The position numbers were made by a program, and so were the translations under genes. DNA of 57,506 bases, taken from contig PFCB01000016.1 of assembly GCA_002773135.1 (NCBI GenBank), forward strand, positions 1-57,506. Direction: 5' to 3'. The DNA comes from Candidatus Magasanikbacteria bacterium CG10_big_fil_rev_8_21_14_0_10_47_10. Its GTDB lineage: Bacteria; Patescibacteriota; Patescibacteriia; Magasanikbacterales; UBA922. The notes below the pieces were generated by a model. It was given only the letters and a program-made list of their open reading frames with translations. It searched no databases and was not told where the DNA came from. Shown here piece by piece: positions 1 through 57,506 of the stretch; the first letter of the stretch is position 1; every line of letters begins with the position of its first letter.

Positions 1-1484
1 ATATTCTTCTCAACCACGGCCGGTTCAATTCTCTCGACAGGATCAGTTTTTACCGGTTGGATTTTTTTCACACCGTCAACAGGATTTGAAAGCGGGAGAA
101 TTTTCTTCTTTGCGAGCTGCTCACGCCATGTCTCACGTGTAAACAAGGTATCGCGCTCTGTTTCTTTACCGGTTTTGCTGGGACTTAGCCGAAGCATGCC
201 AAGATCATTAAGACCTACGACAGTGGCAATCTTGATGTTACCGTCGTCATCTTTCAAATAAAACTGGTCACCAATTTGTAGTTTTCCTTCATATCGATCA
301 AGCGTGACCTTAGCGCGCTCCGCGTTTTTCGTGACTGACAAATCCGTTGAGGAACTTCCTCCGACGTCTCCGGCGCCTTTCACATTTCCTTTGGCTTCAG
401 TCTCCTTCCTGCTATACAATTCAGCGTCCGAAAGCGATATTGGCACGCGCAGATTTTTATCCACAGCGTCCGAATTTGATGGCCAAAACTCCTTTTTCGC
501 AACAATAACAAATCTATCAGCCAGTTGTTCTGGAGTAACACCTCGCCCTGTTAGATCAGCTGTTAAGGCAGGCATCTGCCGAATTTTGTAGAGCAAATCT
601 GACAATGGGTAGGTATTTTTACCCACCTGTACATAGCAGACACCGTCCTTTAAACTTGTCTTTCCGCCAAACTGTGATTTGATCCATTCATCGATAAATG
701 TCTCCGTTTCGGCCTGCTCTTCTATACCATCGGTCTTTCCCTCGGTTCCACTACTGTCCGCCTGTTTCTCTGCCATTTCCTCCTGCGTACGTGCCGGCGG
801 ATGGAGCTTCATGCGCCGTAATGCGCCAACATCTGAAATCAAAAACGGCCGGCCTTTACCATCTTTTCTCTTTAATCTCACAGAACGCGCACCAGTATCA
901 ACAGCAACTATAATATACTCCCCTGTTCTGCCGCCTGTCGTTGTATAATCAACTTCATCGCCTGCATGCAAATCTTCCATGGGAAACGAAGTCTGCTCAG
1001 TCCCACTATCAGGGGGCGCCTCTGATGGTTCAATTGCAAGCTCCGCATCCGGTTGATCTTTTGGAGCAGCCACTCCGGGCTGTATATCCGCCTCACCTTC
1101 AAGGATAAAACGCTTCACGTCTCTCACAGTAATAGTGGTCCTTTTCTCGGCAATTTCCTCTAACAAAGATACTGCTGTTTTAAGACGATCCGCCCTGTCC
1201 ATGAGGAGATCAAATTTTCTTCTTAAATCCTGCACATCATGATCTTCAAAATCAACATTGTCGAAACGGTCAATGTCCTTTTTGAGCCGGTCAATCACAG
1301 GAATAAGTGATCGTGTACTTATTTTTTTTGTGAGTTCACGCGACATTGCAGTCAGAGCAGGCGGCAGCTGCTTGAGACTTTCCAGCATCCTGCGGTAATC
1401 CGGAGCAGCCGGCGGAACGCCGCGCGCCTCGGTAACTTTTTGTAATCCGGATTCAAATCGTTGATGTGGAGTTAGTTGAGCCAT
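1..1484 (-). CDS. Large hypothetical protein, 3'-truncated by the window edge (>=494 aa)
   Basis: Not in the ORF track because it has no stop in the window. ATG at 1484 (MAQLTPHQRFESGLQKV...); the frame was open in every segment I translated down to base 1. Confidence 0.8.
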   Translation of the reverse strand, partial: MAQLTPHQRFESGLQKVTEARGVPPAAPDYRRMLESLKQLPPALTAMSRELTKKISTRSLIPVIDRLKKDIDRFDNVDFEDHDVQDLRRKFDLLMDRADRLKTAVSLLEEIAEKRTTITVRDVKRFILEGEADIQPGVAAPKDQPDAELAIEPSEAPPDSGTEQTSFPMEDLHAGDEVDYTTTGGRTGEYIIVAVDTGARSVRLKRKDGKGRPFLISDVGALRRMKLHPPARTQEEMAEKQADSSGTEGKTDGIEEQAETETFIDEWIKSQFGGKTSLKDGVCYVQVGKNTYPLSDLLYKIRQMPALTADLTGRGVTPEQLADRFVIVAKKEFWPSNSDAVDKNLRVPISLSDAELYSRKETEAKGNVKGAGDVGGSSSTDLSVTKNAERAKVTLDRYEGKLQIGDQFYLKDDDGNIKIATVVGLNDLGMLRLSPSKTGKETERDTLFTRETWREQLAKKKILPLSNPVDGVKKIQPVKTDPVERIEPAVVEKN

Positions 1485-1493
1485 ATATAAAAA

Positions 1494-1679
1494 TTAATCT
1501 TCTTCTATCTCCAAAATATGTTCAAGCGTCCGCTTGGTTTCTATTTTTTCCTTATACGAACGAACGCGCTCGGATAGAGCGAGCGCGTCATCTGCCAACT
1601 GATCAATCTCGTCAGACAGCTGTGTATACAGCTTAGCGAGCTGCACTTTGTCTTCTTCTGTCAATGTTTGAGAAGGCAT
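1494..1679 (-). CDS. Small hypothetical protein (61 aa, probably coiled-coil)
   Basis: ORF track; tightly packed with co-oriented neighbours; helical, charged composition. Confidence 0.7.
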   Translation of the reverse strand: MPSQTLTEEDKVQLAKLYTQLSDEIDQLADDALALSERVRSYKEKIETKRTLEHILEIEED

Positions 1680-1685
1680 AGAACA

Positions 1686-2006
1686 CTACTTTGCCAAAAG
1701 CCGTTTTACATCTTCTGCAAACGACAGCAATATCATTTTTATTTTTTCATCAAAATTTGGTACTGCCATATACCAAAACTCTTGCCACTCTTCTGTGGTG
1801 GCGGCCGGCCTATCTAAAAGCTGACTAAAAGCATCCATTTTTTCTGTGTCCAATGTTGGAAGCAACTCAATGCCAATGCGCTGCTCCAGCTGTGACAAAA
1901 GCTGTGGAACATAAAAGTTCATCTGTTCTTCTGAAAGTTTCATGTCATTTTCTTGAAGCAGCTGAACTATGTACTCGCCTAAAAAATCTACCTGTGTCTG
2001 TGCCAT
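1686..2006 (-). CDS. Conserved CPR-type hypothetical protein (DUF5663-like)
   Basis: 106 aa acidic helical protein ending W..AVPNFDEKIK.IL..F, resembling small CPR proteins; family name from recall only. Confidence 0.55.
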   Translation of the reverse strand: MAQTQVDFLGEYIVQLLQENDMKLSEEQMNFYVPQLLSQLEQRIGIELLPTLDTEKMDAFSQLLDRPAATTEEWQEFWYMAVPNFDEKIKMILLSFAEDVKRLLAK

Positions 2007-2015
2007 AAAAATATA

Positions 2016-2630
2016 TTAAAGGACATTCTTTTTTCTCAATGAAATAGCAGCCATTGCAGCAGCCCCAACAAGAAAGCCAAGCACCGTATTCAATAGCAGG
2101 TTTGGCCGCACCGGCAGTTTGCTAACAACAGCATCATTAACCACCTTAATGGTTACATCGCCACCAACATATTCCCACCCTTTTTCAACAAGCGCAGTAA
2201 CAGCGGCAGTAGCGTACCGACGTGCCTGCTCTTGATTGGTGTGGTATGCGCTTACATTTAATACCCCTGTTCCAAATACAACAGATGCATCAATTGTTTT
2301 TTCCCAACGCTGTCTGCGTGTTAACTCCGGAACATTTTCAAACCGACTGGTATCTAACCCAAGCTGGCGCTGTTCAACCACCTTTTCAAAAAAGTCAGTT
2401 GTTTTGACAACTTGTGAAATGTTTTGTCCGACTCGCTCTGCAGAACGGACAACCGTATATGGATCAACACCATAGCGGGATTGCGAAATAATCAGCACTT
2501 GCGCGTCTGCACGGTACTGCAGCGGAAACAGCAAGCTAATAAGCAACGTAACAAGCGCGACAATAACACCTGTCATAAAAATGACCTTACTGCGTTTTTT
2601 TAAAACGCGAGCCGGATTGGTGTGAAACAT
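2016..2630 (-). CDS. Wzz/YveK-like chain-length determinant family membrane protein
   Basis: N-terminal TM followed by P.QYRADAQVLI, and C-terminal PVRPNLLLNTVLGFLVG TM motif. Start is ambiguous (2669 or 2630). Confidence 0.75.
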   Translation of the reverse strand: MFHTNPARVLKKRSKVIFMTGVIVALVTLLISLLFPLQYRADAQVLIISQSRYGVDPYTVVRSAERVGQNISQVVKTTDFFEKVVEQRQLGLDTSRFENVPELTRRQRWEKTIDASVVFGTGVLNVSAYHTNQEQARRYATAAVTALVEKGWEYVGGDVTIKVVNDAVVSKLPVRPNLLLNTVLGFLVGAAAMAAISLRKKNVL

Positions 2631-2695
2631 AAAAATATGCAAAAAATACAGATATAAAAATATGAGCAATAAGGATACTCTCTACAAAAAAATCC

Positions 2696-3772
2696 TTATA
2701 AAGAAACGTATTGTTGTGCCACAACAACAGTGGTCGATTCTCCTTTTCGAAGTATACCAAACTTCACAGGATCTGTCGCCTCAAGAAGATACTTTGCTGT
2801 GAATTCACTATCAAACGGTTGATCATCAACGTGTGTAATAATGTCACCCACAGCAAGTGTTGATGCAGATGCTTTGCCAACAGCATGTGTCACAAAAAAA
2901 GCCGGCGCATGTATCACCCGATCGCCCTGCTGATATGCCTCAACAGATGAACCGCTTACCGGGACAGCAAAATACGAAACAATTTTATTTTCAAAAAGTG
3001 AAGGAACTTGCAGATTAATCTGCCAACTTTCTACAATCGTTCCATCTTCTGACACAATGCCAACCAGTACACCGGACGAATTCAATAGTAAATCTCCCGA
3101 GTGAATTTCATCGCCAATGACTTTCAGAAATGATTGTGGTTCCCAAATAGGAAGTGTTTGTACTGAATCTTTCAGGTGTCGTGTACTAACGGACACGCCT
3201 GCAAAGTGCTGAATATCAAATGCGTAAAACTGACCAGACGGATCGTCCTTCCAATCAAAAAATGATATATCCCCACGAAATCCATCACCAACGATCTTAA
3301 AATACACAAGATCATTCAATGTATCATGAATAGCTTGCTGCACTTTTACGATATCACCTTGCGCAGTTACAACAAGCCACTTTTTTCCCGCCCCAATACG
3401 ATATTCTGGAATGTATGCGACTGACCAGCCTTCTGCATTTAATACAGCTGCCGGCGCAATAAATGAATCCGGCAAAAAAACTCCTTCCGGTGTTTGTTTG
3501 TCTGCATTGTAAATACCGACGCTACGCTGGCGGACCTGTTGCTCTATAAGTAGATCAAGCGGAGAAATTTCTGTTGACGCAGGAGATGCCTGTCGTAAAA
3601 ACGTATTTGTTCGAACTGTGCTTCCACCACTTGGTGTAATCCATGCGACTGTGGCAAGTGTTCCGGCGATTGCACTAGAAAAGGCCAAAAAAGCAATCAT
3701 TACGAATAAAAAAATAACACGCGGTGAGTCGATATCAAAATCTTTTTTTGGTAAATGTGGTGCTTGCTTCAT
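2696..3772 (-). CDS. Membrane-anchored degenerate trypsin-like (S1C) protein with C-terminal PDZ
   Basis: N-terminal TM; SGDLLLNSSGVLVGIV resembles the HtrA GNSGGPL.N..G.VVGI motif; PDZ-like LAVGDIITHVDD...ILRKGE. Confidence 0.65.
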   Translation of the reverse strand: MKQAPHLPKKDFDIDSPRVIFLFVMIAFLAFSSAIAGTLATVAWITPSGGSTVRTNTFLRQASPASTEISPLDLLIEQQVRQRSVGIYNADKQTPEGVFLPDSFIAPAAVLNAEGWSVAYIPEYRIGAGKKWLVVTAQGDIVKVQQAIHDTLNDLVYFKIVGDGFRGDISFFDWKDDPSGQFYAFDIQHFAGVSVSTRHLKDSVQTLPIWEPQSFLKVIGDEIHSGDLLLNSSGVLVGIVSEDGTIVESWQINLQVPSLFENKIVSYFAVPVSGSSVEAYQQGDRVIHAPAFFVTHAVGKASASTLAVGDIITHVDDQPFDSEFTAKYLLEATDPVKFGILRKGESTTVVVAQQYVSL

Positions 3773-3797
3773 ACACGTTTAAACGACACGAAACATC

Positions 3798-3840
3798 CAA
3801 AACGACACTAGAGTCTAGACTTGTGTTTAGGTTCTAGATT
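3798..3840. repeat. Dispersed intergenic ~40 bp repeat, copy 1
   Basis: aaacgacactagagtctagacttgtgtttaggttctaga matches the reverse complement of 29151-29190 at 37/39 positions; a looser copy is at 5257-5296. Confidence 0.85.
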
Positions 3841-3862
3841 CTTGGAGTTTTGACTCTTTCTC

Positions 3863-4639
3863 TTACACCCAGCGAACAAAAAATACAAGGAGGGCGATAT
3901 ACAGAATACTATTGACAATAAGAAACTTTATTTGACTCTTCCAAAGAATGCCCTTTGTACTAAAATGAAACCGTACAAGGAGCTGGATAATATACCAAAT
4001 CCATACTAAAAGCAACCCCAGCACTGTATAGGCAAATGGCAGCAAATGAAGCACCCACATGAGCTCCATTGTGGCAATCGAAACAATAACCGTCCAAATG
4101 AAAAATGACTGCACTTTTGCGGCAAAATACTCACTCCAAATCATAATTGTGACAGCAGCAATGAAAAAACCTGAGAAAATATTAAGGACAATAAATAGTA
4201 TGCTTGAAGGGAAAAAAGCTCCAAGAGCAAAAATAAAGGTAAACAATGCATACACATCAAAAACCCAAAGCATCATGGCAAAACGCCGCAACGGTTTGTG
4301 TGAGTATGATATTTCAGGTGGGCTGATAAGATACCAGCCAAACAAAATTGCCAAAATACCGGCTGTTAACAGAGACAAAAATACGCGAACCTGTGTCACT
4401 TCAACCACAATAATAAGACCTGTCATGCACAGAATGGTCGTTATTGATTGCCAAAAAACGTCCTTGGGAATCCTATCTGCTCGCTGAAAAATCCATGCAA
4501 TGCTCGCCACGATGCACACCCAAACAAAAAGAACAGGAAGCATAACCTTGGCTGTGCTGAAACGCTCCAGCACAGTAAGCGCAGCAAGGCTGATGGTGCC
4601 AATAAATATGCCAAGCGCGTATGGCTGATATTTTCTCAT
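3863..4639 (-). CDS. Polytopic membrane protein of unknown function
   Basis: About 8-9 hydrophobic segments; likely start MRKYQPY at 4639 (ORF track extends to 4717). Confidence 0.75.
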   Translation of the reverse strand: MRKYQPYALGIFIGTISLAALTVLERFSTAKVMLPVLFVWVCIVASIAWIFQRADRIPKDVFWQSITTILCMTGLIIVVEVTQVRVFLSLLTAGILAILFGWYLISPPEISYSHKPLRRFAMMLWVFDVYALFTFIFALGAFFPSSILFIVLNIFSGFFIAAVTIMIWSEYFAAKVQSFFIWTVIVSIATMELMWVLHLLPFAYTVLGLLLVWIWYIIQLLVRFHFSTKGILWKSQIKFLIVNSILYIALLVFFVRWV

Positions 4640-4802
4640 ATTGTGTAATTTTGCTTGAAAAAGGGGCGTAGATAGTATACAGTAAATAACGCAATGGCCA
4701 AATAGACGAATGACCAAGTATCAAGCACAAATGACAAAAATGTACTTGAAGATTGATCATTCATTTGTTCATTTGAATTTGGTCATTTGAATTTCTTTTT
4801 TT

Positions 4803-5252
4803 ATGCCCGTTTACGCAAAGAACAAAAAAGCCTACCACGACTATGAAATTCTCGAAACACTTGAGGCTGGCTTAGTGCTAGACGGCCACGAGGTAAAAGC
4901 TGTACGAAATGGGCAAATGAAGCTCTCTGGCGGCTATGTGACCTTTCACAATGAAGAAGCCTACCTGACTAACGCACATATTTCAAGATACAAATTTACC
5001 GGGACTCTTGAGGCATATGATCCTGATAAAAGTAGAAAATTACTGCTAAAAAAGTCAGAAATAGCTTATTTAAGCGGAAAATCCAAAGAAAGAGGCTTGA
5101 CAATTGTACCACTTTCAGTATATACTAGCGGTCGTCATATCAAGCTTCAAATTGGGGTTGCCCGAGGAAAAAAGCTATATGACAAGCGCGAAAAGATCAA
5201 AGAACGTGATCTCAAACGCCAGGAGCAAATATTCCTTAAAAAACAGCACTAG
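4803..5252 (+). CDS. smpB: SsrA-binding protein SmpB
   Basis: NKKAYHDYEILETLEAGLVL.G.EVK, KSRKLLLKK.EI, GKKLYDKRE motifs; adjacent to tmRNA. Confidence 0.98.
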   Translation: MPVYAKNKKAYHDYEILETLEAGLVLDGHEVKAVRNGQMKLSGGYVTFHNEEAYLTNAHISRYKFTGTLEAYDPDKSRKLLLKKSEIAYLSGKSKERGLTIVPLSVYTSGRHIKLQIGVARGKKLYDKREKIKERDLKRQEQIFLKKQH

Positions 5253-5256
5253 ATGT

Positions 5257-5296
5257 CAAAACGACACTAGAATCTAGATAATTGTTTAGGTTGTAG
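5257..5296. repeat. Dispersed intergenic repeat, copy 2 (diverged)
   Basis: caaaacgacactagaatctagataattgtttaggttgtag is similar to 3798-3840. Confidence 0.7.
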
Positions 5297-5328
5297 TGTT
5301 GTCTTGAGATCTTGAATCTCAAAACAAT

Positions 5329-5719
5329 GGGGATGACAGGCTTCGATAGACGGATCCTGTTATCTGTATTTGCGTGTCGAGGGTGGCTTCCCTCGTACTC
5401 CAAAGCCAATCGATACGTGCAAACGTTATCACCCGAGCAAAGAACGCGTTGGCGCAAGCTTTTAGCGTTCCACAACTCGCAGCTGTTGTCGCGTAATTGC
5501 CACAACCATCGCTCTGATCATACTCGATAGTCAGAAACCGGTGTCAACCCAATCGAGCGTAGATGCGTGTGCCGCCTGATCACACCCATTGAACTCCTAT
5601 TCGGGCGCCTCTTGCACATTTTGTCACTTTCCAAAGTGTTAAGAGTACACAAATTGACTACACACGTAGACGGTACAGATAACCCGCGCTAGACCCGAGT
5701 TCAATTCTCGGCATCTCCA
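5329..5719 (+). ncRNA. ssrA: tmRNA; tag ORF 5419-5496 encodes ANVITRAKNALAQAFSVPQLAAVVA*
   Basis: 5' GGGGATG pairs with 3' CATCTCC+A; T arm ccgag-ttcaatt-ctcgg; GCA AAC resume codons; lies directly after smpB. CCA is not encoded. Confidence 0.95.
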
Positions 5720-5841
5720 CGAAAAATGGCGCAGCCATTTTGAGTGTCACGTGAGACCCGCAGGGTCTTTTACGTGACATCGTTACAATATTGACCAACG
5801 GCGCCATCTCGTGGCTCGCCGTGTGTATCAAAGAAGGGGCT

Positions 5842-6162
5842 ATGTATTATATTGTTTATGTACTTCAATCAAAAAAATACCCACACCGCAAGTACATTGG
5901 CTACACGGCAAATTTACAAAAAAGAGTGAAGATACATAATAGCGGGATGGTACACTCCACAAAAAAATGGAAACCTTGGATTCCTATTTATGCAGAGATG
6001 TACCTGGAAAAGCTGGACGCTCTTGGTAGAGAAAGATTTTTGAAGAGCGGATCAGGATGGAAATATATAAAAAAACAATTACGACACTATTTGAAACACC
6101 ATGAGAATCTCACGAAAGAAGCGACCAAAAAAACTATTGATCCCACACTACGCGATCAATAG
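5842..6162 (+). CDS. Small stand-alone GIY-YIG nuclease (UPF0213/YhbQ-like)
   Basis: YIVYVLQS...KYIGYT.NL.KR...HN.G...TK..KPW...Y.E......A..RE..LK motif set. Likely start ATG 5842; the 3' end overlaps infC by 62 nt. Confidence 0.9.
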   Translation: MYYIVYVLQSKKYPHRKYIGYTANLQKRVKIHNSGMVHSTKKWKPWIPIYAEMYLEKLDALGRERFLKSGSGWKYIKKQLRHYLKHHENLTKEATKKTIDPTLRDQ

Positions 6163-6649
6163 CAAAATTAGAACTGAACATGTTCGCGTTATTGACGTTG
6201 ACGGAAAAAATTTGGGTGTCATGTCAACAGCAGATGCCATTGCGCTGGCAAAAGAAAAAGAATTTGATTTGGTTGAAATCAACCCAAAGTCAGACCCACC
6301 TGTCGCGCAGATTACGGATTTTACGCATTTGAAATATCAAAAGGAAAAAGAAGCGCGCAAGCAGAAACAAAATACACGCTTGGGAGAAATCAAAGGAATC
6401 CGGCTATCCGTTCGCATTGGTAAGGGTGACATTGAGACCAGACGAAAACAATCGGAACGATTTCTGGAACGGGGTGACAAAGTCAAGCTGGAAATTATAC
6501 TGCGCGGCGCGGAACGGTTCAAAACCCCACTGGCCTACGAGGTCATCAGAAATTTCTATGCCCTCTTAAACGAAACATTTCCGGTCAAATATGAACAAGA
6601 GGCCACCCGCCAAGGAAACAAAATCACGGCAATTCTAGTAAAGAAATAA
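6101..6649 (+). CDS. infC: Translation initiation factor IF-3
   Basis: INSKIR.EHVRVID.DG.NLGVM, DLVEINPKSDPPV, K.IRLSVRIG.GD, GDKVK motifs. Confidence 0.97.
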   Translation: MRISRKKRPKKLLIPHYAINSKIRTEHVRVIDVDGKNLGVMSTADAIALAKEKEFDLVEINPKSDPPVAQITDFTHLKYQKEKEARKQKQNTRLGEIKGIRLSVRIGKGDIETRRKQSERFLERGDKVKLEIILRGAERFKTPLAYEVIRNFYALLNETFPVKYEQEATRQGNKITAILVKK

Positions 6650-6663
6650 GTGGATAGATAGGC

Positions 6664-6692
6664 TTGACGGATTGATCATTTTGCTATATAAT
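6664..6692 (+). promoter_or_regulatory. Sigma70-type promoter for rpmI-rplT
   Basis: TTGACG (6664-6669), 17 nt spacer, TATAAT (6687-6692). Confidence 0.8.
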
Positions 6693-6759
6693 CATGCAAC
6701 CTTACGACAATGACCTTTTGGTATTAGTGTCGTTTTAGCTGTTTTGAATCTCTACAGGT

Positions 6760-6966
6760 ATGCCAAAAATGAAGACCCACAAAGCAACAGCCAAGCGATT
6801 TGTGATCAAACGATCAAAATCAGGCACAAAGATTATCAAAAGAATGGATGGCCAGGATCATTTTAATTCACGAGAATCCGGAAAAATAAAGCGCAATAAG
6901 CGCTCTGACGTTGTCATGTCCAATGCAAATCGTAAAACCATTGAACGGGCCATGCCAAACAGCTAA
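6760..6966 (+). CDS. rpmI: 50S ribosomal protein L35
   Basis: MPKMKTHKATAKRF; basic, 68 aa; directly upstream of rplT. Confidence 0.95.
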   Translation: MPKMKTHKATAKRFVIKRSKSGTKIIKRMDGQDHFNSRESGKIKRNKRSDVVMSNANRKTIERAMPNS

Positions 6967-6969
6967 CAT

Positions 6970-7314
6970 ATGTCTAGAGTAAAACGGGGTACAACCCATA
7001 CAAAAAAAAGGCGCGCACTGATGAAACGCGTGAAGGGATTCCGAGGAAGACGAGGAAACCTTTTGAAGCTGGCAAAAACAGCAGATATTCGCGCTGGCAT
7101 GCATGCCTACCGCGACAGACGCGTAAAAAAACGCACCTTCCGCCAGCTGTGGCAAGTCCGCATCAATGCAGCTGCCAGAGCAGCCGGTACCAGCTACAGC
7201 AAGCTAATGGGAGCGTTCAAAGAAAAGAATGTCGGTTTGGACAGAAAAGTTTTGTCTGAAATCGCAGACAAATATCCTGCAGTCTTTACAAAACTGGTGG
7301 ACCACACAAAATAA
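6970..7314 (+). CDS. rplT: 50S ribosomal protein L20
   Basis: MSRVKRG, AYRDRR.KKR.FR.LW..RINAAAR, LDRKVLSEIA. Confidence 0.98.
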   Translation: MSRVKRGTTHTKKRRALMKRVKGFRGRRGNLLKLAKTADIRAGMHAYRDRRVKKRTFRQLWQVRINAAARAAGTSYSKLMGAFKEKNVGLDRKVLSEIADKYPAVFTKLVDHTK

Positions 7315-7322
7315 ATTGAAAC

Positions 7323-7411
7323 AAACGGCCTTTACTGTGTTCGGTGCTGAGCGGAGGTACCCCCTCCTTTACCTCTATGCTCGTGCCGAACACCGTGAAG
7401 GTCGTTTTTTT
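7323..7411 (+). ncRNA. Long imperfect hairpin ending in a U-tract (candidate structured RNA or extended terminator)
   Basis: Arms of ~37 nt (aaacggcctttactgtgttcggtgctgagcggaggta / tacctctatgctcgtgccgaacaccgtgaaggtcgttt); four arm differences are G.U pairs on the + strand. Confidence 0.55.
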
Positions 7412-7415
7412 GTTG

Positions 7416-7424
7416 TGCTATAAT
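7416..7424 (+). promoter_or_regulatory. Extended -10 promoter for the HEXXH protein
   Basis: TG-c-TATAAT ending 9 nt before ATG 7434, implying a nearly leaderless mRNA. Confidence 0.55.
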
Positions 7425-7433
7425 GGATGTGCT

Positions 7434-7895
7434 ATGTCTAAGCTGAACTACAACAAAAGCAATCGAATACAAAAAATAAAATTCCGTATCTCAGATCGCG
7501 CTCAGATGCTCACAACACGTCTACTTTGTTCCAATGAAACCAACCTGAGACAAGCACTTTCTACAGATTTGCTTGATGAGCTTTGTGACTTTGCCGAAAT
7601 TGGTATTTGTAATGCAAAAATATCCGACGCAAAGCAATATCATAAAAAAAGAAATGGCCGCGTCAGCTTTAAGCAGTATGGGTATTACAAACCGGGCTCC
7701 AAGTACATTTATATCAATAACAGAACCGCTGTCCGTGGCAGTCTATTGGCCCCCAAAACCTTTGTTGATACATTGCTGCATGAATGGATGCACCACTACG
7801 ACTTTGAAAAGCTGGGGCTCAACTCAATTCATACAGCCGGCTTTTATGCTCGGCTCAAAGATATTAAGGAAAAACTGGGGTATTTTGACGCTTGA
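7434..7895 (+). CDS. SprT-like zinc metalloprotease-domain protein
   Basis: TLLHEWMHHYD (HEXXH) and downstream IHTAGFY motif; likely start MSKLNY. Confidence 0.75.
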   Translation: MSKLNYNKSNRIQKIKFRISDRAQMLTTRLLCSNETNLRQALSTDLLDELCDFAEIGICNAKISDAKQYHKKRNGRVSFKQYGYYKPGSKYIYINNRTAVRGSLLAPKTFVDTLLHEWMHHYDFEKLGLNSIHTAGFYARLKDIKEKLGYFDA

Positions 7896-7920
7896 CAAAC
7901 AGCATTTACCGTAGTATCAT
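7892..7920 (+). promoter_or_regulatory. Sigma70-type promoter for the small basic ORF and tRNA-Asp
   Basis: TTGACA (7892-7897), 17 nt spacer, TATCAT (7915-7920). Confidence 0.75.
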
Positions 7921-8025
7921 GTGGAGGCTACTTTACAAATTGGTTCTTTTTCATAGTCCCACACGTGCATTATGAATGTCGGCTTTCTATGAAATAAGAA
8001 CTTCAAACTATGAACGTATATGGGA

Positions 8026-8166
8026 ATGAGAAAAAAGAACAACCAAAAAGAGGCGCAGCGACGCCTTGTTGCCAAGAAAAAACGCAACAAAAAAAAGATT
8101 AAACGCGCTGCCAAGGCGCCAACAGCTGGACAAACACTGCACAAAACCATGCATAGTACAAAATAA
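8026..8166 (+). CDS. Unannotated 46 aa Lys/Arg-rich peptide MRKKNNQKEAQRRLVAKKKRNKKKIKRAAKAPTAGQTLHKTMHSTK
   Basis: Translated by hand; below the ORF-track cutoff; lies downstream of a consensus promoter. Confidence 0.55.
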   Translation: MRKKNNQKEAQRRLVAKKKRNKKKIKRAAKAPTAGQTLHKTMHSTK

Positions 8167-8186
8167 CAGGTATCCCCTGTTATCCT

Positions 8187-8232
8187 GGACCGGTAGTTCC
8201 CGCCAGAGGCGGAGCCGTCCTTCAGCGGACAA
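8187..8232 (+). repeat. Partial 5' copy of tRNA-Asp with the D-loop replaced by a palindrome
   Basis: ggaccggtagttc is identical to the first 13 nt of the tRNA, followed by ccgcc-aga-ggcgg, agc, then gtcc-ttcagc-ggac. Confidence 0.75.
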
Positions 8233-8258
8233 CAGGTCATTAAGATAGAGAAAAAGGC

Positions 8259-8332
8259 GGACCGGTAGTTCAACTGGTTAGAGCACCGCCCTGTCACGGC
8301 GGAAGTTGCGAGTTCGAGTCTCGTCCGGTCCG
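8259..8332 (+). tRNA. tRNA-Asp(GTC)
   Basis: Acceptor GGACCGG/CCGGTCC; D arm; anticodon arm ccgcc-ctGTCac-ggcgg; T loop ttcgagt; CCA not encoded. Confidence 0.97.
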
Positions 8333-8349
8333 CCTTTTTCTCTAAACGA

Positions 8350-8403
8350 GCCCTGCCTGCCCCGCCAACCGACCGAAGGGAGGTTCGGCAGGGCCCGGTC
8401 CGC
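8350..8403 (+). repeat. Nested palindromes followed by a copy of the tRNA-Asp 3' end
   Basis: cctgcctgcc...aaccgaccgaagggaggtt...cggcagg, then ccggtccgc (the tRNA acceptor 3' strand). Confidence 0.65.
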
Positions 8404-8437
8404 AAATCAAATGACCCCTTTGGGGTCTTTTTGATTT
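8404..8437 (+). terminator. Rho-independent terminator
   Basis: gacccc-ttt-ggggtc followed by ttttt. Confidence 0.7.
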
Positions 8438-8465
8438 ATTAAAGGATGGGGCTTGATGCACAACA

Positions 8466-8494
8466 TTGACAAATCCCCTAAAAACAACTATACT
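8466..8494 (+). promoter_or_regulatory. Sigma70-type promoter for the ABC-F gene
   Basis: TTGACA, 17 nt spacer, TATACT. Confidence 0.8.
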
Positions 8495-8514
8495 ACTGCC
8501 TCCTCATATAGAAT

Positions 8515-9987
8515 ATGTCAGCAGAAAACGTCATCATTCGATTTGACAACGTATCATTTCATTATACTGAAGACAAACCAATTTTGGATTCAGTCAATTT
8601 TTCAGTACGCGAAGATGCAAAAATTACCATCATGGGACAAAACGGTGCCGGAAAAAGTACTATTTTCAAACTGATTTGTGGCGCAGCAGACATTCCTGAA
8701 GTTGAAAAACTCAAACCTGCGGAAGGTCTTATCCACATTCGCAATAACGCAAGCATTGGTATTGCGCTCCAAGTAATGCCAAAACGCTTCTTTGGACTAA
8801 CCATCACAGAGTATTTTGCCACGGCTTTCAGTGAACAGACATACAATTTGGATAAACGTATTGCCGATGTCTTGGCAATTGTTGATCTTTCTATACCCCT
8901 TTCCAAAAGAATAGAAGAAATGTCCGGTGGCCAGCAGGCACGTCTATTGCTCGCGTATGCGCTTATTCAAAAGCCTGATATTCTTCTATTGGACGAACCC
9001 ACGAACAATCTGGATTCAGCCGGAATTGAACATTTAACCGGCTTCCTCATGATGTATGACAAAACGGTTATTGTCATTTCCCATGATGCTGATTTTTTGA
9101 ACGCCTTTACGGAAGGCGTTTTGAATGTCGATTTTCAAACAAAAAAAGTTGAGCAATATGTAGGCAACTACTTTAATGTAGTGGAGCAAATCCAAGCACA
9201 AATAGAACGGGAAGAAAAAAAGAACGCGCAACTGCGCAAAAGCATCCAAGACCGAAAGGACAAAGTCAACTTTTTTGCTCACAAAGGTGGAAAGATGCGA
9301 AAACTGGCGAGCAAGCTGAAAGAAGAAGTATCAGAAGCAGAGGAGGAGATGGTGAACGTGAAACAAGATGATAAAACCATTCGTGATTTTACTATTCCTG
9401 CGCAACCCTGGTCTGATATTCTTGTTCATATAACATCGGTCGGGACTATTCAACATCATGAAATTGTTACAAAGCCGGTTGATATCACACTATGGAAAAA
9501 AGATCGACTGCAAATTGTTGGACCAAATGGCATTGGTAAAAGTACACTTTTAAAAACACTTGCCCTTGAGAAAACAGAGAGTGCCGTTATCAATCCGGCA
9601 ATCAAAGTCGGGTATTATCAGCAGGATTTTTCAGGATTAGATTTTGATAAATCTGTCTATGAATCGTTGGCCGACATGATGGATGTGCCCGACAACCAGA
9701 CAATTTACGCGACAGGCGCTGCATTTTTACTTACAGCAGAGCTGATGAAAAACACGGTTGGCTCTCTATCCGAAGGGCAAAAAGGTCTTCTGTGCTATGC
9801 ACGATTCGTTTTGCAGAAGCCGGGTTTGCTTATTTTGGATGAGCCCACCAACCATATTAACTTTCGGCATCTGCCTGTTATCGCCAAGGCGATAGATAAT
9901 TTTGATGGGGCGATCATAATTGTCTCTCACATGCCGGAATTTATGGAGCATATCACTATTACCCAGACACTCGACCTCGGACGATAG
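8515..9987 (+). CDS. ABC-F family ATPase
   Basis: Two ABC domains (GQNGAGKST/MSGGQ/LLLDEPTNNLD and GPNGIGKST/LSEGQ/LILDEPTNH) joined by a charged linker; no TM segments. Confidence 0.93.
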   Translation: MSAENVIIRFDNVSFHYTEDKPILDSVNFSVREDAKITIMGQNGAGKSTIFKLICGAADIPEVEKLKPAEGLIHIRNNASIGIALQVMPKRFFGLTITEYFATAFSEQTYNLDKRIADVLAIVDLSIPLSKRIEEMSGGQQARLLLAYALIQKPDILLLDEPTNNLDSAGIEHLTGFLMMYDKTVIVISHDADFLNAFTEGVLNVDFQTKKVEQYVGNYFNVVEQIQAQIEREEKKNAQLRKSIQDRKDKVNFFAHKGGKMRKLASKLKEEVSEAEEEMVNVKQDDKTIRDFTIPAQPWSDILVHITSVGTIQHHEIVTKPVDITLWKKDRLQIVGPNGIGKSTLLKTLALEKTESAVINPAIKVGYYQQDFSGLDFDKSVYESLADMMDVPDNQTIYATGAAFLLTAELMKNTVGSLSEGQKGLLCYARFVLQKPGLLILDEPTNHINFRHLPVIAKAIDNFDGAIIIVSHMPEFMEHITITQTLDLGR

Positions 9988-9999
9988 TGTTCCTCTTTC

Positions 10000-10033
10000 A
10001 AAAAAAAGAACCGCCTCAGGCGGTTCTTTTTTT
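10000..10033. terminator. Bidirectional terminator between convergent genes
   Basis: A8-gaaccgcc-tca-ggcggttc followed by a T-tract. Confidence 0.85.
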
Positions 10034-10041
10034 ATTTGGTA

Positions 10042-12480
10042 TCATTCATCATTTATCTCCCCGGTCCGCTGCAATAGCTCTATTATTTCCTCCTGCGCTT
10101 CACTGCGGATATTACCGTCATTTACATCAAACAGCTGCATATGAAGCTCTGTGGTGCCGGCTGTCTTATTATTAAAACATAATTGATTTTCCTCAAAAAA
10201 GAGCGGCGAATTGATTTGTGCATCGAACGCACCTGACGCGGAGTACTTAAAGCTCTGAATATATACATTTTTATCTTCATTCCCCACAAATTCATCGTTA
10301 TCGTACCAGAATTCAACAACGCCCGGGCCCGGTATCGCAGTGTCATATGTTTCATAACGATTTGAAAGGATTGTAATGTCGCCAACATGATTTTTGTTGA
10401 GCAAGACATTGATATGCGGATATCTCCCTTCAACGGCGTCACCGCGAGCGGTAATACGCATCACGCCTGCGCCTGCCACTTTGGTAGAAACTGAGACATT
10501 TGACCACATTCCCAGATACGTCGGTCTTGTAATGTCGAGGGGGACAGAAATCCGATAGAGGTTGTCAGCATCCGGTGGATATTTTATGTCTTTTATATTG
10601 ATCGGATGAATATCTGTGCGGGGAAAACTGCTCAATAAAACGTCCCGTACGAAAGGAATCGTTCCTGTTACTGCGGGATTGTCCCACGCGACAAAGTTTT
10701 TCACAATGCTCGGTACATGTTCAAAACGCTGCACCTTTGCTCTCTTGTCACCCGGCGCAACCTCAAAACAAAACCTATCACCACTATCACCTTCATCCAG
10801 CACAGAGTGGATATACAACTCATTATTTTCTGTTATGAATTGATCATTTTCTTCCAACTTTTCATGATTCCCCGAATAAAATTGCTGGGGTGAATCTTCA
10901 TACGAATCAATATATGTAGGCTCGGTTGGATGCTCATAAAAATCACCAAAATAGTCGCCTTCCATATCGCGTGGGATAGGGAGACCGAGCGCGTGCAAAA
11001 TATTTGGTGCAATGTCTGTATAATCAAAACCCGAAACACGTACTCCTTTACGAATATTAGGGCCAACCCAGACAAAGATACCCAGAGGGCCTGTTGGATC
11101 TGCATAGTGATTGCCCGACTCGATGGATAATTTCAAAAAATCTTTAAATGCTATTTCTCGGTCGCCAATCACAATGATATCGTCTACAATTGATCGTTTT
11201 ATATCATACACAACATCGGCCTCATCTCTCTCGGATTTACCCACCGACACAAACATACTTTGCCCATCCCGCGTCTTCACGCTCTCCAGTGCCGTAACAA
11301 TACGATCTCTCATTGCTTCATACTGCTGCTGTGGGACAATACCGTCCTGGTATTTACCCTGAATATTAATGCAAAGCCGTCTCTGCCAATCAAACGTATT
11401 ATTATTGCATTCAAACGCGACGCTTTTAGCAAAGTCCACTTTACCATTTGGGAGATACTGAAGCAGACCAAGATATGAAAGCAACACATTAAATTTTTCA
11501 ACGCGATAGCCTCCGGCAGGATCAGCAAAATGTCCATGGTCAGACATGACGATAATATTGGTGTTCGGACCTGATCTTTTTATGTATTCCCCGAGCAGTT
11601 TATCCTGCTCAATGTATATTTCTTCAATAAAATTGCCATACTCCTGAACCAAAGTGGGGTCAACATCATTAAATTTTTCCGGCCACAAAAATTTCAAAAA
11701 AAGGTGCTGTGACGCGTCCACAGTACCGGCAATTTGAAACAAAACATCCGGTTTTTCTTTATCAAAAAGCGCAAGACTGATCGGGCTAAACAACCGGGTC
11801 AACAACGCGAACTGGTCGTGTGCGACTTTAAAAAATGCAGCGTCATTTAAGCTTTTTGGCTCGGGAAATGTCACTTCCAAATCCTTCCCCAAGACAGAAA
11901 AGCCCAGCTCCTTCGCAGCGGACAGCATGATATCATTCTTCAGACGATCCGGGCTCACGCCACGATCCACGCTAAACAATGATTGTTCTGTCACGACATA
12001 TCCATTGATTTGTTCCGCTGGCCATGTGGCCCAATAACTGAATACACCCACTTTCAAACCGGCTTCCGACAAAATATTCCACAATGCCTTTACCCTCCGA
12101 TCTTCCGAAGTAATAAGTTGCGTTGTGTAGTCCTCTTCGTTCAACGAGATAAAATTATTCACACCATGCCGCTGCGGCGACACGCCTGTTACCGCAGTAG
12201 TCCATATGGCCGGAGAAATGGTCGGATTGAGCGTTGGCGGTGATGATCGAACACCATTTTTTATCAAATATTGCAAATTGGGCATCTTCCCCTGTTCTAT
12301 CAGCGGGTCAATAACCTGCCACATTGCCGCGTCTATCCCAAGCAAAAGTAATGTTGGCTCGTCTCCGGGCTCAAGCTGCGGTACCGTGCTATCGGTATCC
12401 CAATACAGCCAAGCGGCGACAGCACCGACGCTGATGGACACAAGAAGGACAAATGTAATGATGATTTTTTTCCAAGGCAT
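10042..12480 (-). CDS. Membrane-anchored alkaline-phosphatase-superfamily (nucleotide pyrophosphatase/phosphodiesterase) protein with C-terminal CBM60-like domain
   Basis: N-terminal TM; LLLLGIDAA, PTISPAIWTT..TG..P..HG, MSDHG, D.TDIAPNIL..LGLPIP.DMEG; C-terminal F.YDND...EDKNVYIQS. Confidence 0.8.
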   Translation of the reverse strand: MPWKKIIITFVLLVSISVGAVAAWLYWDTDSTVPQLEPGDEPTLLLLGIDAAMWQVIDPLIEQGKMPNLQYLIKNGVRSSPPTLNPTISPAIWTTAVTGVSPQRHGVNNFISLNEEDYTTQLITSEDRRVKALWNILSEAGLKVGVFSYWATWPAEQINGYVVTEQSLFSVDRGVSPDRLKNDIMLSAAKELGFSVLGKDLEVTFPEPKSLNDAAFFKVAHDQFALLTRLFSPISLALFDKEKPDVLFQIAGTVDASQHLFLKFLWPEKFNDVDPTLVQEYGNFIEEIYIEQDKLLGEYIKRSGPNTNIIVMSDHGHFADPAGGYRVEKFNVLLSYLGLLQYLPNGKVDFAKSVAFECNNNTFDWQRRLCINIQGKYQDGIVPQQQYEAMRDRIVTALESVKTRDGQSMFVSVGKSERDEADVVYDIKRSIVDDIIVIGDREIAFKDFLKLSIESGNHYADPTGPLGIFVWVGPNIRKGVRVSGFDYTDIAPNILHALGLPIPRDMEGDYFGDFYEHPTEPTYIDSYEDSPQQFYSGNHEKLEENDQFITENNELYIHSVLDEGDSGDRFCFEVAPGDKRAKVQRFEHVPSIVKNFVAWDNPAVTGTIPFVRDVLLSSFPRTDIHPINIKDIKYPPDADNLYRISVPLDITRPTYLGMWSNVSVSTKVAGAGVMRITARGDAVEGRYPHINVLLNKNHVGDITILSNRYETYDTAIPGPGVVEFWYDNDEFVGNEDKNVYIQSFKYSASGAFDAQINSPLFFEENQLCFNNKTAGTTELHMQLFDVNDGNIRSEAQEEIIELLQRTGEINDE

Positions 12481-12485
12481 ATGTG

Positions 12486-14162
12486 TTATTTCTTTTTTCT
12501 ATTCTCACGTCCGGCTGAATCGATATCAGGCGTTGTAAATGGATTCATATACGGCCGTTTTTTCATCTTAGGCGCTTTCTTTTGGTCCGGCGCCACTGTT
12601 TTTTTCCATTTATATCTCCAAAGCGCGTACATAAAAAGAACGGTAAAGAGGAAAATGAGTAACACCAATATATAATACAACCAGCTCCATTTGTTCAAAC
12701 TCTGCCATTTTTTCAGCGTGAAAGAACCATTTGTCCCCTGCTCGTAATCAACTTCATTGTTAAATAGATCGCGTGCTTTTATATTCAAAAATCCATTTGC
12801 AAATGATAAATAATTCAATTCAACAGCGAAACAGCCCTCGCATCCGCCCGGAACAATATCTCCACGCCCATACTGAAAACCATATGGGGTCTCTATCTTA
12901 AGGGATGACCGATCCATCCCTATCCCGCGAAGTTTATGATCATTCCAATAATACTCGGGATCTTTTACCACAACGGTTAACTGGTGATTCCACAATGACT
13001 TCAGTTCATCGTGGACATCCACAATTTCAGGAACCGTCACATCCATGAGCATTGCCACCTGACCGATGGAAAAGCATGTTTTTCTAAATTGAGATAGATT
13101 CACATAAAAGCCATAGGGCGCGTTCCGGTCCCAAAACCGCAATATATCTTTTTGCCACAGTCGAACCGCCTCATCCCTAAATTTTTCTTCCCCTGTTTGC
13201 GACCACTCCACCAGCTCCATTGCAAGCATTTTATCATAGAAATCTCTCCCATTGTCCGAGAGTTCACCAATAGTGGTCGGGTCAAACTGCTTAAAGTCAT
13301 CGTGACCGGATCGGCCATACAGCAAATGAAGCTGCTTTCCCTCGGCATAGGCAGCCTCGCTTCCTAAAAGGTAGCCATAAAATAATTTTTCAAAAGCCGC
13401 TGTTCCATGATAGTAGGTATACTGAGACTGACCCGTCTTTACCAGCTCCCGGGCATACACCCCCCTGTACAGCGCGTCATAGCGCTGTACATAATCCAAT
13501 GCATCTATATTGCCGGTCAGCACATACTCTTCATACTGGCCCATGTGCTCTGCAAATCGATACCCAATATCCGGATATGGCTCAAATTCAGCAAAAATAC
13601 GACCATCAGGATTTTTTTTGCGTTGTGCCGCGTTTGTGTCCTTCGCAATGGCCAAGTATGCTTCATCCCCCGTAATGCGATACGCCTCCAGCAGGGCGTA
13701 CGAAATGAAAGAATCCGAACGAGGATTCCAAAAAAATTCAACTCTTGCGTTGGTCTCGGGATCATAATAGTCATACCACTCTCCGTTTCCAACGTATAAC
13801 TCTGTAATCAAATAATCCGCGGCTGATCGAATCATTTCCACGTTGACACTATCGGGCACCTGCGAATCCAAACCACCAAGCCACAATATAATATTTGCCT
13901 GAAAAATAGAAAACTTCCTTGGGTCGGCAACAGTCCCGTCCCTGTCAACCCAATAATAAAACCCTCCGCGGTCATGATCCCACACGTATTGTCGCAAAAA
14001 TTCACGTTCTTCTATAAAAATCTCTTGGGCGGGACTTTCTTCAATTGGAGCGATCTGTGCCGACGCGGGCTGGATCGTAAGAGCATCTGCCTGGGTAAAA
14101 TCCGACAATATAAAAAAACTTATACCAAAAACAAGTCCAATTGAAAAAAAAATTTTTCTCAT
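12486..14162 (-). CDS. Exported (alpha/alpha)6-barrel protein, AGE/cellobiose 2-epimerase-like, with C-terminal TM anchor
   Basis: Signal peptide; WDHDRGGFYYWVDRDG..K...Q resembles the AGE-family N-terminus; hydrophobic C-terminal helix with a basic tail. Confidence 0.6.
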   Translation of the reverse strand: MRKIFFSIGLVFGISFFILSDFTQADALTIQPASAQIAPIEESPAQEIFIEEREFLRQYVWDHDRGGFYYWVDRDGTVADPRKFSIFQANIILWLGGLDSQVPDSVNVEMIRSAADYLITELYVGNGEWYDYYDPETNARVEFFWNPRSDSFISYALLEAYRITGDEAYLAIAKDTNAAQRKKNPDGRIFAEFEPYPDIGYRFAEHMGQYEEYVLTGNIDALDYVQRYDALYRGVYARELVKTGQSQYTYYHGTAAFEKLFYGYLLGSEAAYAEGKQLHLLYGRSGHDDFKQFDPTTIGELSDNGRDFYDKMLAMELVEWSQTGEEKFRDEAVRLWQKDILRFWDRNAPYGFYVNLSQFRKTCFSIGQVAMLMDVTVPEIVDVHDELKSLWNHQLTVVVKDPEYYWNDHKLRGIGMDRSSLKIETPYGFQYGRGDIVPGGCEGCFAVELNYLSFANGFLNIKARDLFNNEVDYEQGTNGSFTLKKWQSLNKWSWLYYILVLLIFLFTVLFMYALWRYKWKKTVAPDQKKAPKMKKRPYMNPFTTPDIDSAGRENRKKK

Positions 14163-14170
14163 ACGGTAAA

Positions 14171-15358
14171 CTACAGGCTAGTATACAATACCATGGCCAA
14201 AACGTACATTGCTTGCCCGGGCAATTGAACCTCGGTATTACGCCAGACATCAGATCGCTGCCAGTCAAATCCCTTTTCGTCAGGGCCGTTTATGAGTGCG
14301 CCGGATAAATCGCACGCACTAAAAAAATGACAGGGATGATACACATCGTCGTACTCAGTAAAATTTACCGCATATTCATTTTCCCCATGCAAATACGCGT
14401 ACAGGCGACTGGACAAGTCAGAAAATTCATTACTGCCAAATCGCTTTTTATACAATCGTTCCAGAGCAATGGTTCCCGCGATATCATAATTTCCGCCAAT
14501 ATAGTCAAAGACCTTTGTGTCACTATCAAATCGATCACCCACTTTCGTAAGCACACGCGCAATGGTTCGCTCTTCTTCTTGCTCAATATTAAGGAGCGCG
14601 GCAAACCGAATGCCCCAAAGGTCCGGCAGCGATGTAGCATCAACATCTTTTATGTCAGCCAAGTCAAGCAGCCCCTCGTATTCTCCCTCGCGCAACGAAA
14701 GTGGCCCCTCTTCACAGCAATTCTCTGAAACGGTCATATTTTCAAGCGTGCGCGCCGTGTCGCGCATCCGCCGGCTGAGTCCTTCATTGCCGAGATTAGC
14801 ATACACAAGACTCAACATGGCATAAATATCTCGCCCTTCGCCATCCCGAAAAAAATACGTCTGCTGCGGATACACGCGTTCATTCCATGATGGTGGAAGG
14901 TTGACTCCATGAACATCTTGATCACGAAATTGTTTATACCCCGCGGCAATCATTTGCTCCACGCACCCAAGCTGCTGATCAATTACTTTTTTTAGATCTT
15001 TTTTCACTTCTTCTCCCTCTGCATATTGATAGGCCATTGAGAGATATACCAATGCTTGCGTATTTCTTTGAATAAACACGATATAGTCCCCCGCGTCGTA
15101 CCAGCAGCCCTTCACAGGGTCATTGTGTTGACTTTGATTCAGTACAAATACGCGCAATGCCGACCCAATGTCCGATGAAAAAGATATTGACCGATTGGCG
15201 GTGCGGTATCCTTGCGTACTATAAAAAAACAGTACCCAGTACAGGAGAACACCAATACATACCAGCAGGATACTGCCGATGGCAATACTAAATTTTTTTC
15301 TTTTCAAGAAATTCGCTAAGTTCTTTGGCATATTCAGGAACACTGAGACCATAGTCAA
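14171..15358 (-). CDS. Glycoside hydrolase family 9 (endoglucanase-like), N-terminal TM
   Basis: GCWYDAGDY (GH9 DAGD), YHPCH, GALINGPD and NTEV matching the C-terminal catalytic Glu region. Confidence 0.82.
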   Translation of the reverse strand: MTMVSVFLNMPKNLANFLKRKKFSIAIGSILLVCIGVLLYWVLFFYSTQGYRTANRSISFSSDIGSALRVFVLNQSQHNDPVKGCWYDAGDYIVFIQRNTQALVYLSMAYQYAEGEEVKKDLKKVIDQQLGCVEQMIAAGYKQFRDQDVHGVNLPPSWNERVYPQQTYFFRDGEGRDIYAMLSLVYANLGNEGLSRRMRDTARTLENMTVSENCCEEGPLSLREGEYEGLLDLADIKDVDATSLPDLWGIRFAALLNIEQEEERTIARVLTKVGDRFDSDTKVFDYIGGNYDIAGTIALERLYKKRFGSNEFSDLSSRLYAYLHGENEYAVNFTEYDDVYHPCHFFSACDLSGALINGPDEKGFDWQRSDVWRNTEVQLPGQAMYVLAMVLYTSL

Positions 15359-16172
15359 TAAGAGATTTCATATAACTCACCGGGTTCCCGCAATCAAAGT
15401 ACCGCGCGCCGGGTATTATTTTTGCGTGGAGCCCTGTCACGGGCTTCATGGTATTGAGCAAATCCGTAATGCATAACTCACCATCCACGCCCGGCGCGGT
15501 TATTGCAAATGCATCAAAAATTTCAGGGGTCAAAACATACGCGCCATGCGTCGCATATGACGACGGTTCCGTGCCAAAAGCGGGCTTTTCAACAATACGG
15601 ACGATTTTTTTTATGGTGGGATCACTCTGTCCATCAATGTCATCCAGCTCGGCCATCCCGTAGCGTTGCCGTTCCTTTGGATCAACAATTTCCACTGCGG
15701 AAATCACAGGGCTACCCACTTTTTCAAACGTATCGATGCACTGCTTCACTCGCGGTTCGCCGTCAGAGAGCATGATTTCATCGGACCAAACCAAGACAAA
15801 TGGATCGTCGCGCAGCAAATGTTCTGCGGCCAAAAGTGCTCCTCCGTTTCCATATGGCGGTTTTTTGTACACGTATGTAAAGTTAGCCATTTGTGTAATA
15901 CCACGCATCTCCGCGACTAATCCGGGCTTCCCCTTATCCGTTAAAAATTTCTCAAAGGTTTCATCGGATGAAAAAAAATGTTCAATCGCCTCTTTTTCCG
16001 GAGAAACGACAAAAATAATATTTTCAATACCCGACGCCACAACCTCTTCAACAACATGCATAATAATAGGTTTGCTCCCCAGTGGGAACATTTCTTTCGG
16101 CACTGTTTTTGACGCCGGTAAAAATCGCGTTCCATACCCACCCGCCGGAATAATTGCTGTTTTGATTGACAT
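15288..16172 (-). CDS. galU: UTP-glucose-1-phosphate uridylyltransferase
   Basis: KTAIIPAGGYGTRFLPASKTVPKEMFP, VEKP, ITDLL, YFDCGN. Confidence 0.92.
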   Translation of the reverse strand: MSIKTAIIPAGGYGTRFLPASKTVPKEMFPLGSKPIIMHVVEEVVASGIENIIFVVSPEKEAIEHFFSSDETFEKFLTDKGKPGLVAEMRGITQMANFTYVYKKPPYGNGGALLAAEHLLRDDPFVLVWSDEIMLSDGEPRVKQCIDTFEKVGSPVISAVEIVDPKERQRYGMAELDDIDGQSDPTIKKIVRIVEKPAFGTEPSSYATHGAYVLTPEIFDAFAITAPGVDGELCITDLLNTMKPVTGLHAKIIPGARYFDCGNPVSYMKSLIDYGLSVPEYAKELSEFLEKKKI

Positions 16173-16179
16173 ATTAACG

Positions 16180-16353
16180 TTAATCTAAATATCCAATAAT
16201 TTTGGTAATAATAATCTGCTTTTGTTTTATATTGTCCATGAGACGTTCTGCGTCTTCATCACGGAACTCAACCGTTCGTATCAGTCCAATGACATCTTCT
16301 TCAATGAGGACAAGATCCCGCAGCCTTGATTTTAGGTCATCACTGGTCATCAT
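16180..16353 (-). CDS. Small hypothetical protein (57 aa, MMTSDDLKSRLRDLVLIEEDVIG...)
   Basis: Hand-translated; its ATGATG overlaps the TGA of the upstream small ORF; ends 7 nt before galU. Confidence 0.6.
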   Translation of the reverse strand: MMTSDDLKSRLRDLVLIEEDVIGLIRTVEFRDEDAERLMDNIKQKQIIITKIIGYLD

Positions 16354-16541
16354 AAATATTTATCAAAGATATACCTATTTTCAAGTGTGAGCTTTTTTAA
16401 TTGGTCGATAAAGCCGAGTATTTCTCTTTCTCTCCCTTTCCCGACTTTTTGAAAATGAAAGACGGATGAGAGGCTAAATTCAAGTTGATCAAAAAAAAGT
16501 CCTTCCAATACTTTAGCTTTTTCTATTAATTCCTTTTGCAT
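16350..16541 (-). CDS. Small hypothetical protein (63 aa, MQKELIEKAK...)
   Basis: Distal part of ORF-track ORF 16350..16625; overlaps the end of the GT2 gene, consistent with translational coupling. Confidence 0.55.
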   Translation of the reverse strand: MQKELIEKAKVLEGLFFDQLEFSLSSVFHFQKVGKGREREILGFIDQLKKLTLENRYIFDKYL

Positions 16542-18102
16542 ACAGTAAAATAAGAAAGTAAGTAAGCAAAAACGCATGATAGGCACTCCAAAAAACGTTA
16601 ATGGCGAGGGATGGCTCAAACCCATTTAATAAAAGATCCATCATCCCCCACAGCACGGATGCGATAACCAATAAAATAAGCGAGTACTGCGGTAAAATCC
16701 GCATCCAGTCAACAGTATCTATTTCAACATCTTTTTGTGTTGTTGTAAAATCGGCTTTCCGATTTAACAAGGCGTCAACAGATCCCCGAAAGTACACCGG
16801 GACTGTAATCAAAACGAGTGACTGAGATTTTAACCAGTCAAGAAAATGATACCGGCGAGAGACAATCGAATGGATAAATAGCGCGAACGAAAATACAAAA
16901 TACGGGCCATATGAAAGAACATACAAAAAAGGATCGGCAAAATACGCGGGAACCTTAAAAAAAATATAAAACACCGGAAACAAAATAAAAAGCATCCAAA
17001 CAATACCGATAAAATAATAGGTGCCCGATAAAAAATACTCATACCGCTGGCGAAACCGCAACGAACTGAAGGGAGAGAGAATCGGAATGAGATTATGCAT
17101 AAAAACGCCAAGCGTCCCCCGCGCCCACCGGTATTGCTGCGAAAAAAATTGCTGCATGTTGAGTGGCCCGTCTCCAAAAGCGGTCGTATAATCGTAATAC
17201 CGACCTTCCCACCCATTTTTTATTAATGTCAGTGACGTTGAAAAATCTTCGGTTATTGAATTTTCATCAAACCCGCCAACCGCTCGCAAAGCTTCTGTCC
17301 GCACAATGAGATTTGTTCCGCACATAAACATACCTCCATTAACACTTTTCCCTTCGCAAATAAATTCATAAAAAATGGATTGCTGCAGTTGCGCGGCACG
17401 GCTAATCAAGGAATTGCTTAAATTACCATAAAACTGCGGGGTCTGAATAAAAGCCACGTCCGGGTGATCTTCCATTTGCGGAACCAACAATTTCACGAAA
17501 TTGCGGCTGGGCCGGTAGTCTGCGTCCAAAATAATGATGTAGGGGGTTGTTGCATGCGCCAAATACTCGTTTATGGCGCCGGCCTTGGCACCATGGCGGG
17601 GTTGCGGCACATGAAAATGCTCTATGCCCATATCTTTCGCAAGCTCTGTCGTTTGGGAGCATGACTCCTCTGTCGTGCAGGAATCGAGCAGCACGACCTT
17701 ATAGTTATAATAATCAACGTATTTGCAGGCAATGATGGTCTTGCGCAATATTTTTATCGGTTCATCATGTGCGGCGATAAGAATGGTAACAGCGGCTTCG
17801 TCTTTTAACGCGTATTCAACGTACGGCCGCCGATACCCGAACGTGGAAACGAGCAATGTAAAAAAATAGCCGAGTGAATGAAACACCAAAAACATTTCCG
17901 ATATCCAAAAAACGATGATAAACACGGTATTTACGACCCGCTGAAATGTGGAATAGTCCGCCAGCGCGTGGAGAGTAAACGCAACAGTCCACACGCGAAA
18001 TATGGAATACACGCCAATCGCCCCAATCGTCAAAAATGAGAAAAGAAGAACTATCTTTTCCCGATGCATGGGACTTGTTTTCATAGGCACTCTTGTTCGC
18101 AC
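16513..18102 (-). CDS. Processive GT2 glycosyltransferase, BcsA/CelA-like, without PilZ
   Basis: HGAKAGAIN, ILDAD, QTPQFY, FMCGTN, TEDF, QQYRWARG (D,D,D,QxxRW); 2 N-terminal and ~5 C-terminal TMs; ends right after the last TM. Confidence 0.9.
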   Translation of the reverse strand: MRTRVPMKTSPMHREKIVLLFSFLTIGAIGVYSIFRVWTVAFTLHALADYSTFQRVVNTVFIIVFWISEMFLVFHSLGYFFTLLVSTFGYRRPYVEYALKDEAAVTILIAAHDEPIKILRKTIIACKYVDYYNYKVVLLDSCTTEESCSQTTELAKDMGIEHFHVPQPRHGAKAGAINEYLAHATTPYIIILDADYRPSRNFVKLLVPQMEDHPDVAFIQTPQFYGNLSNSLISRAAQLQQSIFYEFICEGKSVNGGMFMCGTNLIVRTEALRAVGGFDENSITEDFSTSLTLIKNGWEGRYYDYTTAFGDGPLNMQQFFSQQYRWARGTLGVFMHNLIPILSPFSSLRFRQRYEYFLSGTYYFIGIVWMLFILFPVFYIFFKVPAYFADPFLYVLSYGPYFVFSFALFIHSIVSRRYHFLDWLKSQSLVLITVPVYFRGSVDALLNRKADFTTTQKDVEIDTVDWMRILPQYSLILLVIASVLWGMMDLLLNGFEPSLAINVFWSAYHAFLLTYFLILLYAKGINRKS

Positions 18103-18542
18103 GTGTGCAGACGATCGAGCAACTGTTCAGGCGTTGTATCCGATTTTACCAAAAAATGATTGGCTCCGTGTCGCTTTGTATCCTCTTTATCCGTGTTGCC
18201 CTCCAATGTTGTCAGCACTATCACATGCTCCCCATTCGGCTGTCGTTGTTTCAAAAAGGATAATCCCGAAATGATGGGCATAATAAGATCAAGCAATAAA
18301 AACGTATACTGCTCTTCCTCCATTTCTTTGAGTGCTTCCTCGCCGTCTTTGACATAGTCAATGTGATAGCCGGCGTCTTCCAGCACTTTTCCGTATGCTT
18401 TTTGATAATATGCTTCATCTTCCACAAAGAGAATTCGCTTGCCTTTTCCCCGCGCGGAATCGTCATCATCAAACGTATCCGGCGCAAACCCCGGCATTTT
18501 GGGGACGTCGGTTGCGGGTGGTGTTTGCTGTTCATCGATCAT
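18081..18542 (-). CDS. Single-domain response regulator (receiver only)
   Basis: ILFVEDE, LLLDLIMP..SG, VIVLT, FLVKS. Confidence 0.9.
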   Translation of the reverse strand: MIDEQQTPPATDVPKMPGFAPDTFDDDDSARGKGKRILFVEDEAYYQKAYGKVLEDAGYHIDYVKDGEEALKEMEEEQYTFLLLDLIMPIISGLSFLKQRQPNGEHVIVLTTLEGNTDKEDTKRHGANHFLVKSDTTPEQLLDRLHTCEQECL

Positions 18543-18558
18543 ACAAGCATTTGGATAC

Positions 18559-19275
18559 CTAAACGGAATAATCTACGGCAACACAAAAAAGTTTTTCTAA
18601 ATCGTCACTTTTTTCTATACGCAAGCGTCCACCGGCTCGCTCCATAATCTGCCCCGCAACATACAGTGGAAGCGAAACACGTGACCATACTGATTGAGCA
18701 TCTGCAAACAACTGCTTCTTATTCAAGGGATCATCAGGAACCATCATTGGCTGTTTACACGCAAAACGAGCTTCACAAACGAATACTGCTCCGTCACGAA
18801 GGCTCACATGTAACATAAACGGACCGTCGCACTCATAAAATTGGTATAAATCAGCAAACGCAAAAAGTATATTTTCAAATAAAACCAATCCATACTTTTC
18901 ATCAAGCATCACAGGGAGTGTCCGAATCCCTTCCGCTATCTCCACCTCGTTAGGCAAAATAAGCGGATGCATATTCGTAATCGCTCGCTCTAATGCTTCG
19001 TGAAAAGAAAGGATGTGTTCTCCGTCTTTCCACGAGCCAAGTTCAAGTTTTGACAAAATGGAAATATTGCGAATAAAAAGAGAACCGGCCACAGAAATAT
19101 CAGCAAGGTCGTGAATTGGATCCTTTATGGCACTTCGCAGGGTTCCATATTCGCCGGACAATAAATTGTCCGTATAAAATCGAAACATGGTCATATATTT
19201 GAGCGCATCGTGCCACATGACACGAGAACGCTCCGGGTCTGCCATAATAGAAAAATCGTTGGAGGTATTGTCCAT
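18559..19275 (-). CDS. Degenerate sensorless histidine-kinase-like protein
   Basis: WHD..K...LL.G.YG.L and LSKLELG (HisKA-like); LPLYVAGQIMERAGGRLRIE (HATPase end) with the G boxes lost. Confidence 0.55.
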   Translation of the reverse strand: MDNTSNDFSIMADPERSRVMWHDALKYMTMFRFYTDNLLSGEYGTLRSAIKDPIHDLADISVAGSLFIRNISILSKLELGSWKDGEHILSFHEALERAITNMHPLILPNEVEIAEGIRTLPVMLDEKYGLVLFENILFAFADLYQFYECDGPFMLHVSLRDGAVFVCEARFACKQPMMVPDDPLNKKQLFADAQSVWSRVSLPLYVAGQIMERAGGRLRIEKSDDLEKLFCVAVDYSV

Positions 19276-19444
19276 ATCGGATAGAAGAGAAAGTGCGTCT
19301 ATTGTACCAAATTCGGACTATATCAACAAGGAACCCGTTGAAATATCCATAGGAGCTATTGATCTTGAAAAAAATTGCCATATCCTGTATACTTTCCTTG
19401 TCCGGATTTCCATATATCCGGATTCATTATTTGGATACTTTTAT

Positions 19445-20362
19445 ATGAATATTCACGTTCTTGTCCCCCGATTGCCAAAGGAGTCAACCGATTCCGCTGT
19501 TGCAAGTAACATCCAGCTTCTTCAAGATGCTGCCACGCATCGCGGACACACGCTCAGTGTCATCGCGACCGAAGATTGTACGTTTACGTTTGGAAAGAAG
19601 CCTTCCATCTTGGTTAATAATAAAAAGCCGCGCTTCAAATTAATGCTTACGCAACCCGGATTTTTAACAAAAAACGTCGAAGTACACGCCTCATTAATTC
19701 GACAATTTGAACTGTCCGGCATCCGCTGCGTAAATTCATTCCAATCAATTGTTAAGGCAAAAAACAAAATTCGGATGACGCAAAAGCTAAGCAAGCATGG
19801 AATACCAATGCCAAAAACGTATATTGTTCATTCGTCCATGCATTTATCCGAAATCATGAGTAGTATTGGAAGCTTTCCGGTTATTTTGAAAAGCGTTGTA
19901 GGTTCACTGGGTATTGGAGTGGCCATTGTTGAAAGTAAGCAAGGACTTAAGTCTGTTGTTGAAATGATGCTGGCAGATGACCATTCGACACCGCTGATGA
20001 TCCAAGGGTATGTTCGTGAGTCGCGCGGAAAAGATATTCGTGTATTCGTGGTTGGAGGCAAGATTGTTGCTGCCATGGAACGTATCGCGAGAAAACGAGA
20101 TGAGTTCAGATCCAATTTTTCGCTTGGCGGAAAAGTAAAAGTGGCCTCTCTTTCCGCCAAGGAAAAAAGACTGGCTCTCAAAGCGGCTGAAGCACTCGGT
20201 CTGGAAATTGCCGGGGTCGATATTATTCGATCCAACGCAGGTCCGCAAATTCTGGAGGTAAACTCAAACCCGGGCATGAAAGGAATTACCCAGGCGACCG
20301 GTATCGATGTTGCCGGGGCGGTCATTGATTATATTGTGAAGAGAGCGAAACGGATAAAATAG
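19445..20362 (+). CDS. RimK-family ATP-grasp ligase
   Basis: AKNKIRMTQKL, FPVILKS..GSLG.GV, KDIRVFVVGG, FRSNFSLGG, GVDIIRS..GP.ILEVNSNPG. Likely start MNIHVL at 19445. Confidence 0.9.
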   Translation: MNIHVLVPRLPKESTDSAVASNIQLLQDAATHRGHTLSVIATEDCTFTFGKKPSILVNNKKPRFKLMLTQPGFLTKNVEVHASLIRQFELSGIRCVNSFQSIVKAKNKIRMTQKLSKHGIPMPKTYIVHSSMHLSEIMSSIGSFPVILKSVVGSLGIGVAIVESKQGLKSVVEMMLADDHSTPLMIQGYVRESRGKDIRVFVVGGKIVAAMERIARKRDEFRSNFSLGGKVKVASLSAKEKRLALKAAEALGLEIAGVDIIRSNAGPQILEVNSNPGMKGITQATGIDVAGAVIDYIVKRAKRIK

Positions 20363-20365
20363 TAC

Positions 20366-21682
20366 TTACTTCAGCTGTGTAAAAAGCATTGGAATCCCCA
20401 CGCGCCGCCGTGGGGATTCTCCTTTTATAGATGTTTGCTTGCGGTGTGCTTTTTCACCCCGGTTCCCCGTATGCTGATCTGCACGATTCGCGTATACGCT
20501 ACCCCCCAGATGAATGGCATGCTTACCAAACCGTCCGGCTGTCTCATCAACAGCCGCGTATACCCGTTTCATCTTCTCCAACTGCACCGGCTGCTCAAAC
20601 AATGTTGACTGAATGGCACGATCCTCCTGCAATGCAGACATTGTCACCCCGGTCGCGCGATACAACATGCCGGGCTGAACTATTTGGTTAAATCCTTTTA
20701 CCAAAACCCCTGTCATATCATTTGGATATGCCGACGCCCTACTCAAATCAATCTCTATGCCATGCGTCTCAAAATCTTGCGTCTTGAGAAATATGTGCAA
20801 CCGTTTCCCCACTAACTGGTACCTGCGCGCCTTGATACAGGCATTTTCTAAATTTTTTACCAGCTGCGAAAAAATGAAAGACGTTGTTGTGCTTGGGGGC
20901 GTGAATGTTTTTGTCTTTGAAATGGACGCGTATCGTTGTTTCTCTTCTGCCATCACGTCATAAACGCTGTTTCCATTGAGCTCCTGCCAAATCTCCTGCT
21001 GTGGTTTGGTAAAGACTGTTTCTACTTTTTCAAAAGGGATATCAGCAAATTGCTGCGCCGTGTGAATATTCATACCATGCATATGCGCCGCGGTATTCGC
21101 CCCAATCCCCCACACAAACTCAACCGGGCGCTCGGCTAAGTACTTTTCCCTATTGCGATTTGATATGACAGTTAACCCATTCGGCTTTTTGTATTTTGAC
21201 GCAAACTTTGCCAACACTTTTGTGCCGGCCAAACCAACCGATACCGTGATATCCAATTCCTTTTGAACTTGAATCTTAATAGAGTCTGCAATCTGCCGAT
21301 AACTCATATTAAGAGGCCTTTGCATACCGGTAATATCCACGAATCCTTCATCAATACCGTATTCTTCCACAACCCCGCTAAATTGGCGCATAATGGAAAA
21401 CATACGTTTTGAAAATAAACTGTATGTTTCATAATCGCTTGGCAACATAACCGCCCCTGGACACATCGTGTGAACATCTGACAAACGGACCCCCCGCTGA
21501 ATACCCAGTGCCTTTGCTTCGTAGCTGGCGGACGAAACAATTCCCCGTTCCTTTCCGGTAATCACAGGAACCCCTTTTAACTCGGGATGAATAGCCTGCT
21601 CGCAGCTGGCAAAAAAAGCATCCCCATCGATATGGAGAATAGCGCGTGGAAAAGACGCTATGTTAGGATTTTGCCAAAACAT
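20366..21682 (-). CDS. Y-family DNA polymerase (DinB/UmuC-like)
   Basis: ILHIDGDAFFASCE, SASYEAK..G, YGIDEGFVD, SVGL..TKVLAK.AS..KKPNG, VWGIG. Confidence 0.95.
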   Translation of the reverse strand: MFWQNPNIASFPRAILHIDGDAFFASCEQAIHPELKGVPVITGKERGIVSSASYEAKALGIQRGVRLSDVHTMCPGAVMLPSDYETYSLFSKRMFSIMRQFSGVVEEYGIDEGFVDITGMQRPLNMSYRQIADSIKIQVQKELDITVSVGLAGTKVLAKFASKYKKPNGLTVISNRNREKYLAERPVEFVWGIGANTAAHMHGMNIHTAQQFADIPFEKVETVFTKPQQEIWQELNGNSVYDVMAEEKQRYASISKTKTFTPPSTTTSFIFSQLVKNLENACIKARRYQLVGKRLHIFLKTQDFETHGIEIDLSRASAYPNDMTGVLVKGFNQIVQPGMLYRATGVTMSALQEDRAIQSTLFEQPVQLEKMKRVYAAVDETAGRFGKHAIHLGGSVYANRADQHTGNRGEKAHRKQTSIKGESPRRRVGIPMLFTQLK

Positions 21683-21719
21683 AGGTTACAACGTGACACT
21701 GAATTTCCTCCCTTTCGGA

Positions 21720-22298
21720 TTAGTATTTGCGCACCACACTCGTCACGACCCCGCCAATTGTAAGTTCATCGCTTGGATGAATATCCGGATACTTACTGTT
21801 GGCAGCGCGTAAAAAAATCCCGTTTCCCCGTTTCATAAAGTACTTCATGGTCCACTCATTATCCACCTGCGCGATCACAATATCACCAACTGTTGGATCT
21901 TTACTTCTGTCGACAATCACCATGTCGCCTTCTACAATGCCGGCATTTATCATAGAGTCGCCCGATACCTGCAATAAATAGGACGCGTCCGGATTTTCAA
22001 TCAGCCATGCGTCCATACTCATGGTATCCACCAATTCCTCTTCAGCGGGCGACGGGAACCCGGCTTGTACGGAGCCAAGTACCCGCAGCCCATACAACTT
22101 TGTTGTTGGAATAAGCCGCCCTGTGTCACTTTTTGCAATCAGGTCGTCATGAATAAATTTATCAACATACTTGTATATGGATCCTTTTGACCGCACACCA
22201 AACAATTCTGCCAAATCATCATATGTGGGCAACTGTTTGTGACGACGGTAATACGCGATAAGTAATTCCCTCCTTCTATGATAGAGCTGTTCTGACAT
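21720..22298 (-). CDS. lexA: LexA/UmuD-like S24 peptidase with N-terminal winged HTH
   Basis: PTYDDLAELFGVRSKGS HTH; cleavage site VQAG/FPSPA; catalytic Ser (GDSM) and Lys (TMK). Confidence 0.88.
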   Translation of the reverse strand: MSEQLYHRRRELLIAYYRRHKQLPTYDDLAELFGVRSKGSIYKYVDKFIHDDLIAKSDTGRLIPTTKLYGLRVLGSVQAGFPSPAEEELVDTMSMDAWLIENPDASYLLQVSGDSMINAGIVEGDMVIVDRSKDPTVGDIVIAQVDNEWTMKYFMKRGNGIFLRAANSKYPDIHPSDELTIGGVVTSVVRKY

Positions 22299-22449
22299 AG
22301 AAGTAATAAATTACTAATAAATACCAAATTCTAAATTCTAATTCACAAAATAAATTTCAATAATCAACATTATCCACTGATCACTGAACAATTGTTATTT
22401 CATTTGTTCATTTGGATTTTGTCATTGACATTTTTTATTAGCATTTATT

Positions 22450-22478
22450 AGTATAGAGAACAAACGTTCTCTCATCAA
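22450..22478 (-). promoter_or_regulatory. lexA promoter with an SOS-box operator in the spacer
   Basis: Minus strand TTGATG, 17 nt, TATACT; the palindrome AGAGAAC-aaac-GTTCTCT (22455-22472) covers the spacer. Confidence 0.85.
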
Positions 22479-22498
22479 GAGAACAACTATCCCCAATC

Positions 22499-22526
22499 AA
22501 AAAAAATTCGGCCTCGGGCCGATTTT
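22499..22526 (-). terminator. Terminator after ppsA
   Basis: tcggcc-cga-ggccga with a T-tract on the minus strand. Confidence 0.75.
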
Positions 22527-22546
22527 TATGCTGTGCTCTTTCAATT

Positions 22547-25500
22547 TCACATGTCCCCCTCGTCACAGACAGACCAACTCTCCGGAATGTCACACGGGGT
22601 GGGGAATGCCTGACACGTCCCTGTTTGCGACTCACGCGCGTAGGTCAAAACCGGCACACAGGTTCTTTTCTCACGAATATCCCAATGTGTTAATTCACGA
22701 TCTGTGATGGCACCATCGTCTACAACCTGCACGCTTTCCAAAACAGTGTCAAACGCAGCGGCATTGCCCTGTACCACCAACACAACATCGTTGACGGGAA
22801 TTTCAACAAAACTTTCACCATCATAGTCATATCTCAAAGCGACGATACCCCCCACCAGAACCTTTTTCTTCTGCGCTTTGTCAATTGGAGGCACAATAAG
22901 CTCTTTGTATAGACTGATGTACTCTTCCGGGCCTGCTGCGCTATTGTGTAATGTCAGACCACCATTCCAGTGCTCCACTTCCCACGCCGCAGGATAGGTT
23001 ACGTCAAAACTGAGAAAATCTCGCTCGCGAAGCACCCTGGTTTCCTTGGAATATTCCTCTTGCGTTTGCGCGACGGCAATGGCGACTTGTTGCATGGCGG
23101 CTTCTCGGATGTCAGCGGCAGAGACGTCACGAACCTCTGTTGATGGAGCTGAAAACGTTGCCGAGCCTGTGGCACATCCCGCGCCAAGCCCCATCAGCCC
23201 TATCGCAATACCTGCCATACCAATGACATAACTCAGATACTTCTTATTGGTTTGTTTATTTCCACTTTTGGATCGCTGCTCTGCCGCGGCAATGACACGG
23301 CGCGCGTCCACAACCGTATCCGGATTAAGCGAAATACTGTCAATGCCATGCTGTATCAAAAATTTCGTAAAATCAGGATAATCACTTGGTGCCTGCCCAC
23401 AAATACCAACGGGCTTGCCGGCAGCATGCGCCACGGTGATAACCTGGGCGATCAGTCGCTTTACCGCCTCATTATTCTCATTCCCAATGTGCGCCAACGC
23501 TGTGGTATCTCTGTCCAAACCAAGTGTCAGCTGTGTGAGATCATTTGTGCCAATGCTAAACCCATCAAACAATTCGGCAAATTCTTTTGCCAAAATTACA
23601 TTGGATGGAATTTCACACATCACATATACTTTCAATCCATTTTTCCCCCGCTCCAAACCGAATTCTTTCATGGTCGCCAGTACTTTTTCTCCTTCTTCCG
23701 GTGTTCGGCAAAACGGAATCATGACAATCACGTTATCCAAACCCCATTCATCACGAACCTTCTTAATTGCCTCACATTCCAGCTGAAAACCGGCTTTATA
23801 CGCCTCGGAATAATACCGTGACGCTCCACGCCAACCTATCATTGGATTTTCTTCTTTTGGTTCAAAATCTTTTCCACCAGTCAGGGTTGCGTACTCGTTT
23901 GTTTTAAAATCGCTCAAACGCACCACAACAGGACGCTTGTACGAGGACGCGGCGATACGCGCAATTCCCTCCGCAAGCTTATCAATACAAAATTGCGCTT
24001 TATCTTTATATCCACGCGTCATGAGCGCGATTTTTTTCTTTACGACTTTGTCCTTTAATGTTTTATAATGAAGAAGCGCGAGTGGATGAATGCGTATAAA
24101 ATTTGAAAAAATAAATTCCAATCGCGCAAGGCCAATACCGTCATGGGGCAAGAATGATAGAGAAAACGCATTATCAGGATCACCAACATTCATCATGACC
24201 TTTGTCTTTGTCTGTGCGATATTTTTTATTTCCGTCCGCTTTACCTCAAACGGCAGGATTCCTTTATAGATAGTCGCTTCGTCTCCCTTGGCGCAGCTGA
24301 CCGTTACTTTTTGATTATTTTTTAATACCTTTCTCGCCCCCTCCGCACCGACAACACACGGTACGCCAAGTTCTCGCGACACTATGGCGGCATGGGATGT
24401 TTTTCCACCTTGCTCCGTCACAATCGCCGCGGCCTTTTGCATGATTGGTTCCCAATCCGGATCAGTAATACGGGTCACCAAAACATCACCTTTTTTAAAT
24501 ACGCCCGCGTCTTTTGGATTTTCAATAATGCGCACTGTCCCGGCGCCGATTTTTTGTCCTACCGCCACACCCGTTAATAAAACGTCTCCTTCTTTATTGA
24601 GTTGGTATCGTTCTATAACAGCATGGGCGCTTCGCGCCTTCACTGTCTCAGGCCGCGCCTGGACAATGTACAACCGGCCGCTTGTTTTCTCTTTTGCCCA
24701 CTCAATGTCCTGCGGGCATCCATAGTGTTTTTCAATAATCAGTGCCGCCTTGGTAAGATCAAGAACATCGGCATCCGATATGGCGTATTTATTTCTATCT
24801 GTCACAGATACCTTTTTCTGACGCGTCCCTCCATTTTTCCCGTAATCCAATTGAACTTCTTTTGTTCCAAGAGAACGGCTGATAATGGCCGGTTTTCCTT
24901 TTTCAAACGTTGGCTTAAACACATAGTATTGATCCGGATTGATCCTTCCTTTTACAACATATTCCCCAAGACCATACGACGCGTTGATAAGTACCACATC
25001 ACGAAAGCCGGATTCGGTATCCAGTGTAAACATGACACCGCTTGCTCCGCCACCGGCATGCACCATGACCTGTACACTGACCGAAAGCGCAATACTCAGA
25101 TGGTCAAACCCCTGTTTTTCTCTATATGAAATCGCGCGATCCGTAAACAATGACGCAATGCACTTATGCACGGCTTCAATAACAGCCGCGTCACCCCGGA
25201 CATTCAAATAGCTTTCCTGTTGGCCGGCAAAGCTGGCCTCCGGCAAATCCTCCGCCGTGGCACTTGAACGAACCGCAACCGGCAGATGCTTTTCTTTTTT
25301 TGTTGAAGATAATTGATGATAATTTTTGGCAACCTCGCGTTGCAGCGACTCGGGAAGCGGGGTTGCTAAAACAAGTTTTCTAATTTGTTTCCCTCTTTTT
25401 TTTAATTCTGCGACGTCACCGACGTCCAAATCTTTAAGAAGCACCTTGATTTGAGCGCGCAGACCTGTGCTCTTCATAAAATCCCTGTATGCTTTGGCTG

Positions 25501-25696
25501 TTATCGCGAAACCATTGGGAACGGTCACGCCTTTGCCATTGAGATGTTGATACATCTCTCCCAATGACGCGTTCTTTCCGCCAACAAGACTGATATCGTT
25601 TTTTGAAATGTCTTTAAACCACAAAACGAGCGTTTGTTTTTTTTGAATCGCCTGTTTTTGTGTTACCGGCTGTATTTTTTTCCGCTGCTTTCCCAT
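22547..25696 (-). CDS. ppsA: Phosphoenolpyruvate synthase with a ~240 aa C-terminal TM/exported extension
   Basis: VGGKNASLGEM, VAVRSSATAEDLP.ASFAGQQ, QARPETV, TSHAAIVSRELG, DFKTNEY, MCEIPSN, FSIGTNDLTQ, GICGQAPSD. Confidence 0.95.
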   Translation of the reverse strand: MGKQRKKIQPVTQKQAIQKKQTLVLWFKDISKNDISLVGGKNASLGEMYQHLNGKGVTVPNGFAITAKAYRDFMKSTGLRAQIKVLLKDLDVGDVAELKKRGKQIRKLVLATPLPESLQREVAKNYHQLSSTKKEKHLPVAVRSSATAEDLPEASFAGQQESYLNVRGDAAVIEAVHKCIASLFTDRAISYREKQGFDHLSIALSVSVQVMVHAGGGASGVMFTLDTESGFRDVVLINASYGLGEYVVKGRINPDQYYVFKPTFEKGKPAIISRSLGTKEVQLDYGKNGGTRQKKVSVTDRNKYAISDADVLDLTKAALIIEKHYGCPQDIEWAKEKTSGRLYIVQARPETVKARSAHAVIERYQLNKEGDVLLTGVAVGQKIGAGTVRIIENPKDAGVFKKGDVLVTRITDPDWEPIMQKAAAIVTEQGGKTSHAAIVSRELGVPCVVGAEGARKVLKNNQKVTVSCAKGDEATIYKGILPFEVKRTEIKNIAQTKTKVMMNVGDPDNAFSLSFLPHDGIGLARLEFIFSNFIRIHPLALLHYKTLKDKVVKKKIALMTRGYKDKAQFCIDKLAEGIARIAASSYKRPVVVRLSDFKTNEYATLTGGKDFEPKEENPMIGWRGASRYYSEAYKAGFQLECEAIKKVRDEWGLDNVIVMIPFCRTPEEGEKVLATMKEFGLERGKNGLKVYVMCEIPSNVILAKEFAELFDGFSIGTNDLTQLTLGLDRDTTALAHIGNENNEAVKRLIAQVITVAHAAGKPVGICGQAPSDYPDFTKFLIQHGIDSISLNPDTVVDARRVIAAAEQRSKSGNKQTNKKYLSYVIGMAGIAIGLMGLGAGCATGSATFSAPSTEVRDVSAADIREAAMQQVAIAVAQTQEEYSKETRVLRERDFLSFDVTYPAAWEVEHWNGGLTLHNSAAGPEEYISLYKELIVPPIDKAQKKKVLVGGIVALRYDYDGESFVEIPVNDVVLVVQGNAAAFDTVLESVQVVDDGAITDRELTHWDIREKRTCVPVLTYARESQTGTCQAFPTPCDIPESWSVCDEGDM

Positions 25697-25705
25697 ATTT
25701 TTTGG

Positions 25706-27145
25706 CTATGAAACTTCTCGTACTTCAATCAAATTGACATGACCCGCCTGCCCGACCGGTTCGCCCGCAACCACGATAATATTGTCACCGGGCTTTACAA
25801 TTTTCTCCGCCTTCAAATATGTTACGGATCGCTCCACCAATTCCTCAATGGTACGGCAATCCGGCAGCACAAACGGGTGCACTCCCCAAGAAACATTGAG
25901 CTGATGGCGCGTCCGCTCATTATTGGTTGCCACAACAATGGGGAGCTCCGGTCTGTGTCGGCTAATCAGCCGACCGGTCTCTCCTGAAATGGACGCTGCC
26001 AATATAATTTTTGAATCGACTCGCTCCGCAATCAAACGCGACATTTCGCTGATTACGGTATCTATTTGATGCTTTTTTTCTTTATAATTACGAACTTGCA
26101 AATCGTCATAGTGCGACTTTTCTGTTTCTGCGATAATGTTTGCCATGGTTTCTACGGTCAAAACAGGATACTTCCCCACTGCTGTCTCATTTGAAAGCAT
26201 GACAGCGTCAGTGTGATCAATCACGGCGTTCGCCACGTCAGAGACTTCCGCGCGAGTAGGCCGCGGATTTTCTCTCATGGAATCAAGCAATTGTGTGGCG
26301 ACAATCACCGGCTTTGCCGCTTCCAACGCGACATCAATGAGCCGTTTTTGTGTCAGTGGAACTTCTTGCGCCGGAATTTCAACCCCCAAATCACCCCGCG
26401 CAACCATGATACCATCCACAACATCAATGATTGCCTTTATATTTTTAACAGCCTCAAATCGTTCAATTTTGGCCACAATACGTATTGGTTGCTCAGGATT
26501 GAGCGCCATTTTTTTCTCCTGTTCTTTTATATGATACCGCAGGTCAAGGACGTCTTCCGGGGTCATGACAAAGGAAAGCGCCATCATATCAACACCCTGT
26601 TCAATGCCAAAAATCGCGTCTTTTTTGTCTTTTTCGGTCAACGCGCGAATTTCCAATTTTGTATCAGGAACATTCATCCCCTTATGAGATGTAATATTTC
26701 CACCCACGGTGACCACTCCGTGAATACGTGTCCCCTCAATTTTTTTTACTTCTATTTCACTGCGTCCATCATTGATTAATATACGCTCACCCGGCTTTAA
26801 AAATTCGTGCAGCTGTTCGTAGTCTACCGGCATCACGCCATCCGCGAATTCTTTTATACCGGTATCAAGCATGATTTCTTTTCCCTCAACCAAATCAAAC
26901 CCCTCTTCCGGCATCACCCCAATACGAATCTTAGGACCTTGCAAATCCTGTAATATTGTTATTGCTTCTCCGGTTTTTTTACTTACGGCACGAATATTTT
27001 TTATGAGCGTGGCATGATTTTCGTACGTTCCATGAGAAAAATTCAGACGAGCAACGTTCATGCCGGCTGTTACCATTTCTTCCAAAATGTCCTGCGTTTC
27101 ACAAGCCGGACCAAGTGTACAAACAATTTTGGTTCGTTTTTTCAT
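25706..27145 (-). CDS. pyk: Pyruvate kinase
   Basis: TKIVCTLGP, RLNFSHG, DLQGPKIR, MVARGDLGVE, ATQLLDSM..NPRPTRAE. Confidence 0.98.
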   Translation of the reverse strand: MKKRTKIVCTLGPACETQDILEEMVTAGMNVARLNFSHGTYENHATLIKNIRAVSKKTGEAITILQDLQGPKIRIGVMPEEGFDLVEGKEIMLDTGIKEFADGVMPVDYEQLHEFLKPGERILINDGRSEIEVKKIEGTRIHGVVTVGGNITSHKGMNVPDTKLEIRALTEKDKKDAIFGIEQGVDMMALSFVMTPEDVLDLRYHIKEQEKKMALNPEQPIRIVAKIERFEAVKNIKAIIDVVDGIMVARGDLGVEIPAQEVPLTQKRLIDVALEAAKPVIVATQLLDSMRENPRPTRAEVSDVANAVIDHTDAVMLSNETAVGKYPVLTVETMANIIAETEKSHYDDLQVRNYKEKKHQIDTVISEMSRLIAERVDSKIILAASISGETGRLISRHRPELPIVVATNNERTRHQLNVSWGVHPFVLPDCRTIEELVERSVTYLKAEKIVKPGDNIIVVAGEPVGQAGHVNLIEVREVS

Positions 27146-27148
27146 ATA

Positions 27149-28309
27149 TTAATTAATAGGAAATTCATCAAGTATCAACCGAAGTACCCGCTCTTCCCCT
27201 TTTCGCACAAAACGTATTACTATTTCTTCTCCCACCTCATGACGCGCCACAAGCTGCGCCAATGAATCTTTATCCTCTAACTTTTCACCGTTTATTTCCA
27301 AAATAATGTCCCCCTCTTGCAGCCCTGCTGCGGCTGCCGGAGAATTTGGTAATACGCCGCGCTCATCATCTGAGGTGCCGTCAATAATCAACGCGCCATA
27401 CAAAACAGGCAATTGCATTTCATCCGCCAGTCGCGGCGTAACGGGAACGTATCGAACACCAAGCCATGGACGAATAATCCGCCCGTGCCGCACAACGCTT
27501 TCTATTGTTTTTTTTGCATCATTGATGGGAATTGCAAATCCCACAGACTGTCCCCGACTTGAAATGGCGGTATTGATCCCAACAACTTCGCCGCTAAGAT
27601 TTAAAAGAGGACCGCCGGAATTCCCCGGATTGATGGCCGCGTCAGTTTGAATGGCATGATCCAATATTTCGTTTCTCCCATTACCATCTCCCGCTTCAAC
27701 GCGCCGACCAATCGCGCTCACCACGCCACGCGTGACACTATTGCCAAGCTCTGCAAGCGCGTTGCCGATGGCAATCACCGTTTGACCCGGCCTTAGCGTA
27801 TCAGAATCACCAAGCGGTACTGTTGGCAAATTATTTCCATCCACCTTTAACAACGCTATATCCAAAACCGGATCTTTTGCCAACACCTGCGCCTCAAATG
27901 ATTGGCCGCTGGCATACACAATGGAATACACGGCATCTTCATCTTCAACCACATGTCGGTTCGTGACAATAAGTCCGTCCTCACTGATAACAAATCCGCT
28001 GCCTCCTCCCACTTCAAGCAATTGCCCGGACACATCCAGATTCTCACTCACATCCAAATTGGACGGGACGCTCCGCGAAATTTTCTTTGAAACAGTAATA
28101 TTCACCACGGCCTCATTTGCCGTTTGAACCAGATCAATAACCTGTTCATCAACACGGGCAAATGTGTTGAGCGGGCGATCAACCTGTGTGCTATCGGTTG
28201 GAGGAAAAAGGCCAACAACAGCAAGCGTCAGCATGGTAGCCGTGATCCCAAAAAAAGCTCCATACGCGCTCGCCGCAATAATAATTTGTGTTTTTTCGCG
28301 CATACTCAT
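27149..28309 (-). CDS. HtrA/DegP-family serine protease with one PDZ
   Basis: GSGFVIS.DG.IVTNRHVV, DIALLKV, QTDAAINPGNSGGPL; intact catalytic triad. Confidence 0.95.
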   Translation of the reverse strand: MSMREKTQIIIAASAYGAFFGITATMLTLAVVGLFPPTDSTQVDRPLNTFARVDEQVIDLVQTANEAVVNITVSKKISRSVPSNLDVSENLDVSGQLLEVGGGSGFVISEDGLIVTNRHVVEDEDAVYSIVYASGQSFEAQVLAKDPVLDIALLKVDGNNLPTVPLGDSDTLRPGQTVIAIGNALAELGNSVTRGVVSAIGRRVEAGDGNGRNEILDHAIQTDAAINPGNSGGPLLNLSGEVVGINTAISSRGQSVGFAIPINDAKKTIESVVRHGRIIRPWLGVRYVPVTPRLADEMQLPVLYGALIIDGTSDDERGVLPNSPAAAAGLQEGDIILEINGEKLEDKDSLAQLVARHEVGEEIVIRFVRKGEERVLRLILDEFPIN

Positions 28310-28312
28310 TTT

Positions 28313-28657
28313 TTATTGACCGCTGATAAGATCCAAAATACTCTGAAATTGCCCTTCCGGAATGTTTGAAATTATTTTTTGTATGCCCGTGTCATTTTGG
28401 ATCGGCGGACGAAGTAACTGGTACACTTGTGACGCATCATCCAAAAAACGCGGCAAATAGATAAGCCCCAAAATAATAGGGATAAGAATAATGGCAAGTC
28501 GAATATATGACCCGATGGTCATAAGGGTGAGCCGCCGCTTGATCTTTTCGTTCTGTTCGTAGATGGCTTTCAAAAATGAAAGCGTATCTCGCGGAGAAGC
28601 GGACGCCTGCGCATTGGTCTCTTTTTGCTCTTTTTTGGATGATTTCTGCTCTGGCAT
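28313..28657 (-). CDS. Hypothetical single-TM protein
   Basis: ORF track; one hydrophobic helix; 3-4 nt gaps to neighbours. Confidence 0.75.
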   Translation of the reverse strand: MPEQKSSKKEQKETNAQASASPRDTLSFLKAIYEQNEKIKRRLTLMTIGSYIRLAIILIPIILGLIYLPRFLDDASQVYQLLRPPIQNDTGIQKIISNIPEGQFQSILDLISGQ

Positions 28658-28660
28658 ACA

Positions 28661-29116
28661 TTATTTTTTTGTCTCAAGAGAGCGGATCTCGGTTTTAAAG
28701 GTATTCACGTCTTCGAACGCGCGATAAATAGACGCAAACCTGATATACGCGACTTTATCGAATTTTTTCAAATGCTTCATCACAATCTCACCAAGCTGTT
28801 CTGTTGTAATTTCTCTATTTCTTTTCTTTTGGATATCTCTTTCAATAGCGTTGATGAGCCTATGAAATTTCTCCTGCGTATACGGACGTTTTGTCAGAGA
28901 ATGAATAATGCCCTGTTTCAGCTTATCTCTGGAGTACGATTCACGCCGTCCATCATTTTTTACGACGACCAAATCAAGCAACTCCAATTCTTCTATCGTA
29001 GAAAATCGATAGCGACATAGCACACACTCTCTGCGCCTGCGGACTGACATGCCATCTCCGGGAACTCGGGAGTCCACCACCTTTGTTTCTTTTGACCGAC
29101 AAACCGGGCAATGCAT
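28661..29116 (-). CDS. nrdR: Transcriptional repressor NrdR
   Basis: MHCPVC...TKVVDSR, RRRREC..C..RFST.E, ATP-cone, DKVAYIRFASIYR.F.D. Confidence 0.98.
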   Translation of the reverse strand: MHCPVCRSKETKVVDSRVPGDGMSVRRRRECVLCRYRFSTIEELELLDLVVVKNDGRRESYSRDKLKQGIIHSLTKRPYTQEKFHRLINAIERDIQKKRNREITTEQLGEIVMKHLKKFDKVAYIRFASIYRAFEDVNTFKTEIRSLETKK

Positions 29117-29150
29117 AATGAAAAAAAATCAAGACAGTCAAGAATCGAAA

Positions 29151-29191
29151 GTCTAGAACCTAAACACACGTCTAGACTCTCGTGTCGTTTG
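29151..29191. repeat. Dispersed intergenic repeat, copy 3
   Basis: Reverse complement matches 3800-3838 at 37/39 positions. Confidence 0.85.
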
Positions 29192-29280
29192 GAGCTTCTT
29201 GATTCTGTATCGACACAGTATACCACGCAAGAGCGCAAATGGAAAAATAACACAAAAAGCCCGATCGCCGGTACTCCCCA

Positions 29281-30531
29281 TTACATGCCCATTTTTTTTC
29301 GGATGAAGGCCGGTATTTCCAAATCTTCTTCACCATCCCCGGATTGGCTATCATCATTGTTCAATGAATCCTTCTTTATAAAACTGCTTGGCTGCGCAGA
29401 CACCGACCGTGAAAAAAAGTTTCTGTCCTCATCATCCACGACATTTTCCTCTGCTTCCTCAATGTGGATGGGGACGACAGGTTTTTTCTTAAATGTTGAT
29501 GCGGAATACAGACTCTTCTTCCTGGAAAAAACAGACGCGATTTCATCATCCGGAACGCCATGCAATATACTCCTATCCCCCTCCTCAAATCCGGTTGCAA
29601 TAACAGTAACACGCACATCTTCACCCATACTTTCATCAATAACCGCACCAAAAATAACCTTGACATCATGATCCGCTGAGCCGGTAATGATTTTTGCCGC
29701 CTCTGAAACCTCCTGCATGCCAAGATTTGACCCGCCGGTGATAGTAAACAAAATACCCTTTGCTCCCTCGATAGACACCTCCAAAAGGGGGCTTGATATG
29801 GCGGCGTTTGCCGCGTCCGCCGCTCTGGTCTCCCCGGAACCGATGCCAATTCCCATCAAGGCGGAACCGGTTTCACTCATGATTGTTTTTACATCCGCAA
29901 AATCAACATTAATCAGACCGGGGACCGTAATCAGTTCAGAAATACCACGGACACCATCGTGCAGGATGTCATCGACAATCTTAAACGCCTGGAGTAATGA
30001 GGTTTTTTTGTCGATAATTTGTAATACGCGATCATTTGGAATTGTAATAATAGTATCCACATACCGCGCCATTTCCTGGTACGCGCCTTCGGCAATGCTC
30101 GCTCGCTGCGGTCCTTCAAATGAAAATGGTTTTGTCACAACGGCCACTGTCAGTGCTCCCAGTTCCTTTGCTATCTGCGCGATAATTGGTCCTGCGCCCG
30201 ATCCTGTCCCGCCGCCAAGCCCGCAGGTTACAAACACCATGTCAGACCCTTTGAGTGCTTCGCGTATTTCATTTTGTGATTCTTCGGCGCTTCGTTTTCC
30301 CATGTCAGGATCCATGCCGGCTCCCAAACCGCGCGTCACACCTTTGCCGATATGAAGCTTATTGGCCGCGCTGTTATGGTGCAGCGCCTGAACATCGGTA
30401 TTCATCGCCATAAATTCAACGCCACGAATGCCGCTTTTGACCATCCGGTCAACCGCAGCTCCGCCAGAGCCACCAACTCCAATAACTTTTATCTTTGCGA
30501 ATGTTTCAATATCCGGTTTCACTTGGGGCAT
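29281..30531 (-). CDS. ftsZ: Cell division protein FtsZ
   Basis: IKVIGVGGSGG, GLGAG, GLGGGTGSG, GLINVDFADV; C-terminal DLEIPAFIRKK. Confidence 0.99.
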   Translation of the reverse strand: MPQVKPDIETFAKIKVIGVGGSGGAAVDRMVKSGIRGVEFMAMNTDVQALHHNSAANKLHIGKGVTRGLGAGMDPDMGKRSAEESQNEIREALKGSDMVFVTCGLGGGTGSGAGPIIAQIAKELGALTVAVVTKPFSFEGPQRASIAEGAYQEMARYVDTIITIPNDRVLQIIDKKTSLLQAFKIVDDILHDGVRGISELITVPGLINVDFADVKTIMSETGSALMGIGIGSGETRAADAANAAISSPLLEVSIEGAKGILFTITGGSNLGMQEVSEAAKIITGSADHDVKVIFGAVIDESMGEDVRVTVIATGFEEGDRSILHGVPDDEIASVFSRKKSLYSASTFKKKPVVPIHIEEAEENVVDDEDRNFFSRSVSAQPSSFIKKDSLNNDDSQSGDGEEDLEIPAFIRKKMGM

Positions 30532-30675
30532 ACGCTGAGTTTACTGTACTGACTAAATTGATGGGATTTTCCGACGCCGAGTAAATTTGCTACTCGACAG
30601 ATTTTTCTGATTCACTGATTGAACACAATTTGTGTTCAAATTTGGCTAAGCTATAATACTTTTACCCATATTCAT

Positions 30676-30704
30676 AGTGTAACCCGATGCTATATATCGG
30701 TCAA
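30676..30704 (-). promoter_or_regulatory. Internal sigma70-type promoter for ftsZ
   Basis: Minus strand TTGACC, 17 nt, TACACT in the ftsA-ftsZ gap. Confidence 0.7.
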
Positions 30705-30773
30705 GCAATCATAAATGTGTATAAAAAAAAACACCAGGCGGTGCATTCAAATAAACAAATGTTTCCCTTTTAT

Positions 30774-32036
30774 TTAAGGGACAAGAAACTTAAACAATTG
30801 CCGGACTTTATCTACTGCCTGCTTTCCGCCCGGAACCCGCACCTTTGATTTGGTTCCCCGTGTTCTCAAATTCATGGAACTTCCCCATGCGACAAGAGAA
30901 ATTGCTGCGGCAAACGCCAGGTCGTTGATGCTCTCCGTGGCGCTGCGAATTCCCATAGGCAGCCCATGCGCCGCGTTCATGTGAGTCACTTGCTTGGCAA
31001 CCTCAACCAAATCTTGGAGTTTCGCGCCGCCACCCGTAAAAACGATGCCCGCTGGCAATAGCCCCAACCGATCAATGCTACGAAGCTCATCGTTGATTTT
31101 TTCCAAAATTTCAACAACGCGCGCGGCAATTATTTCTCTAACAAACTTCTTTGGTACTGCTTGAGATGCTAAACCAAATTCGGCAAGGTCGATGCAATCT
31201 TTTGCCGTCATACCTTTTACAAGGCAGCCCCCGTACAACAATTTGATTTTTTCAGCCACATCAATATCGGTTTGTAAACCAAGCGCCAAATCATTTGTTA
31301 CATGATTGGAGCCTATTGGAATGACCGCGGTATGGATAATATTTCCCTCTTCATACACAGCCAGTGTTGTGGTGGAGCCCCCTATGTCTACCAGGCCGAC
31401 ACCCAGCTGCTTTTGTCTGTCAGTCAGCACCGTATCCCCTGTTGCAATCAGGGACAGTACCAAATCATCAATGTCTACCCCTGTTCTATAAATCGCTTTC
31501 GTAATATTTTTTACATGCGGTGTGGATCCGTAAATCATCTGCGCATCCACTTCCAGTCGCACACCGGTCATACCGGATGGATCTTTTATTCCGGTTTGGC
31601 CATCTACTACATATCCACGCGGTAAGACATGCAGCACCTCATAGTTGAGCGGCGCGGCAACCGTTTGAGCGGCTTCAATTACCCGATCCACATCTTCATA
31701 TGAAATTTCCCCGTCTGTTTTGGCAACAGCAACAACGCCTCGGGATTCATTCGCGATAATATGATTGCTTGACACTCCCACCCACACATGCTCAATTGGC
31801 ACCCCGACAAGCCGTTCCACTTCTTCAAGCACATGTGAAATGGACGAAACAGCTTCCTCTATACTCGTGATGGTCCCTTTTTCTATTCCCAGCGACGCGA
31901 CCTGCGCCGTACCGATGATCTGCACATCCGCGCCAAGCCGTTCGTCCGGTACCACTTGTCCCACGGCAATTCGAATACCGGTTGATCCAATATCAAGTCC
32001 GGTAACAATTTCAACTTGTCTGTTTCGTCTTGCCAT
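30774..32036 (-). CDS. ftsA: Cell division protein FtsA
   Basis: GLDIGST, G.EKG.IT, LVDIGGSTT, G.VFTGGGAKL. Confidence 0.97.
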   Translation of the reverse strand: MARRNRQVEIVTGLDIGSTGIRIAVGQVVPDERLGADVQIIGTAQVASLGIEKGTITSIEEAVSSISHVLEEVERLVGVPIEHVWVGVSSNHIIANESRGVVAVAKTDGEISYEDVDRVIEAAQTVAAPLNYEVLHVLPRGYVVDGQTGIKDPSGMTGVRLEVDAQMIYGSTPHVKNITKAIYRTGVDIDDLVLSLIATGDTVLTDRQKQLGVGLVDIGGSTTTLAVYEEGNIIHTAVIPIGSNHVTNDLALGLQTDIDVAEKIKLLYGGCLVKGMTAKDCIDLAEFGLASQAVPKKFVREIIAARVVEILEKINDELRSIDRLGLLPAGIVFTGGGAKLQDLVEVAKQVTHMNAAHGLPMGIRSATESINDLAFAAAISLVAWGSSMNLRTRGTKSKVRVPGGKQAVDKVRQLFKFLVP

Positions 32037-32052
32037 AACAGATAGTGTACCA

Positions 32053-32421
32053 CTATTTTAGCATGATCTCAAGAAACGGTGGAGCTAAAATCAGTATACC
32101 AATTACGATTGAAAAGAAGGACGCGATAAGCACCATGGCCGCCATCATATCCTTTACCACCTGCACTTGGTACGCAAGCCGCGGCTTGATAATGTCAACA
32201 AATTTTTCCAACACGCTATTGAGCACTTCCAGCGTTAACACGGTTGCAATGAGCAGCAATACAATAATTTGCTGATTTGGTGCGATGTCCAACCATACCA
32301 TGACGCCAAGAACAAAAAAAGCGATCCAAAGCTGAATCCTGAAATTTTGTTCATGAACATAAATATACTGCAATCCACGCATAGCATGCGCAATACTTCG
32401 GGATACACTCCGTACACTCAT
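32053..32421 (-). CDS. dgkA: Diacylglycerol/undecaprenol kinase family
   Basis: HEQNFRIQ, LEVLNS.LEK.VD, VKDMMAA.VL. Confidence 0.9.
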   Translation of the reverse strand: MSVRSVSRSIAHAMRGLQYIYVHEQNFRIQLWIAFFVLGVMVWLDIAPNQQIIVLLLIATVLTLEVLNSVLEKFVDIIKPRLAYQVQVVKDMMAAMVLIASFFSIVIGILILAPPFLEIMLK

Positions 32422-32855
32422 ACTATTTTCTTTACGATTGACTCTTGAAGAAAAAACATGCGCTCTGCATCATTTTTTTGTTCATGATCATATCCAACAA
32501 GATGAAGAACGCCGTGGACCAGCATTCTGTAAAATTCATCACGAAAGGTAATCCCAAATCGCTTGGCCTGACGCTTGATAACGGGGATGGCAATAAAAAT
32601 ATCTCCAATATCCGTCTCGTCGGGATCTGCCACAGGGGGCATTCCCTCCAACGCGGAAAACGACAGCACATCTGTTGGTCTATCAACCCCGCGATGCAAT
32701 CGATTCAAACCGCGCATTCGTTTCTCTCCAATACAATGGACACTAACGGATCCCTCATGGCCGGTTTTTTTTAATGTAAAAAAAACAACCTGCTGTATTG
32801 TTTTTTTTGAAATCCCAAATGGGAGAACAGTCACATACACAGTACAGCGACTCAT
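32418..32855 (-). CDS. ybeY: rRNA maturation endoribonuclease YbeY
   Basis: R.LNR..RG.DRPTDVLSF, GDIFI, HGVLHLVGYDH; likely start MSRCTV at 32855. Confidence 0.95.
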   Translation of the reverse strand: MSRCTVYVTVLPFGISKKTIQQVVFFTLKKTGHEGSVSVHCIGEKRMRGLNRLHRGVDRPTDVLSFSALEGMPPVADPDETDIGDIFIAIPVIKRQAKRFGITFRDEFYRMLVHGVLHLVGYDHEQKNDAERMFFLQESIVKKIV

Positions 32856-32871
32856 ACAATCGGTTAATGTA

Positions 32872-34152
32872 TTAAATCGTTGGCACTTCCGGTTCTGCAT
32901 TCGGCAACGGTGACAAAACGTCCGTATCTGCCGCGTTATCTGTTGTTGATGCATCCTCGGTGCTGGTTACTATCTCCGGCTCTCGCGGCAACACGATCTG
33001 TTCCGGTATTTCAACAAATATTTGGGTTGGACGAAAACTCTGTGAGACCATTTCCATGACGTGCGGATAGCTGATGGTTGCCTCGGGTCCTGTGTGATAT
33101 ATCAATACAAAGACAAACTGGTCGGATTCATAGTATGAAACCAGCCGATCTTGACGAATGTACCCATTTACCTGGAATCTGTTCGTCTCATTTCTTAGCA
33201 CGCCAAATTGCTCGCCAGAAACAGCACGCGCGAACCAGGAAGAAAATGCTTCGTTATTTACTTTTTTAAATGATCTGATTTCAATGAAATCACCACGGGC
33301 GGTGCTCATTAACACTTGTCCGGCCTGCGCATCTACCGCGTCAATTGACCAGGTAACCGGATAGTACACGCGGTATTGCCAAATCGGATTGACGTACTCT
33401 TGTACAAGACCGGAATCAATGATTTTGTTTGGAGCAAACCCAAGCGGGCTATACAAATTGCGCACCTCAAGGCCATCGATATACCCATCTCCGTCTGAGT
33501 CCGCGCCTATAGCATCCGTATTAAACGTTTCTTCTTCTGCATCCGTTAAATCATCTTGATCCGTGTCCACCGCCGGCACGATCAATACCCGCGGTAACCT
33601 GAGAAGATCATCATCCAACGACGTTGGCAAGTCAATAGCAGCGATTGGTTCCGGTATAGGAACCACGGGCGGTGGCACTGTTACGGGTTCCTCAACCACA
33701 ACGGGCGGTGGTGGCACAGGCGGCACGATTGGCTGCTGCGGCCGAAATAATCGCAAATAATACCACACGATCCCGGCAATGCCAGCGATAAAAATAAAAA
33801 TGATAAAAACAATCATCCCTTTGTTCCCTTTTTTTTCAGGTTCATGCCTCACCGTTGCCGGCTTTTGCAACCCACCCGACTGCGCTTTTGCCAATATTGG
33901 TTTTTCTTCTACCTGCGCGTGACGAACCGGCGCGGGCACAGGTTCTTTATCTAACAGCTCTTGCTTTCGCTCTGCAATCATTTGCTCTGCCGGTGATGGC
34001 ACGGCCTTTTGCGGCGCTTGCTCCATGTGCGCGTGATAAATATTCGGGTCTTTTCCGCCGTAAAAAATATCAGGCATGGCTGTCACCGATGCTTGCACCG
34101 ATGGTTGCGCCGGTGCCTGTTGTTTGTCAATTTTATTCTTTTTTCCAAACAT
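32872..34152 (-). CDS. Single-pass membrane protein with Pro-rich stalk, TSP3-like Ca-binding repeats and a C-terminal globular domain
   Basis: DTDQDDLTDAEE and DSDGDGYIDGLEV repeats following a TM helix. Confidence 0.8.
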   Translation of the reverse strand: MFGKKNKIDKQQAPAQPSVQASVTAMPDIFYGGKDPNIYHAHMEQAPQKAVPSPAEQMIAERKQELLDKEPVPAPVRHAQVEEKPILAKAQSGGLQKPATVRHEPEKKGNKGMIVFIIFIFIAGIAGIVWYYLRLFRPQQPIVPPVPPPPVVVEEPVTVPPPVVPIPEPIAAIDLPTSLDDDLLRLPRVLIVPAVDTDQDDLTDAEEETFNTDAIGADSDGDGYIDGLEVRNLYSPLGFAPNKIIDSGLVQEYVNPIWQYRVYYPVTWSIDAVDAQAGQVLMSTARGDFIEIRSFKKVNNEAFSSWFARAVSGEQFGVLRNETNRFQVNGYIRQDRLVSYYESDQFVFVLIYHTGPEATISYPHVMEMVSQSFRPTQIFVEIPEQIVLPREPEIVTSTEDASTTDNAADTDVLSPLPNAEPEVPTI

Positions 34153-34155
34153 AGA

Positions 34156-35247
34156 CTATTCTAGACAGCCGGCTGTCTGCAATGCGGTACGAACCTGCCC
34201 GGCAATCTCCGGGTCTCGCCACGTCGCAGCGCTTATGGTATATGTGCCTTCTGCTTCCAGCGCCACCAAATTGGCAAGCACTGCGGCCGCGGCCGTGTCG
34301 TACTGCTCTGGTGTACAGACTCCAATATCGCCAACAGTGAGCCTCAATTCATTATTTAACGCCTGCGCGAAATTTTGGATCACTTCGTTTTGTGATCTGG
34401 TTTCGTCGTCAGCCGGCGGAACAATAAACCGCCCCGGACCGGCAGGGTTATACCCCGCTTTGACCTCATCACCATCGGTGTAGCCATCTCCATCATGATC
34501 CGGATTTAACGGATCCGTCTTCCAGATAATAACTTCATCGCCATCGCTCAACCCATCGCCATCGCTATCCCAATTTCCCGGGTCTGTCCCCAGGTCTTGC
34601 TCTCGCACATCGTCCAGAGCGTCTCCGTCCGAATCAACCGGCTGGCCAAATAATATATTGTTGTCGGTATCTTCAACAATACTATCCGTGGGTTGCTGCG
34701 AATCTCCCGGTACAACCACCGGCGTCTCGTCAATATCATTAAAACCGCCCAGCTGATCCAACACAGGCTGCTGCACTACCGGTGCGGTATTTTTAACAAA
34801 GGCACTGTATACCCACCAACCACCACCGCCAACAATAGCCAACACAACAACAATAATGATCAATGTCATGATGCCTCTGGAAACGCCGGGTCCTTTCACC
34901 TCGTATGAAATTGGCGCGGCCGGCGCCCCGCCTGCCGGCTGGTTTCCGGGAATAGCAAAATCTCGTACAGTGGGAGCGGAAGGAGGAACCGGACCGGCCG
35001 GTGTAGCCGGAGGCGCGATGGTCACAGCACCGGGTGAACCGGCTGACGGATCAACACCGGCATACGGATCGTCCGGTTCGCGATCAATTTTTGGCCTCAA
35101 AACGCCCGCGCCCAGTGCTGATGACACCGGCGGCGTGACCGAAGCCGGAGCCGGCGCGTTGGCCAGCATGTCCGCAGGCTCACCGATTGGCAAATTTGGT
35201 GGCGGCTGCCCGCCCGCCGAGCTGCCCGAAAGTTGATCATCAAACAT
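34156..35247 (-). CDS. Single-pass membrane protein with Pro-rich N-terminus and TSP3-like repeats
   Basis: DSDGDALDDVRE, DSDGDGLSDGDEV, DHDGDGYTDGDEV. Confidence 0.82.
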   Translation of the reverse strand: MFDDQLSGSSAGGQPPPNLPIGEPADMLANAPAPASVTPPVSSALGAGVLRPKIDREPDDPYAGVDPSAGSPGAVTIAPPATPAGPVPPSAPTVRDFAIPGNQPAGGAPAAPISYEVKGPGVSRGIMTLIIIVVVLAIVGGGGWWVYSAFVKNTAPVVQQPVLDQLGGFNDIDETPVVVPGDSQQPTDSIVEDTDNNILFGQPVDSDGDALDDVREQDLGTDPGNWDSDGDGLSDGDEVIIWKTDPLNPDHDGDGYTDGDEVKAGYNPAGPGRFIVPPADDETRSQNEVIQNFAQALNNELRLTVGDIGVCTPEQYDTAAAAVLANLVALEAEGTYTISAATWRDPEIAGQVRTALQTAGCLE

Positions 35248-35282
35248 ACAAACGAATCATTAATCTCAAAAATTTTCTATTT

Positions 35283-35774
35283 TTATAATTCTTCCTCAAC
35301 AAAACCCTCCGGCGCCTCTTCCTGCAACTCAATCGTACCCTCTCCATTTGGGTTAAACCCATTGAGAACTTCATATCCATCGGCAAAACCGTCTCCATCC
35401 GTATCTGCGTTGGTTGGATCTGTTTTCCACTCGTTTATTTCCGCACTGTCGCTCAGCCCGTCACCGTCCGTATCAAAATCAAATTTACTCAGACCCATTT
35501 GTTCTTCCTCTGTATCATCAAGACCATCTCTGTCTATATCATTTGGAAAACGATCCGTATCGTTTGCAAAGCCGAGATTTTCTTCATTATTTGAGGGTGG
35601 TTGTTCCGTGGAAGAAGCCTGTCTCTTGCTGAGAAAGTACAGCCCGCCAAAGGCGATGATAAATAATACAATCAACGCTATCGCCAGCGCCAACAGCCGA
35701 TTTTTTTTCTGTGGCGGACCGGACGGGTATGGCGTCTGCCGCGGCGGATATGAAACCTGTGTCGGTGCGTCCAT
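35283..35774 (-). CDS. Small single-pass protein with TSP3-like repeats
   Basis: DIDRDGLDDTEE, DTDGDGLSDSAE, DTDGDGFADGYEV. Confidence 0.82.
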   Translation of the reverse strand: MDAPTQVSYPPRQTPYPSGPPQKKNRLLALAIALIVLFIIAFGGLYFLSKRQASSTEQPPSNNEENLGFANDTDRFPNDIDRDGLDDTEEEQMGLSKFDFDTDGDGLSDSAEINEWKTDPTNADTDGDGFADGYEVLNGFNPNGEGTIELQEEAPEGFVEEEL

Positions 35775-35807
35775 AAGCGTTATTAGTATATCACAAACTG
35801 CTAAAGA

Positions 35808-38800
35808 TTACTGCGCTCCTCTATTACAAATACCGTTTACCGGGATGTTACACTCCACGTCCACAATGTCTGTGGCGATGATACCGTTTTGATTGTTCGC
35901 GACAGAGACTCTTTCGTATCTTGGTGGATCATCCGGGCGATCACGACGAATGTTATCCAAATTAAATACATGCCAATAACGAGCCAGCGCCGGATTGGCA
36001 CTCGGTCTGGCCAGGTTCATTTTGTACACCTGTACCGGTGGATATACGGACAAATCAGGAATTTGTTCGTCCCAATCTCCTGAATAAACCTCAACTGTTA
36101 CGTTATGATTCCTAAAATTTGAAATCGGTTCACCCACACCGGCAGACACTGCCTGGACAAAAAAACCATACGATTTACTACGCCTATCGACACTGATATC
36201 AATGGTCGTCGCCTGAGCGTACGTCCGCGCAAGATGCGTTACATTATTCATGTACAAATCGCCACCATAGGTACGACAATCGTTAGTCCCATTTCCATCT
36301 GAATCAAATTTGGGCCACCAATAATTTGTCAACCGATTATTACCCTCTCTTTTGCTCATGGCCTCGCACCGGCCCCAACCGAGTGTCATATAGCTAACAA
36401 GGCCATTTTGCCCGATGGAGCCATCGGGATCGACTGCAAAATTTGGATTATACACATTCCCCACAAACTTTGTGGCGCCATTATCCACTGAACCATCCCA
36501 TCTGATCACAACACGAATATACCCGGGCGGAATTGCCGGCGACACGATCATTTCGTCTCGCACGGCCTGTATTTCTCCATTGACCGGATAGTCAAAGACT
36601 CCGGTCTTTCTTGGGAACAGGGCGTTAACTGCTACCCCCTCGGCAGCAGTGCTGCCACGCGGAGTCAAATCAAGTGGAACTTCCTGACGCCCGAAAATTT
36701 CTTCCAACGCAAACGCGACTTTGTATTGACCGGAACACTGGGGCGACGCTTGGATGCGCCAGCCGGCATCAATTAAGTTACTTGAAAAGAAATTGGTATT
36801 TGGATAGTTAATACTAGTTACTTTTGCATAAAACTCCCATGGATTTTGTCTGAACAAAAATCGCCTCATGTTCTGGGACCACTCCCTATTCACGTTCTGA
36901 TCATTATTCCCGGCAACATCTGTCAAAGGGTTGAGCATCTGCAGGGTTGGCACAGGCCCCGGCTGCCCTTGGGTGAGGCCACATTCAACACAGGTTGTTT
37001 CAATTTTTGTACAGTCATTGTTGCATGAAACTGTGCCAACATCACTACACTGTACATCAACCACTTGTTCCTCTGAAATAAATGCCGGTCCAACCTGAGA
37101 AGCAATTAATCTCGCAAAATCAGCTATGTCCACGACTGCCCCGTCTCGTGTATCGCACGCCTCATATTCGGCAATTTGAACACCACCAACTGTTGTGGAA
37201 GCGATTCTATCAATTTTACCATTCCCACAAAAACCAACAGGGTCTACAGTCAACACCGTGCGGCAATCAAACGAACAATAGGCACACGATTCACCATACG
37301 CCGGGTCGCAGGCAATGCCGTTTTTATTCCCCAAATCGCAGCGCTCCGGAACCCCATTGCCGTTTGGATTTTGGATCACACCATCACCGCACAAACCGGC
37401 TAATGCAATCTGCTCCGGCGCAGCGTCGCGCACCTGACACAGATTGTTGCACCCATCATTGTCAACCCTATTGCCATCGTCACATTGCTCACCTTCTTGA
37501 TCCTGGACAATACCGTCGCCGCAGTATTCTCCCGGCCCTTGGCAGTCGATTCCACACGAAAAATCTTTTGAAATATTATATGGGGTACCAAAGGTCCCAG
37601 GTTCAAATGGAACGCAATTCCCATAATTATTCCAGTTACGACTTACGTATGAATTATCCCGAGGGTTAAAGTTAAACAAATTCAAAGCACGGTCAGGTGG
37701 CGCTCCCACGCAGTCGCTGTTATCTCGACACAAAAGTCCCGGATCTCCGCTACAATGCTTGGACGTATATTCCCCAAGTTTCTCAATAAATTCGCCATAT
37801 ATACCTTGCTGAGCAGCGTAACCCAAGCTAAAACATAAGAGCAAATCTTCCGGTCTCTCTGCTACTCCACCATCGCCAAAGACCCCGGCACATATGTCTG
37901 AGACAGTTTGTGTAATATTTTCTTGAATTGAATTCTTTTCTTCATCTGTTAACGTGTCGGCCAATGGAAGATACTGACTCAATCCAAGCGCTGACATTCT
38001 TATCTTTAATGAATTGTCAGCACCTATCGTCTCTGACATGAAATCCAAATTGTAAATATTCTCACACTGCTCCAGAATACCCCCCGCTTCGGTCAGATCA
38101 AGAACACCATTTCCACAATACTGCGGATGACGTGCCCCGCATGCCCTGGATACCTGGAGTTCATTTCTTTGCCCCCCTCCCAGGCCCCCACCCAATTGCA
38201 CTACAATATCCGGCAGGCTGTCAGGCCCGGCACACTGTCCATACTTGCCATTCAAGTTACCGTCATCACACAACTCACCCGGCTCGACACTACCATTCCC
38301 GCAGACAGCGCCCGCTTCACACATGCCCACATCCCATCGGCATTCCGGCGTGCACAATCGCGGCGCAAGCGTGCCTCCCGGACACTGTGCCAAGCGAGCC
38401 TGTCCGCCGGGCACAAACCCTTGACACTGATCCGGTGCCGCCGGCTGACAGCCCGGCTGGTAGTCTCCACCGCCCGCGTACTGAGTTTCAAAAAATTTCG
38501 CAGGACTATTCGCGTAAATAATATCTCCTGTAATCCTGCTATACAGCTGCAAAGTAATAATACCATTGTAGGTGACCGCTTTTGTACAATCGTTCACCTG
38601 ATTGCAGGCAATTCCGGCAAGCGCCTGCGGCGATGACGCGGTCTTATTGGCCAACGTAATAATTTCTCCTGTTCGGTTATTTCGTATGCCACAATAGCCA
38701 TTTTTTGTGGTTGTTACCGGCATTCTATTGGAGGCAATTGTTTTAATGGTCCCAAACTTAGGACAATCCGCATTCGCAGAACACTGCCGCGCAGCATCCG

Positions 38801-41800
38801 CCGCGCAATTTCCCAGCACATCCAAAACGCCCACTTTCCCCTCATTTGTACGGACAACCGTACCGGCGGGATCACACTGCTCACCATCGTTCACAACACC
38901 ATCACCACACCTGCCGCCAAACGGACTGTGAATACCGCCAACGCCGGGAACAAATTGACACCAGCGCTCGGTGGTAAAATGATTCGGGTCAACAAAGCCA
39001 CCGTCTCCTGTAACAATATCTTCACCCGCCCCAAAATATTCCAGTTGCGCGTGAATCGTATAGTTGTTATTCCCCACAGCTTCGTATTCAAAGATGCTCA
39101 TGGTTTGCGGACATGCGTACGTTTGCGCGTCCGCGCTCCAACATGTTAATGGATCCTGCGCCACGCAGGTGTCTCCGGCGCCGCGGCCGGCACAGTCCTC
39201 ATTGCTAACGCACGACCATTCCTTGCCCTCACTGTCCGGCTGATTACACAGGCCACAACTTGACCATGTATTCACCGGGTCGGCTGGCAATACGCTGCTT
39301 ACCTGATTTGCCAAAACCTCTCGCCAAGATGGCCACCGTGAATTGGTATACTTTGGAATAAATGTGCCACCGGCCAACTGCGGATACGGTTCAGAGACTC
39401 GTCCCGCAGAGTAGATATTTAACTGCGTCTGGACCTGCCGAAGCGCGTTTAGACGCTGCCAATCCCGTAAAAATTTTGTTTTTGCATTTGAACAGACACC
39501 ATTTGTCCCCGGCAGGTCCACGCCAAACGGCGTTTGGCAATCAAAATCCGTGCTGCAGGCAGTATCTGACTCAGCTAAATGTGATAAGAAAATATCTGAC
39601 CGAGGAAGATTTTCACCGGCCCTTGCCGCAACACCCTCCGCAAGGCAGTATCCAAAATCAGTTATATTCGTATTGAATGAAAGGGAATCAATAATTTGCC
39701 GAAACACCTGCTGTGTGTCGACAAGCGAATTTGGATTGACACTAAACAAATAAATGTTGTTATACACCTGCCGTGTACCCTGACCGGCCAGCACTTGATT
39801 AAACGCGTCAATATAAAACGTACTGCCATCCGTGACACCACGGTAGCCGTCAACAACGACATCCTGCATCGCGGCCAAATTCACTTGAGGGAATTCAGCG
39901 GCAATCCATGCTCTGGCGTTTTTGCGCTCAGGATTTTTGAAAATTTGTATCCCGATGATATCATCATTTTTCTCATTGAAAAAGAAGGCTTGAAGTAAAG
40001 AATCTTCGCGCACCACGCCACCCAGGACATTGTTTTCCGGTCGGCAATCAGGAATTCCATTTTGGTCGGCATCTATGATCAACGGCAACTGCCCTCGCTC
40101 AACCAGCAGCCGGATAAACTGTGACTCCACAAGCGTCAACCCCGGTCGACAGTCAACATCGGCTTGTTCAATCGGTATGGTCGCGCAGGCACTGTTGCCG
40201 GTCTGAGCGATCTGCGAATAACACAGAAAATCCGCTACGCCAAGACGTCCGTCACCATTGATATCACCAAATAACCGCGCGCCACCGGCAACACCGGTAA
40301 TAACCGGACCTTTGAGATATGGTAAATCATCCACGGTTGTATCGGCGCGCCCGGCATCGGCGCAATAGCTCATGCTAAAATTATAGGCATTGTCCTGATA
40401 TGGGTACCGGTCTCTCGCCGGCCATGGATTGGCACAAAACGCGGCTATTAAATTGGTAAATCCGCTGAATGTTTTGCCGGTATCGACTTCTGTTACGTCT
40501 TCTGTCACTGTCAGCCGAGCGACTGCCGGCAATGTACCCTCTACCGCCCGCGCGGCAATGGTTATGGTTGAACTGGCCGATGGACCGTTTTGCGCCGGAA
40601 TATCAAACAGTGGATTTTCCCGCGGCCCCCAGCTCCATGCCCAGTTGTACACAGGTGAAATGGGCTGCAAGCGTTGCCCATTGGTACTTTCTATGACTGC
40701 GGTAAAGCCATGCGTCTCTCCGGGCTGTGTAAATAAATACCGGTTTGGTACCACTGCCACATCTTTCACACGGCAGATATCAGCTCCGGTAGTGAAGGTA
40801 ACAAAATCATTTGTGGCGTATCGCGCGTCCGCACCGAGGTTATTGCTCCGAATGCTAACACCAAGATCATTTTTAACGCCATTTTCTCCACCCAAAACCA
40901 CCACCGCGTACACGGTATTTGATTGTAAAATATTATCCAATGTCAAGGATATTGTACTTGTGGCGTGATCATTGGCAGACGCCACTTCCAATCCCGGATT
41001 TGGCGAGACACGGCCGGTACACCAAACACCCACATCTCCCACTTGGGCAAACACTTCACCGCCAAACAATCGCACAAAAAATCCTTTAATAGAGCGCCAC
41101 AGTCGTCTGAAAAATCCCGGCGCGTCGGACTCTTCTCCGGCGTACGCGAGAATAGATGTCACCTGCGGCGTCACGTCTGTAAGCCCCTCGGCCGCGCAAT
41201 CAAAGCCGGCCACATGTCCCTCTGCAAGCACCACATTGCCGGAGATGGAATTTTGGGCAAGAGCCGCGCCACCGTCGTAACTGACGGAAATCGCGGTGTT
41301 TAAACATACATTGCGAGCATTTTCAAGCGGATATTGGTCAACCCGCACAGGTCGCGGATAGCAGCAGGAGTTGGAGGCAACTCCAAACGCGTTGTCCAAA
41401 TTATCAGGGCAATTATTAAATGCTGTTGCCAACCGATTGAGCGAACCGAATTCTCTAAATCCACACTGAAGCGTGTAGTCACCGGCTCCCCGGATTACGT
41501 CACCGGCACGCAACTGGCCCACCTGACCATCCGCGCCAAGAATTGACTCGGCAGAAGCGGCAATCTGCGTTTGTTGATTCGCGTTTGGATCAGCCGCCTG
41601 CGGGTCAAACGCTCCTCCAACAGCTCTGACAACCTGCACCGGCAGCTGACCCAACTGCTGCTGCGGCTCAATCGCGCGACCCGCCTCACAGGCGTCAATT
41701 TCGCCAATCCCCGCCCGCCCATCCCCGCAATACTGCGCTGTGCTGTACGCGACAGAAGAGCCAAGCAGATGACAGTCCCGAGAGCATCCCTCGCCACCGT

Positions 41801-44800
41801 CACAATACACACCGCCCTGATCTTTTGAAGGAATCGTATCCAATCCGCATAAATTACCAAGCAAACACTGAGAAGAACAATTAAATGTTGAGGTTGTCAC
41901 GCCAACAGGTCCCACCGCGCCAACAACAAGCAGTCGATCCGCGAGCACGCCACCTTGTCCATCCGAAATAAATTCACATTCTTCTCCCGCGTCAAGAGTA
42001 CCATCACCACAGACACTCTGTGCCGCGTTGCACGCTTGCCTGATACCCACAATTTGCCCCTGATCAACAAGCGCGCGATTGAGCGTGCACCACGACTGCG
42101 ACAACGGTGTACCCACATGTAGACAGGATTGCGAACATCCAAGTGACGCCTGCGCAAGCACTGATGGATCTGCTCCGGCGGCAATCTGTGCCTCTACCTG
42201 CTCTATGGTCAACGCCAAATCGCAATCCTCTCCAACCGTTACACTGCCACTGCCACACCATGACTGCTGCAGCGCGCCGTCCGGTGGCTGACGGGTACTC
42301 CCAAGCCGTGTACAATTATTCGCGCACGAGACTTTTGTCGCTTCGTCCGCCGTATCGCATTCCTCACCCAGAAGTGGCTCCACGCGGCCATTTCCACACG
42401 ACGCGTCAGACGCGCCCGGTCGCAGACAAGACAATGAACAACTAATGCCGGGATTTTCCCCTTGCCCGGCTTGGCCGGCAATTTCACAATCTTCTCCCGG
42501 CTCAAGGATACCGTTGCCACACAAAGACGGCACGCGGCTGTACCCAAGCGGCACGTCTGATCCACTATATAGGCATGATGATGACGCGCAGTACGCGGGT
42601 GGTATGGTTTCACGCTTAAACTGAGATATCGTGGCGACCCGCGCGTCTCCTGTTGACCAATTCCATCCGTACTTCCAAGGATCCAGCTCCTGGCCAAACG
42701 GACTACAGCTATCTGACGCGCTAAAAGGAATGGAACTATATTTTGTTTTTTGACCAATTTGCCGTGCCGTAAACGGATCCGGTGTGATGCGAGCTGATTC
42801 GATCTGGCATTCTCCATCAACTGATTTTGTTCTGAATTTCCAAGAAAATGGTATTAAGGGCTTGCCGTTCACCGGCTGACCGCCAACAATTCGCCCGATG
42901 GATACCACCTGATCGCTTGCCTGAACCAAATACCACGTATTTTCTTCCAATGGCAATACCGGCACAAATCTGGCCTCCAATGGTGTGGGGTTAAACGGTT
43001 CAAGCGCAATCACGTCCGGACTAAGCATATCGCAAAACTCGTCGTCACATTTTTGCACAGTGATTCCTGCTCGATAGGTAAATGGATTCATTGCCCTGTT
43101 AAAACGCATCCCAATCATGGCATTGGTACATGACTCACCGCAGTTTGGCCAATAACTGCTCACGCGCGGATCGCCCAAGTCAACGAACAAATCACTGGAC
43201 GCGTCTTTTGGACCAAACCGATCTTGATCGTCCAGTGACGCAATAATGTCCACGCTTTGCGGCGCGGTATGCTCCAAGGCCTCCACAATGGCGCGCGAAT
43301 CCGCGTACCTATTGTTGGGGAATACTTGCGCGGCCGCCTGCGGCCCACCTGTTCTCCAGTCCCAACCCAATCCGTCAACATTCAATGCCTGACAAACGCG
43401 GTTTCCTCTGCCCCAGACAAAATAGTACAGTGGGTTCCCCGGATTATTGACGTTGGGTAATTCTTGAAAAATGTCGCCACCATCCTGATACGCGCGCGGA
43501 TCCTGAATCACACCCAAATACCGTGCCGTATAGGTGTTTGGGTTGACCGACGCCGCCGCAAGCTCGCACTCCCCGTTGCTTGTCTTAAATTCAAAACAAT
43601 AGGCGGTTCCATCGCCGCATGGCCGTGTCTGTCGAAGGGGAAAATTTTCTTCTACCGGACGGCCGAGAACCTGCACAACTTGCTGCGACTGAATCGTGTT
43701 TGCCAATTCAACACGATACCACGTGTTTTCTTGCAATTGCGGATTTCCGTCGGAGATTATCACTGTTTGCGGCCCTTCCATGCGAGGTGCTGGCTGCCCA
43801 TCGACCGGGACCTTATTGTTTCCCGTGCAGTCGGGCTGTCCGGCCGCTTCCGCACAGGTATACAGCCGTACTGTATTATTGTTAATACTGGCCTCATCCA
43901 TTTCAATGCTGAACTGCGCAAGAACAGAGGCGTTCAGACAGACATTTTCTCCATCTCTGTTTTGTCTCCACGGTGATGGCGATGGGATGTCTATATTGGC
44001 AATATCCGGGTTATCCCAATCTACTTCATTACATTGCTCCACAACTTCCGGAATATTTGGAATTCTGCCGGTGGTAAACCGCCATACATAGCCGGCGTCA
44101 CGAACCTCACCGGCGCAGACCAATCCGTCTTGTTTCCATTGCCCGGCTTCTTCACCTTCAATGCAACAGTGAAATCCTTGTGGCGCGTTTGCTTCTTCAC
44201 GGCAATCCGTCACATTGTACGTTACCGTATTACTTTGAAGCAGGTCCGTACCCAGCTTAATGCTTGCCGCACCATGATTCATGGAAACCCCGGCACCATC
44301 GACAGGAATAAATGTTTGAACCAGTGTCGCGTCCGCATTGGCAACCACATCGCCGCCCCAAGGGTTTGCGTGAAGCGCAGAAGAAAGCCAGGTACTAATG
44401 TCACCCGGATCAAATCCTCGACGTGAAAAATAAATCGTTGGGTCGTTTAAAAAATTCAATCCCGTCAACGTCAATGGCGCAGCTTCCTGTGGCAATGGTG
44501 CCGGACCCTGATTTGGGACAAGTCTGCAAATCCCCGGAAGCGGCTCTCCGGCCTCCACGGCAAGTTCATTGCTTCCATCTGTCTGAAACCCCCTGGCATT
44601 CCGAATCGCTATTTTGTATTCCGTGACCGGTGTTCCTACCGGTATTTGAAAAATAATTTGCTGGTTGCTCCATGTGTCACCACAAGCAGCCGGCAACTGC
44701 AGTGAACCGCGGATACATCCGGCAGCCCCGGCCGCGCATTGCGCAAGCGTTTCAGCATTTTGAGCCAAGAAAATTTCTCCATCAATTTCTCCAAACTGTT

Positions 44801-46967
44801 CTCCTATTAACGTGACCAAACTGCCGGCTGTGGTTTTTCCCGGATCAACAGACGTAATAACCGGTAAAAGACCTCTGTCCGCAGGATCTCCGATGCTAAA
44901 TGGTAGCCCATTGCTCACCTGATCGCCAACTTCGACTCGAACACCCACGCGACCCGGCGCCAACTGCGGCACCTGCGCAAAAATATTTGTATCATTCCAT
45001 CCACTGACCTGCGCGTTAAAACCACCGAAATCAAGATTCCCGGGTATTTGGCCGAACGCGATTCCTCTGGCGACAATATCATCGCCCGAAAAACCGCCAT
45101 TCACAGGCGCACCGTCACGTTCAAACGAGCACAACCCGGGTCGAAGCACATCGGTCACTAAAAAGAGGCCGGCGCGAGGACCGGGTTTTGGCCCATGATT
45201 ATTAATTGTGGTGTCTGAAAACGGTTCACCTTGCGCCGGTGCCGCCTGCACAACACGAACCGCGCTTTGCGAACCTATTGGCAGCGCGTCCGGAACAGAA
45301 ACGATGATCCAGTCACTGGTCCATGTGTCTGCAACACAATCCGCCGGAGCCGGCGCGTCAATCCATTCATCATCTTCAATGGCCTGATTTTGGTTTGCGT
45401 CAAAACCAAACGCCACCTGCCCGACATCATTACCAAAATTGCGTCCCAAAATTGTGATAAAATTCCCCGCCGCTCCATCCCACGGGTCAAGGCCGGTAAT
45501 CATGGGCGCGGCTATACATTGCCCATTTTCGCACCTGCGTGACGCGCACTGCCAGTCCGCATTGCATGCGCCGACACCCAGGCACTCGCCGCCAATATCG
45601 ACCCCGGCTTCTCCCTCATCTTGGATTCCGTTTTGACATAGGTCTCCTACAATGATAAAACTTGCCTGCTCTTCCACAAAGTGGCCGTCAAGATCAGTGG
45701 CACGCAGCGTGACAACATACCGCGCCGGAGCCGGCATGGCATTGCCCAAATTCAGTTCATAAAAGAATTGAAGCGGATCGTTTGTTCCCGCCTGCACTGT
45801 TGGTCCTGTGATATACGGACCCAACACGTCTGCCGGCGCGTCCGGCGGCAACTCCACTCGCTCCACCATCATACGCGCGGAAGATATACCACCCTGATTA
45901 TTTTGCCTATCTGAAAAATCAGCCGTAATAGGGTACCGCTTTCCCTTGGACAACAATACACCATTTTGATCCTGGTTCGCGGCAATGAGACCATTTATTT
46001 CAATGGGCGCGCTAAAGACCGGATTGACCTGATCGAGCGCGTCGGCGTTGTTTGTAAACGACGCTACACGAGGAAAATCTCCACATCGATTTTGAATAAC
46101 AAGCGGTCTGTTTTGCGCGTCTTTCAATTGATCGCTTACCTCCACCGTGTACGCGCCTTCCGCCAAGCACGACGCCTGTTCGTCTCCGGCGCCCGGCGCG
46201 CAGGCGGCTGTTTGGTCACCAAAATCCATTTCAATGACTGTACGCTCGGTAATACGTGATTGAACAGGCGCAACAGGCTGTCCGTCTCGCGATACTATCA
46301 CGACTTGCTCGGGGACAGTATCCGGCGCAAGCGCGTTGTTGAATATGACGCGAATAACCGTATTGGTCATGCCACTGGCATCGGTATTTGGAGAGATACT
46401 TCGCACAACAAAAAATCCACCCTTTGCCAAACACTGATCCACTTGGTTTCCACCACCACCCGGGTTACACAGCCCGAGTCCGGGACAGTTGTTATCTCCC
46501 CCCGGCCCGCCTTGCTGCCCTGCGACCTGCCCGACACCCGTAGCGTCTGACAGCCGGCTGATAACAAATTGTGTAATGGCAAACGATGCCATAATTATCC
46601 CCAAACCAATTGCACCATTGATCAATATTTTTTTGCCCTGCGCGACTTTGTCTTCACTCCCGCCGGATGTCATGTAGACAAATCCGCCGTAGATCACAAT
46701 TACAAGCGCGACTATGCCAAGCAGCCCCAGCGCGACACGAATAATGTTGGCAATGGTCACACGCAAATCCTGCGCACCGCCGCCCAAGGCAAGTCCGCCT
46801 TCAACCGCCTGCACGCCAAAGACATCCCCGCCGTCAACTTGCGCCTGAACGTGTCCTGGCACGCCACCAACAACGCCGACAATCAAAACCACACAGGCAA
46901 TAGCCGCTATCAATCGTCGCATGTGAATAAAAAAGCGCATTCTCATATTATTGGACAGGTTGATCAC
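35808..46967 (-). CDS. Giant (3719 aa) surface protein: TrbC/VirB2-like pilin N-terminus, Ig-like and IPT/TIG domains, Cys-rich CG(N/D)G repeats, dockerin/EF-hand-like motif
   Basis: IANIIRVALGLLGIVALVIVIYGGFVYMTSGG.EDKV; PMITGLDPWDG..G.FITILGRNFG; many CGNG/CGDG...GE.CD repeats; GDINGDGRLGVADF. Confidence 0.9.
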   Translation of the reverse strand: MINLSNNMRMRFFIHMRRLIAAIACVVLIVGVVGGVPGHVQAQVDGGDVFGVQAVEGGLALGGGAQDLRVTIANIIRVALGLLGIVALVIVIYGGFVYMTSGGSEDKVAQGKKILINGAIGLGIIMASFAITQFVISRLSDATGVGQVAGQQGGPGGDNNCPGLGLCNPGGGGNQVDQCLAKGGFFVVRSISPNTDASGMTNTVIRVIFNNALAPDTVPEQVVIVSRDGQPVAPVQSRITERTVIEMDFGDQTAACAPGAGDEQASCLAEGAYTVEVSDQLKDAQNRPLVIQNRCGDFPRVASFTNNADALDQVNPVFSAPIEINGLIAANQDQNGVLLSKGKRYPITADFSDRQNNQGGISSARMMVERVELPPDAPADVLGPYITGPTVQAGTNDPLQFFYELNLGNAMPAPARYVVTLRATDLDGHFVEEQASFIIVGDLCQNGIQDEGEAGVDIGGECLGVGACNADWQCASRRCENGQCIAAPMITGLDPWDGAAGNFITILGRNFGNDVGQVAFGFDANQNQAIEDDEWIDAPAPADCVADTWTSDWIIVSVPDALPIGSQSAVRVVQAAPAQGEPFSDTTINNHGPKPGPRAGLFLVTDVLRPGLCSFERDGAPVNGGFSGDDIVARGIAFGQIPGNLDFGGFNAQVSGWNDTNIFAQVPQLAPGRVGVRVEVGDQVSNGLPFSIGDPADRGLLPVITSVDPGKTTAGSLVTLIGEQFGEIDGEIFLAQNAETLAQCAAGAAGCIRGSLQLPAACGDTWSNQQIIFQIPVGTPVTEYKIAIRNARGFQTDGSNELAVEAGEPLPGICRLVPNQGPAPLPQEAAPLTLTGLNFLNDPTIYFSRRGFDPGDISTWLSSALHANPWGGDVVANADATLVQTFIPVDGAGVSMNHGAASIKLGTDLLQSNTVTYNVTDCREEANAPQGFHCCIEGEEAGQWKQDGLVCAGEVRDAGYVWRFTTGRIPNIPEVVEQCNEVDWDNPDIANIDIPSPSPWRQNRDGENVCLNASVLAQFSIEMDEASINNNTVRLYTCAEAAGQPDCTGNNKVPVDGQPAPRMEGPQTVIISDGNPQLQENTWYRVELANTIQSQQVVQVLGRPVEENFPLRQTRPCGDGTAYCFEFKTSNGECELAAASVNPNTYTARYLGVIQDPRAYQDGGDIFQELPNVNNPGNPLYYFVWGRGNRVCQALNVDGLGWDWRTGGPQAAAQVFPNNRYADSRAIVEALEHTAPQSVDIIASLDDQDRFGPKDASSDLFVDLGDPRVSSYWPNCGESCTNAMIGMRFNRAMNPFTYRAGITVQKCDDEFCDMLSPDVIALEPFNPTPLEARFVPVLPLEENTWYLVQASDQVVSIGRIVGGQPVNGKPLIPFSWKFRTKSVDGECQIESARITPDPFTARQIGQKTKYSSIPFSASDSCSPFGQELDPWKYGWNWSTGDARVATISQFKRETIPPAYCASSSCLYSGSDVPLGYSRVPSLCGNGILEPGEDCEIAGQAGQGENPGISCSLSCLRPGASDASCGNGRVEPLLGEECDTADEATKVSCANNCTRLGSTRQPPDGALQQSWCGSGSVTVGEDCDLALTIEQVEAQIAAGADPSVLAQASLGCSQSCLHVGTPLSQSWCTLNRALVDQGQIVGIRQACNAAQSVCGDGTLDAGEECEFISDGQGGVLADRLLVVGAVGPVGVTTSTFNCSSQCLLGNLCGLDTIPSKDQGGVYCDGGEGCSRDCHLLGSSVAYSTAQYCGDGRAGIGEIDACEAGRAIEPQQQLGQLPVQVVRAVGGAFDPQAADPNANQQTQIAASAESILGADGQVGQLRAGDVIRGAGDYTLQCGFREFGSLNRLATAFNNCPDNLDNAFGVASNSCCYPRPVRVDQYPLENARNVCLNTAISVSYDGGAALAQNSISGNVVLAEGHVAGFDCAAEGLTDVTPQVTSILAYAGEESDAPGFFRRLWRSIKGFFVRLFGGEVFAQVGDVGVWCTGRVSPNPGLEVASANDHATSTISLTLDNILQSNTVYAVVVLGGENGVKNDLGVSIRSNNLGADARYATNDFVTFTTGADICRVKDVAVVPNRYLFTQPGETHGFTAVIESTNGQRLQPISPVYNWAWSWGPRENPLFDIPAQNGPSASSTITIAARAVEGTLPAVARLTVTEDVTEVDTGKTFSGFTNLIAAFCANPWPARDRYPYQDNAYNFSMSYCADAGRADTTVDDLPYLKGPVITGVAGGARLFGDINGDGRLGVADFLCYSQIAQTGNSACATIPIEQADVDCRPGLTLVESQFIRLLVERGQLPLIIDADQNGIPDCRPENNVLGGVVREDSLLQAFFFNEKNDDIIGIQIFKNPERKNARAWIAAEFPQVNLAAMQDVVVDGYRGVTDGSTFYIDAFNQVLAGQGTRQVYNNIYLFSVNPNSLVDTQQVFRQIIDSLSFNTNITDFGYCLAEGVAARAGENLPRSDIFLSHLAESDTACSTDFDCQTPFGVDLPGTNGVCSNAKTKFLRDWQRLNALRQVQTQLNIYSAGRVSEPYPQLAGGTFIPKYTNSRWPSWREVLANQVSSVLPADPVNTWSSCGLCNQPDSEGKEWSCVSNEDCAGRGAGDTCVAQDPLTCWSADAQTYACPQTMSIFEYEAVGNNNYTIHAQLEYFGAGEDIVTGDGGFVDPNHFTTERWCQFVPGVGGIHSPFGGRCGDGVVNDGEQCDPAGTVVRTNEGKVGVLDVLGNCAADAARQCSANADCPKFGTIKTIASNRMPVTTTKNGYCGIRNNRTGEIITLANKTASSPQALAGIACNQVNDCTKAVTYNGIITLQLYSRITGDIIYANSPAKFFETQYAGGGDYQPGCQPAAPDQCQGFVPGGQARLAQCPGGTLAPRLCTPECRWDVGMCEAGAVCGNGSVEPGELCDDGNLNGKYGQCAGPDSLPDIVVQLGGGLGGGQRNELQVSRACGARHPQYCGNGVLDLTEAGGILEQCENIYNLDFMSETIGADNSLKIRMSALGLSQYLPLADTLTDEEKNSIQENITQTVSDICAGVFGDGGVAERPEDLLLCFSLGYAAQQGIYGEFIEKLGEYTSKHCSGDPGLLCRDNSDCVGAPPDRALNLFNFNPRDNSYVSRNWNNYGNCVPFEPGTFGTPYNISKDFSCGIDCQGPGEYCGDGIVQDQEGEQCDDGNRVDNDGCNNLCQVRDAAPEQIALAGLCGDGVIQNPNGNGVPERCDLGNKNGIACDPAYGESCAYCSFDCRTVLTVDPVGFCGNGKIDRIASTTVGGVQIAEYEACDTRDGAVVDIADFARLIASQVGPAFISEEQVVDVQCSDVGTVSCNNDCTKIETTCVECGLTQGQPGPVPTLQMLNPLTDVAGNNDQNVNREWSQNMRRFLFRQNPWEFYAKVTSINYPNTNFFSSNLIDAGWRIQASPQCSGQYKVAFALEEIFGRQEVPLDLTPRGSTAAEGVAVNALFPRKTGVFDYPVNGEIQAVRDEMIVSPAIPPGYIRVVIRWDGSVDNGATKFVGNVYNPNFAVDPDGSIGQNGLVSYMTLGWGRCEAMSKREGNNRLTNYWWPKFDSDGNGTNDCRTYGGDLYMNNVTHLARTYAQATTIDISVDRRSKSYGFFVQAVSAGVGEPISNFRNHNVTVEVYSGDWDEQIPDLSVYPPVQVYKMNLARPSANPALARYWHVFNLDNIRRDRPDDPPRYERVSVANNQNGIIATDIVDVECNIPVNGICNRGAQ

Positions 46968-49083
46968 TGACCGGACTTATCTCCGGCTGACGCAATATAT
47001 TCAGACAGGTGTCCGTATCTGGCTGAAGTACTATATTATTAAATTGTGTTACGCATGATGTATCACGCACCGGATTCTCTTCCACACCCGTACAATGTTC
47101 GTAATTCCCATTGTCATCACGCGTGCAGTCGGACAACTCTTCTGCAGGACCACGCCCGGGATACAGACAATTCTGCTGCGCATCTTTAACCTGACTTGCA
47201 ATAGATGGAAAATAGTATAAATCAAACCCGTTTGGGCCAAATTCTCTGTGCGATACAGTAACAACCGTTTGTCCGGCATCATTTTCACCCGAATCCAAGG
47301 CAAACCATATATCGTCCATGCCATTCAAGTTTGCCGGATGCTCGGTCACCCGCACATTCCTATGCAATGTGTGATACCACATGCGTTCACTAAACGTGAT
47401 AGAGAGCGGCGCATCGCCGGGCACGCGGCCTTGATCAATATCAGGAGTCACGCGGCTGATAAATGGAGGCGTTCTATCGATGGTATTGCGAATACCAAAG
47501 GTCCACCACATATTGTCTTCAGCTCGTTCCTGATCGCCAATTGCTTTTATATCAATATTCCCCGCGTTATCGCGCAATCCAACCGGCGGTTTGCCATCGG
47601 CTTCACCGGCGTCATGCTCTACAATGTCACCACTGCGGCCATTCAATGCATTTCCTGATGCATCCATCACACCGGAAAATGGAATTGCCTCAAAAGATCG
47701 ACCATCGGGGTTGATCACGTCTGCCGTACGAATCAACACTTCATAATCCTCTGCGCAGGCCTCGTCTGCGTCCGCGCATGATGGTGTTGGAAGGCAGTAC
47801 ATAACATCGCCGCAACTATTTTGGCCGCAAGCGATGTCAGAAACAAATTCAACTGTTTGATACCGATTCGTCAGCTTCCATTCACCGGTAACGGCACGAT
47901 CACCAAAAATAATATGATTAAATTCTGTGTTTGGTCCTGAAAGACCCTGCACAACCGTTGGGTCCATTGGTTCACTGAACGAAACTTGAATAATACTGTT
48001 CCGTGGTGCTATTTGGTTCCTCCCCCTGCCGGGATAGACATTCGTTACAAAGGGCGGGACATCATCAATAGTGGTGTCCGTTTGAAACGTCCATTCATAA
48101 TGATTTGATCGTGATCCTTCAAAAGCTCCTGTACCATCCTTTCTTAGAATGATAGGTTTGAGATCAACGATATATTGCATATTTTGTTCACCGCTACCAA
48201 GCAATTCAAGCGGCTTAAACGTAAACGTGTACGCATTTCTAGCGGCTCCGTCTTCGTATATGGTGAGCGCGGACGCCTGAATTGGCTGTCCGGCCGGCGC
48301 ATCTCCTTGCGCGGCAGCCACAATAGTGACAGCATCCGTATCCAGCTGATCGCAATGAATCGCACGATTAAACACTTCGCCATCGGGGACAAAGCAATCA
48401 CCATAAAACGGACTGCTCTCCGGGCCGCATAGATTGGTGGCCTGCCCATTGTCGCCAACACAGGTATTATTGCTGTTTACGATAATGCTCGCAGGATCGA
48501 TTGGCTCGGAAAACGTAACAAGAATATTTGTGTTTCGTTTTACGCCTTGCTGACCACGTTCCGGATAATGATCTTGAACAATACCGGAACCCAACGATCC
48601 GCTGCCGGCAAAACTTTCAAAACCCGGGCCACGCCCGGCGCCCGCACCGCCAGCACCCGCGCCAACACCGGTTGCTTCTGACAACCGCGAGATAAAAAAC
48701 TGCGTAATGGCAAATGAGGACATGATAATAAACAATCCAATGGCGCCATTGATAAGAATCTTTTTTGCCTGTGCTATTTTATCTTCACTGCCACCGGATG
48801 TCATGTAGACAAACCCTCCATATATGACAATAACCACGGCAATGATGCCAAGCAATCCCAAAAAGGCGCGAATAATCCCCGCAATAGTTAACCGAATATC
48901 CTGGGAACCCAAGGCAAGACCTGATTGATCCACCGTCCCAACTCCAAAGGTATCGCCGACATTGGCCTGCGCGCTGACCATGCTTGGCCGGACAAAAATA
49001 AAAATCGCCGCAATCAAAAAAAGTGCAACGATTAACAGTCCACCGTGTACATGGCGTTTGTGTTGTCGAATCCATGGAAGCAT
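46948..49083 (-). CDS. Pilin-domain plus Ig-like (Big_5-type) surface protein
   Basis: Same pilin-like N-terminal module as the giant gene; I.VTFSEPIDP.S and QVSFSEPMDP Ig-like motifs. Likely start MLPWIR at 49083. Confidence 0.85.
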   Translation of the reverse strand: MLPWIRQHKRHVHGGLLIVALFLIAAIFIFVRPSMVSAQANVGDTFGVGTVDQSGLALGSQDIRLTIAGIIRAFLGLLGIIAVVIVIYGGFVYMTSGGSEDKIAQAKKILINGAIGLFIIMSSFAITQFFISRLSEATGVGAGAGGAGAGRGPGFESFAGSGSLGSGIVQDHYPERGQQGVKRNTNILVTFSEPIDPASIIVNSNNTCVGDNGQATNLCGPESSPFYGDCFVPDGEVFNRAIHCDQLDTDAVTIVAAAQGDAPAGQPIQASALTIYEDGAARNAYTFTFKPLELLGSGEQNMQYIVDLKPIILRKDGTGAFEGSRSNHYEWTFQTDTTIDDVPPFVTNVYPGRGRNQIAPRNSIIQVSFSEPMDPTVVQGLSGPNTEFNHIIFGDRAVTGEWKLTNRYQTVEFVSDIACGQNSCGDVMYCLPTPSCADADEACAEDYEVLIRTADVINPDGRSFEAIPFSGVMDASGNALNGRSGDIVEHDAGEADGKPPVGLRDNAGNIDIKAIGDQERAEDNMWWTFGIRNTIDRTPPFISRVTPDIDQGRVPGDAPLSITFSERMWYHTLHRNVRVTEHPANLNGMDDIWFALDSGENDAGQTVVTVSHREFGPNGFDLYYFPSIASQVKDAQQNCLYPGRGPAEELSDCTRDDNGNYEHCTGVEENPVRDTSCVTQFNNIVLQPDTDTCLNILRQPEISPVSDQPVQ

Positions 49084-49188
49084 GGGACCGTGGATGACAT
49101 TGATAAATTGGTACCTTGTGATTCCTGACTGGCAAAACCACCGCCGCCAATCACTATTCACAACCTACCAATTGGTAGACGCGGGAAC

Positions 49189-49635
49189 CTACCCGGTTTC
49201 ATTTATTATTTGTTCCAGCATGGCCTTCACTCTGCTGCCATCCGCTTGCCCATTCACCCGGGCCATGGCGGCCCCCATGAGCTGACCAAAGGACATACCG
49301 TCCGCCGCGGTTGCCATTGTTTCCTGCACAATCTTTCGCAACGCGTCGTCGTTCATCTGTGCCGGCAAAAACGTATTCAAAATACCGATTTCAAATCTGT
49401 TTTTTTCAGCCAAGTCCTCCCGGTTTGCGTTCTCAAAATCCACAAGTGCGTCTTTCAATTGTTTTACCTGCGTACGAATGACCGACAGAACATCGTCATC
49501 TGTCAACTCTCCTCCCTTTTCAATTTCTTTATTTTTAGCCTCTGAACACAAGATCCGCAGCGTGTCTAGAGCTGCGGTATCTCGGTTCTTTAAGGCTGAA
49601 TCACGTGCTGTATATATCTGCTTCAGCAGTGACAT
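49189..49635 (-). CDS. GatB/YqeY domain protein
   Basis: A.KNRD...LDTLR.L.SE.KN.EI, E..ILNTFLP.QM, G..MG..M.RV.G.ADG. Confidence 0.92.
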   Translation of the reverse strand: MSLLKQIYTARDSALKNRDTAALDTLRILCSEAKNKEIEKGGELTDDDVLSVIRTQVKQLKDALVDFENANREDLAEKNRFEIGILNTFLPAQMNDDALRKIVQETMATAADGMSFGQLMGAAMARVNGQADGSRVKAMLEQIINETG

Positions 49636-49646
49636 AGAAAATAATG

Positions 49647-49892
49647 TTATCTTCGTCCTCTTTTTGGGATTTCTTCTTCCGGCAACCTGCCGATCTTACG
49701 CAAATATGCAGTCTTGGACTGCACCTTCGCGTAGGCGACAGCTTGCTTGCGGGAAACATTTTTACTTTTGTCTTTGGAAAAATGCTGTACTTTCCGCACT
49801 TGCAAGACTTTGCCAGAACGCATCCACTGCTGTTTCACGCGGCGAAAGAACGCCTCAAAGGATTCGTTTTTCTTTCGTTTCACTTCTGACAC
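49647..49892 (-). CDS. rpsU: 30S ribosomal protein bS21
   Basis: V.RKKNESFE.FFRR.K; GTG start with GGAGGTG Shine-Dalgarno; conserved rpsU-yqeY adjacency. Confidence 0.85.
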   Translation of the reverse strand: MSEVKRKKNESFEAFFRRVKQQWMRSGKVLQVRKVQHFSKDKSKNVSRKQAVAYAKVQSKTAYLRKIGRLPEEEIPKRGRR

Positions 49893-49934
49893 AACTATTC
49901 ACCTCCCCGGTGATATTAGATAAATATTACCATA

Positions 49935-49963
49935 ATAATACACACTTTTTTTTATTTTGTCAA
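49935..49963 (-). promoter_or_regulatory. Sigma70-type promoter for rpsU
   Basis: Minus strand TTGACA, 17 nt, TATTAT. Confidence 0.75.
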
Positions 49964-49973
49964 ACAATTCTCT

Positions 49974-51389
49974 TTATTTCATCAGCTTGCGCAGATGGTG
50001 TTCAATCTTCTTTTGATCAATGATTTCTTGAATTCCGGAGTCCATATCTCTGATAATAACAGTACCATCCTGAACCTCTTTTTGCCCCAAAATAATGGAA
50101 TGCGTCGATTTCATTTTATCTGCCAATTCCAGCTGTGCTTTGAGAGAACCTTTTGCCAAGCTGGAGCCAAGCTGAATCCCGGACTTGCGAAGAGACTCAA
50201 TAAGGGCAAGCGTTCGTCTGCGCGCCTGCTCTCCCAGTTGCGCAAAGAAAAATTGTCTTTCAATTCCTGCGGGATGTCGGGAGCCTGCAACGTCAGAACC
50301 TTCTTGCTCTTCTTTTTCTTTTTTGTTCAATGCAAGCATTACCCGTTCAAGACCGATAGCAAAGCCGCTGGCAGGGGTGGCTTCGCGAGCACCAATTTCT
50401 TCAAGTAACCCATCATATCGTCCGCCGCCGCCCAAGGCGCTCTGCGACTGTTCCTTTCCGCCGTCGACGAATAATTCAAAGACGGTGTCGGTATAATAGT
50501 CCAAACCTCTGACAAGAGTTGGTGTAAGCACATATGGAATCCGCAATTCATCGAGATATTCCAAAACGCTCATAAAAAAATCTTTTGACGCCGCGCTCAA
50601 CCACTCAATAATCTGTGGCGCGTCTTCAAGTGCTTCCTGACAACCGAGTTCCTTACAATCAAGGACACGAAGCGGATTTTTGCTAATTCTCTTTTTGCAA
50701 TTTTCACACAAATAGGATCGTTTACTTCGCAAATATCCCACAAGTTCCACAATATAATTTTGTCGATCTTCAAACGTGCCAATGCTATTGATGTGTATTT
50801 CCGCTTGAAGACCAAGATCTCGTAAAAAATTATACGCCATGCTGATCAACTCGGCGTCTGATACCGGATTTCTCTCACCAATCACCTCGCAGTTGAACTG
50901 GTGGAACTGACGATATCGTCCGGATTGAGGTCTGTCATGGCGAAACAAAGGACCCACTGTCCAAACTTTGACAGGTTGTGGAAGACTGAGCATGCCATGA
51001 GAAATATATGAACGCGCGATGCCGGCGGTAAACTCGGGACGCAGTGCTATTTTTGTGCCCTCGTTATCTTCAAAAACGTACATTTCTTTTTCAACCACAT
51101 CAGTACCGCGCCCCAGGGATTTGACGAAAAGCTGTGCCTGTTCAACAATAGGTGTTTCCACATAGCCATAGCAATAGCTTTCCGCGATGCTTCGTGCGGC
51201 ATCAAACATGCGCAGCCACTGGCCTCCTTGCGAGGGCACAATATCTTTCATGCCACGCACATTTTGATATGATTTTTGTGTTTTTTTTTCTTGCTTCGCA
51301 ACAGCAGGACTCAACGCCTCCTTTTTGTCCGCAACTTTTTTCTTTGTTGCTGGTTTTTTTGCCGGCGCGGATTTCTTTTTTGGAGACAT
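49974..51389 (-). CDS. hisS: Histidine--tRNA ligase
   Basis: VRGMKDI, KEMY.F.D, LRPEFTAG.AR, RPQ.GRYRQF.Q, LVRGLDYY, GGGRYDGL, GFAIGLER. Confidence 0.98.
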   Translation of the reverse strand: MSPKKKSAPAKKPATKKKVADKKEALSPAVAKQEKKTQKSYQNVRGMKDIVPSQGGQWLRMFDAARSIAESYCYGYVETPIVEQAQLFVKSLGRGTDVVEKEMYVFEDNEGTKIALRPEFTAGIARSYISHGMLSLPQPVKVWTVGPLFRHDRPQSGRYRQFHQFNCEVIGERNPVSDAELISMAYNFLRDLGLQAEIHINSIGTFEDRQNYIVELVGYLRSKRSYLCENCKKRISKNPLRVLDCKELGCQEALEDAPQIIEWLSAASKDFFMSVLEYLDELRIPYVLTPTLVRGLDYYTDTVFELFVDGGKEQSQSALGGGGRYDGLLEEIGAREATPASGFAIGLERVMLALNKKEKEEQEGSDVAGSRHPAGIERQFFFAQLGEQARRRTLALIESLRKSGIQLGSSLAKGSLKAQLELADKMKSTHSIILGQKEVQDGTVIIRDMDSGIQEIIDQKKIEHHLRKLMK

Positions 51390-51452
51390 AGGGGTAAAAA
51401 ATCAAGAGTGAAAAATGTAGGACGGTACGTCTAACGACAAACGAATAAAACA

Positions 51453-52064
51453 CTATAAATTATAATCCGGTTTTTCAAACAACTGAACTCGTGTAACAGG
51501 CCAACCGCGTACCCAGGTGCGCCCTACAATAGAATCTCGCGCAATCGGACCAAAGCGCCGTGAATCAAAACTTGCGTCTCTGTTATCGCCGAGTACAAAA
51601 TACTGATCGCTTCCCAGCGTGTAGGAAATATCTCCCGGCGTTTCCTCAGTCAGATACTCCTCGTGGACAACCACACCTTGCAGGTTATCACTATTGTAAA
51701 TAATAACTTTATTGTCTTGTACTTTTACACGCTCACCCGGCAAACCTATGATTCTTTTTAAATAAAAATCTTTTTGCGAAACAGGCGGACGAAAGACAAT
51801 CACTTCCCCGCGCGCAGGTTCGCGGAATCGATATGTTAATTCATCGATAATAAGATAATCACTTGGCTCATATGTCGGTTCCATTGACTCCCCCTTTACA
51901 TAAAAGGGCTTAAACAAAAAATAACGGACAAGGCCAATCGTAATGGCCGCAAGGACAACAACCTTTATGAGCTCAAGAAAAAAAAGGCCGATAATACCAA
52001 AGACACTCCTGCCAACTTCTTGCTCTGTAATATCGTTTTGTTCGGACATAGCTTTTAGGCTCAA
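51453..52064 (-). CDS. lepB: Signal peptidase I
   Basis: V.G.SMEPT, YLKRIIGLPGE, YFVLGDNR..S.DSR.FG. Confidence 0.97.
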   Translation of the reverse strand: MSLKAMSEQNDITEQEVGRSVFGIIGLFFLELIKVVVLAAITIGLVRYFLFKPFYVKGESMEPTYEPSDYLIIDELTYRFREPARGEVIVFRPPVSQKDFYLKRIIGLPGERVKVQDNKVIIYNSDNLQGVVVHEEYLTEETPGDISYTLGSDQYFVLGDNRDASFDSRRFGPIARDSIVGRTWVRGWPVTRVQLFEKPDYNL

Positions 52065-52245
52065 TAGAGTGAAAAATAGGGCAATTTAGGTTCCCATTAT
52101 ACCCCCTTTCGGACAAAAATGCAAATATGAAAAAAAACAGCGAAATACTGCTTTTTTGGACATACTACAGCTCCTTTTCCCGTGTGGTAAACAGAGTCAT
52201 GGAATCAAAAGTGGGACCTTCTTCTTACCAGATATACCCCCCCTG

Positions 52246-52325
52246 CATAGTGGGCGATCCAAGAATCCCTGCCTGCCGGCAGGCAGGGAACTTGGGACAT
52301 TCCCGCATCACGTGCGGGACGCTCT
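52246..52325 (-). pseudogene. tRNA-Ile-derived 3' fragment with a 20 bp palindrome in the T loop and a substituted anticodon arm
   Basis: catagtgggcgatccaagaatc is identical to 52500-52521; cctgcctgccggcaggcagg (52268-52287) is inserted between TTC and GATT; the anticodon arm is replaced by tcccgc-N7-gcggga. Confidence 0.8.
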
Positions 52326-52504
52326 GTCCATAGAGGCTATATAGTAGTCTATTAACTGAGGCGGCAGCTTCCTTTTCTTTTCTTTTGTTTTATTTTTTAT
52401 TCGAATGATCTTGCGACAACAATAGAATCAAACCACCAACATCCTATCAAAACCATGGCCATTTTTTTCGCTTGCAAGCAGATAGAGAATCCCCCTCTTC
52501 ATAG

Positions 52505-52578
52505 TGGGCGATCCAAGAATCGAACTTGGGACCTCTACATTATCAGTGTAGCGCTCTAACCATCTGAGCTAATCGCCC
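52505..52578 (-). tRNA. tRNA-Ile(GAT)
   Basis: GGGCGAT acceptor; ctaca-ctGATaa-tgtag; ccaag-ttcgatt-cttgg; CCA not encoded. Confidence 0.97.
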
Positions 52579-52601
52579 GCTTTACTTATGTTGTCGTCGA
52601 T

Positions 52602-52632
52602 GGGACCTTCCCGCATCAAGCGCGGGACGCTC
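52602..52632 (-). repeat. tRNA-like anticodon-arm repeat, copy 2
   Basis: Minus strand gagcg-tcccgc-gcttgat-gcggga-aggtccc; the flanks equal tRNA-Ile GAGCG...AGGTCCC. Confidence 0.75.
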
Positions 52633-52641
52633 ATCGCGCCG

Positions 52642-52715
52642 TGGACTTAAGTGGATTCGAACCACTGACCTCTACAATGTCAATGTAGCGCTCTAACCAA
52701 CTGAGCTATAAGTCC
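52642..52715 (-). tRNA. tRNA-Val(GAC)
   Basis: GGACTTA acceptor; ctaca-ttGACat-tgtag; agtgg-ttcgaat-ccact; CCA not encoded. Confidence 0.97.
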
Positions 52716-52718
52716 ATT

Positions 52719-52746
52719 GACCTTCCCGCAATTTCGCGGGACGCTC
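52719..52746 (-). repeat. tRNA-like anticodon-arm repeat, copy 3
   Basis: Minus strand gagcg-tcccgc-gaaatt-gcggga-aggtc, ending 3 nt before the 5' end of tRNA-Val. Confidence 0.75.
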
Positions 52747-52806
52747 CAATTTGTGCCAATGAGTATACCGTATATGCTCGATCATTTCAAACGCCGCGTT
52801 CGACGT

Positions 52807-52835
52807 ACAATACTGTGGAATTATCTTTTTGTCAA
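52807..52835 (-). promoter_or_regulatory. Sigma70-type promoter for the tRNA-Val/Ile pair
   Basis: Minus strand TTGACA, 17 nt, TATTGT. Confidence 0.65.
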
Positions 52836-52839
52836 CCAA

Positions 52840-52864
52840 AATCCCCCGATTCGGTCGGGGGATT
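52840..52864 (-). terminator. Terminator-like hairpin after khpA
   Basis: aatcccccga-N5-tcgggggatt followed by a short T-run on the minus strand. Confidence 0.7.
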
Positions 52865-52877
52865 GTTTGGATAACTC

Positions 52878-53285
52878 TTAAATGCTTAGGGTATCGACAG
52901 CGCTTGTGTCGATGTCCATATCACGATCTCGGTCTCGGTCATGATCATGACCGCGGTCTGATGCACCTCTGTCATGATGGTCACGATCCATGTCATGATT
53001 CCGATCCATGCCGGAGGATCGTGGCGCCGGGCCACGGCCACCTTCGGGTTCATTAATCTTAAGATTTACACGTGCGTTATTTTTTGCACCGACAACTTTC
53101 AAAAGGGTGCGAATCGCGCGGGCGGTCTGTCCACGTCGACCAATAACATAGCCCATATCACCCGGATTCAAATCCAACGTGATAAGGACACCTCTCTCGT
53201 CAACCGTTCGTGTTGATTTTACATCATCAGGATTGTTGACAATTGCCTTTACGACATACTCGAGAAACGCTTGGTCTTGTTCCAT
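52878..53285 (-). CDS. khpA: KH-domain RNA-binding protein KhpA-like with an Asp/Arg/His-rich tail
   Basis: FLEYVVKAIV.NPDDV, DMGYVIGRRGQTARAIRTLL; follows rpsP. Likely start MEQDQA. Confidence 0.9.
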   Translation of the reverse strand: MEQDQAFLEYVVKAIVNNPDDVKSTRTVDERGVLITLDLNPGDMGYVIGRRGQTARAIRTLLKVVGAKNNARVNLKINEPEGGRGPAPRSSGMDRNHDMDRDHHDRGASDRGHDHDRDRDRDMDIDTSAVDTLSI

Positions 53286-53377
53286 ATCGAGCGAATTCTT
53301 TATTGAATAAAGGGCAAAGAACAATATGTTCTTGTGGCGACGAGTATAGCATGCAGGCAACGACCCGTCAACGAATA

Positions 53378-53884
53378 TTACACACCTGTTTTTTCTTCTC
53401 CGGTCTGCTGCCCCTGCTCGGCAGGAGCAGCTTCTTCCTCCGGCGACTCCTCTTGCGTAGAGGGAGCCTCTTCAGGAGCTGATTCCACCGGCTGTTGCGA
53501 CTCGTCTTCGTTTTCAGGGACATCTTGTTGTGCCACTTCCTCAGAAGCGGCAGCGGCACTCTTTGCCTCTTCATCAGCGGCTTTTTTTTCATCTAACTTT
53601 CCTCTCCGTCTTTTTGTAATGGTAATCGCTTTGGCTTTTTCTCCCGAAAGAATTCCCGCGTTCACAAGTAAATTATGAACGGTATTTGATGGCTGAGCGC
53701 CCATCGAAATCCAATGTTTGATGCGTTCAACATTCAAATCAATCACTTTATCTTTAAGAACAGGATTATATTTTCCCAACGTCTCAAGCGTCCCCGCCTG
53801 TGTGTCTTTTTCACGCTCAGACACAATCATGCGATATACCGGCGCTTTCTTTTTTCCAATTCTTTGAAGCCTTATTCGTAACAT
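53378..53884 (-). CDS. rpsP: 30S ribosomal protein S16 with a long acidic C-terminal extension
   Basis: MLRIRLQRIGKKK.P.YR.IV, LG.YNP, HWI..GAQPS.TV.NLL. Confidence 0.97.
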   Translation of the reverse strand: MLRIRLQRIGKKKAPVYRMIVSEREKDTQAGTLETLGKYNPVLKDKVIDLNVERIKHWISMGAQPSNTVHNLLVNAGILSGEKAKAITITKRRRGKLDEKKAADEEAKSAAAASEEVAQQDVPENEDESQQPVESAPEEAPSTQEESPEEEAAPAEQGQQTGEEKTGV

Positions 53885-53975
53885 ACCTATATAAAAATTA
53901 CAAATGTCAAATAACCAATGACAAATGTCTCATGGATATTTGTCAATTGATAACACGTAGTGAACGGTAGGCAGC

Positions 53976-54004
53976 AGTATAGACCAGTAGCCGCCAAAAG
54001 TCAA
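53976..54004 (-). promoter_or_regulatory. Sigma70-type promoter for rpsP-khpA
   Basis: Minus strand TTGACT, 17 nt, TATACT. Confidence 0.75.
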
Positions 54005-54010
54005 GACTCA

Positions 54011-54039
54011 TTGACACCAAGCCAAAAAATGAGTAATTT
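54011..54039 (+). promoter_or_regulatory. Divergent sigma70-type promoter
   Basis: TTGACA, 17 nt, TAATTT; back-to-back with the rpsP promoter. Confidence 0.6.
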
Positions 54040-54064
54040 GTGTAAACAAACAGGTGGAGGAACA

Positions 54065-54337
54065 ATGCAAGAGTGGAAACAGGGCGGAATCTACTGGTAT
54101 CCCGCCCCTGCCATTGGTATGGACGTCATCGTCCAAATCATGCCGTCGCAGGGTGATGGACCCGCCTCTCACTACCAGGTTCTTGCCTACAAAGATCAGG
54201 CGACCGACCAAGTAGAGATTCCGCGAGAACCGCGCGTTTTTGCACTCACGCGCATGGAGGGGCGGACGGTCTATCCCGCGAACGAGGGACTTATCGTGCA
54301 GGTGGAACGTGCGATCACCGAGGCCGAGCAGGCCTAG
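54065..54337 (+). CDS. Hypothetical protein (90 aa, MQEWKQGGIYWYP...)
   Basis: GGAGGA Shine-Dalgarno 3 nt before the ATG; promoter upstream; hairpins downstream. Confidence 0.7.
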   Translation: MQEWKQGGIYWYPAPAIGMDVIVQIMPSQGDGPASHYQVLAYKDQATDQVEIPREPRVFALTRMEGRTVYPANEGLIVQVERAITEAEQA

Positions 54338-54500
54338 CGGGATCACTTTTTTTGTGCAACAAAGCCGGCAGATTCTCTGCCGGCTTCACTTTTTTTATAG
54401 GATCAATACATACGCATACATCATATTGATTGATCCTATGCCGAGCTCTTCCAGCACTCGGCGTGCCTCCTTTTACCGGGCAGGATGATATGCTGTCCAT

Positions 54501-54791
54501 CTAGATAAGGGTGCAAAAGCCGCTCTTGGATCTGGTGCTGATCACACCGGAACAGAACGTCCTCCCATTCGGGTCTTTGACCCACCGGTACACCTGCTGA
54601 CAGGTTCCGGTGGCCATCTCACCCGACTCTTGCGCGACCATGACCGGTGCGCTTCCCCATCGGAGTGCCGCTTCACCAGAGTCCGTGGACTGCTGCACGT
54701 CTTCACGCCGAACACCCAGCGCTTCGTTCTTATCCGTCATGAATGTGATCACGTTCCGATTGGTCAAGACAGCCAATGAAATGGCGCGCAT
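54501..54791 (-). CDS. Hypothetical protein (96 aa, MRAISLAVL...)
   Basis: GGAGGA Shine-Dalgarno just upstream of ATG 54791; convergent with the 54065 ORF. Confidence 0.6.
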   Translation of the reverse strand: MRAISLAVLTNRNVITFMTDKNEALGVRREDVQQSTDSGEAALRWGSAPVMVAQESGEMATGTCQQVYRWVKDPNGRTFCSGVISTRSKSGFCTLI

Positions 54792-54830
54792 CTTTCCTCC
54801 ACGATTGAACACATAGGGTACAAAATAAAA

Positions 54831-54849
54831 ATGGACTGGTCAAGTCCAT
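54831..54849 (-). terminator. Terminator after smc
   Basis: atggact-N5-agtccat followed by tttttatttt on the minus strand. Confidence 0.6.
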
Positions 54850-54874
54850 CTTTGGTATAGAGGTCCACCGACGC

Positions 54875-57506
54875 TCATGCATTTTCCATTTTTACGCTCA
54901 ACAAGTGAGAAATACCGTCTTGGCCCATTGTTACCCCATACAATGCATCTGCCGCGTGCATGGTCGCGCGATTGTGCGTAATAATGATGAACTGAGACTC
55001 CTTGGACAAATCTTGCAAAATATTCACGACGCGCAATGTATTTGCCTCATCCAAGGCTGCCTCGACCTCGTCAAGAACAACAAATGGTGACGGATTTGTT
55101 TTTAATATGGCACACATGAGCGCAATGGACGTCATGGTACGCTCACCACCGGAAAGCGCCTGTAAATGTTTAATTTTTTTACCGGGCGGAGACGCATTGA
55201 TATCAATGCCCTGCAATATTTTTTTTGACTGTTTTTTCTTTGGCGCGGCATCTCCTTCAGATACTTCTTCAGATGGTATGCCATCGTTTGGCATATCAAA
55301 ACTGCTATTGTCATCCGCAGCATCTTCTGTTCCATAGACTTCTACCAATTCCGCTTTGCCCCCTTCAAACAAAATACTGAAATAGCGCGTAAACTCTTTT
55401 TGAATTTGCTTAAATGCCTTGCCTCGTTTTTTCTTCATCAACGAATCGAGCTCTGTAATCAATTTGGTTAAGTCTGTGTGCGCCTTTTTTAAATCATCAA
55501 GCTGCGCGGAAAGCCCTTCGTGTCGCGAACGTGTTTCCTCATACTCAGCTACTACTTCTTCATCAATACCGCCAATTAAACTAAGTTTATATTTTCTCTT
55601 TTGTATTTCATTTTGCGTATCTTCCAATGCCTCAAGTGAAAGTGGTGCTATGCCTCTGTCTAAAATGAGCTGAATCGACGTATGTATTTCCTGATATAAT
55701 TCAGACTGTAAATCTTCCTGCTTTGTTTCATATTTTGCCAAATCCACCTGCTTTGTATTTTTCTTTTCAACAACAGCGTTCACCTTTTTTTGTTCTTCTT
55801 GCATGGCATCCTGCAGTGCAAATACCCGCTGCTTCTTTTGTTCTTCTTCACTGTTAAATGAATCAATATGGTTTGCGGCTTTTTCCACTTCTTTTACTGC
55901 CACGCGAATTTGCTTTTCCAAATCTGACTTTGTTTTTGCCAGTGACTGCATAACACCGCTCACCTGTTCCGGACTCATCTGTGACAGTGTTAGCTCTTGC
56001 TCAAGTGTTCCAAGCTCGCTATCAACCGTATGTTTTTGACCGACTAAAAGCTCCGCTTTATTGAGCATGCCTCCCACATGCGATTCTTTCTCACGCAACG
56101 CACTGCTTATTATATCGTATTCCTTTTCTGCGGCAGACAACGCATCGTGCTTGAATGAAATGGTCTGCTCACATTCTTCTGCTGCTCCGGCCGCGTACTC
56201 CGCCGTACTGCCGCCGGCAAAACTAATGCCATGCTGACGGATTTGTCTGTGACCACCCTTTACAGCACCCGATGTTTCAAACAGGTCACCGTCGAGCGTG
56301 ACCATACGAACCCGACCGACACCGATCTCTTTTGCCGCAGCAAAGTCTTCAACGACAATGGTGGATCCAAATACAAAGGAATAAATATCTTCATATCGAT
56401 CTTTGTACGACACCAAATCCCGTGCCAATCCATGTACCTTTGGATGACGCAACATATCATGGACAAAACCCGGAATCGGACGCGCTTTTATTTTACTGAG
56501 TGGCAAAAAAGTAGCCACACCAAACCTTCCTGAACGCAAATATTCAACACATGAGCGCGCATCATCTTCATCACCTACAACAATGGACGCCAAACTACCG
56601 CCGGCAGCAACATCGAGTGCCATGTGATATTTTTTATCAACCTGACCGAGTTGCGCCACCACACCGTGAATGTCTCCCAGCCGCTTTCCCGCTTCAAGCA
56701 CGGCCTGAACGGCCTGGAAGCCGGTGATATGAAATTCAGACTGGACACTTTTAAGACGAAGTAACTCTGTTTCAAGTGATGAAATCTCTCCTTTGAGCGA
56801 TGCTTTGTGAACACTGGCATCGTCAACAGTCGCGCGCAAATCATCGATCTGTGCTTCTGCTATTTTCTTTTGTGTTGACAGCTCCTCTACTTCATCGCCA
56901 AGCTTCTTCTGCTGCCGCTTTAAATCCGCCACCTTTGTTTCCAGCCAGCCAAGTTGCTGATGACCTGACCGAGAGTATTCCGTGTGCAACTTCCCGTCTA
57001 AAAGCGCGCACTCACGCTCGAGTGTATTCATATGCTCTTGCGCTTCTTGGTACGCGCGCTGCAGTTTGGCATATGCACTCTGACGAGATCCTTCGTGCGC
57101 AAGGGATGCCAACTCTTGTTGAATCCCATCAAGTGCTGTCTGCGACGTTTTTAATTCGTCCGCCAAATCAAAAATATCATTTCGCAGCGCATCGATATGC
57201 GACTGATGATGCTGCCAGAGTGTCACATAATATTGATCCTGCAATTCTTTCAATTCCACTTCAAGTTCTTGCCGCTGCTCCAATTTTTTTACTTGTCGCG
57301 AAAGCAGTTTGAGACGCGGCGATATTTCATTCAGCAATAAATCCGCTTGTGTTAGATTTTGATCGGTTCTATCAAGTCGCAACGCGGCTTGATGGCGTTT
57401 TATTTGAAATTCTTTAATTCCTGATGCTTCATCAAAAAAATCTTTTCGCTCTTGTGGTGATTGGAGCAGCAATCGATCGATCATGCCTTGCCCTATAACA
57501 GCGTAC
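54875..57506 (-). CDS. smc: Chromosome segregation protein SMC, 5'-truncated by the window edge
   Basis: The frame continues past the ORF-track start (YAVIGQGMID); coiled coils; hinge G.ATFLPL; LSGGER, VLDEVEAALD, FIIITH. Confidence 0.97.
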   Translation of the reverse strand, partial: YAVIGQGMIDRLLLQSPQERKDFFDEASGIKEFQIKRHQAALRLDRTDQNLTQADLLLNEISPRLKLLSRQVKKLEQRQELEVELKELQDQYYVTLWQHHQSHIDALRNDIFDLADELKTSQTALDGIQQELASLAHEGSRQSAYAKLQRAYQEAQEHMNTLERECALLDGKLHTEYSRSGHQQLGWLETKVADLKRQQKKLGDEVEELSTQKKIAEAQIDDLRATVDDASVHKASLKGEISSLETELLRLKSVQSEFHITGFQAVQAVLEAGKRLGDIHGVVAQLGQVDKKYHMALDVAAGGSLASIVVGDEDDARSCVEYLRSGRFGVATFLPLSKIKARPIPGFVHDMLRHPKVHGLARDLVSYKDRYEDIYSFVFGSTIVVEDFAAAKEIGVGRVRMVTLDGDLFETSGAVKGGHRQIRQHGISFAGGSTAEYAAGAAEECEQTISFKHDALSAAEKEYDIISSALREKESHVGGMLNKAELLVGQKHTVDSELGTLEQELTLSQMSPEQVSGVMQSLAKTKSDLEKQIRVAVKEVEKAANHIDSFNSEEEQKKQRVFALQDAMQEEQKKVNAVVEKKNTKQVDLAKYETKQEDLQSELYQEIHTSIQLILDRGIAPLSLEALEDTQNEIQKRKYKLSLIGGIDEEVVAEYEETRSRHEGLSAQLDDLKKAHTDLTKLITELDSLMKKKRGKAFKQIQKEFTRYFSILFEGGKAELVEVYGTEDAADDNSSFDMPNDGIPSEEVSEGDAAPKKKQSKKILQGIDINASPPGKKIKHLQALSGGERTMTSIALMCAILKTNPSPFVVLDEVEAALDEANTLRVVNILQDLSKESQFIIITHNRATMHAADALYGVTMGQDGISHLLSVKMENA

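Follow-up and report, generated by a model that had tools for sequence, protein, structure and literature searches.

Introduction

The Ssn family, one of the closest described systems to the loci treated here, consists of single-domain GIY-YIG single-strand nucleases associated with NTS/SRM hairpin repeats (Chenal et al. 2025, PMC11893778). Ssn proteins, which are of the same size as those described below, cleave single-stranded DNA beside their own hairpin repeats, and SsnA is killed by mutation of Y6, Y17 or E64 (PMC11893778). Another GIY-YIG nuclease, SegB, is encoded within the tRNA cluster of the phages T4/T6, where it drives homing and, by way of recombination, the tandem amplification of a unit made up of tRNA and segB (PMC2330249, PMC13096335). 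In addition, REP/REPIN sequences are short GC-rich palindromes in many copies, which presumably work as single-stranded hairpins and are thought to be spread by one dedicated gene per genome, the Y1-type RAYT, and in integrase-borne islands and prophages the inserted DNA is bounded by an intact tRNA gene and a partial copy of it, tmRNA genes serving too (Williams 2002; PMC9897764).

This paper concerns a stretch of 57,506 nucleotides (the window; contig PFCB01000016.1) from Candidatus Magasanikbacteria bacterium CG10_big_fil_rev_8_21_14_0_10_47_10, an ultra-small bacterium with a genome of 1.04 Mb in a 36-contig draft and 44 tRNA genes. On balance, we regard the window as the site of a selfish cassette that has no recombinase and lives in tRNA-type genes, present here in one intact and two decayed copies. 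The full cassette would, in the arrangement that we somewhat favor, be composed of a hairpin-looped broken tRNA copy, a single-domain GIY-YIG gene of 80-100 amino acids and an intact working tRNA, and a second broken copy, 3' of the intact tRNA, would often close it. No description of a tRNA-lodged nuclease cassette that leaves hairpin-plugged tRNA pieces was found in the papers searched.

As in the Ssn system, the nucleases are stand-alone GIY-YIG domains of ~90-100 amino acids with the same catalytic Tyr/Tyr/Glu, short GC-rich hairpin repeats lie on the flanks of their genes and are scattered elsewhere in the genome, and the repeat number differs greatly among related genomes. However, the window protein and the Ssn-like proteins encoded by the same genomes belong to separate clades, ATTCCCGCGAAAGCGGGAAT adjoins the Ssn-like genes and not the window's gene, none of the 14 canonical SRM copies of this genome is near tRNAs, and neither tRNA genes nor partial tRNA copies are mentioned in PMC11893778 (0 occurrences of 'tRNA'). 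SegB and the other free-standing GIY-YIG genes of T-even phages likewise lie amid tRNA genes and are present or absent among relatives, and the cut in the tRNA region, followed through homologous recombination by preferential inheritance and tandem tRNA-plus-nuclease amplification, may be counted as a further likeness. Seg proteins, however, exceed 200 amino acids and have separate DNA-binding domains, whereas the proteins here are the bare catalytic domain, the host here is a cellular chromosome and not a phage, and hairpin-plugged broken tRNA copies are undescribed for Seg loci. Like REP/REPIN sequences, the palindromes here are short, GC-rich and numerous, with a single-stranded hairpin as their presumed active form and a dedicated gene as the candidate spreader. 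Unlike them, the repeat in question is one perfect 20-mer whose insertion duplicates no target sequence, it is linked to broken tRNA copies, and palindrome-rich genomes without a Y1 gene exist. Finally, the loci resemble integrase-borne islands in the intact tRNA and partial copy that bound the inserted DNA and in the use of tmRNA genes, but they have no integrase, 5' copies occur besides 3' ones, an insert measures tens to hundreds of bases or is one small nuclease gene, and the loops of the partial copies contain hairpins.

tRNA and tmRNA Loci of the Window

Partial self-copies with GC-rich hairpins in D, anticodon or T loops adjoin at least 11 of the 44 tRNA genes, so the tRNA copies and hairpins first noticed in the window are real and genome-wide; their break points recur between positions 12 and 13, at 22-24 and at the T-loop center. 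In the window itself, the sequence-only reading had all three tRNA genes flanked by partial copies of themselves, which is true of tRNA-Asp and tRNA-Ile but not of tRNA-Val, where no self-copy was found at the locus and only 27-nt modules occur. At a Leu(cag) locus (contig C7), the outer copy has the acceptor pair C3:G70 and the inner gene T3:A70, a compensatory change; the two are therefore different alleles, which fits the working tRNA having arrived with the cassette.

The tRNA-Asp locus (8187-8432) contains a working tRNA-Asp (8259-8334, forward strand; ARAGORN, Rfam) preceded on the same strand by a broken 5' copy (8187-8230), that is, bases 1-13 and then two hairpins. The first 13 bases of the gene are duplicated exactly at 8187-8199 (chance of such a 13-mer, ~2.5e-4), the hairpin CCGCCAGAGGCGG (8200-8212) follows directly, at the D-loop position, and the small hairpin GTCCTTCAGCGGAC comes next at 8217-8230; the gapped alignment of this copy with the tRNA scored 29 against a shuffle maximum of 18. 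The working gene is enclosed by a perfect 20-bp inverted repeat (8246-8265 and 8325-8344, forward strand), by which the acceptor stem is lengthened by 13 bp, and the tRNA-Asp genes of two relatives, G033 and G015, also have extended flanking stems, of different sequence. Downstream lies a composite hairpin element of 45 nt (8350-8394, forward strand; GCCCTGCCTGCC..GACCGAAGGGAG..GGCAGGGC, with CCTGCCTGCC at its start), which is the reverse complement of the D-loop insert in the broken Lys(ctt)/Ile(tat) copies of contigs C28 and C33. Next come 9 nt that duplicate the tRNA-Asp 3' end (8395-8403), a match weak when taken alone (p ~0.07), and then a native-looking terminator (~8413-8432). The whole region folds with z = -5.8 against shuffles, its outer acceptor-like stem being closed.

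At the tRNA-Val/Ile locus (52250-52747), the working tRNA-Ile(GAT) (52504-52578) and tRNA-Val(GAC) (52641-52715), both on the reverse strand and called by ARAGORN and Rfam, are accompanied by a broken 3' tRNA-Ile copy (52250-52326, reverse strand), made up of a D-stem remnant AGAGCG, a hairpin and a split T arm plus acceptor (fold z = -4.55). The T arm and 3' acceptor of tRNA-Ile are found as a 29-nt copy 205 nt downstream (alignment score 50; null maximum 21), which CCTGCCTGCCGGCAGGCAGG (52268-52287) splits exactly in the T loop, between GTTC and GATTC, while the hairpin TCCCGCACGTGATGCGGGA (52301-52319; TCCCGC-N7-GCGGGA) stands where the anticodon arm would be. Upstream of Val and of Ile are only the 27-nt modules GAGCG-TCCCGC(N6/7)GCGGGA-AGGTC, namely GAGCG-TCCCGCGCTTGATGCGGGA-AGGTC in the Val-Ile spacer (52604-52632, reverse strand; missing from this spacer in 12 related genera) and GAGCG-TCCCGCGAAATTGCGGGA-AGGTC upstream of Val (52719-52747, reverse strand; z = -3.1, missing in 12 related genera). 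A tRNA origin is the weaker claim for these leader modules, as it is read from 5+5 flanking bases, and they are possibly not tRNA-derived at all.

The third locus (5329-6162, all features on the forward strand) begins with the tmRNA gene ssrA (5329-5722; Rfam RF00023, 118.8 bits), the anchor of the intact cassette, for which an ARAGORN scan of the window gave no call. Three hairpins, AAAATGGCGCAGCCATTTT (5723-5741), GTCACGTGAG..TTTTACGTGAC (5746-5778) and CGCCATCTCGTGGC (5802-5815), form the post-ssrA module (5723-5815, fold z = -5.4), and then comes a gene for a single-domain GIY-YIG nuclease of 106 amino acids (5842-6162; PF01541, E = 2e-11), whose 3' end overlaps the likely infC start near 6102. 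The tmRNA gene was thus rightly said to be followed by hairpins and a GIY-YIG reading frame, but the hairpins, described as similar, belong to sequence families other than the shared palindrome. The invariant residues Y6, Y18, G20, R28, H32, E64 and K68 are present in the protein, the catalytic residues being intact, and the nearest solved structures are SLX1 and UPF0213 BH0048. The order ssrA-GIY-infC is also found in G001, G008, G010, G020 and G028, hence in six genera in all, and the order of the post-tmRNA modules recurs in five further genera, which have 1-3 repeats of the last two hairpins; the first, AAAATGGCGCAGCCATTTT, is also located 3' of tRNA-Ser(gct) on contig C14. We lean towards taking this locus as the intact copy, with the nuclease gene and hairpin modules retained between ssrA and infC, although one fixed position in six genera would fit vertical inheritance of the nuclease as well as homing.

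Comparison with related genera provided both empty and filled sites. tRNA-Asp is plain in ~20 of 29 genera, in one of them beside the same ABC-F gene, the Val-Ile region is plain in 12 of 12, and ssrA directly abuts infC, with no nuclease gene, in at least 8 other genera.

Small GIY-YIG Nucleases in Relatives

When 59 small GIY-YIG proteins were placed in a tree, a clade linked to tRNA/tmRNA genes (adjacency in 22 of 26 members) came out apart from Ssn-like and UPF0213-like proteins (1 of 33), with branch support of 98/93 and a separation equalled by 0 of 500 label shuffles. The adjacency is significant by Fisher's test (p = 3e-11; 2e-6 when the 12 loci chosen by HMM match pattern are omitted). 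Of 15 clade loci scanned, 10 have a 5' fragment of their own tRNA, with 1-2 GC hairpins, at 246-327 nt upstream of the intact gene and just ahead of the nuclease reading frame, and locus L156, read by eye and additional to these, has the same fragment-nuclease-tRNA layout. GC hairpins are only weakly in excess near clade members compared with other GIY-YIG loci (p = 0.09).

The Asp loci are the most direct parallel to the window: the Asp copy is broken between positions 12 and 13 in L023 and L026, as in the window, and at about 9 and 10 in L017, and in all three a GIY-YIG gene sits between the fragment and the intact tRNA. Because the same broken-copy layout in relatives encloses a GIY-YIG gene of 80-100 amino acids and a single domain, the window Asp and Ile loci, which have no such gene, are read as nuclease-less remnants, tied to the cassette by homology of layout only. 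It seems a little more probable than the contrary that the Asp and Val/Ile loci have lost the nuclease gene, so that a working tRNA remains amid pieces of older copies and hairpins. The sequence-only reading suggested mini-elements inserted at tRNA loops; the partial copies are more readily understood as remains of a cassette that brought in or duplicated a whole tRNA.

The 20-bp Palindrome

The decamer CCTGCCTGCC is present at both 8352 and 52268, as had been reported. About 19 elements of its family occur in the genome, 12 of them in or beside tRNA-derived sequence, and since tRNA genes with 250-nt flanks are 2.2% of the genome, the enrichment is strong (binomial p ~7e-16). The full palindrome CCTGCCTGCCGGCAGGCAGG (20 bp) has exact matches in over 120 contigs from many phyla and is a true small insertion, as proposed: exactly 20 bp are added, with target duplication absent, in tRNA loops and, in the same genome, in 1 of 15 copies of an NTS-like repeat. 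The predicted enrichment at tRNAs thus applies to this genome but not to other phyla, where 71 of 82 sampled copies are more than 400 nt from any called tRNA (in loci of at most 8 kb); beyond this genome the palindrome is not tRNA-specific.

Copy number is patchy (0-36 per genome) and, as anticipated, correlates positively with the number of GIY-YIG genes (rho 0.45, p 3.5e-4 in 60 relatives, kinship ignored). Flanking copies of the palindrome accompany clade members on contig C4 and at loci L156, L157, L158 and L207. The proposed link with GIY-YIG genes therefore stands as to the shared layout and the one clade, but G032 (99% complete) has 21 palindrome copies and zero nucleases of the tRNA-linked clade, its palindrome being a module of a different 90-nt repeat. 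As for the window nuclease, the protein tree assigns it to a tmRNA-linked subclade, whose hairpins lack the shared palindrome. A role of the nuclease as mover or inserter of palindromes is no more than a candidate one. In a common one-base variant, CCTGCCTGCCGGTAGGCAGG, just one of the two strands can still fold into the hairpin, by way of a G-T wobble, as would be expected if the working form were single-stranded.

Proposed Mechanism and Alternative Explanations

The working steps of the cassette (cutting, repair, duplication) are proposed ones, for which SegB and the Ssn proteins serve as precedents. The nuclease would cut at or beside a hairpin formed while the heavily transcribed tRNA locus is single-stranded, and host recombination would mend the break with short, universally conserved tRNA sequence as homology arms. 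Repair could copy the nuclease gene and the intact tRNA into the locus or duplicate the segment in tandem, the old tRNA gene surviving as fragments. A place between the tRNA promoter and the tRNA might give the nuclease gene expression and make imprecise loss costly. The palindromes may be either nuclease recognition hairpins or independent 20-bp insertions, which in the latter case would persist only in dispensable sequence such as broken copies.

The loci might instead be att-site scars, left by tyrosine-integrase elements that entered tRNA genes and were later mostly deleted, with the hairpins as unrelated later insertions. Partial 3' tRNA copies are indeed the classic footprint of integrative elements (PMC9897764), two loci have 3-kb gene-carrying inserts from a tRNA (Glu-ctc, Asn) to a copy of its 3' end, and the sole PF00589 gene of the genome is directly upstream of a nested tRNA-Arg(tct). 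This recombinase, however, resembles housekeeping Xer in its sequence, the window is without any recombinase, the fragments are only 0-205 nt from the gene, and many are upstream 5' copies, of a kind not produced when an integrase crosses over in the 3' part; since, moreover, the fragment-tRNA gap in relatives holds a GIY-YIG gene and no integrase, recombinases being systematically missing, this origin is very unlikely. Spread of REP-like repeats by a Y1 (RAYT/IS200-type) transposase acting on single-stranded hairpins, the GIY-YIG link being a coincidence of shared tRNA-locus preference, would follow REP/RAYT, the model already established for repeats of this kind. A single Y1_Tnp gene is present in the genome (contig C8:1100-1759), with a CCTGCCTGCC half-site 26 nt from its 3' end, and some palindrome-rich relatives have several (7 in G007, 4 in G036), but full palindromes do not flank this gene, the palindrome-rich G032 (21 copies), G008 (26) and G029 (13) have none, and the partial tRNA copies are left unexplained, all of which makes it improbable.

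Equally improbable is that the hairpin-bearing tRNA-like pieces are functional, as processing or stability signals, or are tRNA mimics (decoys), kept by selection. They are within tRNA transcription units, they fold far beyond shuffles, as in the Asp region, CCTGCCTGCCGGTAGGCAGG keeps its hairpin on one strand, and tRNA-Asp is flanked by extended stems in three genera, with differing sequences. On the other hand, the decoys suggested by the sequence-only reading find no support, as most related genera lack the structures at their orthologous loci; copy number is patchy between genomes, an Rfam search of the pieces gave no family match, and the identical 20-mer is also within open reading frames and unrelated repeats. 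That the duplications are artefacts of a metagenome-assembled genome is the least credible explanation by far: C4 and C25 of the draft end exactly in such a repeat, but what sets the copies apart from the intact genes is specific insertions and not collapsed or chimeric joins, and the artefact reading is disfavored because the same architecture recurs in dozens of genomes assembled independently, isolates and near-complete ones among them.

tRNA Genes of the Window and Their Broken Copies

The window carries tRNA-Asp(GTC) at 8259-8334 on the forward strand and tRNA-Ile(GAT) and tRNA-Val(GAC) at 52504-52578 and 52641-52715 on the reverse strand, all three called by ARAGORN and Rfam. The sequence-only reading had described partial copies of the tRNA genes interrupted by short GC-rich palindromes, and this description was mostly confirmed on rereading; its statement that all three genes are flanked by self-copies stands for Asp and Ile but is slightly overstated, since no self-copy of tRNA-Val was found at the window locus. 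Upstream of tRNA-Asp, positions 8187-8199 are, by reading of the sequence, an exact duplicate of bases 1-13 of the gene, and the hairpin CCGCCAGAGGCGG directly abuts this 5' fragment, occupying the position of the D loop. On the 3' side, a 45-nt hairpin element (8350-8394), which starts with CCTGCCTGCC, the half-palindrome that names the wider element family, is followed by a 9-nt duplicate of the tRNA-Asp 3' end (8395-8403) and then by the terminator. The working gene is itself enclosed by a perfect 20-bp inverted repeat (repeat I17, 8246-8265 and 8325-8344), which lengthens the acceptor stem by 13 bp. Flanking stems are also extended, with a different sequence, at tRNA-Asp in two relatives (locus L282 of genome G033 and L283 of G015), and pairing rather than sequence seems to be kept there.

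At the other locus, the T arm and 3' acceptor of tRNA-Ile are duplicated 205 nt downstream (repeats D13 and D14), and this 3' copy is split exactly within the T loop by the 20-bp palindrome CCTGCCTGCCGGCAGGCAGG, hereafter PAL. In the same broken copy, TCCCGC-N7-GCGGGA adjoins the T-arm piece and replaces the expected anticodon arm, and a 27-nt leader module, GAGCG-TCCCGC(N6/7)GCGGGA-AGGTC, precedes both the Val and the Ile gene. The orientation of the Val-Ile pair with respect to the neighbouring conserved gene (window 52200-53100) is flipped relative to genomes G002 and G008 (loci L168 and L169), which suggests a local rearrangement.

Recurrence across the Source Genome

The pattern of hairpins and self-copies is genome-wide, and chance is excluded. 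The source genome (G000) comprises 1.04 Mb in 36 contigs, the window being contig C22, with 44 tRNA genes, and gapped alignment of each tRNA to its own 260-nt flanks, with shuffled controls, gave self-copies at 11 of them (Arg-tct, Glu-ttc, Glu-ctc, Leu-cag, Ser-gct, Gln-ttg, Asp, Ile-gat, Ile-tat, Gly-tcc and Lys-ctt), to which BLAST added Leu-gag (contigs C4/C25) and Asn. Breaks in these copies recur at the same positions: after base 11-12 in the D loop, after bases 22-24 and halfway through the T loop (TTC|GA). The inserted sequences group into a few families: PAL, a 41-nt composite consisting of CCCCGCACAAACTCCCTTCGGTCGTTTTGCGGGG and CAGGCAG, whose reverse complement is the element 3' of tRNA-Asp, CCGCC..GGCGG hairpins and TCCCG..CGGGA hairpins. 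The proposed enrichment of palindromes at tRNA genes was borne out in this genome: tRNA-derived sequence accounts for about 2% of its length, yet it contains or adjoins 12 of the roughly 19 CCTGCCTGCC-family elements (p ~7e-16).

The full form occurs on contig C4, where Leu-gag bases 1-23, PAL, bases 24-34 and a nuclease ORF follow one another and the fragment is then repeated; contig C25 opens with the end of the nuclease ORF and an intact Leu-gag gene. At Leu-cag on contig C7 the outer copy and the inner gene differ by a compensatory acceptor pair, so the working tRNA is a different allele from the broken copy.

Occupied and Empty Sites in Relatives

The comparison set consisted of 60 genomes of the same family and order as the source genome, none of them from its genus. 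In about 20 of 29 sampled genera related to the source, tRNA-Asp stands as a plain promoter-tRNA-terminator unit, in one case with the same downstream ABC-F gene as in the window, and the Val-Ile pair is equally plain wherever the tandem is retained (12 of 12 genera). Because these orthologous sites are empty, the extra sequences of the window are additions and not conserved parts of the loci. Both filled and empty states, which the sequence-only reading had suggested comparing, were seen at the Asp, Val-Ile and ssrA loci.

Of 29 relatives, four have a small GIY-YIG gene immediately 5' of tRNA-Asp. These four loci, together with twelve of the tRNA-linked nuclease clade described below, were scanned for their layout and 15 of the 16 gave results. 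At 10 of the 15, a 5' fragment of the same tRNA stands 246-327 nt upstream of the intact gene, directly before the nuclease ORF, its D or anticodon loop being interrupted by one or two GC hairpins; L156, the locus without scan output, was read by eye and repeats this layout in a tandem array. Hairpin-bearing broken 3' copies often follow the intact tRNA. Among the Asp examples with a nuclease, the break falls at 12|13 in two of three, matching that of the Asp fragment in the window. Since layout and break points are shared with the relatives, the Asp and Ile loci of the window look like a cassette (a broken tRNA copy with hairpins, a gene for an 80-100-aa single-domain GIY-YIG nuclease and an intact tRNA) minus its gene.

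The Nuclease Gene Downstream of ssrA

The tmRNA gene (ssrA, 5329-5722, forward strand, called by Rfam) is followed by an ORF of 106 aa (5842-6162) with a GIY-YIG domain (PF01541, E = 2e-11) and otherwise a weak T5orf172 match. The ORF noted here at the outset has a clean domain, and hairpins are present (three), but these are of other sequence families than those at the tRNA genes, to which they had been likened. Residues Y6, Y18, R28, H32 and E64 are invariant and present in the window nuclease, which in full is about as long as the catalytic domain; no further Pfam or NCBIfam domain, and hence no additional DNA-binding domain, was found in it, and the closest solved structures are SLX1 and BH0048. 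The gene falls in a tight subclade (support 100/98) located after ssrA in six genera, and the same hairpin modules, in one to three repeats, always precede the nuclease genes of this subclade. The order ssrA-GIY-infC occurs in six genera, and ssrA followed by infC within a few bases in at least eight.

In the window, the C-terminal tail of the nuclease (6102-6162) overlaps the likely start of infC (MRISRKKRPKK..) in a different frame, and where relatives lack the nuclease gene, a few bases separate ssrA from the start of infC. In addition, a 40-nt repeat, CAAAACGACACTAGAGTCTAGA..TTTAGGTTCTAG, is present at 3798-3838, 5256-5296 and, inverted, 29152-29193 in copies 80-95% identical, one of which terminates about 30 nt upstream of the tmRNA gene; a role as promoter or operator motif is possible.

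Two Clades of Small GIY-YIG Nucleases

Besides UvrC, nine small GIY-YIG genes are found in the source genome. A tree of 59 such proteins from this genome and its relatives shows a two-way split (support 98/93). In the clade of 26, 22 genes have a tRNA or tmRNA gene no more than 150 nt away, and of the remaining four, three are at contig ends, whereas the group of 33, which comprises UPF0213-like proteins and Ssn-like proteins with a REKQxK...NPxW tail, has a single tRNA/tmRNA adjacency, on the opposite strand. Ssn proteins (cd10448) are small GIY-YIG single-strand nucleases of the same size, which cleave single-stranded DNA a few bases from their own hairpin (PMC11893778), and that paper makes no mention of tRNA. 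The window protein resembles them in being a single GIY-YIG domain of about 90-100 aa (106 aa here) with the catalytic Tyr, Tyr and Glu; however, it is split (98/93) in the tree from 12 proteins with the REKQxK...NPxW tail, some of them beside canonical NTS repeats, it is 36% identical to an Ssn-like paralogue in its own genome, and the hairpins of its gene do not fit the SRM pattern HGTCWY..

Two Ssn-like genes are present in the source genome (C2:30695-31012 and C16:2956-3240), and several Ssn-like genes adjoin ATTCCCGCGAAAGCGGGAAT. A repeat close to the Neisseria NTS, TGTCATTCCCGCGAAAGCGGGAATCCAG, is present there as well, in 14 near-perfect copies on contigs C1, C2, C7, C12, C29 and C35, none of them near a tRNA gene. 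The SRM pattern has 15 matches in the genome, 14 of them being TGTCAT(T/C)CCCGCGAA(A/T)GCGGG(A/G)ATC(C/T)AG, and no match was found near the window loci or within 4.9 kb of any small GIY-YIG gene. The published pattern was also tried on the TCCCGC hairpins of the window, which it does not match despite a similar core. The NTS-like repeats and Ssn-like genes extend the published Ssn/SRM pairing to the CPR group, and the split between the clades, together with the NTS copies lying away from tRNAs, means that two hairpin-nuclease systems coexist, namely Ssn/SRM (PMC11893778) and the tRNA-linked one. The excess of GC hairpins around tRNA-linked nuclease genes over other small GIY-YIG genes is weak (p = 0.09), because Ssn-like genes carry hairpins of their own. 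No NCBIfam family covers the small nucleases, which gave weak, below-cut-off matches to a group I intron endonuclease model, and no Rfam family was found for the fragments or hairpins at permissive thresholds.

The Palindrome in Other Genomes and Phyla

Exact PAL is present in more than 120 contigs from Patescibacteria, Bacteroidota, Omnitrophota, Planctomycetota, several proteobacterial groups and others, with a chance expectation of about 0.5 in 596 Gb. Comparison of filled and empty sites in T loops, D arms and one NTS-like repeat shows PAL to be a precise 20-bp addition with zero target duplication; the repeat, on contig C30, reads GTCATTCCCGCG[PAL]AAAGCGGGAATGAC, and 14 copies are uninterrupted. 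No target consensus flanking PAL was found. A frequent one-base variant retains a G-T wobble hairpin on a single strand only, which hints that PAL works single-stranded. The idea that a larger hairpin invariably houses PAL in its loop was dropped: of 82 copies from other phyla 12% have a flanking stem of at least 6 bp, compared with 1.8% of controls, which amounts to a tendency and not a rule.

Across the 60 relatives, PAL copies (up to two mismatches) number from 0 to 36, and the predicted correlation of palindrome count with GIY-YIG gene count was obtained (rho 0.45, p 3.5e-4, uncorrected for phylogeny). Outside the source genome PAL mostly lies away from tRNA genes, 11 of 82 sampled copies being within 400 nt of one. 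Genome G032 has 21 copies and neither a member of that clade nor a Y1 transposase, and 13 of the 15 copies examined there (L237-L251) lie in one repeat of about 90 nt, ..TTTTACTC-[palindrome]-ATTCTCGCnnTGGCTCCGAGG-hairpin. PAL is thus a module of wide distribution.

Proposed Mechanism and Alternatives

Minimal GIY-YIG nucleases associated with hairpins and homing nucleases at tRNA genes are known kinds. Phage SegB cleaves the T4/T6 tRNA cluster, which leads to homing and to recombination-dependent tandem amplification of tRNA-segB (PMC2330249, PMC13096335). The window protein shares the GIY-YIG catalytic domain with Seg-type homing endonucleases, and genes of its type are likewise inserted between conserved genes at sites occupied in some relatives and empty in others, but it is without an additional DNA-binding domain. 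In the proposed mechanism, the nuclease would cut at a hairpin or inside the tRNA gene, the hairpins being its putative recognition sites, and host recombination on tRNA homology would then copy or duplicate the unit, in which case the broken copies would be remains of the resident tRNA gene. Beside the observed layout, recurrence, empty sites, clade-specific linkage, intact catalytic residues and precise insertions, the cassette reading of the loci is held with moderate confidence and the enzymology with low confidence. In its widest form the proposal is a tentative one that we rather doubt: a bare GIY-YIG clade and GC-rich DNA hairpins might constitute a recombinase-free mobile system that recognises the hairpin in single-stranded DNA, the enzyme or a relative dispersing the invariant PAL into dispensable hairpin loops, and that has colonised tRNA and tmRNA genes across bacterial phyla. 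As the break would be healed via tRNA-derived homology arms, the cassette would bring a replacement tRNA and could enter any genome.

tRNA gene fragments have been ascribed in the literature to integrative elements or CRISPR (PMC9897764). The corresponding reading, that the partial copies are att scars made by an integrase, was rejected. A search for PF00589 (serine recombinases lying outside it) gave no gene in the window and one in the source genome, on contig C1, which we take from its sequence to be Xer-like. A spread of the palindromes as REP-like repeats by a Y1/RAYT transposase was also rejected, for palindromes and Y1 genes co-occur poorly (13-26 palindromes but no Y1 gene in G032, G008 and G029) and the sole Y1 gene of the source genome has only a half-site close by; MITEs, with their terminal inverted repeats and target-site duplication, differ in that PAL insertions duplicate no target bases. 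The strong folding of the hairpin-bearing region would suit tRNA-like pieces that serve as functional RNA or decoys, yet such structures are missing from the orthologous loci of most related genera. Finally, duplications of this kind might arise in assembly, but the same layout recurs in many independent assemblies, which argues against an artefact.

What is new here is the tRNA-linked clade separate from Ssn-like paralogues in the same genomes, the tmRNA-linked subclade with its empty sites, the insertion of the palindrome into a known repeat and, if shared break points are a guide, the interpretation of the Asp and Ile loci of the window as remnants that lost their nuclease; the counter-example genome cautions against tying the palindrome to the nuclease. 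Literature searches on this palindrome, or on GIY-YIG proteins with tRNA genes in Patescibacteria, found nothing relevant. If the proposal is true, about a quarter of the tRNA genes in a minimal 1-Mb genome are marked by a selfish element free of integrase and transposase, for which an 80-100-aa nuclease and host recombination would suffice. The proposal would account for the small "GIY-YIG nuclease family" genes frequent beside tRNA genes, add a second hairpin-linked minimal-nuclease clade to the Ssn enzymes, themselves of interest as single-stranded DNA tools, and constitute a source of tRNA gene turnover and of tRNA-like fragments that mislead annotation. For testing, the exact palindrome of 20 bp common to distant phyla is a practical starting point, as a single oligonucleotide and a single small protein suffice.

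Other Features of the Source Genome

The single RAYT-like Y1 gene (C8:1100-1759, reverse strand) contains a perfect in-frame palindrome of about 40 nt, ccggagaaggttcccttctctcagagaagggaaccttctccgg, and a CCTGCCTGCC half-site lies 26 nt beyond its stop codon. Two 3-kb gene-carrying inserts without an integrase (C20:14772-17814 and C26:61914-65041) are each flanked by a tRNA gene (Glu-ctc and Asn) and a duplicate of its 3' end; one has genes for a staphylococcal-nuclease-like and a secreted protein, the other has a 962-aa ORF, and the T loop of the Glu copy bears a palindrome variant. At C23:8420-8650, six tandem 33-nt repeats, gtaaggcaggttcacctggcgaagcccgtggat, stand between a tRNA-linked GIY-YIG gene and tRNA-Gly(gcc) and share an open frame with the nuclease; the Met-GIY-Gly(gcc) layout also occurs in G008, where the 20-bp palindrome lies 3' of the Gly gene. 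At C9:6643-6716, ARAGORN calls a tRNA-Phe with anticodon AAA, which may be a miscall or an unusual gene; no Phe(GAA) gene was found in the draft genome, and a tRNA-like fragment lies directly upstream of the gene called.

Follow-up and report, generated by a model that had tools for sequence, protein, structure and literature searches.

A probable relic of a tRNA-linked mini GIY-YIG cassette, with a dispersed palindrome in the T loop of its spare tRNA-Ile copy

What leaves a tRNA gene accompanied by a crippled copy of itself, with a perfect 20-bp palindrome lodged exactly in the T loop of the copy? This arrangement lies in a 57,506-nucleotide stretch of DNA (hereafter the window) from Candidatus Magasanikbacteria bacterium CG10_big_fil_rev_8_21_14_0_10_47_10 (contig PFCB01000016.1), in a neighbourhood that includes lepB, hisS, a KH-domain gene and rpsP. 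The original prediction, made from the letters alone, described it as a duplication of the 3' part of tRNA-Ile whose layout resembles a pair of att sites. Our analysis favours another origin, to which we give a probability of about 0.7: the feature would be the downstream end of a degenerate, tandemly repeated cassette in which a minimal GIY-YIG nuclease gene is linked to a tRNA gene, and the palindrome (PAL) a separate, dispersed and non-autonomous module that was presumably inserted into a loop. The features of the locus are collected in Table 1.

Table 1. Features of the tRNA-Val/tRNA-Ile locus, with coordinates in the window.
Feature	Position	Strand	Basis or remark
GAGCG-TCCCGC..GCGGGA-AGGTCA module, like that at tRNA-Ile	52719-52746	-	3 nt upstream of tRNA-Val; repeat families D4, D5
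tRNA-Val(GAC), intact	52641-52715	-	ARAGORN; Rfam RF00005, 75.4 bits
GAGCG-TCCCGC..GCGGGA-AGGTCCCA module	52604-52632	-	22 nt upstream of tRNA-Ile; repeat families D3-D5
tRNA-Ile(GAT), intact, functional copy	52504-52578	-	ARAGORN; Rfam RF00005, 73.8 bits
GIY-YIG ORF relic MKRGILYLLASEKNGHGFDRMLVV*, truncated	52428-52502	-	ATG 1 nt after the tRNA-Ile 3' end
AT-rich spacer, presumed rest of the ORF body	52340-52427	-	inferred from position only
Pseudo-tRNA-Ile, nearly full-length	52250-52339	-	sequence comparison with the intact tRNA-Ile gene
Pseudo-tRNA-Ile, D-arm-like segment TAGCCTCTATGGACAGAGCG	52320-52339	-	sequence comparison with the gene
Pseudo-tRNA-Ile, hairpin TCCCGC-ACGTGAT-GCGGGA in place of the anticodon arm	52301-52319	-	repeat search and folding
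Pseudo-tRNA-Ile, ATGTC, T-stem 5' strand and TTC	52288-52300	-	
PAL, CCTGCCTGCCGGCAGGCAGG, 20-bp perfect palindrome	52268-52287	.	between C56 and G57 of the pseudo-tRNA T loop
Pseudo-tRNA-Ile, GATT, T-stem 3' strand, acceptor 3' strand and discriminator	52250-52267	-	
Second relic ORF start ATGCAGGGGGGGTATATCTGGTAA, straight after the pseudo-tRNA	52225-52248	-	lies within the 38-nt direct repeat
Possible third, more decayed T-arm relic AGGTCCCACTTTTGATTCC (gene: AGGTCCCAAGTTCGATTCT)	52201-52219	-	read from sequence; weak

Read along the minus strand, the locus runs from the intact tRNA-Ile through a relic ORF and the pseudo-tRNA-Ile to the start of a second relic ORF. Relative to the tRNA, which is encoded on the minus strand, the copy is downstream of the gene, and this corrects the placement given originally. 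A repeat search of the window recovered the exact 22-nt direct repeat that had first been noticed as part of a longer one of 38 nt with 87% identity (52230-52267 and 52484-52521). The duplication itself is therefore real, but its description as a 3' fragment is too narrow, since the copy reaches the D-arm-like segment (to ~52339). The direct repeat also extends past the tRNA end, where it takes in 16 nt of the start of a GIY-YIG ORF; it is explained by the second relic GIY-YIG start that follows the pseudo-tRNA. Around PAL, the tRNA-derived bases show no mismatch with the gene (0/33), against 5/16 for the repeat bases past the tRNA end (Fisher p 0.002). The copy was not called as a tRNA by ARAGORN, nor by Rfam at a permissive threshold (E-values up to 10), at which only chance matches to miRNAs and snoRNAs came up. 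As for the hairpin in place of the anticodon arm, its core resembles that of NTS/dRS3 repeats and does not match the SRM consensus.

The 254 bp between the repeat starts had been said to hold neither an integrase nor a credible ORF. The absence of an integrase stands; a gene, however, probably existed there, in the form of a decayed GIY-YIG ORF at the beginning of the spacer. This relic is 24 codons long and matches the N-terminus of an intact GIY-YIG ORF linked to tRNA-Lys in the same genome (C3:20006-20242; 8/13 aa, tblastn E 0.001), with 36/47 identical nucleotides in an ungapped alignment to the start of the gene (E 5e-8). Both share the CCCAC-T-ATG geometry. The second relic start is identical to the start of the same tRNA-Lys-linked ORF at 18 of 20 nt. 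No similarity to GIY-YIG proteins was detectable in the rest of the ~200-bp spacer, which, like the shortness of the relic, weighs against a cassette origin.

The exact insertion in the T loop, without target duplication, withstood scrutiny: 20 bp stand between TTC and GATT, and the boundaries cannot be shifted. On the tRNA strand the copied T arm reads GTCCCAAGTTC[CCTGCCTGCCGGCAGGCAGG]GATTCTTGGATCGCCCAC, where the intact gene has GTCCCAAGTTCGATTCTTGGATCGCCCAC. PAL is made of two 10-nt arms and nothing else, and lies in a gapless perfect inverted repeat of 12+12 nt (52266-52289). The 20-mer occurs once in the window and never in 100 shuffles of it. The T stem and PAL fold as one long, very stable hairpin. 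It is likely that the insertion inactivated the spare tRNA, and that it cut a 33-bp direct repeat into segments of 11 and 22 bp.

Further support for a cassette origin comes from other tRNA genes and from relatives. At least 11 of the 44 tRNAs of this genome are flanked by fragments of themselves, and at tRNAs other than tRNA-Ile the upstream leader is duplicated too. Intact GIY-YIG cassettes are found in this genome at tRNA-Asn (C2:66), tRNA-Lys (C3:20030) and tRNA-Leu-GAG (C4/C25), the last of these with PAL on either side of the ORF. At the syntenic tRNA-Val/tRNA-Ile/lepB site, two relatives carry intact GIY-YIG ORFs, and most others have a plain site with gaps of 19-280 nt. In one of the two (G013), the intact tRNA-Ile is followed by two tandem units; in both units an intact GIY-YIG ORF runs into a pseudo-tRNA-Ile whose anticodon arm bears a palindrome. 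In the other (G039), an intact GIY-YIG ORF reads into tRNA-Ile, and a PAL-bearing 3' fragment of tRNA-Ile comes next. Palindromes other than PAL are present in the intact cassettes at tRNA-Asn, tRNA-Lys and the G013 tRNA-Ile site. The GIY-YIG ORFs match Pfam PF01541 (E 1e-11 to 1e-13), and no NCBIfam family scored above its cut-off. The linkage concerns one subfamily, of the MYYVYVLQS type, in which 8 of ~10 sampled ORFs adjoin a tRNA; other small GIY-YIG types show no tRNA linkage.

From these cases we infer how a cassette would be built. A nuclease gene of ~80-110 codons, encoding a GIY-YIG domain and nothing more, would lie flush against a tRNA gene of the same strand, and a partial or crippled second copy of that tRNA would lie on the far side of the ORF. 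The tRNA would remain functional because of this spare copy, which would carry a GC-rich palindrome in at least one arm or loop. The window retains the crippled second copy of the same tRNA beyond the ORF, as well as GC-rich palindromes in that copy (TCCCGC..GCGGGA at the anticodon arm and PAL in the T loop).

PAL itself is dispersed, with ~14 copies in this genome and 0-36 in relatives, and the exact 20-mer is found in more than 120 contigs across many phyla, isolates included. Sequence variants form subfamilies, such as the GGTAGG and 16-nt forms. We asked whether the T-loop insertion point is the same in other tRNA fragments, as had been proposed as a check, and at least ten of them carry PAL at position 56|57, two of these apparently one base over. 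In this genome PAL interrupts TTC|RAT (56|57) in the T arms of Arg-TCT, Ile-TAT, Leu-CAG and Glu-CTC fragments, and in other genera in those of His, Arg-GCG, Arg-TCT and one further pseudo-tRNA. Of the two shifted copies, one is clearly at 57|58, and the other, at the start of contig C5 and only partly visible, may be. The recurrence of 56|57 means that insertion points do not vary randomly in other genomes; random variation would have spoken against the original prediction. PAL occupies 6 or 7 of the 8 T-arm-bearing 3' tRNA fragments of this genome, and T-loop insertions adjoin intact tRNAs in five other genera.

T loops are not the only sites. PAL is also found in D loops, in anticodon loops and at the tips of other hairpin repeats. 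Filled and empty sites could be compared for T loops, D loops and one NTS-like element, and no target duplication was seen in any of these comparisons. A MITE requires terminal inverted repeats and a target-site duplication; PAL, with no duplication, does not belong to this class. Hairpin context (≤ -12 kcal/mol) is enriched in PAL flanks (28% vs 7%, p 2.5e-4), with ~60% of the sites lying outside obvious hairpins, and the flanks hold no conserved target motif beyond the TTC|RAT of T loops. Most copies of PAL lie outside genes, and some belong to mosaic repeats. Full-text searches returned no paper that matches its sequence or its 14-mer core.

Taken together with its patchy presence among relatives and its occurrence in many phyla, this suggests that PAL would be a non-autonomous 20-bp module distinct from the cassettes. 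New copies may be made in DNA hairpins, at loops that are single-stranded (those of T, D and anticodon arms, and the tips of hairpin repeats), perhaps with the aid of a hairpin-specific single-strand nuclease of the GIY-YIG class (Ssn/UPF0213-like), such as the cassettes would encode. PAL would subsequently be retained at sites tolerated by the host and nowhere else, namely in dead tRNA copies and other repeats.

A bolder proposal pairs PAL, as the cognate hairpin, with a single clade of tRNA-linked, Ssn-like mini GIY-YIG nucleases, the two forming a mobile system with neither transposase nor integrase that chooses targets by DNA shape and pastes a 20-nt hairpin without target duplication. Its targets would be hairpin loops extruded as single strands by tRNA genes and other palindromic repeats. 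Such a system would explain why Patescibacteria, Bacteroidota, Planctomycetota and Proteobacteria have the exact 20-mer in common. We hold this proposal tentatively, as a possibility worth stating that is more doubtful than probable. In support of the main reading, four or more PAL copies were found only in genomes with the tRNA-linked GIY-YIG subfamily (5/15 vs 0/26, p 0.004, a value that ignores phylogenetic relatedness). The relation is restricted to the model of this subfamily, whereas the overall Pfam GIY-YIG count bears no clear relation to PAL count. Against that reading, several genomes with many tRNA-linked GIY-YIG genes (G030, G036 and G013) have no PAL. In a sample taken across phyla, a GIY-YIG ORF is found within 600 nt of only 3 of 83 PAL sites, and among 120 PAL loci from many phyla there is no recurrent neighbour gene, the biggest cluster comprising 4 loci.

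The att-site likeness of the locus offers one alternative. Had an integrase driven an element into tRNA-Ile at its 3' end, and had nearly all of that element since been lost, an attL/attR-type duplication would remain. This would fit a direct repeat formed by the 3' part of a tRNA, with an identical 33-nt core and diverged flanks; contig C20 even has a 3-kb islet between tRNA-Glu-CTC and a PAL-bearing 3' fragment of that same tRNA. Yet this islet contains no integrase, and no ORF for a tyrosine or serine recombinase is found between or beside the repeats of the window. The repeat carries on into the start of the GIY-YIG ORF, the tRNA copy reaches 5' to the D-arm-like segment, and 5' fragments elsewhere bear duplicated upstream leaders, which are not an integrase product. 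With intact GIY-YIG cassettes occupying the same site in relatives, the resemblance is not borne out, and we regard this origin as very unlikely. Less likely still is an artefact of assembly, i.e. a chimeric or collapsed repeat. The genome is indeed a metagenome-assembled one in 36 contigs, and the end of C4 and the start of C5 both fall within PAL copies, a sign that PAL does interfere with assembly. But independent assemblies, from other genera and phyla and also from isolates, show this architecture again, PAL variants form subfamilies, and the locus lies well inside a 57-kb contig.

Two further alternatives concern PAL and its host sequence, and both seem to us improbable, to a similar degree, though less so than the preceding two. 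PAL could be a REP-type element moved by a RAYT (a Y1 HUH transposase) that landed by chance in a tRNA pseudogene and has no relation to GIY-YIG genes. It is short, GC-rich and palindromic, and its extragenic and occasionally mosaic distribution fits such elements; the genome also encodes a RAYT-like ORF (C8 ~1100-1755, minus strand; PF01797, E 1.4e-7), with a PAL half-site, CCTGCCTGCC, ~40 nt past its stop. However, the orthologous RAYT-like genes of relatives, including the PAL-rich G039, have no PAL within ~1 kb, and the distribution of Y1 genes does not follow PAL counts: G008, with its 26 PAL, gave no match, while many PAL-free genomes did. PAL also lacks the GTAG/CGTC tag typical of REPs (PMC3733652), and its copy numbers are far under the usual REP level of >100 (PMC2817692). 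The other alternative is that the pseudo-tRNA with PAL is under selection for a function, as RNA or as DNA. It might signal processing or termination in the tRNA operon, act as a decoy for integrases or nucleases that target tRNAs, or serve as a specificity module of the nuclease. The intactness of the tRNA-derived bases beside PAL relative to the adjacent trailer, the presence of PAL on most T-arm-bearing 3' fragments of this genome and the stability of the T stem-PAL hairpin are all in its favour. That block of identity, though, is equally well explained by a recent origin or by gene conversion; there is no U-tract after the hairpin and no Rfam family was matched. The element is missing from the same locus in most relatives and sporadic across tRNAs, and is therefore not conserved.

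Among published systems, the closest analogue of the cassette and its palindromes is the Ssn/NTS system (PMC11893778), where proteins consisting of a single GIY-YIG domain can act on ssDNA as site-specific nucleases, in association with hairpin repeats (Chenal et al., 2025). Both combine a GIY-YIG-only nuclease of ~80-100 aa, predicted here from Pfam and UPF0213 matches, with short, dispersed, GC-rich hairpin repeats that are sometimes found on both sides of the gene (as in the PAL-ORF-PAL arrangement of C4). A regular-expression test for the SRM consensus revealed 14 near-perfect NTS-type repeats (TGTCATTCCCGCGAAAGCGGGAATCCAG) in this genome, one of them with PAL in its loop. Unlike these, PAL is a perfect palindrome devoid of an oriented GTC-tagged flank, and the consensus HGTCWY..RNCYNB gave no regular-expression match in PAL and its flanks or in the three hairpins of the window. 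The genes described here also differ in being attached to tRNA genes and framed by tRNA copies, whereas the word tRNA is absent from the main text of that work (PMC11893778).

The other likenesses are more partial. The segB gene of phage T4 is a free-standing GIY-YIG homing endonuclease gene in a tRNA cluster and promotes the inheritance of its own region without an intron, but it is a phage enzyme, and the abstract describes neither a duplicated or crippled tRNA copy nor a palindromic module (PMC2330249). By sequence, the nearest solved structures to the tRNA-Leu-linked ORF are the UPF0213 proteins EF2693 (PDB 1YWL, E 2.3e-5) and BH0048 (PDB 1ZG2, E 1.8e-3), which are likewise stand-alone GIY-YIG domains, albeit without a recorded association with tRNA genes or with any palindrome. 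REP/BIME elements and their RAYTs resemble PAL in being short, extragenic, GC-rich palindromes, sometimes mosaic, that make no target duplications; in addition to the untagged sequence, low copy number and lack of RAYT linkage in relatives noted above, PAL differs by inserting inside hairpin loops. In fungal mitochondria, GC clusters and PstI palindromes flank tRNA genes. Repetitive hairpin-forming elements have been described in sponge mitochondria as well (PMC2800124). These organelle elements are, like PAL, tiny GC-rich palindromes that spread in a genome and gather around or within structured RNA genes, but they are not bacterial, their sequences are unrelated, and they have no known link to a nuclease cassette.

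If the cassette reading is true, a widespread selfish cassette resides inside essential, universally conserved genes, and would spare its host because a replacement tRNA copy comes with the insertion. The literature searched has nothing on tRNA-linked GIY-YIG cassettes, on their link to tRNAs or on CPR palindromes like PAL. The tRNA genes of this tiny genome are ringed by debris, and this debris is rule-bound. PAL is a puzzle of its own, because the identical sequence occurs in very distant phyla. A tie between PAL and a minimal GIY-YIG nuclease would carry the recently described Ssn/NTS principle, that of a small single-strand nuclease paired with a hairpin repeat, over to a new class of targets, and could yield new structure- or sequence-specific ssDNA nucleases. 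On the practical side, such relics confound tRNA annotation, the prediction of att sites and genomic islands, and the assembly of metagenome-derived genomes. Traces of the same kind may also lie on the other side of the gene: judged by its letters, the module upstream of the intact tRNA-Ile looks like the middle segment of tRNA-Ile with the anticodon arm swapped for the TCCCGC..GCGGGA hairpin.

The original prediction had placed in this region a duplicated tRNA-Ile 3' end sharing an exact 22-mer with the gene, and a 20-bp palindrome between C56 and G57 of its T loop without target duplication. Both points held: the 22-mer lies within a longer, imperfect direct repeat, and comparison of copy and gene showed that the copy, on the tRNA strand (GTCCCAAGTTC[CCTGCCTGCCGGCAGGCAGG]GATTCTTGGATCGCCCAC, palindrome bracketed), consists of the T arm and acceptor 3' strand of tRNA-Ile plus exactly 20 bases added between C56 and G57, with zero duplicated bases at the junction. 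This palindrome (PAL) has a single occurrence in the window and 0 matches in 100 shuffles.

Coordinates of the tRNA genes, PAL copies and GIY-YIG ORFs in the window, in its genome (G000, contigs C1 to C33) and in related genomes (other G numbers)
Feature	Location	Strand	Detail
tRNA-Ile(GAT)	window 52504-52578	minus	ARAGORN, Rfam
tRNA-Val(GAC)	window 52641-52715	minus	ARAGORN, Rfam
Pseudo-tRNA-Ile	window 52250-52339	minus	
PAL	window 52268-52287		T loop, tRNA-Ile fragment
Direct repeat, 38 nt	window 52230-52267 and 52484-52521		87% identity, holds exact 22-mer; repeat search
Perfect inverted repeat, 12+12	window 52266-52289		repeat search
T-loop PAL	C1		tRNA-Arg-TCT fragment
T-loop PAL, 16-nt form	C7		tRNA-Leu-CAG fragment
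T-loop PAL	C33		tRNA-Ile-TAT fragment
T-loop PAL	C20		tRNA-Glu-CTC fragment, 3 kb from gene
T-loop PAL	C5, very start of contig		Ser-TGA-like 3' end
D-arm PAL, twice	C4		5' fragments of tRNA-Leu-GAG
D-arm PAL	C23		5' fragment of tRNA-Gly-TCC
PAL in GAAA loop	C30:31630		one NTS-like repeat, tgtcattcccgcg[PAL]aaagcgggaatgaca
T-loop PAL	G169 and G209		His
T-loop PAL	G171		Arg-GCG
T-loop PAL	G216		Arg-TCT
T-loop PAL	G235		pseudo-tRNA of window-like double design, GC-hairpin anticodon arm plus PAL
GIY-YIG ORF after tRNA-Asn	C2:66		pseudo-tRNA with anticodon and T arms swapped for TCCGCCGCGGCGGA and TCCGCCGTGGCGGG
GIY-YIG ORF after tRNA-Lys	C3		pseudo-tRNA with CCCCGC..GCGGGG hairpin and T-run
GIY-YIG ORF between PAL-bearing 5' fragment and intact tRNA-Leu-GAG	C4/C25		PAL either side of ORF
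GIY-YIG ORF after tRNA-Met	C23		
GIY-YIG ORF, 106 aa, after tmRNA	window 5842-6162		PF01541, E 3.8e-11
GIY-YIG Pfam matches	G013 C10:728-949 and C10:1030-1251		

The copy extends beyond a 3' fragment. 5' of its T arm it reads TAGCCTCTATGGACAGAGCG, then TCCCGC-ACGTGAT-GCGGGA-ATGTC, and the gene has TAGCTCAGATGGTTAGAGCG, then CTACA-CTGATAA-TGTAG-AGGTC, at the matching places; the copy is accordingly a nearly full pseudo-tRNA, in which a GC hairpin substitutes for the anticodon arm and the 5' acceptor strand is absent. The module GAGCG-TCCCGC..GCGGGA-AGGTC is also found 5' of both intact tRNAs (repeat families D3-D5). The pseudo-tRNA is not called as a tRNA by ARAGORN, nor by Rfam at E up to 10; folded as RNA, it forms two strong hairpins, one at the site of the replaced anticodon arm and one from the PAL-lengthened T stem. 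The 33 tRNA-derived bases on either side of PAL are all identical to the gene, against 5/16 mismatches in the neighbouring trailer (p 0.002), an identity that could reflect recent origin, gene conversion or selection.

The spacer had been described as lacking any credible ORF, which proved incorrect: a short relic begins 1 nt past the tRNA-Ile 3' end (ATG AAG AGG GGG ATT CTC TAT CTG CTT GCA AGC GAA AAA) and translates to MKRGILYLLASEKNGHGFDRMLVV*. Elsewhere in this genome (1.04 Mb, 36 contigs), an intact 82-aa GIY-YIG ORF likewise begins 1 nt past tRNA-Lys-TTT on C3 (start MKEGFFYILQSEK), and the relic matches its start, ungapped, at 36/47 nt (E 5e-8) and 8/13 aa. The trailer past the pseudo-tRNA (ATGCAGGGGGGGT...) repeats this GIY-YIG start a second time (18/20 nt identical), which is why the direct repeat extends 16 nt beyond the tRNA end. 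No homology was detectable in the rest of the 200-bp spacer.

The order tRNA-Val, tRNA-Ile, lepB is kept in many relatives, and in most of them the gap after tRNA-Ile is plain (19-280 nt), with three exceptions. In G013, two tandem units come after the intact tRNA-Ile; in both, the end of an 86-aa GIY-YIG ORF runs into a pseudo-tRNA-Ile (GGGCGTaag-TGGTTAGAGC-A-CGCTCGCCTAGGCGAG-TAATGACGAGGTCCCCGGTTCGATTCCAGGCACGCCCAC) whose anticodon arm has a 14-nt palindrome in place of its 5' half. G039 has an intact GIY-YIG ORF running into tRNA-Ile, and a PAL-carrying 3' fragment from another tRNA-Ile allele lies further 3', while G036 retains a small remnant at the site. The window locus is probably a decayed form of the G013/G039-type arrangement, its architecture homologous to that of intact cassettes (a mini GIY-YIG nuclease ORF plus a spare, crippled tRNA copy) at the same and other tRNAs.

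In this genome, at least five of the nine small GIY-YIG ORFs abut a tRNA or tmRNA, and a decayed one lies upstream of tRNA-Gln on C15, itself with fragments on both sides. Among 36 small GIY-YIG ORFs sampled from relatives, 8 of about 10 of the MYYVYVLQS type are flush with a same-strand tRNA, and the two other sequence types are not tRNA-flush. Partial self-copies lie near at least 11 of the 44 G000 tRNAs, and in several of the 5' fragments further hairpins are inserted at fixed positions of the D loop. The leaders upstream of these fragments are duplicated as well, a pattern consistent with tandem or cassette duplication and not with integrase crossover. The outer 5' and 3' fragments at tRNA-Leu-CAG are complementary to each other (GCCGGAG/CTCCGGC) and differ compensatorily from the inner intact gene (GCUGGAG/CUCCAGC); for this reason the incoming copy seems to sit within the remains of the resident one, and the different allele in G039 agrees.

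PAL and its near-copies number about 14 in G000. In T arms it occupies TTC|RAT; four of these sites (Arg-TCT, Leu-CAG, Ile-TAT and the tRNA-Ile of the window) are in 3' fragments that follow the intact tRNA at a distance of 16-65 nt, and 6 or 7 of the 8 T-arm-bearing 3' fragments carry it. Comparison of filled and empty versions at each tRNA-fragment and NTS-like site showed clean insertion without target duplication, empty copies of the C30-type repeat being many. Because a tRNA-Gln 3' fragment on C15 has a T arm without PAL, tRNA duplication and PAL insertion are separable events. In addition, a 3-kb islet (C20:14771-17850) lies between tRNA-Glu-CTC and its PAL-bearing 3' fragment and contains a small ORF, a 301-aa ORF that by eye we take to be staphylococcal-nuclease-like, and a 427-aa ORF whose start resembles a signal peptide; it holds no integrase. 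Beside some copies of PAL, and beside the tRNA-Leu-GAG cassette, lies a TTCGTAATTTCGTA / TACGAAATTACGAA repeat family (C4:7950-8050, C30:32080-32140, C35:15110-15180).

Beyond this genome, the distribution of PAL is wide but patchy. With up to 2 mismatches, it was found in 12/41 related genomes, with counts of 36, 27 and 26 in three and zero in most; in sampled relatives it often caps longer inverted repeats or lies within other repeat modules. Hairpin potential of its flanks is raised, not universally (<= -12 kcal/mol at 28% of sites vs 7% for positions drawn at random; Mann-Whitney p 2.5e-4). A pattern search over 240 genomes of the order, followed by inspection of matches, recovered other genera in which T-loop PAL sits in a 3' fragment a short way downstream of an intact tRNA, so that the 56|57 insertion point, which the original prediction proposed to look for in other tRNA fragments, recurs in G000 and elsewhere; in a G008 tRNA-Gly-GCC fragment it falls one base later (TTCG|AAT). 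Anticodon arms can carry PAL as well: pseudo-tRNA-Gln of two genera has it at 35|36 of the anticodon loop, and in G039 it lies within an anticodon stem. The T-stem halves flanking PAL pair with each other in almost all cases, and because they match, PAL must have entered T arms already complete. These comparisons show a precise, recurrent insertion without target duplication and with a strong preference for T-loop 56|57.

The exact 20-mer was present in more than 120 contigs among the matches listed (loci L179-L258; computed chance expectation: about one match per 596 billion bases, the size of the collection), from Patescibacteria, Bacteroidota (cultured isolates included), Omnitrophota, Planctomycetota, Proteobacteria, Thermodesulfovibrionales and others. 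The cultured Bacteroidota are Winogradskyella, Flagellimonas, Longitalea and Flavivirga. In the cross-phylum sample PAL is mostly solitary, with some copies placed in the D arm of a tRNA fragment (Leu, Lys, Val or Met) and some in loops of GTCAT...GATC-type hairpin repeats.

We sought a partner gene for PAL. Among 120 PAL loci spread over many phyla, none of the neighbouring genes is recurrent, and PAL counts are tracked neither by total GIY-YIG gene counts nor by Y1/RAYT genes. A REP/RAYT identity gains something from the one PAL half-site near the G000 RAYT-like gene; orthologues in relatives have no half-site nearby, PAL does not show the hallmarks of REP/RAYT elements and, with the lack of tracking, this identity is unlikely. 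Using a profile of the tRNA-linked subfamily (threshold >=75 bits), at least 4 PAL copies were found in 5/15 genomes with the subfamily vs 0/26 without (Fisher p 0.004, a small test ignoring phylogeny), and copy number correlated with the subfamily (Spearman rho 0.38, p 0.015, phylogeny again ignored). PAL lies within about 25-200 nt of a tRNA-linked ORF, or an extra PAL directly follows it, in G000 C4, G039 C38, G008 C50, one WWE3 genome (L215) and a small number of others. As for Y1 genes themselves, this RAYT-like gene of G000, a 217-aa RAYT/IS200-like ORF (C8:about 1100-1755, minus strand), has an in-frame 44-nt perfect palindrome (CCCGGAGAAGGTTCCCTTCTCTGAGAGAAGGGAACCTTCTCCGGG) within its coding sequence, its PAL half-site lies 40 nt beyond the stop, and an IS200-like tnpA (L055, G020:C4, about 1420-2015 of the locus) is bordered by hairpins GCAGGCAGT-TT-ACTGCCTGC, whose arms are PAL-arm-like with opposite polarity, possibly by coincidence.

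Full-text literature search for PAL or its core returned no paper, and keyword search no description of tRNA-linked GIY-YIG cassettes. The closest published system is the Ssn family, 94-aa single-domain GIY-YIG proteins that cut ssDNA beside a specific hairpin repeat (NTS/SRM) whose loop accepts changes and extensions (PMC11893778). G000 holds 14 copies of TGTCATTCCCGCGAAAGCGGGAATCCAG (C1, C2, C7, C12, C29, C35; e.g. C1:20477-20504), often arranged in inverted pairs with about 45 nt between them and almost identical to the Neisseria NTS consensus CGTCATTCCCGCGMAVGCGGGAATCYRG of that paper, a striking find in a CPR genome. PAL, unlike the Ssn repeats, does not fit the SRM consensus, and, unlike the cassettes here, the Ssn system comes without mention of tRNA in the paper's main text. 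Phage T4 has a GIY-YIG homing endonuclease, SegB, inside a tRNA cluster (PMC2330249). The nearest solved structures to the tRNA-Leu-linked ORF are the UPF0213 proteins 1YWL and 1ZG2.

We propose that the cassette may spread in the manner of a homing element without an intron; it would bring in a tRNA copy or duplicate the resident one, and in this way the essential gene would survive insertion. PAL would be copied into single-stranded hairpin loops, perhaps aided by a hairpin-specific GIY-YIG nuclease, and would persist solely in dispensable targets; the spare tRNA would be inactivated and the direct repeat broken up by PAL.

Some further tRNA-linked features deserve mention. The 106-aa ORF of the window lies about 120 nt past the tmRNA gene (5329-5722) and overlaps the infC start; no duplicated tmRNA end was seen in 5329-6162. 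On C23, the GIY-YIG ORF between tRNA-Met and tRNA-Gly-GCC (8127-8650) continues in frame into a run of about seven tandem 39-nt repeats (GSPGEARGCKA...) that reach the tRNA-Gly gene. ARAGORN calls a tRNA-Phe with anticodon AAA, not GAA, at C9:6643-6716; the call may be wrong, or the gene may be a pseudogene or an unusual tRNA. Finally, tRNA-Asp(GTC) (8259-8334) has a fragment on each side (window 8187-8403): the 5' one reads GGACCGGTAGTTC, then palindrome CCGCCAGAGGCGG where the D loop belongs, and the 3' one has hairpin CCCTGCCTGCC...GGCAGGG, beginning with a PAL arm, for its T arm, then acceptor 3' strand CCGGTCCG. The CCGCCAGAGGCGG hairpin also occurs beside a tRNA-Leu fragment in a relative (L011).

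Follow-up and report, generated by a model that had tools for sequence, protein, structure and literature searches.

Genes and hairpin units at the locus

The window (the whole stretch of DNA analysed here, 57,506 nt) carries intact genes for tRNA-Val(gac) and tRNA-Ile(gat) on the minus strand (Table 1; for both, the bounds given by Rfam are one base shorter than those of ARAGORN). Around these genes lie three hairpin units, GAGCG-TCCCGC-(6-7 nt)-GCGGGA-A(G/T)GTC, also on the minus strand, which is their tRNA sense strand. The earlier note on this DNA had described the three units, and we confirmed them: the exact pattern TCCCGC-N4-10-GCGGGA occurs three times in the window (52301-52319, 52609-52627 and 52724-52741), whereas 0.03 copies are expected by chance, and none of 100 shuffles of the window contained three or more copies. 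The corresponding arms of both tRNAs read GAGCG-CTACA-loop-TGTAG-AGGTC, with the same flanks as the hairpin units; thus, the swap affected the anticodon arm, and the note was right that the tRNA flanks are kept while the CTACA/TGTAG stem is replaced. Its two further observations also hold. The loops vary and lack U33 (0/3 units; loop position 2 is C, C and A), and 3 nt, AAT, separate the end of copy 3 from G1 of tRNA-Val.

Table 1. Features around the tRNA-Val and tRNA-Ile genes of the window, from the predicted promoter downstream
Feature	Position	Strand	Basis or sequence
Promoter-like TTGAAA-17-TATACT of the tRNA-Val/tRNA-Ile operon	52790..52762	minus	sigma-70-like consensus scan, 10/12 matches
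Copy 3	52746..52719	minus	GAGCG TCCCGC GAAATT GCGGGA AGGTC
Hairpin-patched middle of tRNA-Val 5' pseudo-copy (copy 3)	52719..52746	minus	aligns with the upstream hairpin of L153
tRNA-Val(gac), intact	52715..52641	minus	ARAGORN; Rfam 75.4 bits at 52715..52642
Decayed tRNA-Ile 5' pseudo-copy in the Val-Ile spacer (copy 2 and remnants)	52601..52640	minus	
Copy 2	52632..52604	minus	GAGCG TCCCGC GCTTGAT GCGGGA AGGTC
tRNA-Ile(gat), intact	52578..52504	minus	ARAGORN; Rfam 73.8 bits at 52578..52505
GIY-YIG nuclease gene stub, 24 codons	52502..52428	minus	MKRGILYLLASEKNGHGFDRMLVV then stop; remainder lost
Pseudo-tRNA-Ile, downstream copy	52251..52341	minus	no tRNA call by ARAGORN or Rfam
Copy 1	52324..52296	minus	GAGCG TCCCGC ACGTGAT GCGGGA ATGTC
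Perfect 20-nt palindrome CCTGCCTGCCGGCAGGCAGG	52268..52287	.	exactly at GTTC^GATT in the T loop of the pseudo-tRNA-Ile
Second nuclease-gene-start stub ATGCAGGGGGGGTATATCTGGTAA	52225..52248	minus	18/20 nt match to the C3 junction

Folded as single-stranded DNA, each unit forms a 7-bp hairpin. The stems have no changes at 36 sites and the loops about 6 changes at 20 sites (Fisher p = 0.001). ARAGORN and the Rfam tRNA model (E up to 10) called the two intact tRNAs and none of the three hairpin copies, and in 51500-53500 Rfam (E up to 10) returned, besides the two tRNAs, only antisense artefacts and noise. Copies 1-3 do not have what a functional tRNA has, namely a cloverleaf accepted by the detectors and a 7-nt anticodon loop with U33. 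The hairpin loops give a weak signal of similarity to the anticodon loop of the neighbouring tRNA (mean longest common substring of 2.53 vs 2.26 +/- 0.07 in shuffled loops), and common substrings of 4 nt or longer were found in 14 cases vs 6.9 expected. In the window, TGAT (U33 plus GAU) ends the loops of both Ile-derived copies.

Copies 3 and 2 each form the patched middle of a 5' pseudo-copy of the tRNA that follows. Directly after copy 3 the sequence is AATGG, against AGTGG in the T-stem of tRNA-Val. The region of copy 2 begins with GGCGCGAT, which resembles the acceptor 5' strand of tRNA-Ile (GGGCGAT); the D arm is deleted, and GAGCG-TCCCGC-GCTTGAT-GCGGGA-AGGTC-CCA follows. Its counterpart in L153, a metagenomic relative described below, reads GGGCGTGTAGCTCAGTTGGTTAGAGCG-CCCCGCTGAATAGCGGGG-AGGTCCCTGGTTCA. 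A promoter-like site, recognized solely by its consensus match, lies just upstream of copy 3, and its -10 box overlaps what may be a decayed D-arm of the tRNA-Val 5' pseudo-copy (TATACTCATTGG against TATAGCTCAGTTGG), a faint resemblance noted by eye and from the coordinates. If the predicted promoter is used, copies 3 and 2 belong to the precursor of the tRNA operon; today they are probably just carried in this precursor and then trimmed off.

Split or permuted tRNA genes, or a tRNA nested in the anticodon loop of another (as for Leu on C7), were considered and dropped for the window. Simple insertion of a mobile palindrome into anticodon loops was also rejected there, because the CTACA/TGTAG stem is gone. 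However, the relatives L165, L193 and L194 have an insertion form, GAGCG-CTACA-TTGA-[TCCCGAC..GTCGGGA]-TAGAGGTC; thus, replacement of the arm was probably insertion followed by trimming.

Nuclease gene stubs and the downstream pseudo-tRNA-Ile

The ATG of a truncated GIY-YIG nuclease gene lies 1 nt past the called 3' end of tRNA-Ile. On C3, in the same genome, an intact GIY-YIG gene coding for 82 aa, at 20242..20030, sits behind tRNA-Lys(ttt), and the stub matches this tRNA/nuclease junction at 39/48 nt (81%; blastn, E = 2e-7) and the C3 gene at 8/13 residues (tblastn). Only 13-24 nuclease codons survive in the window; thus, locally, the link to the nuclease depends on this short match together with the synteny with L153.

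In the pseudo-tRNA-Ile downstream of the stub, the D arm is degenerate and copy 1 stands where the anticodon arm would be; ATGTC, a T arm (CCAAG/CTTGG), the acceptor 3' strand ATCGCCC and the discriminator follow. The last 18 nt of the pseudo-tRNA are 100% identical to tRNA-Ile, and its predicted fold has a z-score of -5. The palindrome in its T loop, CCTGCCTGCCGGCAGGCAGG, is also present in T or D loops of tRNA fragments on C1, C4, C7, C20, C23 and C33, in a REP loop on C30, and in relatives. Directly after the pseudo-tRNA-Ile comes the second nuclease-gene-start stub, and the two stubs together would imply a former tandem arrangement, [tRNA-like + nuclease gene] x 2. No integrase gene or remnant was found between tRNA-Ile and the pseudo-copy (~160 nt), which are separated by the nuclease stub only.

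The genome has nine small GIY-YIG genes, several of which lie directly against tRNAs, and 14 or more tRNA fragments with 100% identity to the neighbouring tRNA. The small nucleases belong to Pfam PF01541, with the UPF0213 protein PDB 1ZG2 as the best structural match (E = 1e-5); no family reached the cut-off in an NCBIfam search. Direct repeats that include locus-specific flanks occur on C14 (49 nt) and C28 (30 nt), and none of the models offered here accounts for their details.

Syntenic relatives

L153 was found via LepB (64% identity). Its order is hairpin-patched Val copy, tRNA-Val, patched Ile copy, tRNA-Ile, nuclease gene and patched Ile 3' copy, with three identical CCCCGC-TGAATA-GCGGGG hairpins and the 20-nt palindrome. 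The GIY-YIG ORF of L153 is intact; it starts directly at the 3' end of tRNA-Ile and stops inside a hairpin. Intact nuclease genes with a start position equivalent to that of the stub were found in L153, L159, L199 and L216, as well as on C3. Small GIY-YIG ORFs are present in 10/80 LepB-anchored loci, and in 7 of these 10 the ORF starts 0-5 nt past tRNA-Ile or tRNA-Val. In most relatives other than L153 the locus is empty: no hairpins were present at the syntenic locus in the 11 loci read out of 40 related genomes, and they were absent from most of ~57 tRNA-bearing metagenomic loci. None of the metagenome contigs found was near-identical, their LepB identities not exceeding 70%.

Distribution of the flanked motif

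The exact flanked motif was found at 119 or more loci of other genomes, mostly Bacteroidota. Extended tRNA-like flanks are present in 157 of the 189 copies. The motif nearly always adjoins tRNA-Ala, tRNA-Val or tRNA-Ile in the same orientation; among the copies beside (not inside) a called tRNA, within 700 nt, 131/134 are on the tRNA strand. The earlier note had regarded a motif lying mostly away from tRNAs and without these flanks as fatal to its reading, and the opposite was observed. Its description of the units as anticodon-arm mimics stands in that they are derived from tRNA; however, they are not free-standing elements, being the patched middles of partial tRNA copies.

A GIY-YIG ORF lies within 400 nt of 67 copies (39 loci), and in all 67 the motif is on the strand of the ORF. 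At 80/119 motif loci no GIY-YIG ORF is present within 400 nt. These could be solo arrays of hairpin-patched tRNAs, such as those of L016 and L026, and the hairpins may spread or persist without the nuclease gene. Pseudo-copies on the 5' side are as common as those on the 3' side (66 vs 65), and tandem units of pseudo-tRNA with hairpin, terminator and GIY-YIG gene are found in L013 and L057. Loop lengths of the hairpins range from 5 to 8 nt, and the same hairpin is also found in T arms and REP loops, which it has replaced or entered. In a small sample, the type of hairpin tracks the nuclease subfamily: KGPW nucleases occur with YCCCG hairpins and MFYTYV nucleases with GCTCGCC-TAG-GCGAG. Among the 401 Patescibacteria genomes searched, only two have the motif, one of them being the genome of the window; thus, the motif is not a CPR-wide feature.

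A probable tRNA-linked nuclease cassette

The findings establish the anatomy of the locus, its state as a relic, its intact counterpart in a syntenic relative and the association of the motif with tRNA genes and GIY-YIG genes across genomes. We therefore consider it probable that the three hairpins represent the conserved hairpin part of a minimal GIY-YIG nuclease cassette linked to tRNA genes, here present as a decayed relic. A GIY-YIG ORF directly downstream of an intact tRNA and in the same orientation is present in the window only as a remnant, partial copies of the neighbouring tRNA with a GC-rich hairpin for the anticodon arm are present as copies 1-3, and the layout recurs at tRNA genes of unrelated genomes, with the nuclease gene at 39 loci and in synteny in L153. 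Of the three ideas in the earlier note, repeat mobility comes closest; however, the units would belong to the decayed nuclease cassette. What had looked like a trio of "anticodon-arm mimics" can thus be read as the fossil of a selfish element, tied to an intact syntenic copy.

The intact cassette consists of a GIY-YIG gene for approximately 80-100 aa that starts 0-5 nt past the 3' end of a tRNA, with a coding region ending within a partial copy of that tRNA, in which a (T/C)CCCGC-loop-GCGGG(A/G) hairpin takes the place of the anticodon arm; more hairpin-patched 5' copies precede intact tRNAs. On the minus strand of the window, copy 3 (patched Val) is followed by tRNA-Val, copy 2 (patched Ile), tRNA-Ile and the nuclease stub, and then by copy 1, the patched Ile 3' copy with its added T-loop palindrome, and the second stub.

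Recognition of the hairpin by the nuclease and the route of repair are what we infer from these arrangements. By analogy with the Ssn nucleases, which bind to NTS hairpins in single-stranded DNA, the hairpin may be the DNA site that the nuclease binds. Breaks at or near the loops of the tRNA-gene cloverleaf may then be repaired by recombination over short tRNA homologies. Such repair would duplicate parts of the tRNA and install the hairpin, and, as for SegB, it could amplify [tRNA + nuclease] in tandem.

A more far-reaching proposal, which we put forward tentatively and regard as possible rather than likely, is that the patched pseudo-tRNAs and the ~85-aa GIY-YIG protein form an undescribed two-part mobile system, similar to Ssn/NTS, that uses tRNA genes as landing pads. 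The nuclease would recognize the (T/C)CCCGC hairpin, whose core is that of NTS/dRS3, and would cut REP loops as well as the single-stranded D, anticodon and T loops of tRNA genes extruded as cloverleaves; after repair, nested hairpins and long duplications of local sequence would remain. In Patescibacteria, the nuclease might be made from a leaderless mRNA freed by RNase Z trimming of the upstream tRNA. In nine cassette copies and the relic of the window, the start codon lies 0-5 nt past the tRNA 3' end without a Shine-Dalgarno sequence, whereas GGAGG-like sites are present at the GIY-YIG genes not directly next to a tRNA, and we count this in favour of leaderless expression. The perfectly kept stems in the window might mean that the intact paralogue on C3 still makes use of the relic hairpins in trans.

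Alternative explanations

One alternative is that the units are a variant of the CGTC-tagged REPs, spread by a REP-associated transposase (RAYT) or an Ssn nuclease gene elsewhere in the genome, which came to lie in tRNA pseudo-copies by chance and have nothing to do with the nuclease stub. The genome does have such a REP family, TGTCAT-TCCCGC-GAAA-GCGGGA-ATCCAGT. The SRM pattern (regular expression HGTCWYN(0-2)YYVSBRHN(0-5)WNVSBRGN(0-2)RNCYNB) matched 15 sites in the genome, of which 14 are TGTCAT[T/C]CCCGC REPs, as well as the positive control, and the 6-bp core of the units is that of these ~15 REPs. Furthermore, on C34 a TCCCGC-ATCTGGT-GCGGG hairpin is nested inside a CGTC-tagged REP (n=1), and a Y1 transposase homologue is encoded on C8 (n=1). 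However, the pattern matched none of the three window units, nor the hairpin of L153, and CGTC-1 REPs have an AT pair, a 4-nt loop and a CCA tail that the units lack (PMC3733652). The tRNA-derived flanks, which are kept across phyla in at least the copies counted above, and the shared orientation with the adjacent GIY-YIG gene wherever one is present also argue against it, and we consider a chance REP landing unlikely.

We judge it very unlikely that the hairpins function as RNA within the tRNA precursor, as processing guides for RNase P or RNase Z, as insulators or as decoy anticodon arms. The hairpins are stable, their stems are perfectly conserved while the loops vary, and copies 3 and 2 lie between the predicted promoter and the tRNAs and so would be transcribed. 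However, a role in the precursor does not agree with the lack of hairpins at the 11 syntenic loci read and at most of the metagenomic loci with tRNAs, nor with the unfixed distance to the tRNA 5' end (3 nt in the window vs 23 nt in L153). Copy 1 is found beyond the gene stub, some 180 nt downstream, and the presence of the hairpin in T arms and REP loops indicates behaviour at the level of DNA. The lack of U33 and the loop lengths of 5 to 8 nt also speak against such a role. The suggestions of decoy arms and precursor processing in the earlier note are thus unsupported, given also that the tRNA models accept none of the copies.

That the partial tRNA copies are integrase scars, i.e., displaced attL/attR sites of excised or deleted elements with the inverted repeat as the recombinase core, is highly improbable: a partial 3' copy downstream of an intact tRNA is what such elements usually leave, two loci have 3' tRNA fragments about 3 kb downstream (C20 Glu and C26 Asn), and a 6-bp inverted repeat with a 6-7-nt spacer is close to the core geometry of tyrosine recombinases, but there is no integrase gene at the window locus or between the C20 fragments, 5' pseudo-copies match 3' ones in frequency, attP could not carry the direct repeats with locus-specific flanks on C14 and C28, and the partner gene is consistently a co-oriented GIY-YIG nuclease.

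Comparison with known systems

Integrases of prophages and integrative elements leave partial tRNA copies beside the intact gene, sometimes in arrays. The cassette differs in having no integrase, copies equally frequent on both sides, a conserved hairpin for the anticodon arm and a minimal nuclease as the partner.

Ssn nucleases such as Neisseria SsnA bind NTS/SRM hairpins, their own genes are flanked by such hairpins, and the loop sequence of the hairpin is not essential for SsnA (PMC11893778). The cassette is similar in its single-domain GIY-YIG protein of ~90 aa, its gene flanked on both sides by short GC-rich hairpins, its TCCCGC/GCGGGA core, which is that of NTS/dRS3 (ATTCCCGC...GCGGGAAT), and the variable loops in the window, in line with the dispensable loop sequence of SsnA. 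However, the window hairpins lie inside partial copies of tRNA genes and the nuclease gene abuts a tRNA, whereas the Ssn paper makes no mention of tRNA (PMC11893778); furthermore, the units do not fit the SRM consensus, and the best solved relative of the nuclease is the UPF0213 protein 1ZG2.

SegB, a free-standing homing endonuclease of the GIY-YIG type, is encoded among the clustered tRNA genes of phages T4 and T6 and cleaves in tRNA-containing DNA (PMC2330249, PMC13096335). [quoted passage not shown] Similarly, the cassette has a nuclease gene wedged among tRNAs, and in L013, L057 and L174 the ORF overlaps the pseudo-tRNA and the units are in tandem. In contrast, the phage protein SegB is larger, includes a separate part for DNA binding and has no conserved hairpin or replacement of the anticodon arm, while the cassette elements are chromosomal and found in bacteria of several phyla. 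A SegB-type nuclease would have the GIY-YIG domain plus a separate DNA-binding region (~200 aa or more); the intact relatives have ~80-100 aa and the GIY-YIG domain only.

In CGTC-1 REPs, the equivalent of dRS3 and RPE-6, the stem has 8 bp and begins with AT, the loop has 4 nt and the tail is CCA; these REPs lie outside genes or in frame within them (PMC3733652). The hairpin units share the 6-bp stem core, and the string CGTC arises at the junction GAG-CG|TC-CCGC. However, the stem of the units is 6-7 bp long, their loop has 5-8 nt and their flanks derive from tRNA; the window units, with loops of 6-7 nt and the tail AGGTC, do not show the combination of CGTC/TGTC tag, 8-bp stem starting with AT, 4-nt loop and CCA tail.

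In the literature that we searched, no cassette is described in which a small GIY-YIG gene is linked to a tRNA and to hairpin-patched pseudo-tRNAs. Should the nuclease prove to read the hairpin, such cassettes would provide a large natural set of tiny hairpin-directed DNA nucleases and would explain much of the clutter at tRNA loci in Bacteroidota and some CPR genomes, which now causes missed or false tRNA annotations. The cassette ties together the small nucleases of the Ssn/SRM type, the tRNA-amplifying nucleases of the SegB type and the partial tRNA copies that are widespread and usually called integrase scars, three subjects that the literature treats separately.

A decayed nuclease cassette beside tRNA-Val and tRNA-Ile

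The tRNA-Val/tRNA-Ile region of the window is the relic of a cassette in which a small GIY-YIG nuclease gene abuts a tRNA gene and partial tRNA copies carry a GC-rich hairpin in place of the anticodon arm. The pattern TCCCGC-N4-10-GCGGGA has exactly three matches in the whole window, all inside 450 bp, with a chance expectation of 0.03. On the minus strand, these units read GAGCG-TCCCGC-loop-GCGGGA-A(G/T)GTC, and since tRNA-Val and tRNA-Ile alike have GAGCG-CTACA-loop-TGTAG-AGGTC as anticodon arm with flanks, the earlier note was correct in describing units that keep the tRNA flanks, exchange the arm and lack U33; its distance of 3 nt between copy 3 and tRNA-Val also holds. By our own count, the stems show 0 changes at 36 sites, against about 6 at 20 loop sites (Fisher p = 0.001).

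Features of the window discussed in the text
Feature	Position	Strand	Remark
tRNA-Val(gac)	52715..52641	-	
tRNA-Ile(gat)	52578..52504	-	
Copy 3	52746..52719	-	loop GAAATT
Copy 2	52632..52604	-	loop GCTTGAT
Copy 1	52324..52296	-	loop ACGTGAT
Pseudo-tRNA-Ile	52341..52251	-	91 nt, copy 1 at centre
Promoter-like site	52790..52762		-10 box overlapped by TATACTCATTGG upstream of copy 3
KH-domain protein gene	52878-53360	-	upstream of the tRNA operon
Orphan tRNA 3' half	about 5692-5720	+	with hairpin, in region 5690-6220
Small GIY-YIG gene	5848-6048	+	span of Pfam match
tRNA-Asp(gtc) with fragments	8187-8403	+	

Around every unit, the tRNA-derived sequence extends beyond the 5-nt flanks. In pseudo-tRNA-Ile, a degenerate D arm, the hairpin, ATGTC, T arm, acceptor 3' strand and discriminator follow one another, the T arm being interrupted exactly at GTTC^GATT by a perfect 20-nt palindrome, CCTGCCTGCCGGCAGGCAGG; the trailer CTATG.AG.GGGGG is common to it and the real tRNA-Ile. 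In front of copy 2 stands GGCGCGAT, similar to the Ile acceptor strand GGGCGAT, the D arm being deleted; behind it comes CCA, the first bases of the Ile T stem. The bases after copy 3 are AATGG (compare AGTGG of the Val T stem), and those before it are TATACTCATTGG, with weak resemblance to TATAGCTCAGTTGG. Most probably, copies 3 and 2 are carried passively in the tRNA precursor.

Remnants of the nuclease gene are also present. The tRNA-Ile gene continues directly into ATGAAGAGGGGGATTCTCTATCTGCTTGCAAGCGAAAAAAATGG..., translated as MKRGILYLLASEKNGHG..., with a stop after 24 codons. On contig C3 of this genome, tRNA-Lys(ttt) adjoins an intact 82-aa GIY-YIG gene, and the stub matches that junction at 39/48 nt (E = 2e-7). 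Directly behind pseudo-tRNA-Ile lies another stub, which is shorter and matches the junction at 18/20 nt.

Related loci in the same genome

The 1.04-Mb assembly has nine small GIY-YIG genes, uvrC not counted. One follows tRNA-Lys(ttt), starting 1 nt past its called end, and stops within a Lys pseudo-fragment, GGTAGAGCAG-CCCCGC-TGTTTTAC-GCGGGG-ACGGAC; another begins directly behind a tRNA-Asn-like 3' end, and another sits between tRNA-Met and tRNA-Gly. On C4 (8050-8393), such a gene has tRNA-Leu(gag) 5' fragments (positions 1-23) and the 20-nt palindrome on both sides; because the same gene end also precedes the real tRNA-Leu(gag) where contig C25 begins (1-150), these repeats probably broke the assembly. 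At least 14 tRNA fragments in the genome match the intact tRNA next to them with 100% identity, and many fragments have hairpin insertions, at the D-loop/D-stem junction, in the anticodon arm or in the T loop. Some direct repeats take in locus-specific flank (49 nt on C14, 30 nt on C28).

About 15 CGTC-tagged REPs (TGTCAT-TCCCGC-GAAA-GCGGGA-ATCCAGT) are present in the genome as well, and they match the published SRM pattern. That the units are a plain variant of such REPs is partly compatible with the data; however, this would leave unexplained both the tRNA flanks and the co-oriented nuclease gene. Both the hairpin of the units and the 20-nt palindrome also occur in the T and D loops of tRNA sequences and in the loops of REPs, a pattern suggestive of events at DNA hairpin loops in single-stranded form. 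Nested hairpins are seen on C30 (31623-31658; a CGTC-tagged REP whose GAAA loop holds the 20-nt palindrome) and C34 (1300-1345; TCCCGC-ATCTGGT-GCGGG in the loop of another REP).

Elsewhere in the window (5690-6220), an orphan tRNA 3' half (ACCCGAG-TTCAATT-CTCGG-CATCTCC-AC) and a hairpin closely precede another small GIY-YIG gene (protein MYYIVYVLQSKKYPHRKYIGYT...), which has a GGAGG-like ribosome-binding site. The tRNA-Asp(gtc) gene has one fragment on each side: the 5' fragment, GGACCGGTAGTTC-CCGCC-AGA-GGCGG..., retains the anticodon stem with a 3-nt loop, and the T loop of the 3' fragment contains a longer element, whose ends are CCCTGCCTGCC...GGCAGGG. On C7 (3940-4135, minus strand), another tRNA-Leu gene, itself disabled (acceptor GCCGGAG/CTCCGGC), has an intact tRNA-Leu(cag) in its anticodon loop and a 16-nt version of the palindrome in its T loop. 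ARAGORN calls a tRNA-Phe with anticodon AAA on C9 (6643-6716), just downstream of a tRNA-like fragment, GGGGCATAGCTCAGTGGGAGAG...; this may be another remodelled locus and not a normal tRNA.

The locus in relatives

Among 40 genomes that belong to the same family or order but to other genera, 11 syntenic loci were read. Several of them retain the order KH-protein gene, tRNA-Val, tRNA-Ile, lepB, and none of the 11 contains the hairpins or the pseudo-tRNA; thus, the units are a lineage-specific gain. The role in precursor processing or as decoys that the earlier note proposed is unlikely, as these relatives do without the hairpins and neither spacing nor loops are conserved. In the window, the KH-domain protein has a low-complexity His/Asp/Arg-rich C-terminal tail, HDMDRDHHDRGASDRGHDHDRDRDRDMD.

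An unbiased view of the locus was given by 80 metagenomic loci for which LepB served as anchor (identity 70% or less). The majority were empty; 10 of the 80 had small GIY-YIG ORFs, and in seven of these 10 loci the ORF starts 0-5 nt past tRNA-Ile or tRNA-Val. One of these loci, L153, shows in intact form what has decayed in the window. It consists of a Val 5' pseudo-copy (20-nt palindrome at its D loop), tRNA-Val, an Ile 5' pseudo-copy, tRNA-Ile, an ORF that starts directly at the tRNA 3' end and has its stop codon in a hairpin loop, and an Ile 3' pseudo-copy, each pseudo-copy with the hairpin CCCCGC-TGAATA-GCGGGG. In other relatives, a TCCCGAC..GTCGGGA hairpin lies inside the anticodon loop with the 5' stem retained, presumably an earlier state. 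In a related genome, G023, 29-nt matches to the tRNA-Val 5' part recur in tandem with a 48-nt period (C6:38438-38562).

Distribution in other phyla

The association of hairpin, tRNA and nuclease gene crosses phyla. A scan for the exact flanked motif, with one genome per species, found at least 119 loci, most in Bacteroidota (Chitinophagaceae, Flavobacteriales, Saprospiraceae, Chryseobacterium) and few in Saccharibacteria, Peribacteria, Ignavibacteria, Acidobacteria and Desulfobacterales. Few Patescibacteria have the motif (1 of 400 other sampled genomes). Among the matches listed, just 11 of 189 copies fall within a called tRNA, and the flanks of 157 are tRNA-like over an extended length, the closest tRNA being Ala(ggc) for 89 and a Val for 23. 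Co-orientation is pronounced in the same listed matches: of the 134 copies that have a called tRNA next to them at a distance of up to 700 nt, 131 share its strand, evenly split between upstream and downstream. A profile from small GIY-YIG proteins found 58 ORFs in these listed loci, and for 67 copies in 39 loci one of these ORFs is at most 400 nt away, sharing the strand of the copy in every case and often with a gap of 0-3 nt. Loops of 7 nt in these listed copies from other genomes prefer AC-NNN-GT, equivalent to a longer stem. Two loci, L013 (Chryseobacterium) and L057 (Flavobacteriales), have behind a real tRNA-Ala tandem units of pseudo-tRNA-Ala with hairpin, terminator and GIY-YIG ORF, each ORF ending in the next pseudo-tRNA.

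That the hairpins and partial tRNA copies are integrase scars is unlikely, as an integrase is absent from the locus in the window, 5' and 3' copies are equally common, and some repeats include local flank.

Possible mechanism and comparison with known systems

The proposed explanation is that the nuclease binds the hairpin and that breaks in the loops of tRNA genes are repaired by way of short tRNA homologies, which would yield partial tRNA copies and tandem units, as with SegB, a GIY-YIG homing endonuclease among phage tRNA genes, where tRNA plus segB is amplified via microhomology of the tRNA 5' end with the segB 3' end (PMC13096335). In CPR cassettes (L153, L159, L199, L204, L216, L174 and L177, and C3 and C2:66 of the present genome), the nuclease start codon lies 0-5 nt past the tRNA or pseudo-tRNA 3' end, without a Shine-Dalgarno sequence; GIY-YIG genes without a directly adjoining tRNA have GGAGG-like sites. 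In CPR genomes, tRNA 3' processing may thus leave a leaderless mRNA for the nuclease. The gap in Bacteroidota cassettes is 18-62 nt and contains a terminator-like hairpin.

A full-text literature search found no published description of this class of tRNA-linked GIY-YIG cassette with hairpin-patched pseudo-tRNAs. The best solved relative of the nuclease is a UPF0213 protein, and the hairpin type differs between nuclease subfamilies in our small sample. The units do not fit the published SRM consensus. Their 6-bp core is that of dRS3/NTS, hairpins bound by SsnA, for which loop identity is not essential and whose gene is flanked by the hairpins (PMC11893778).
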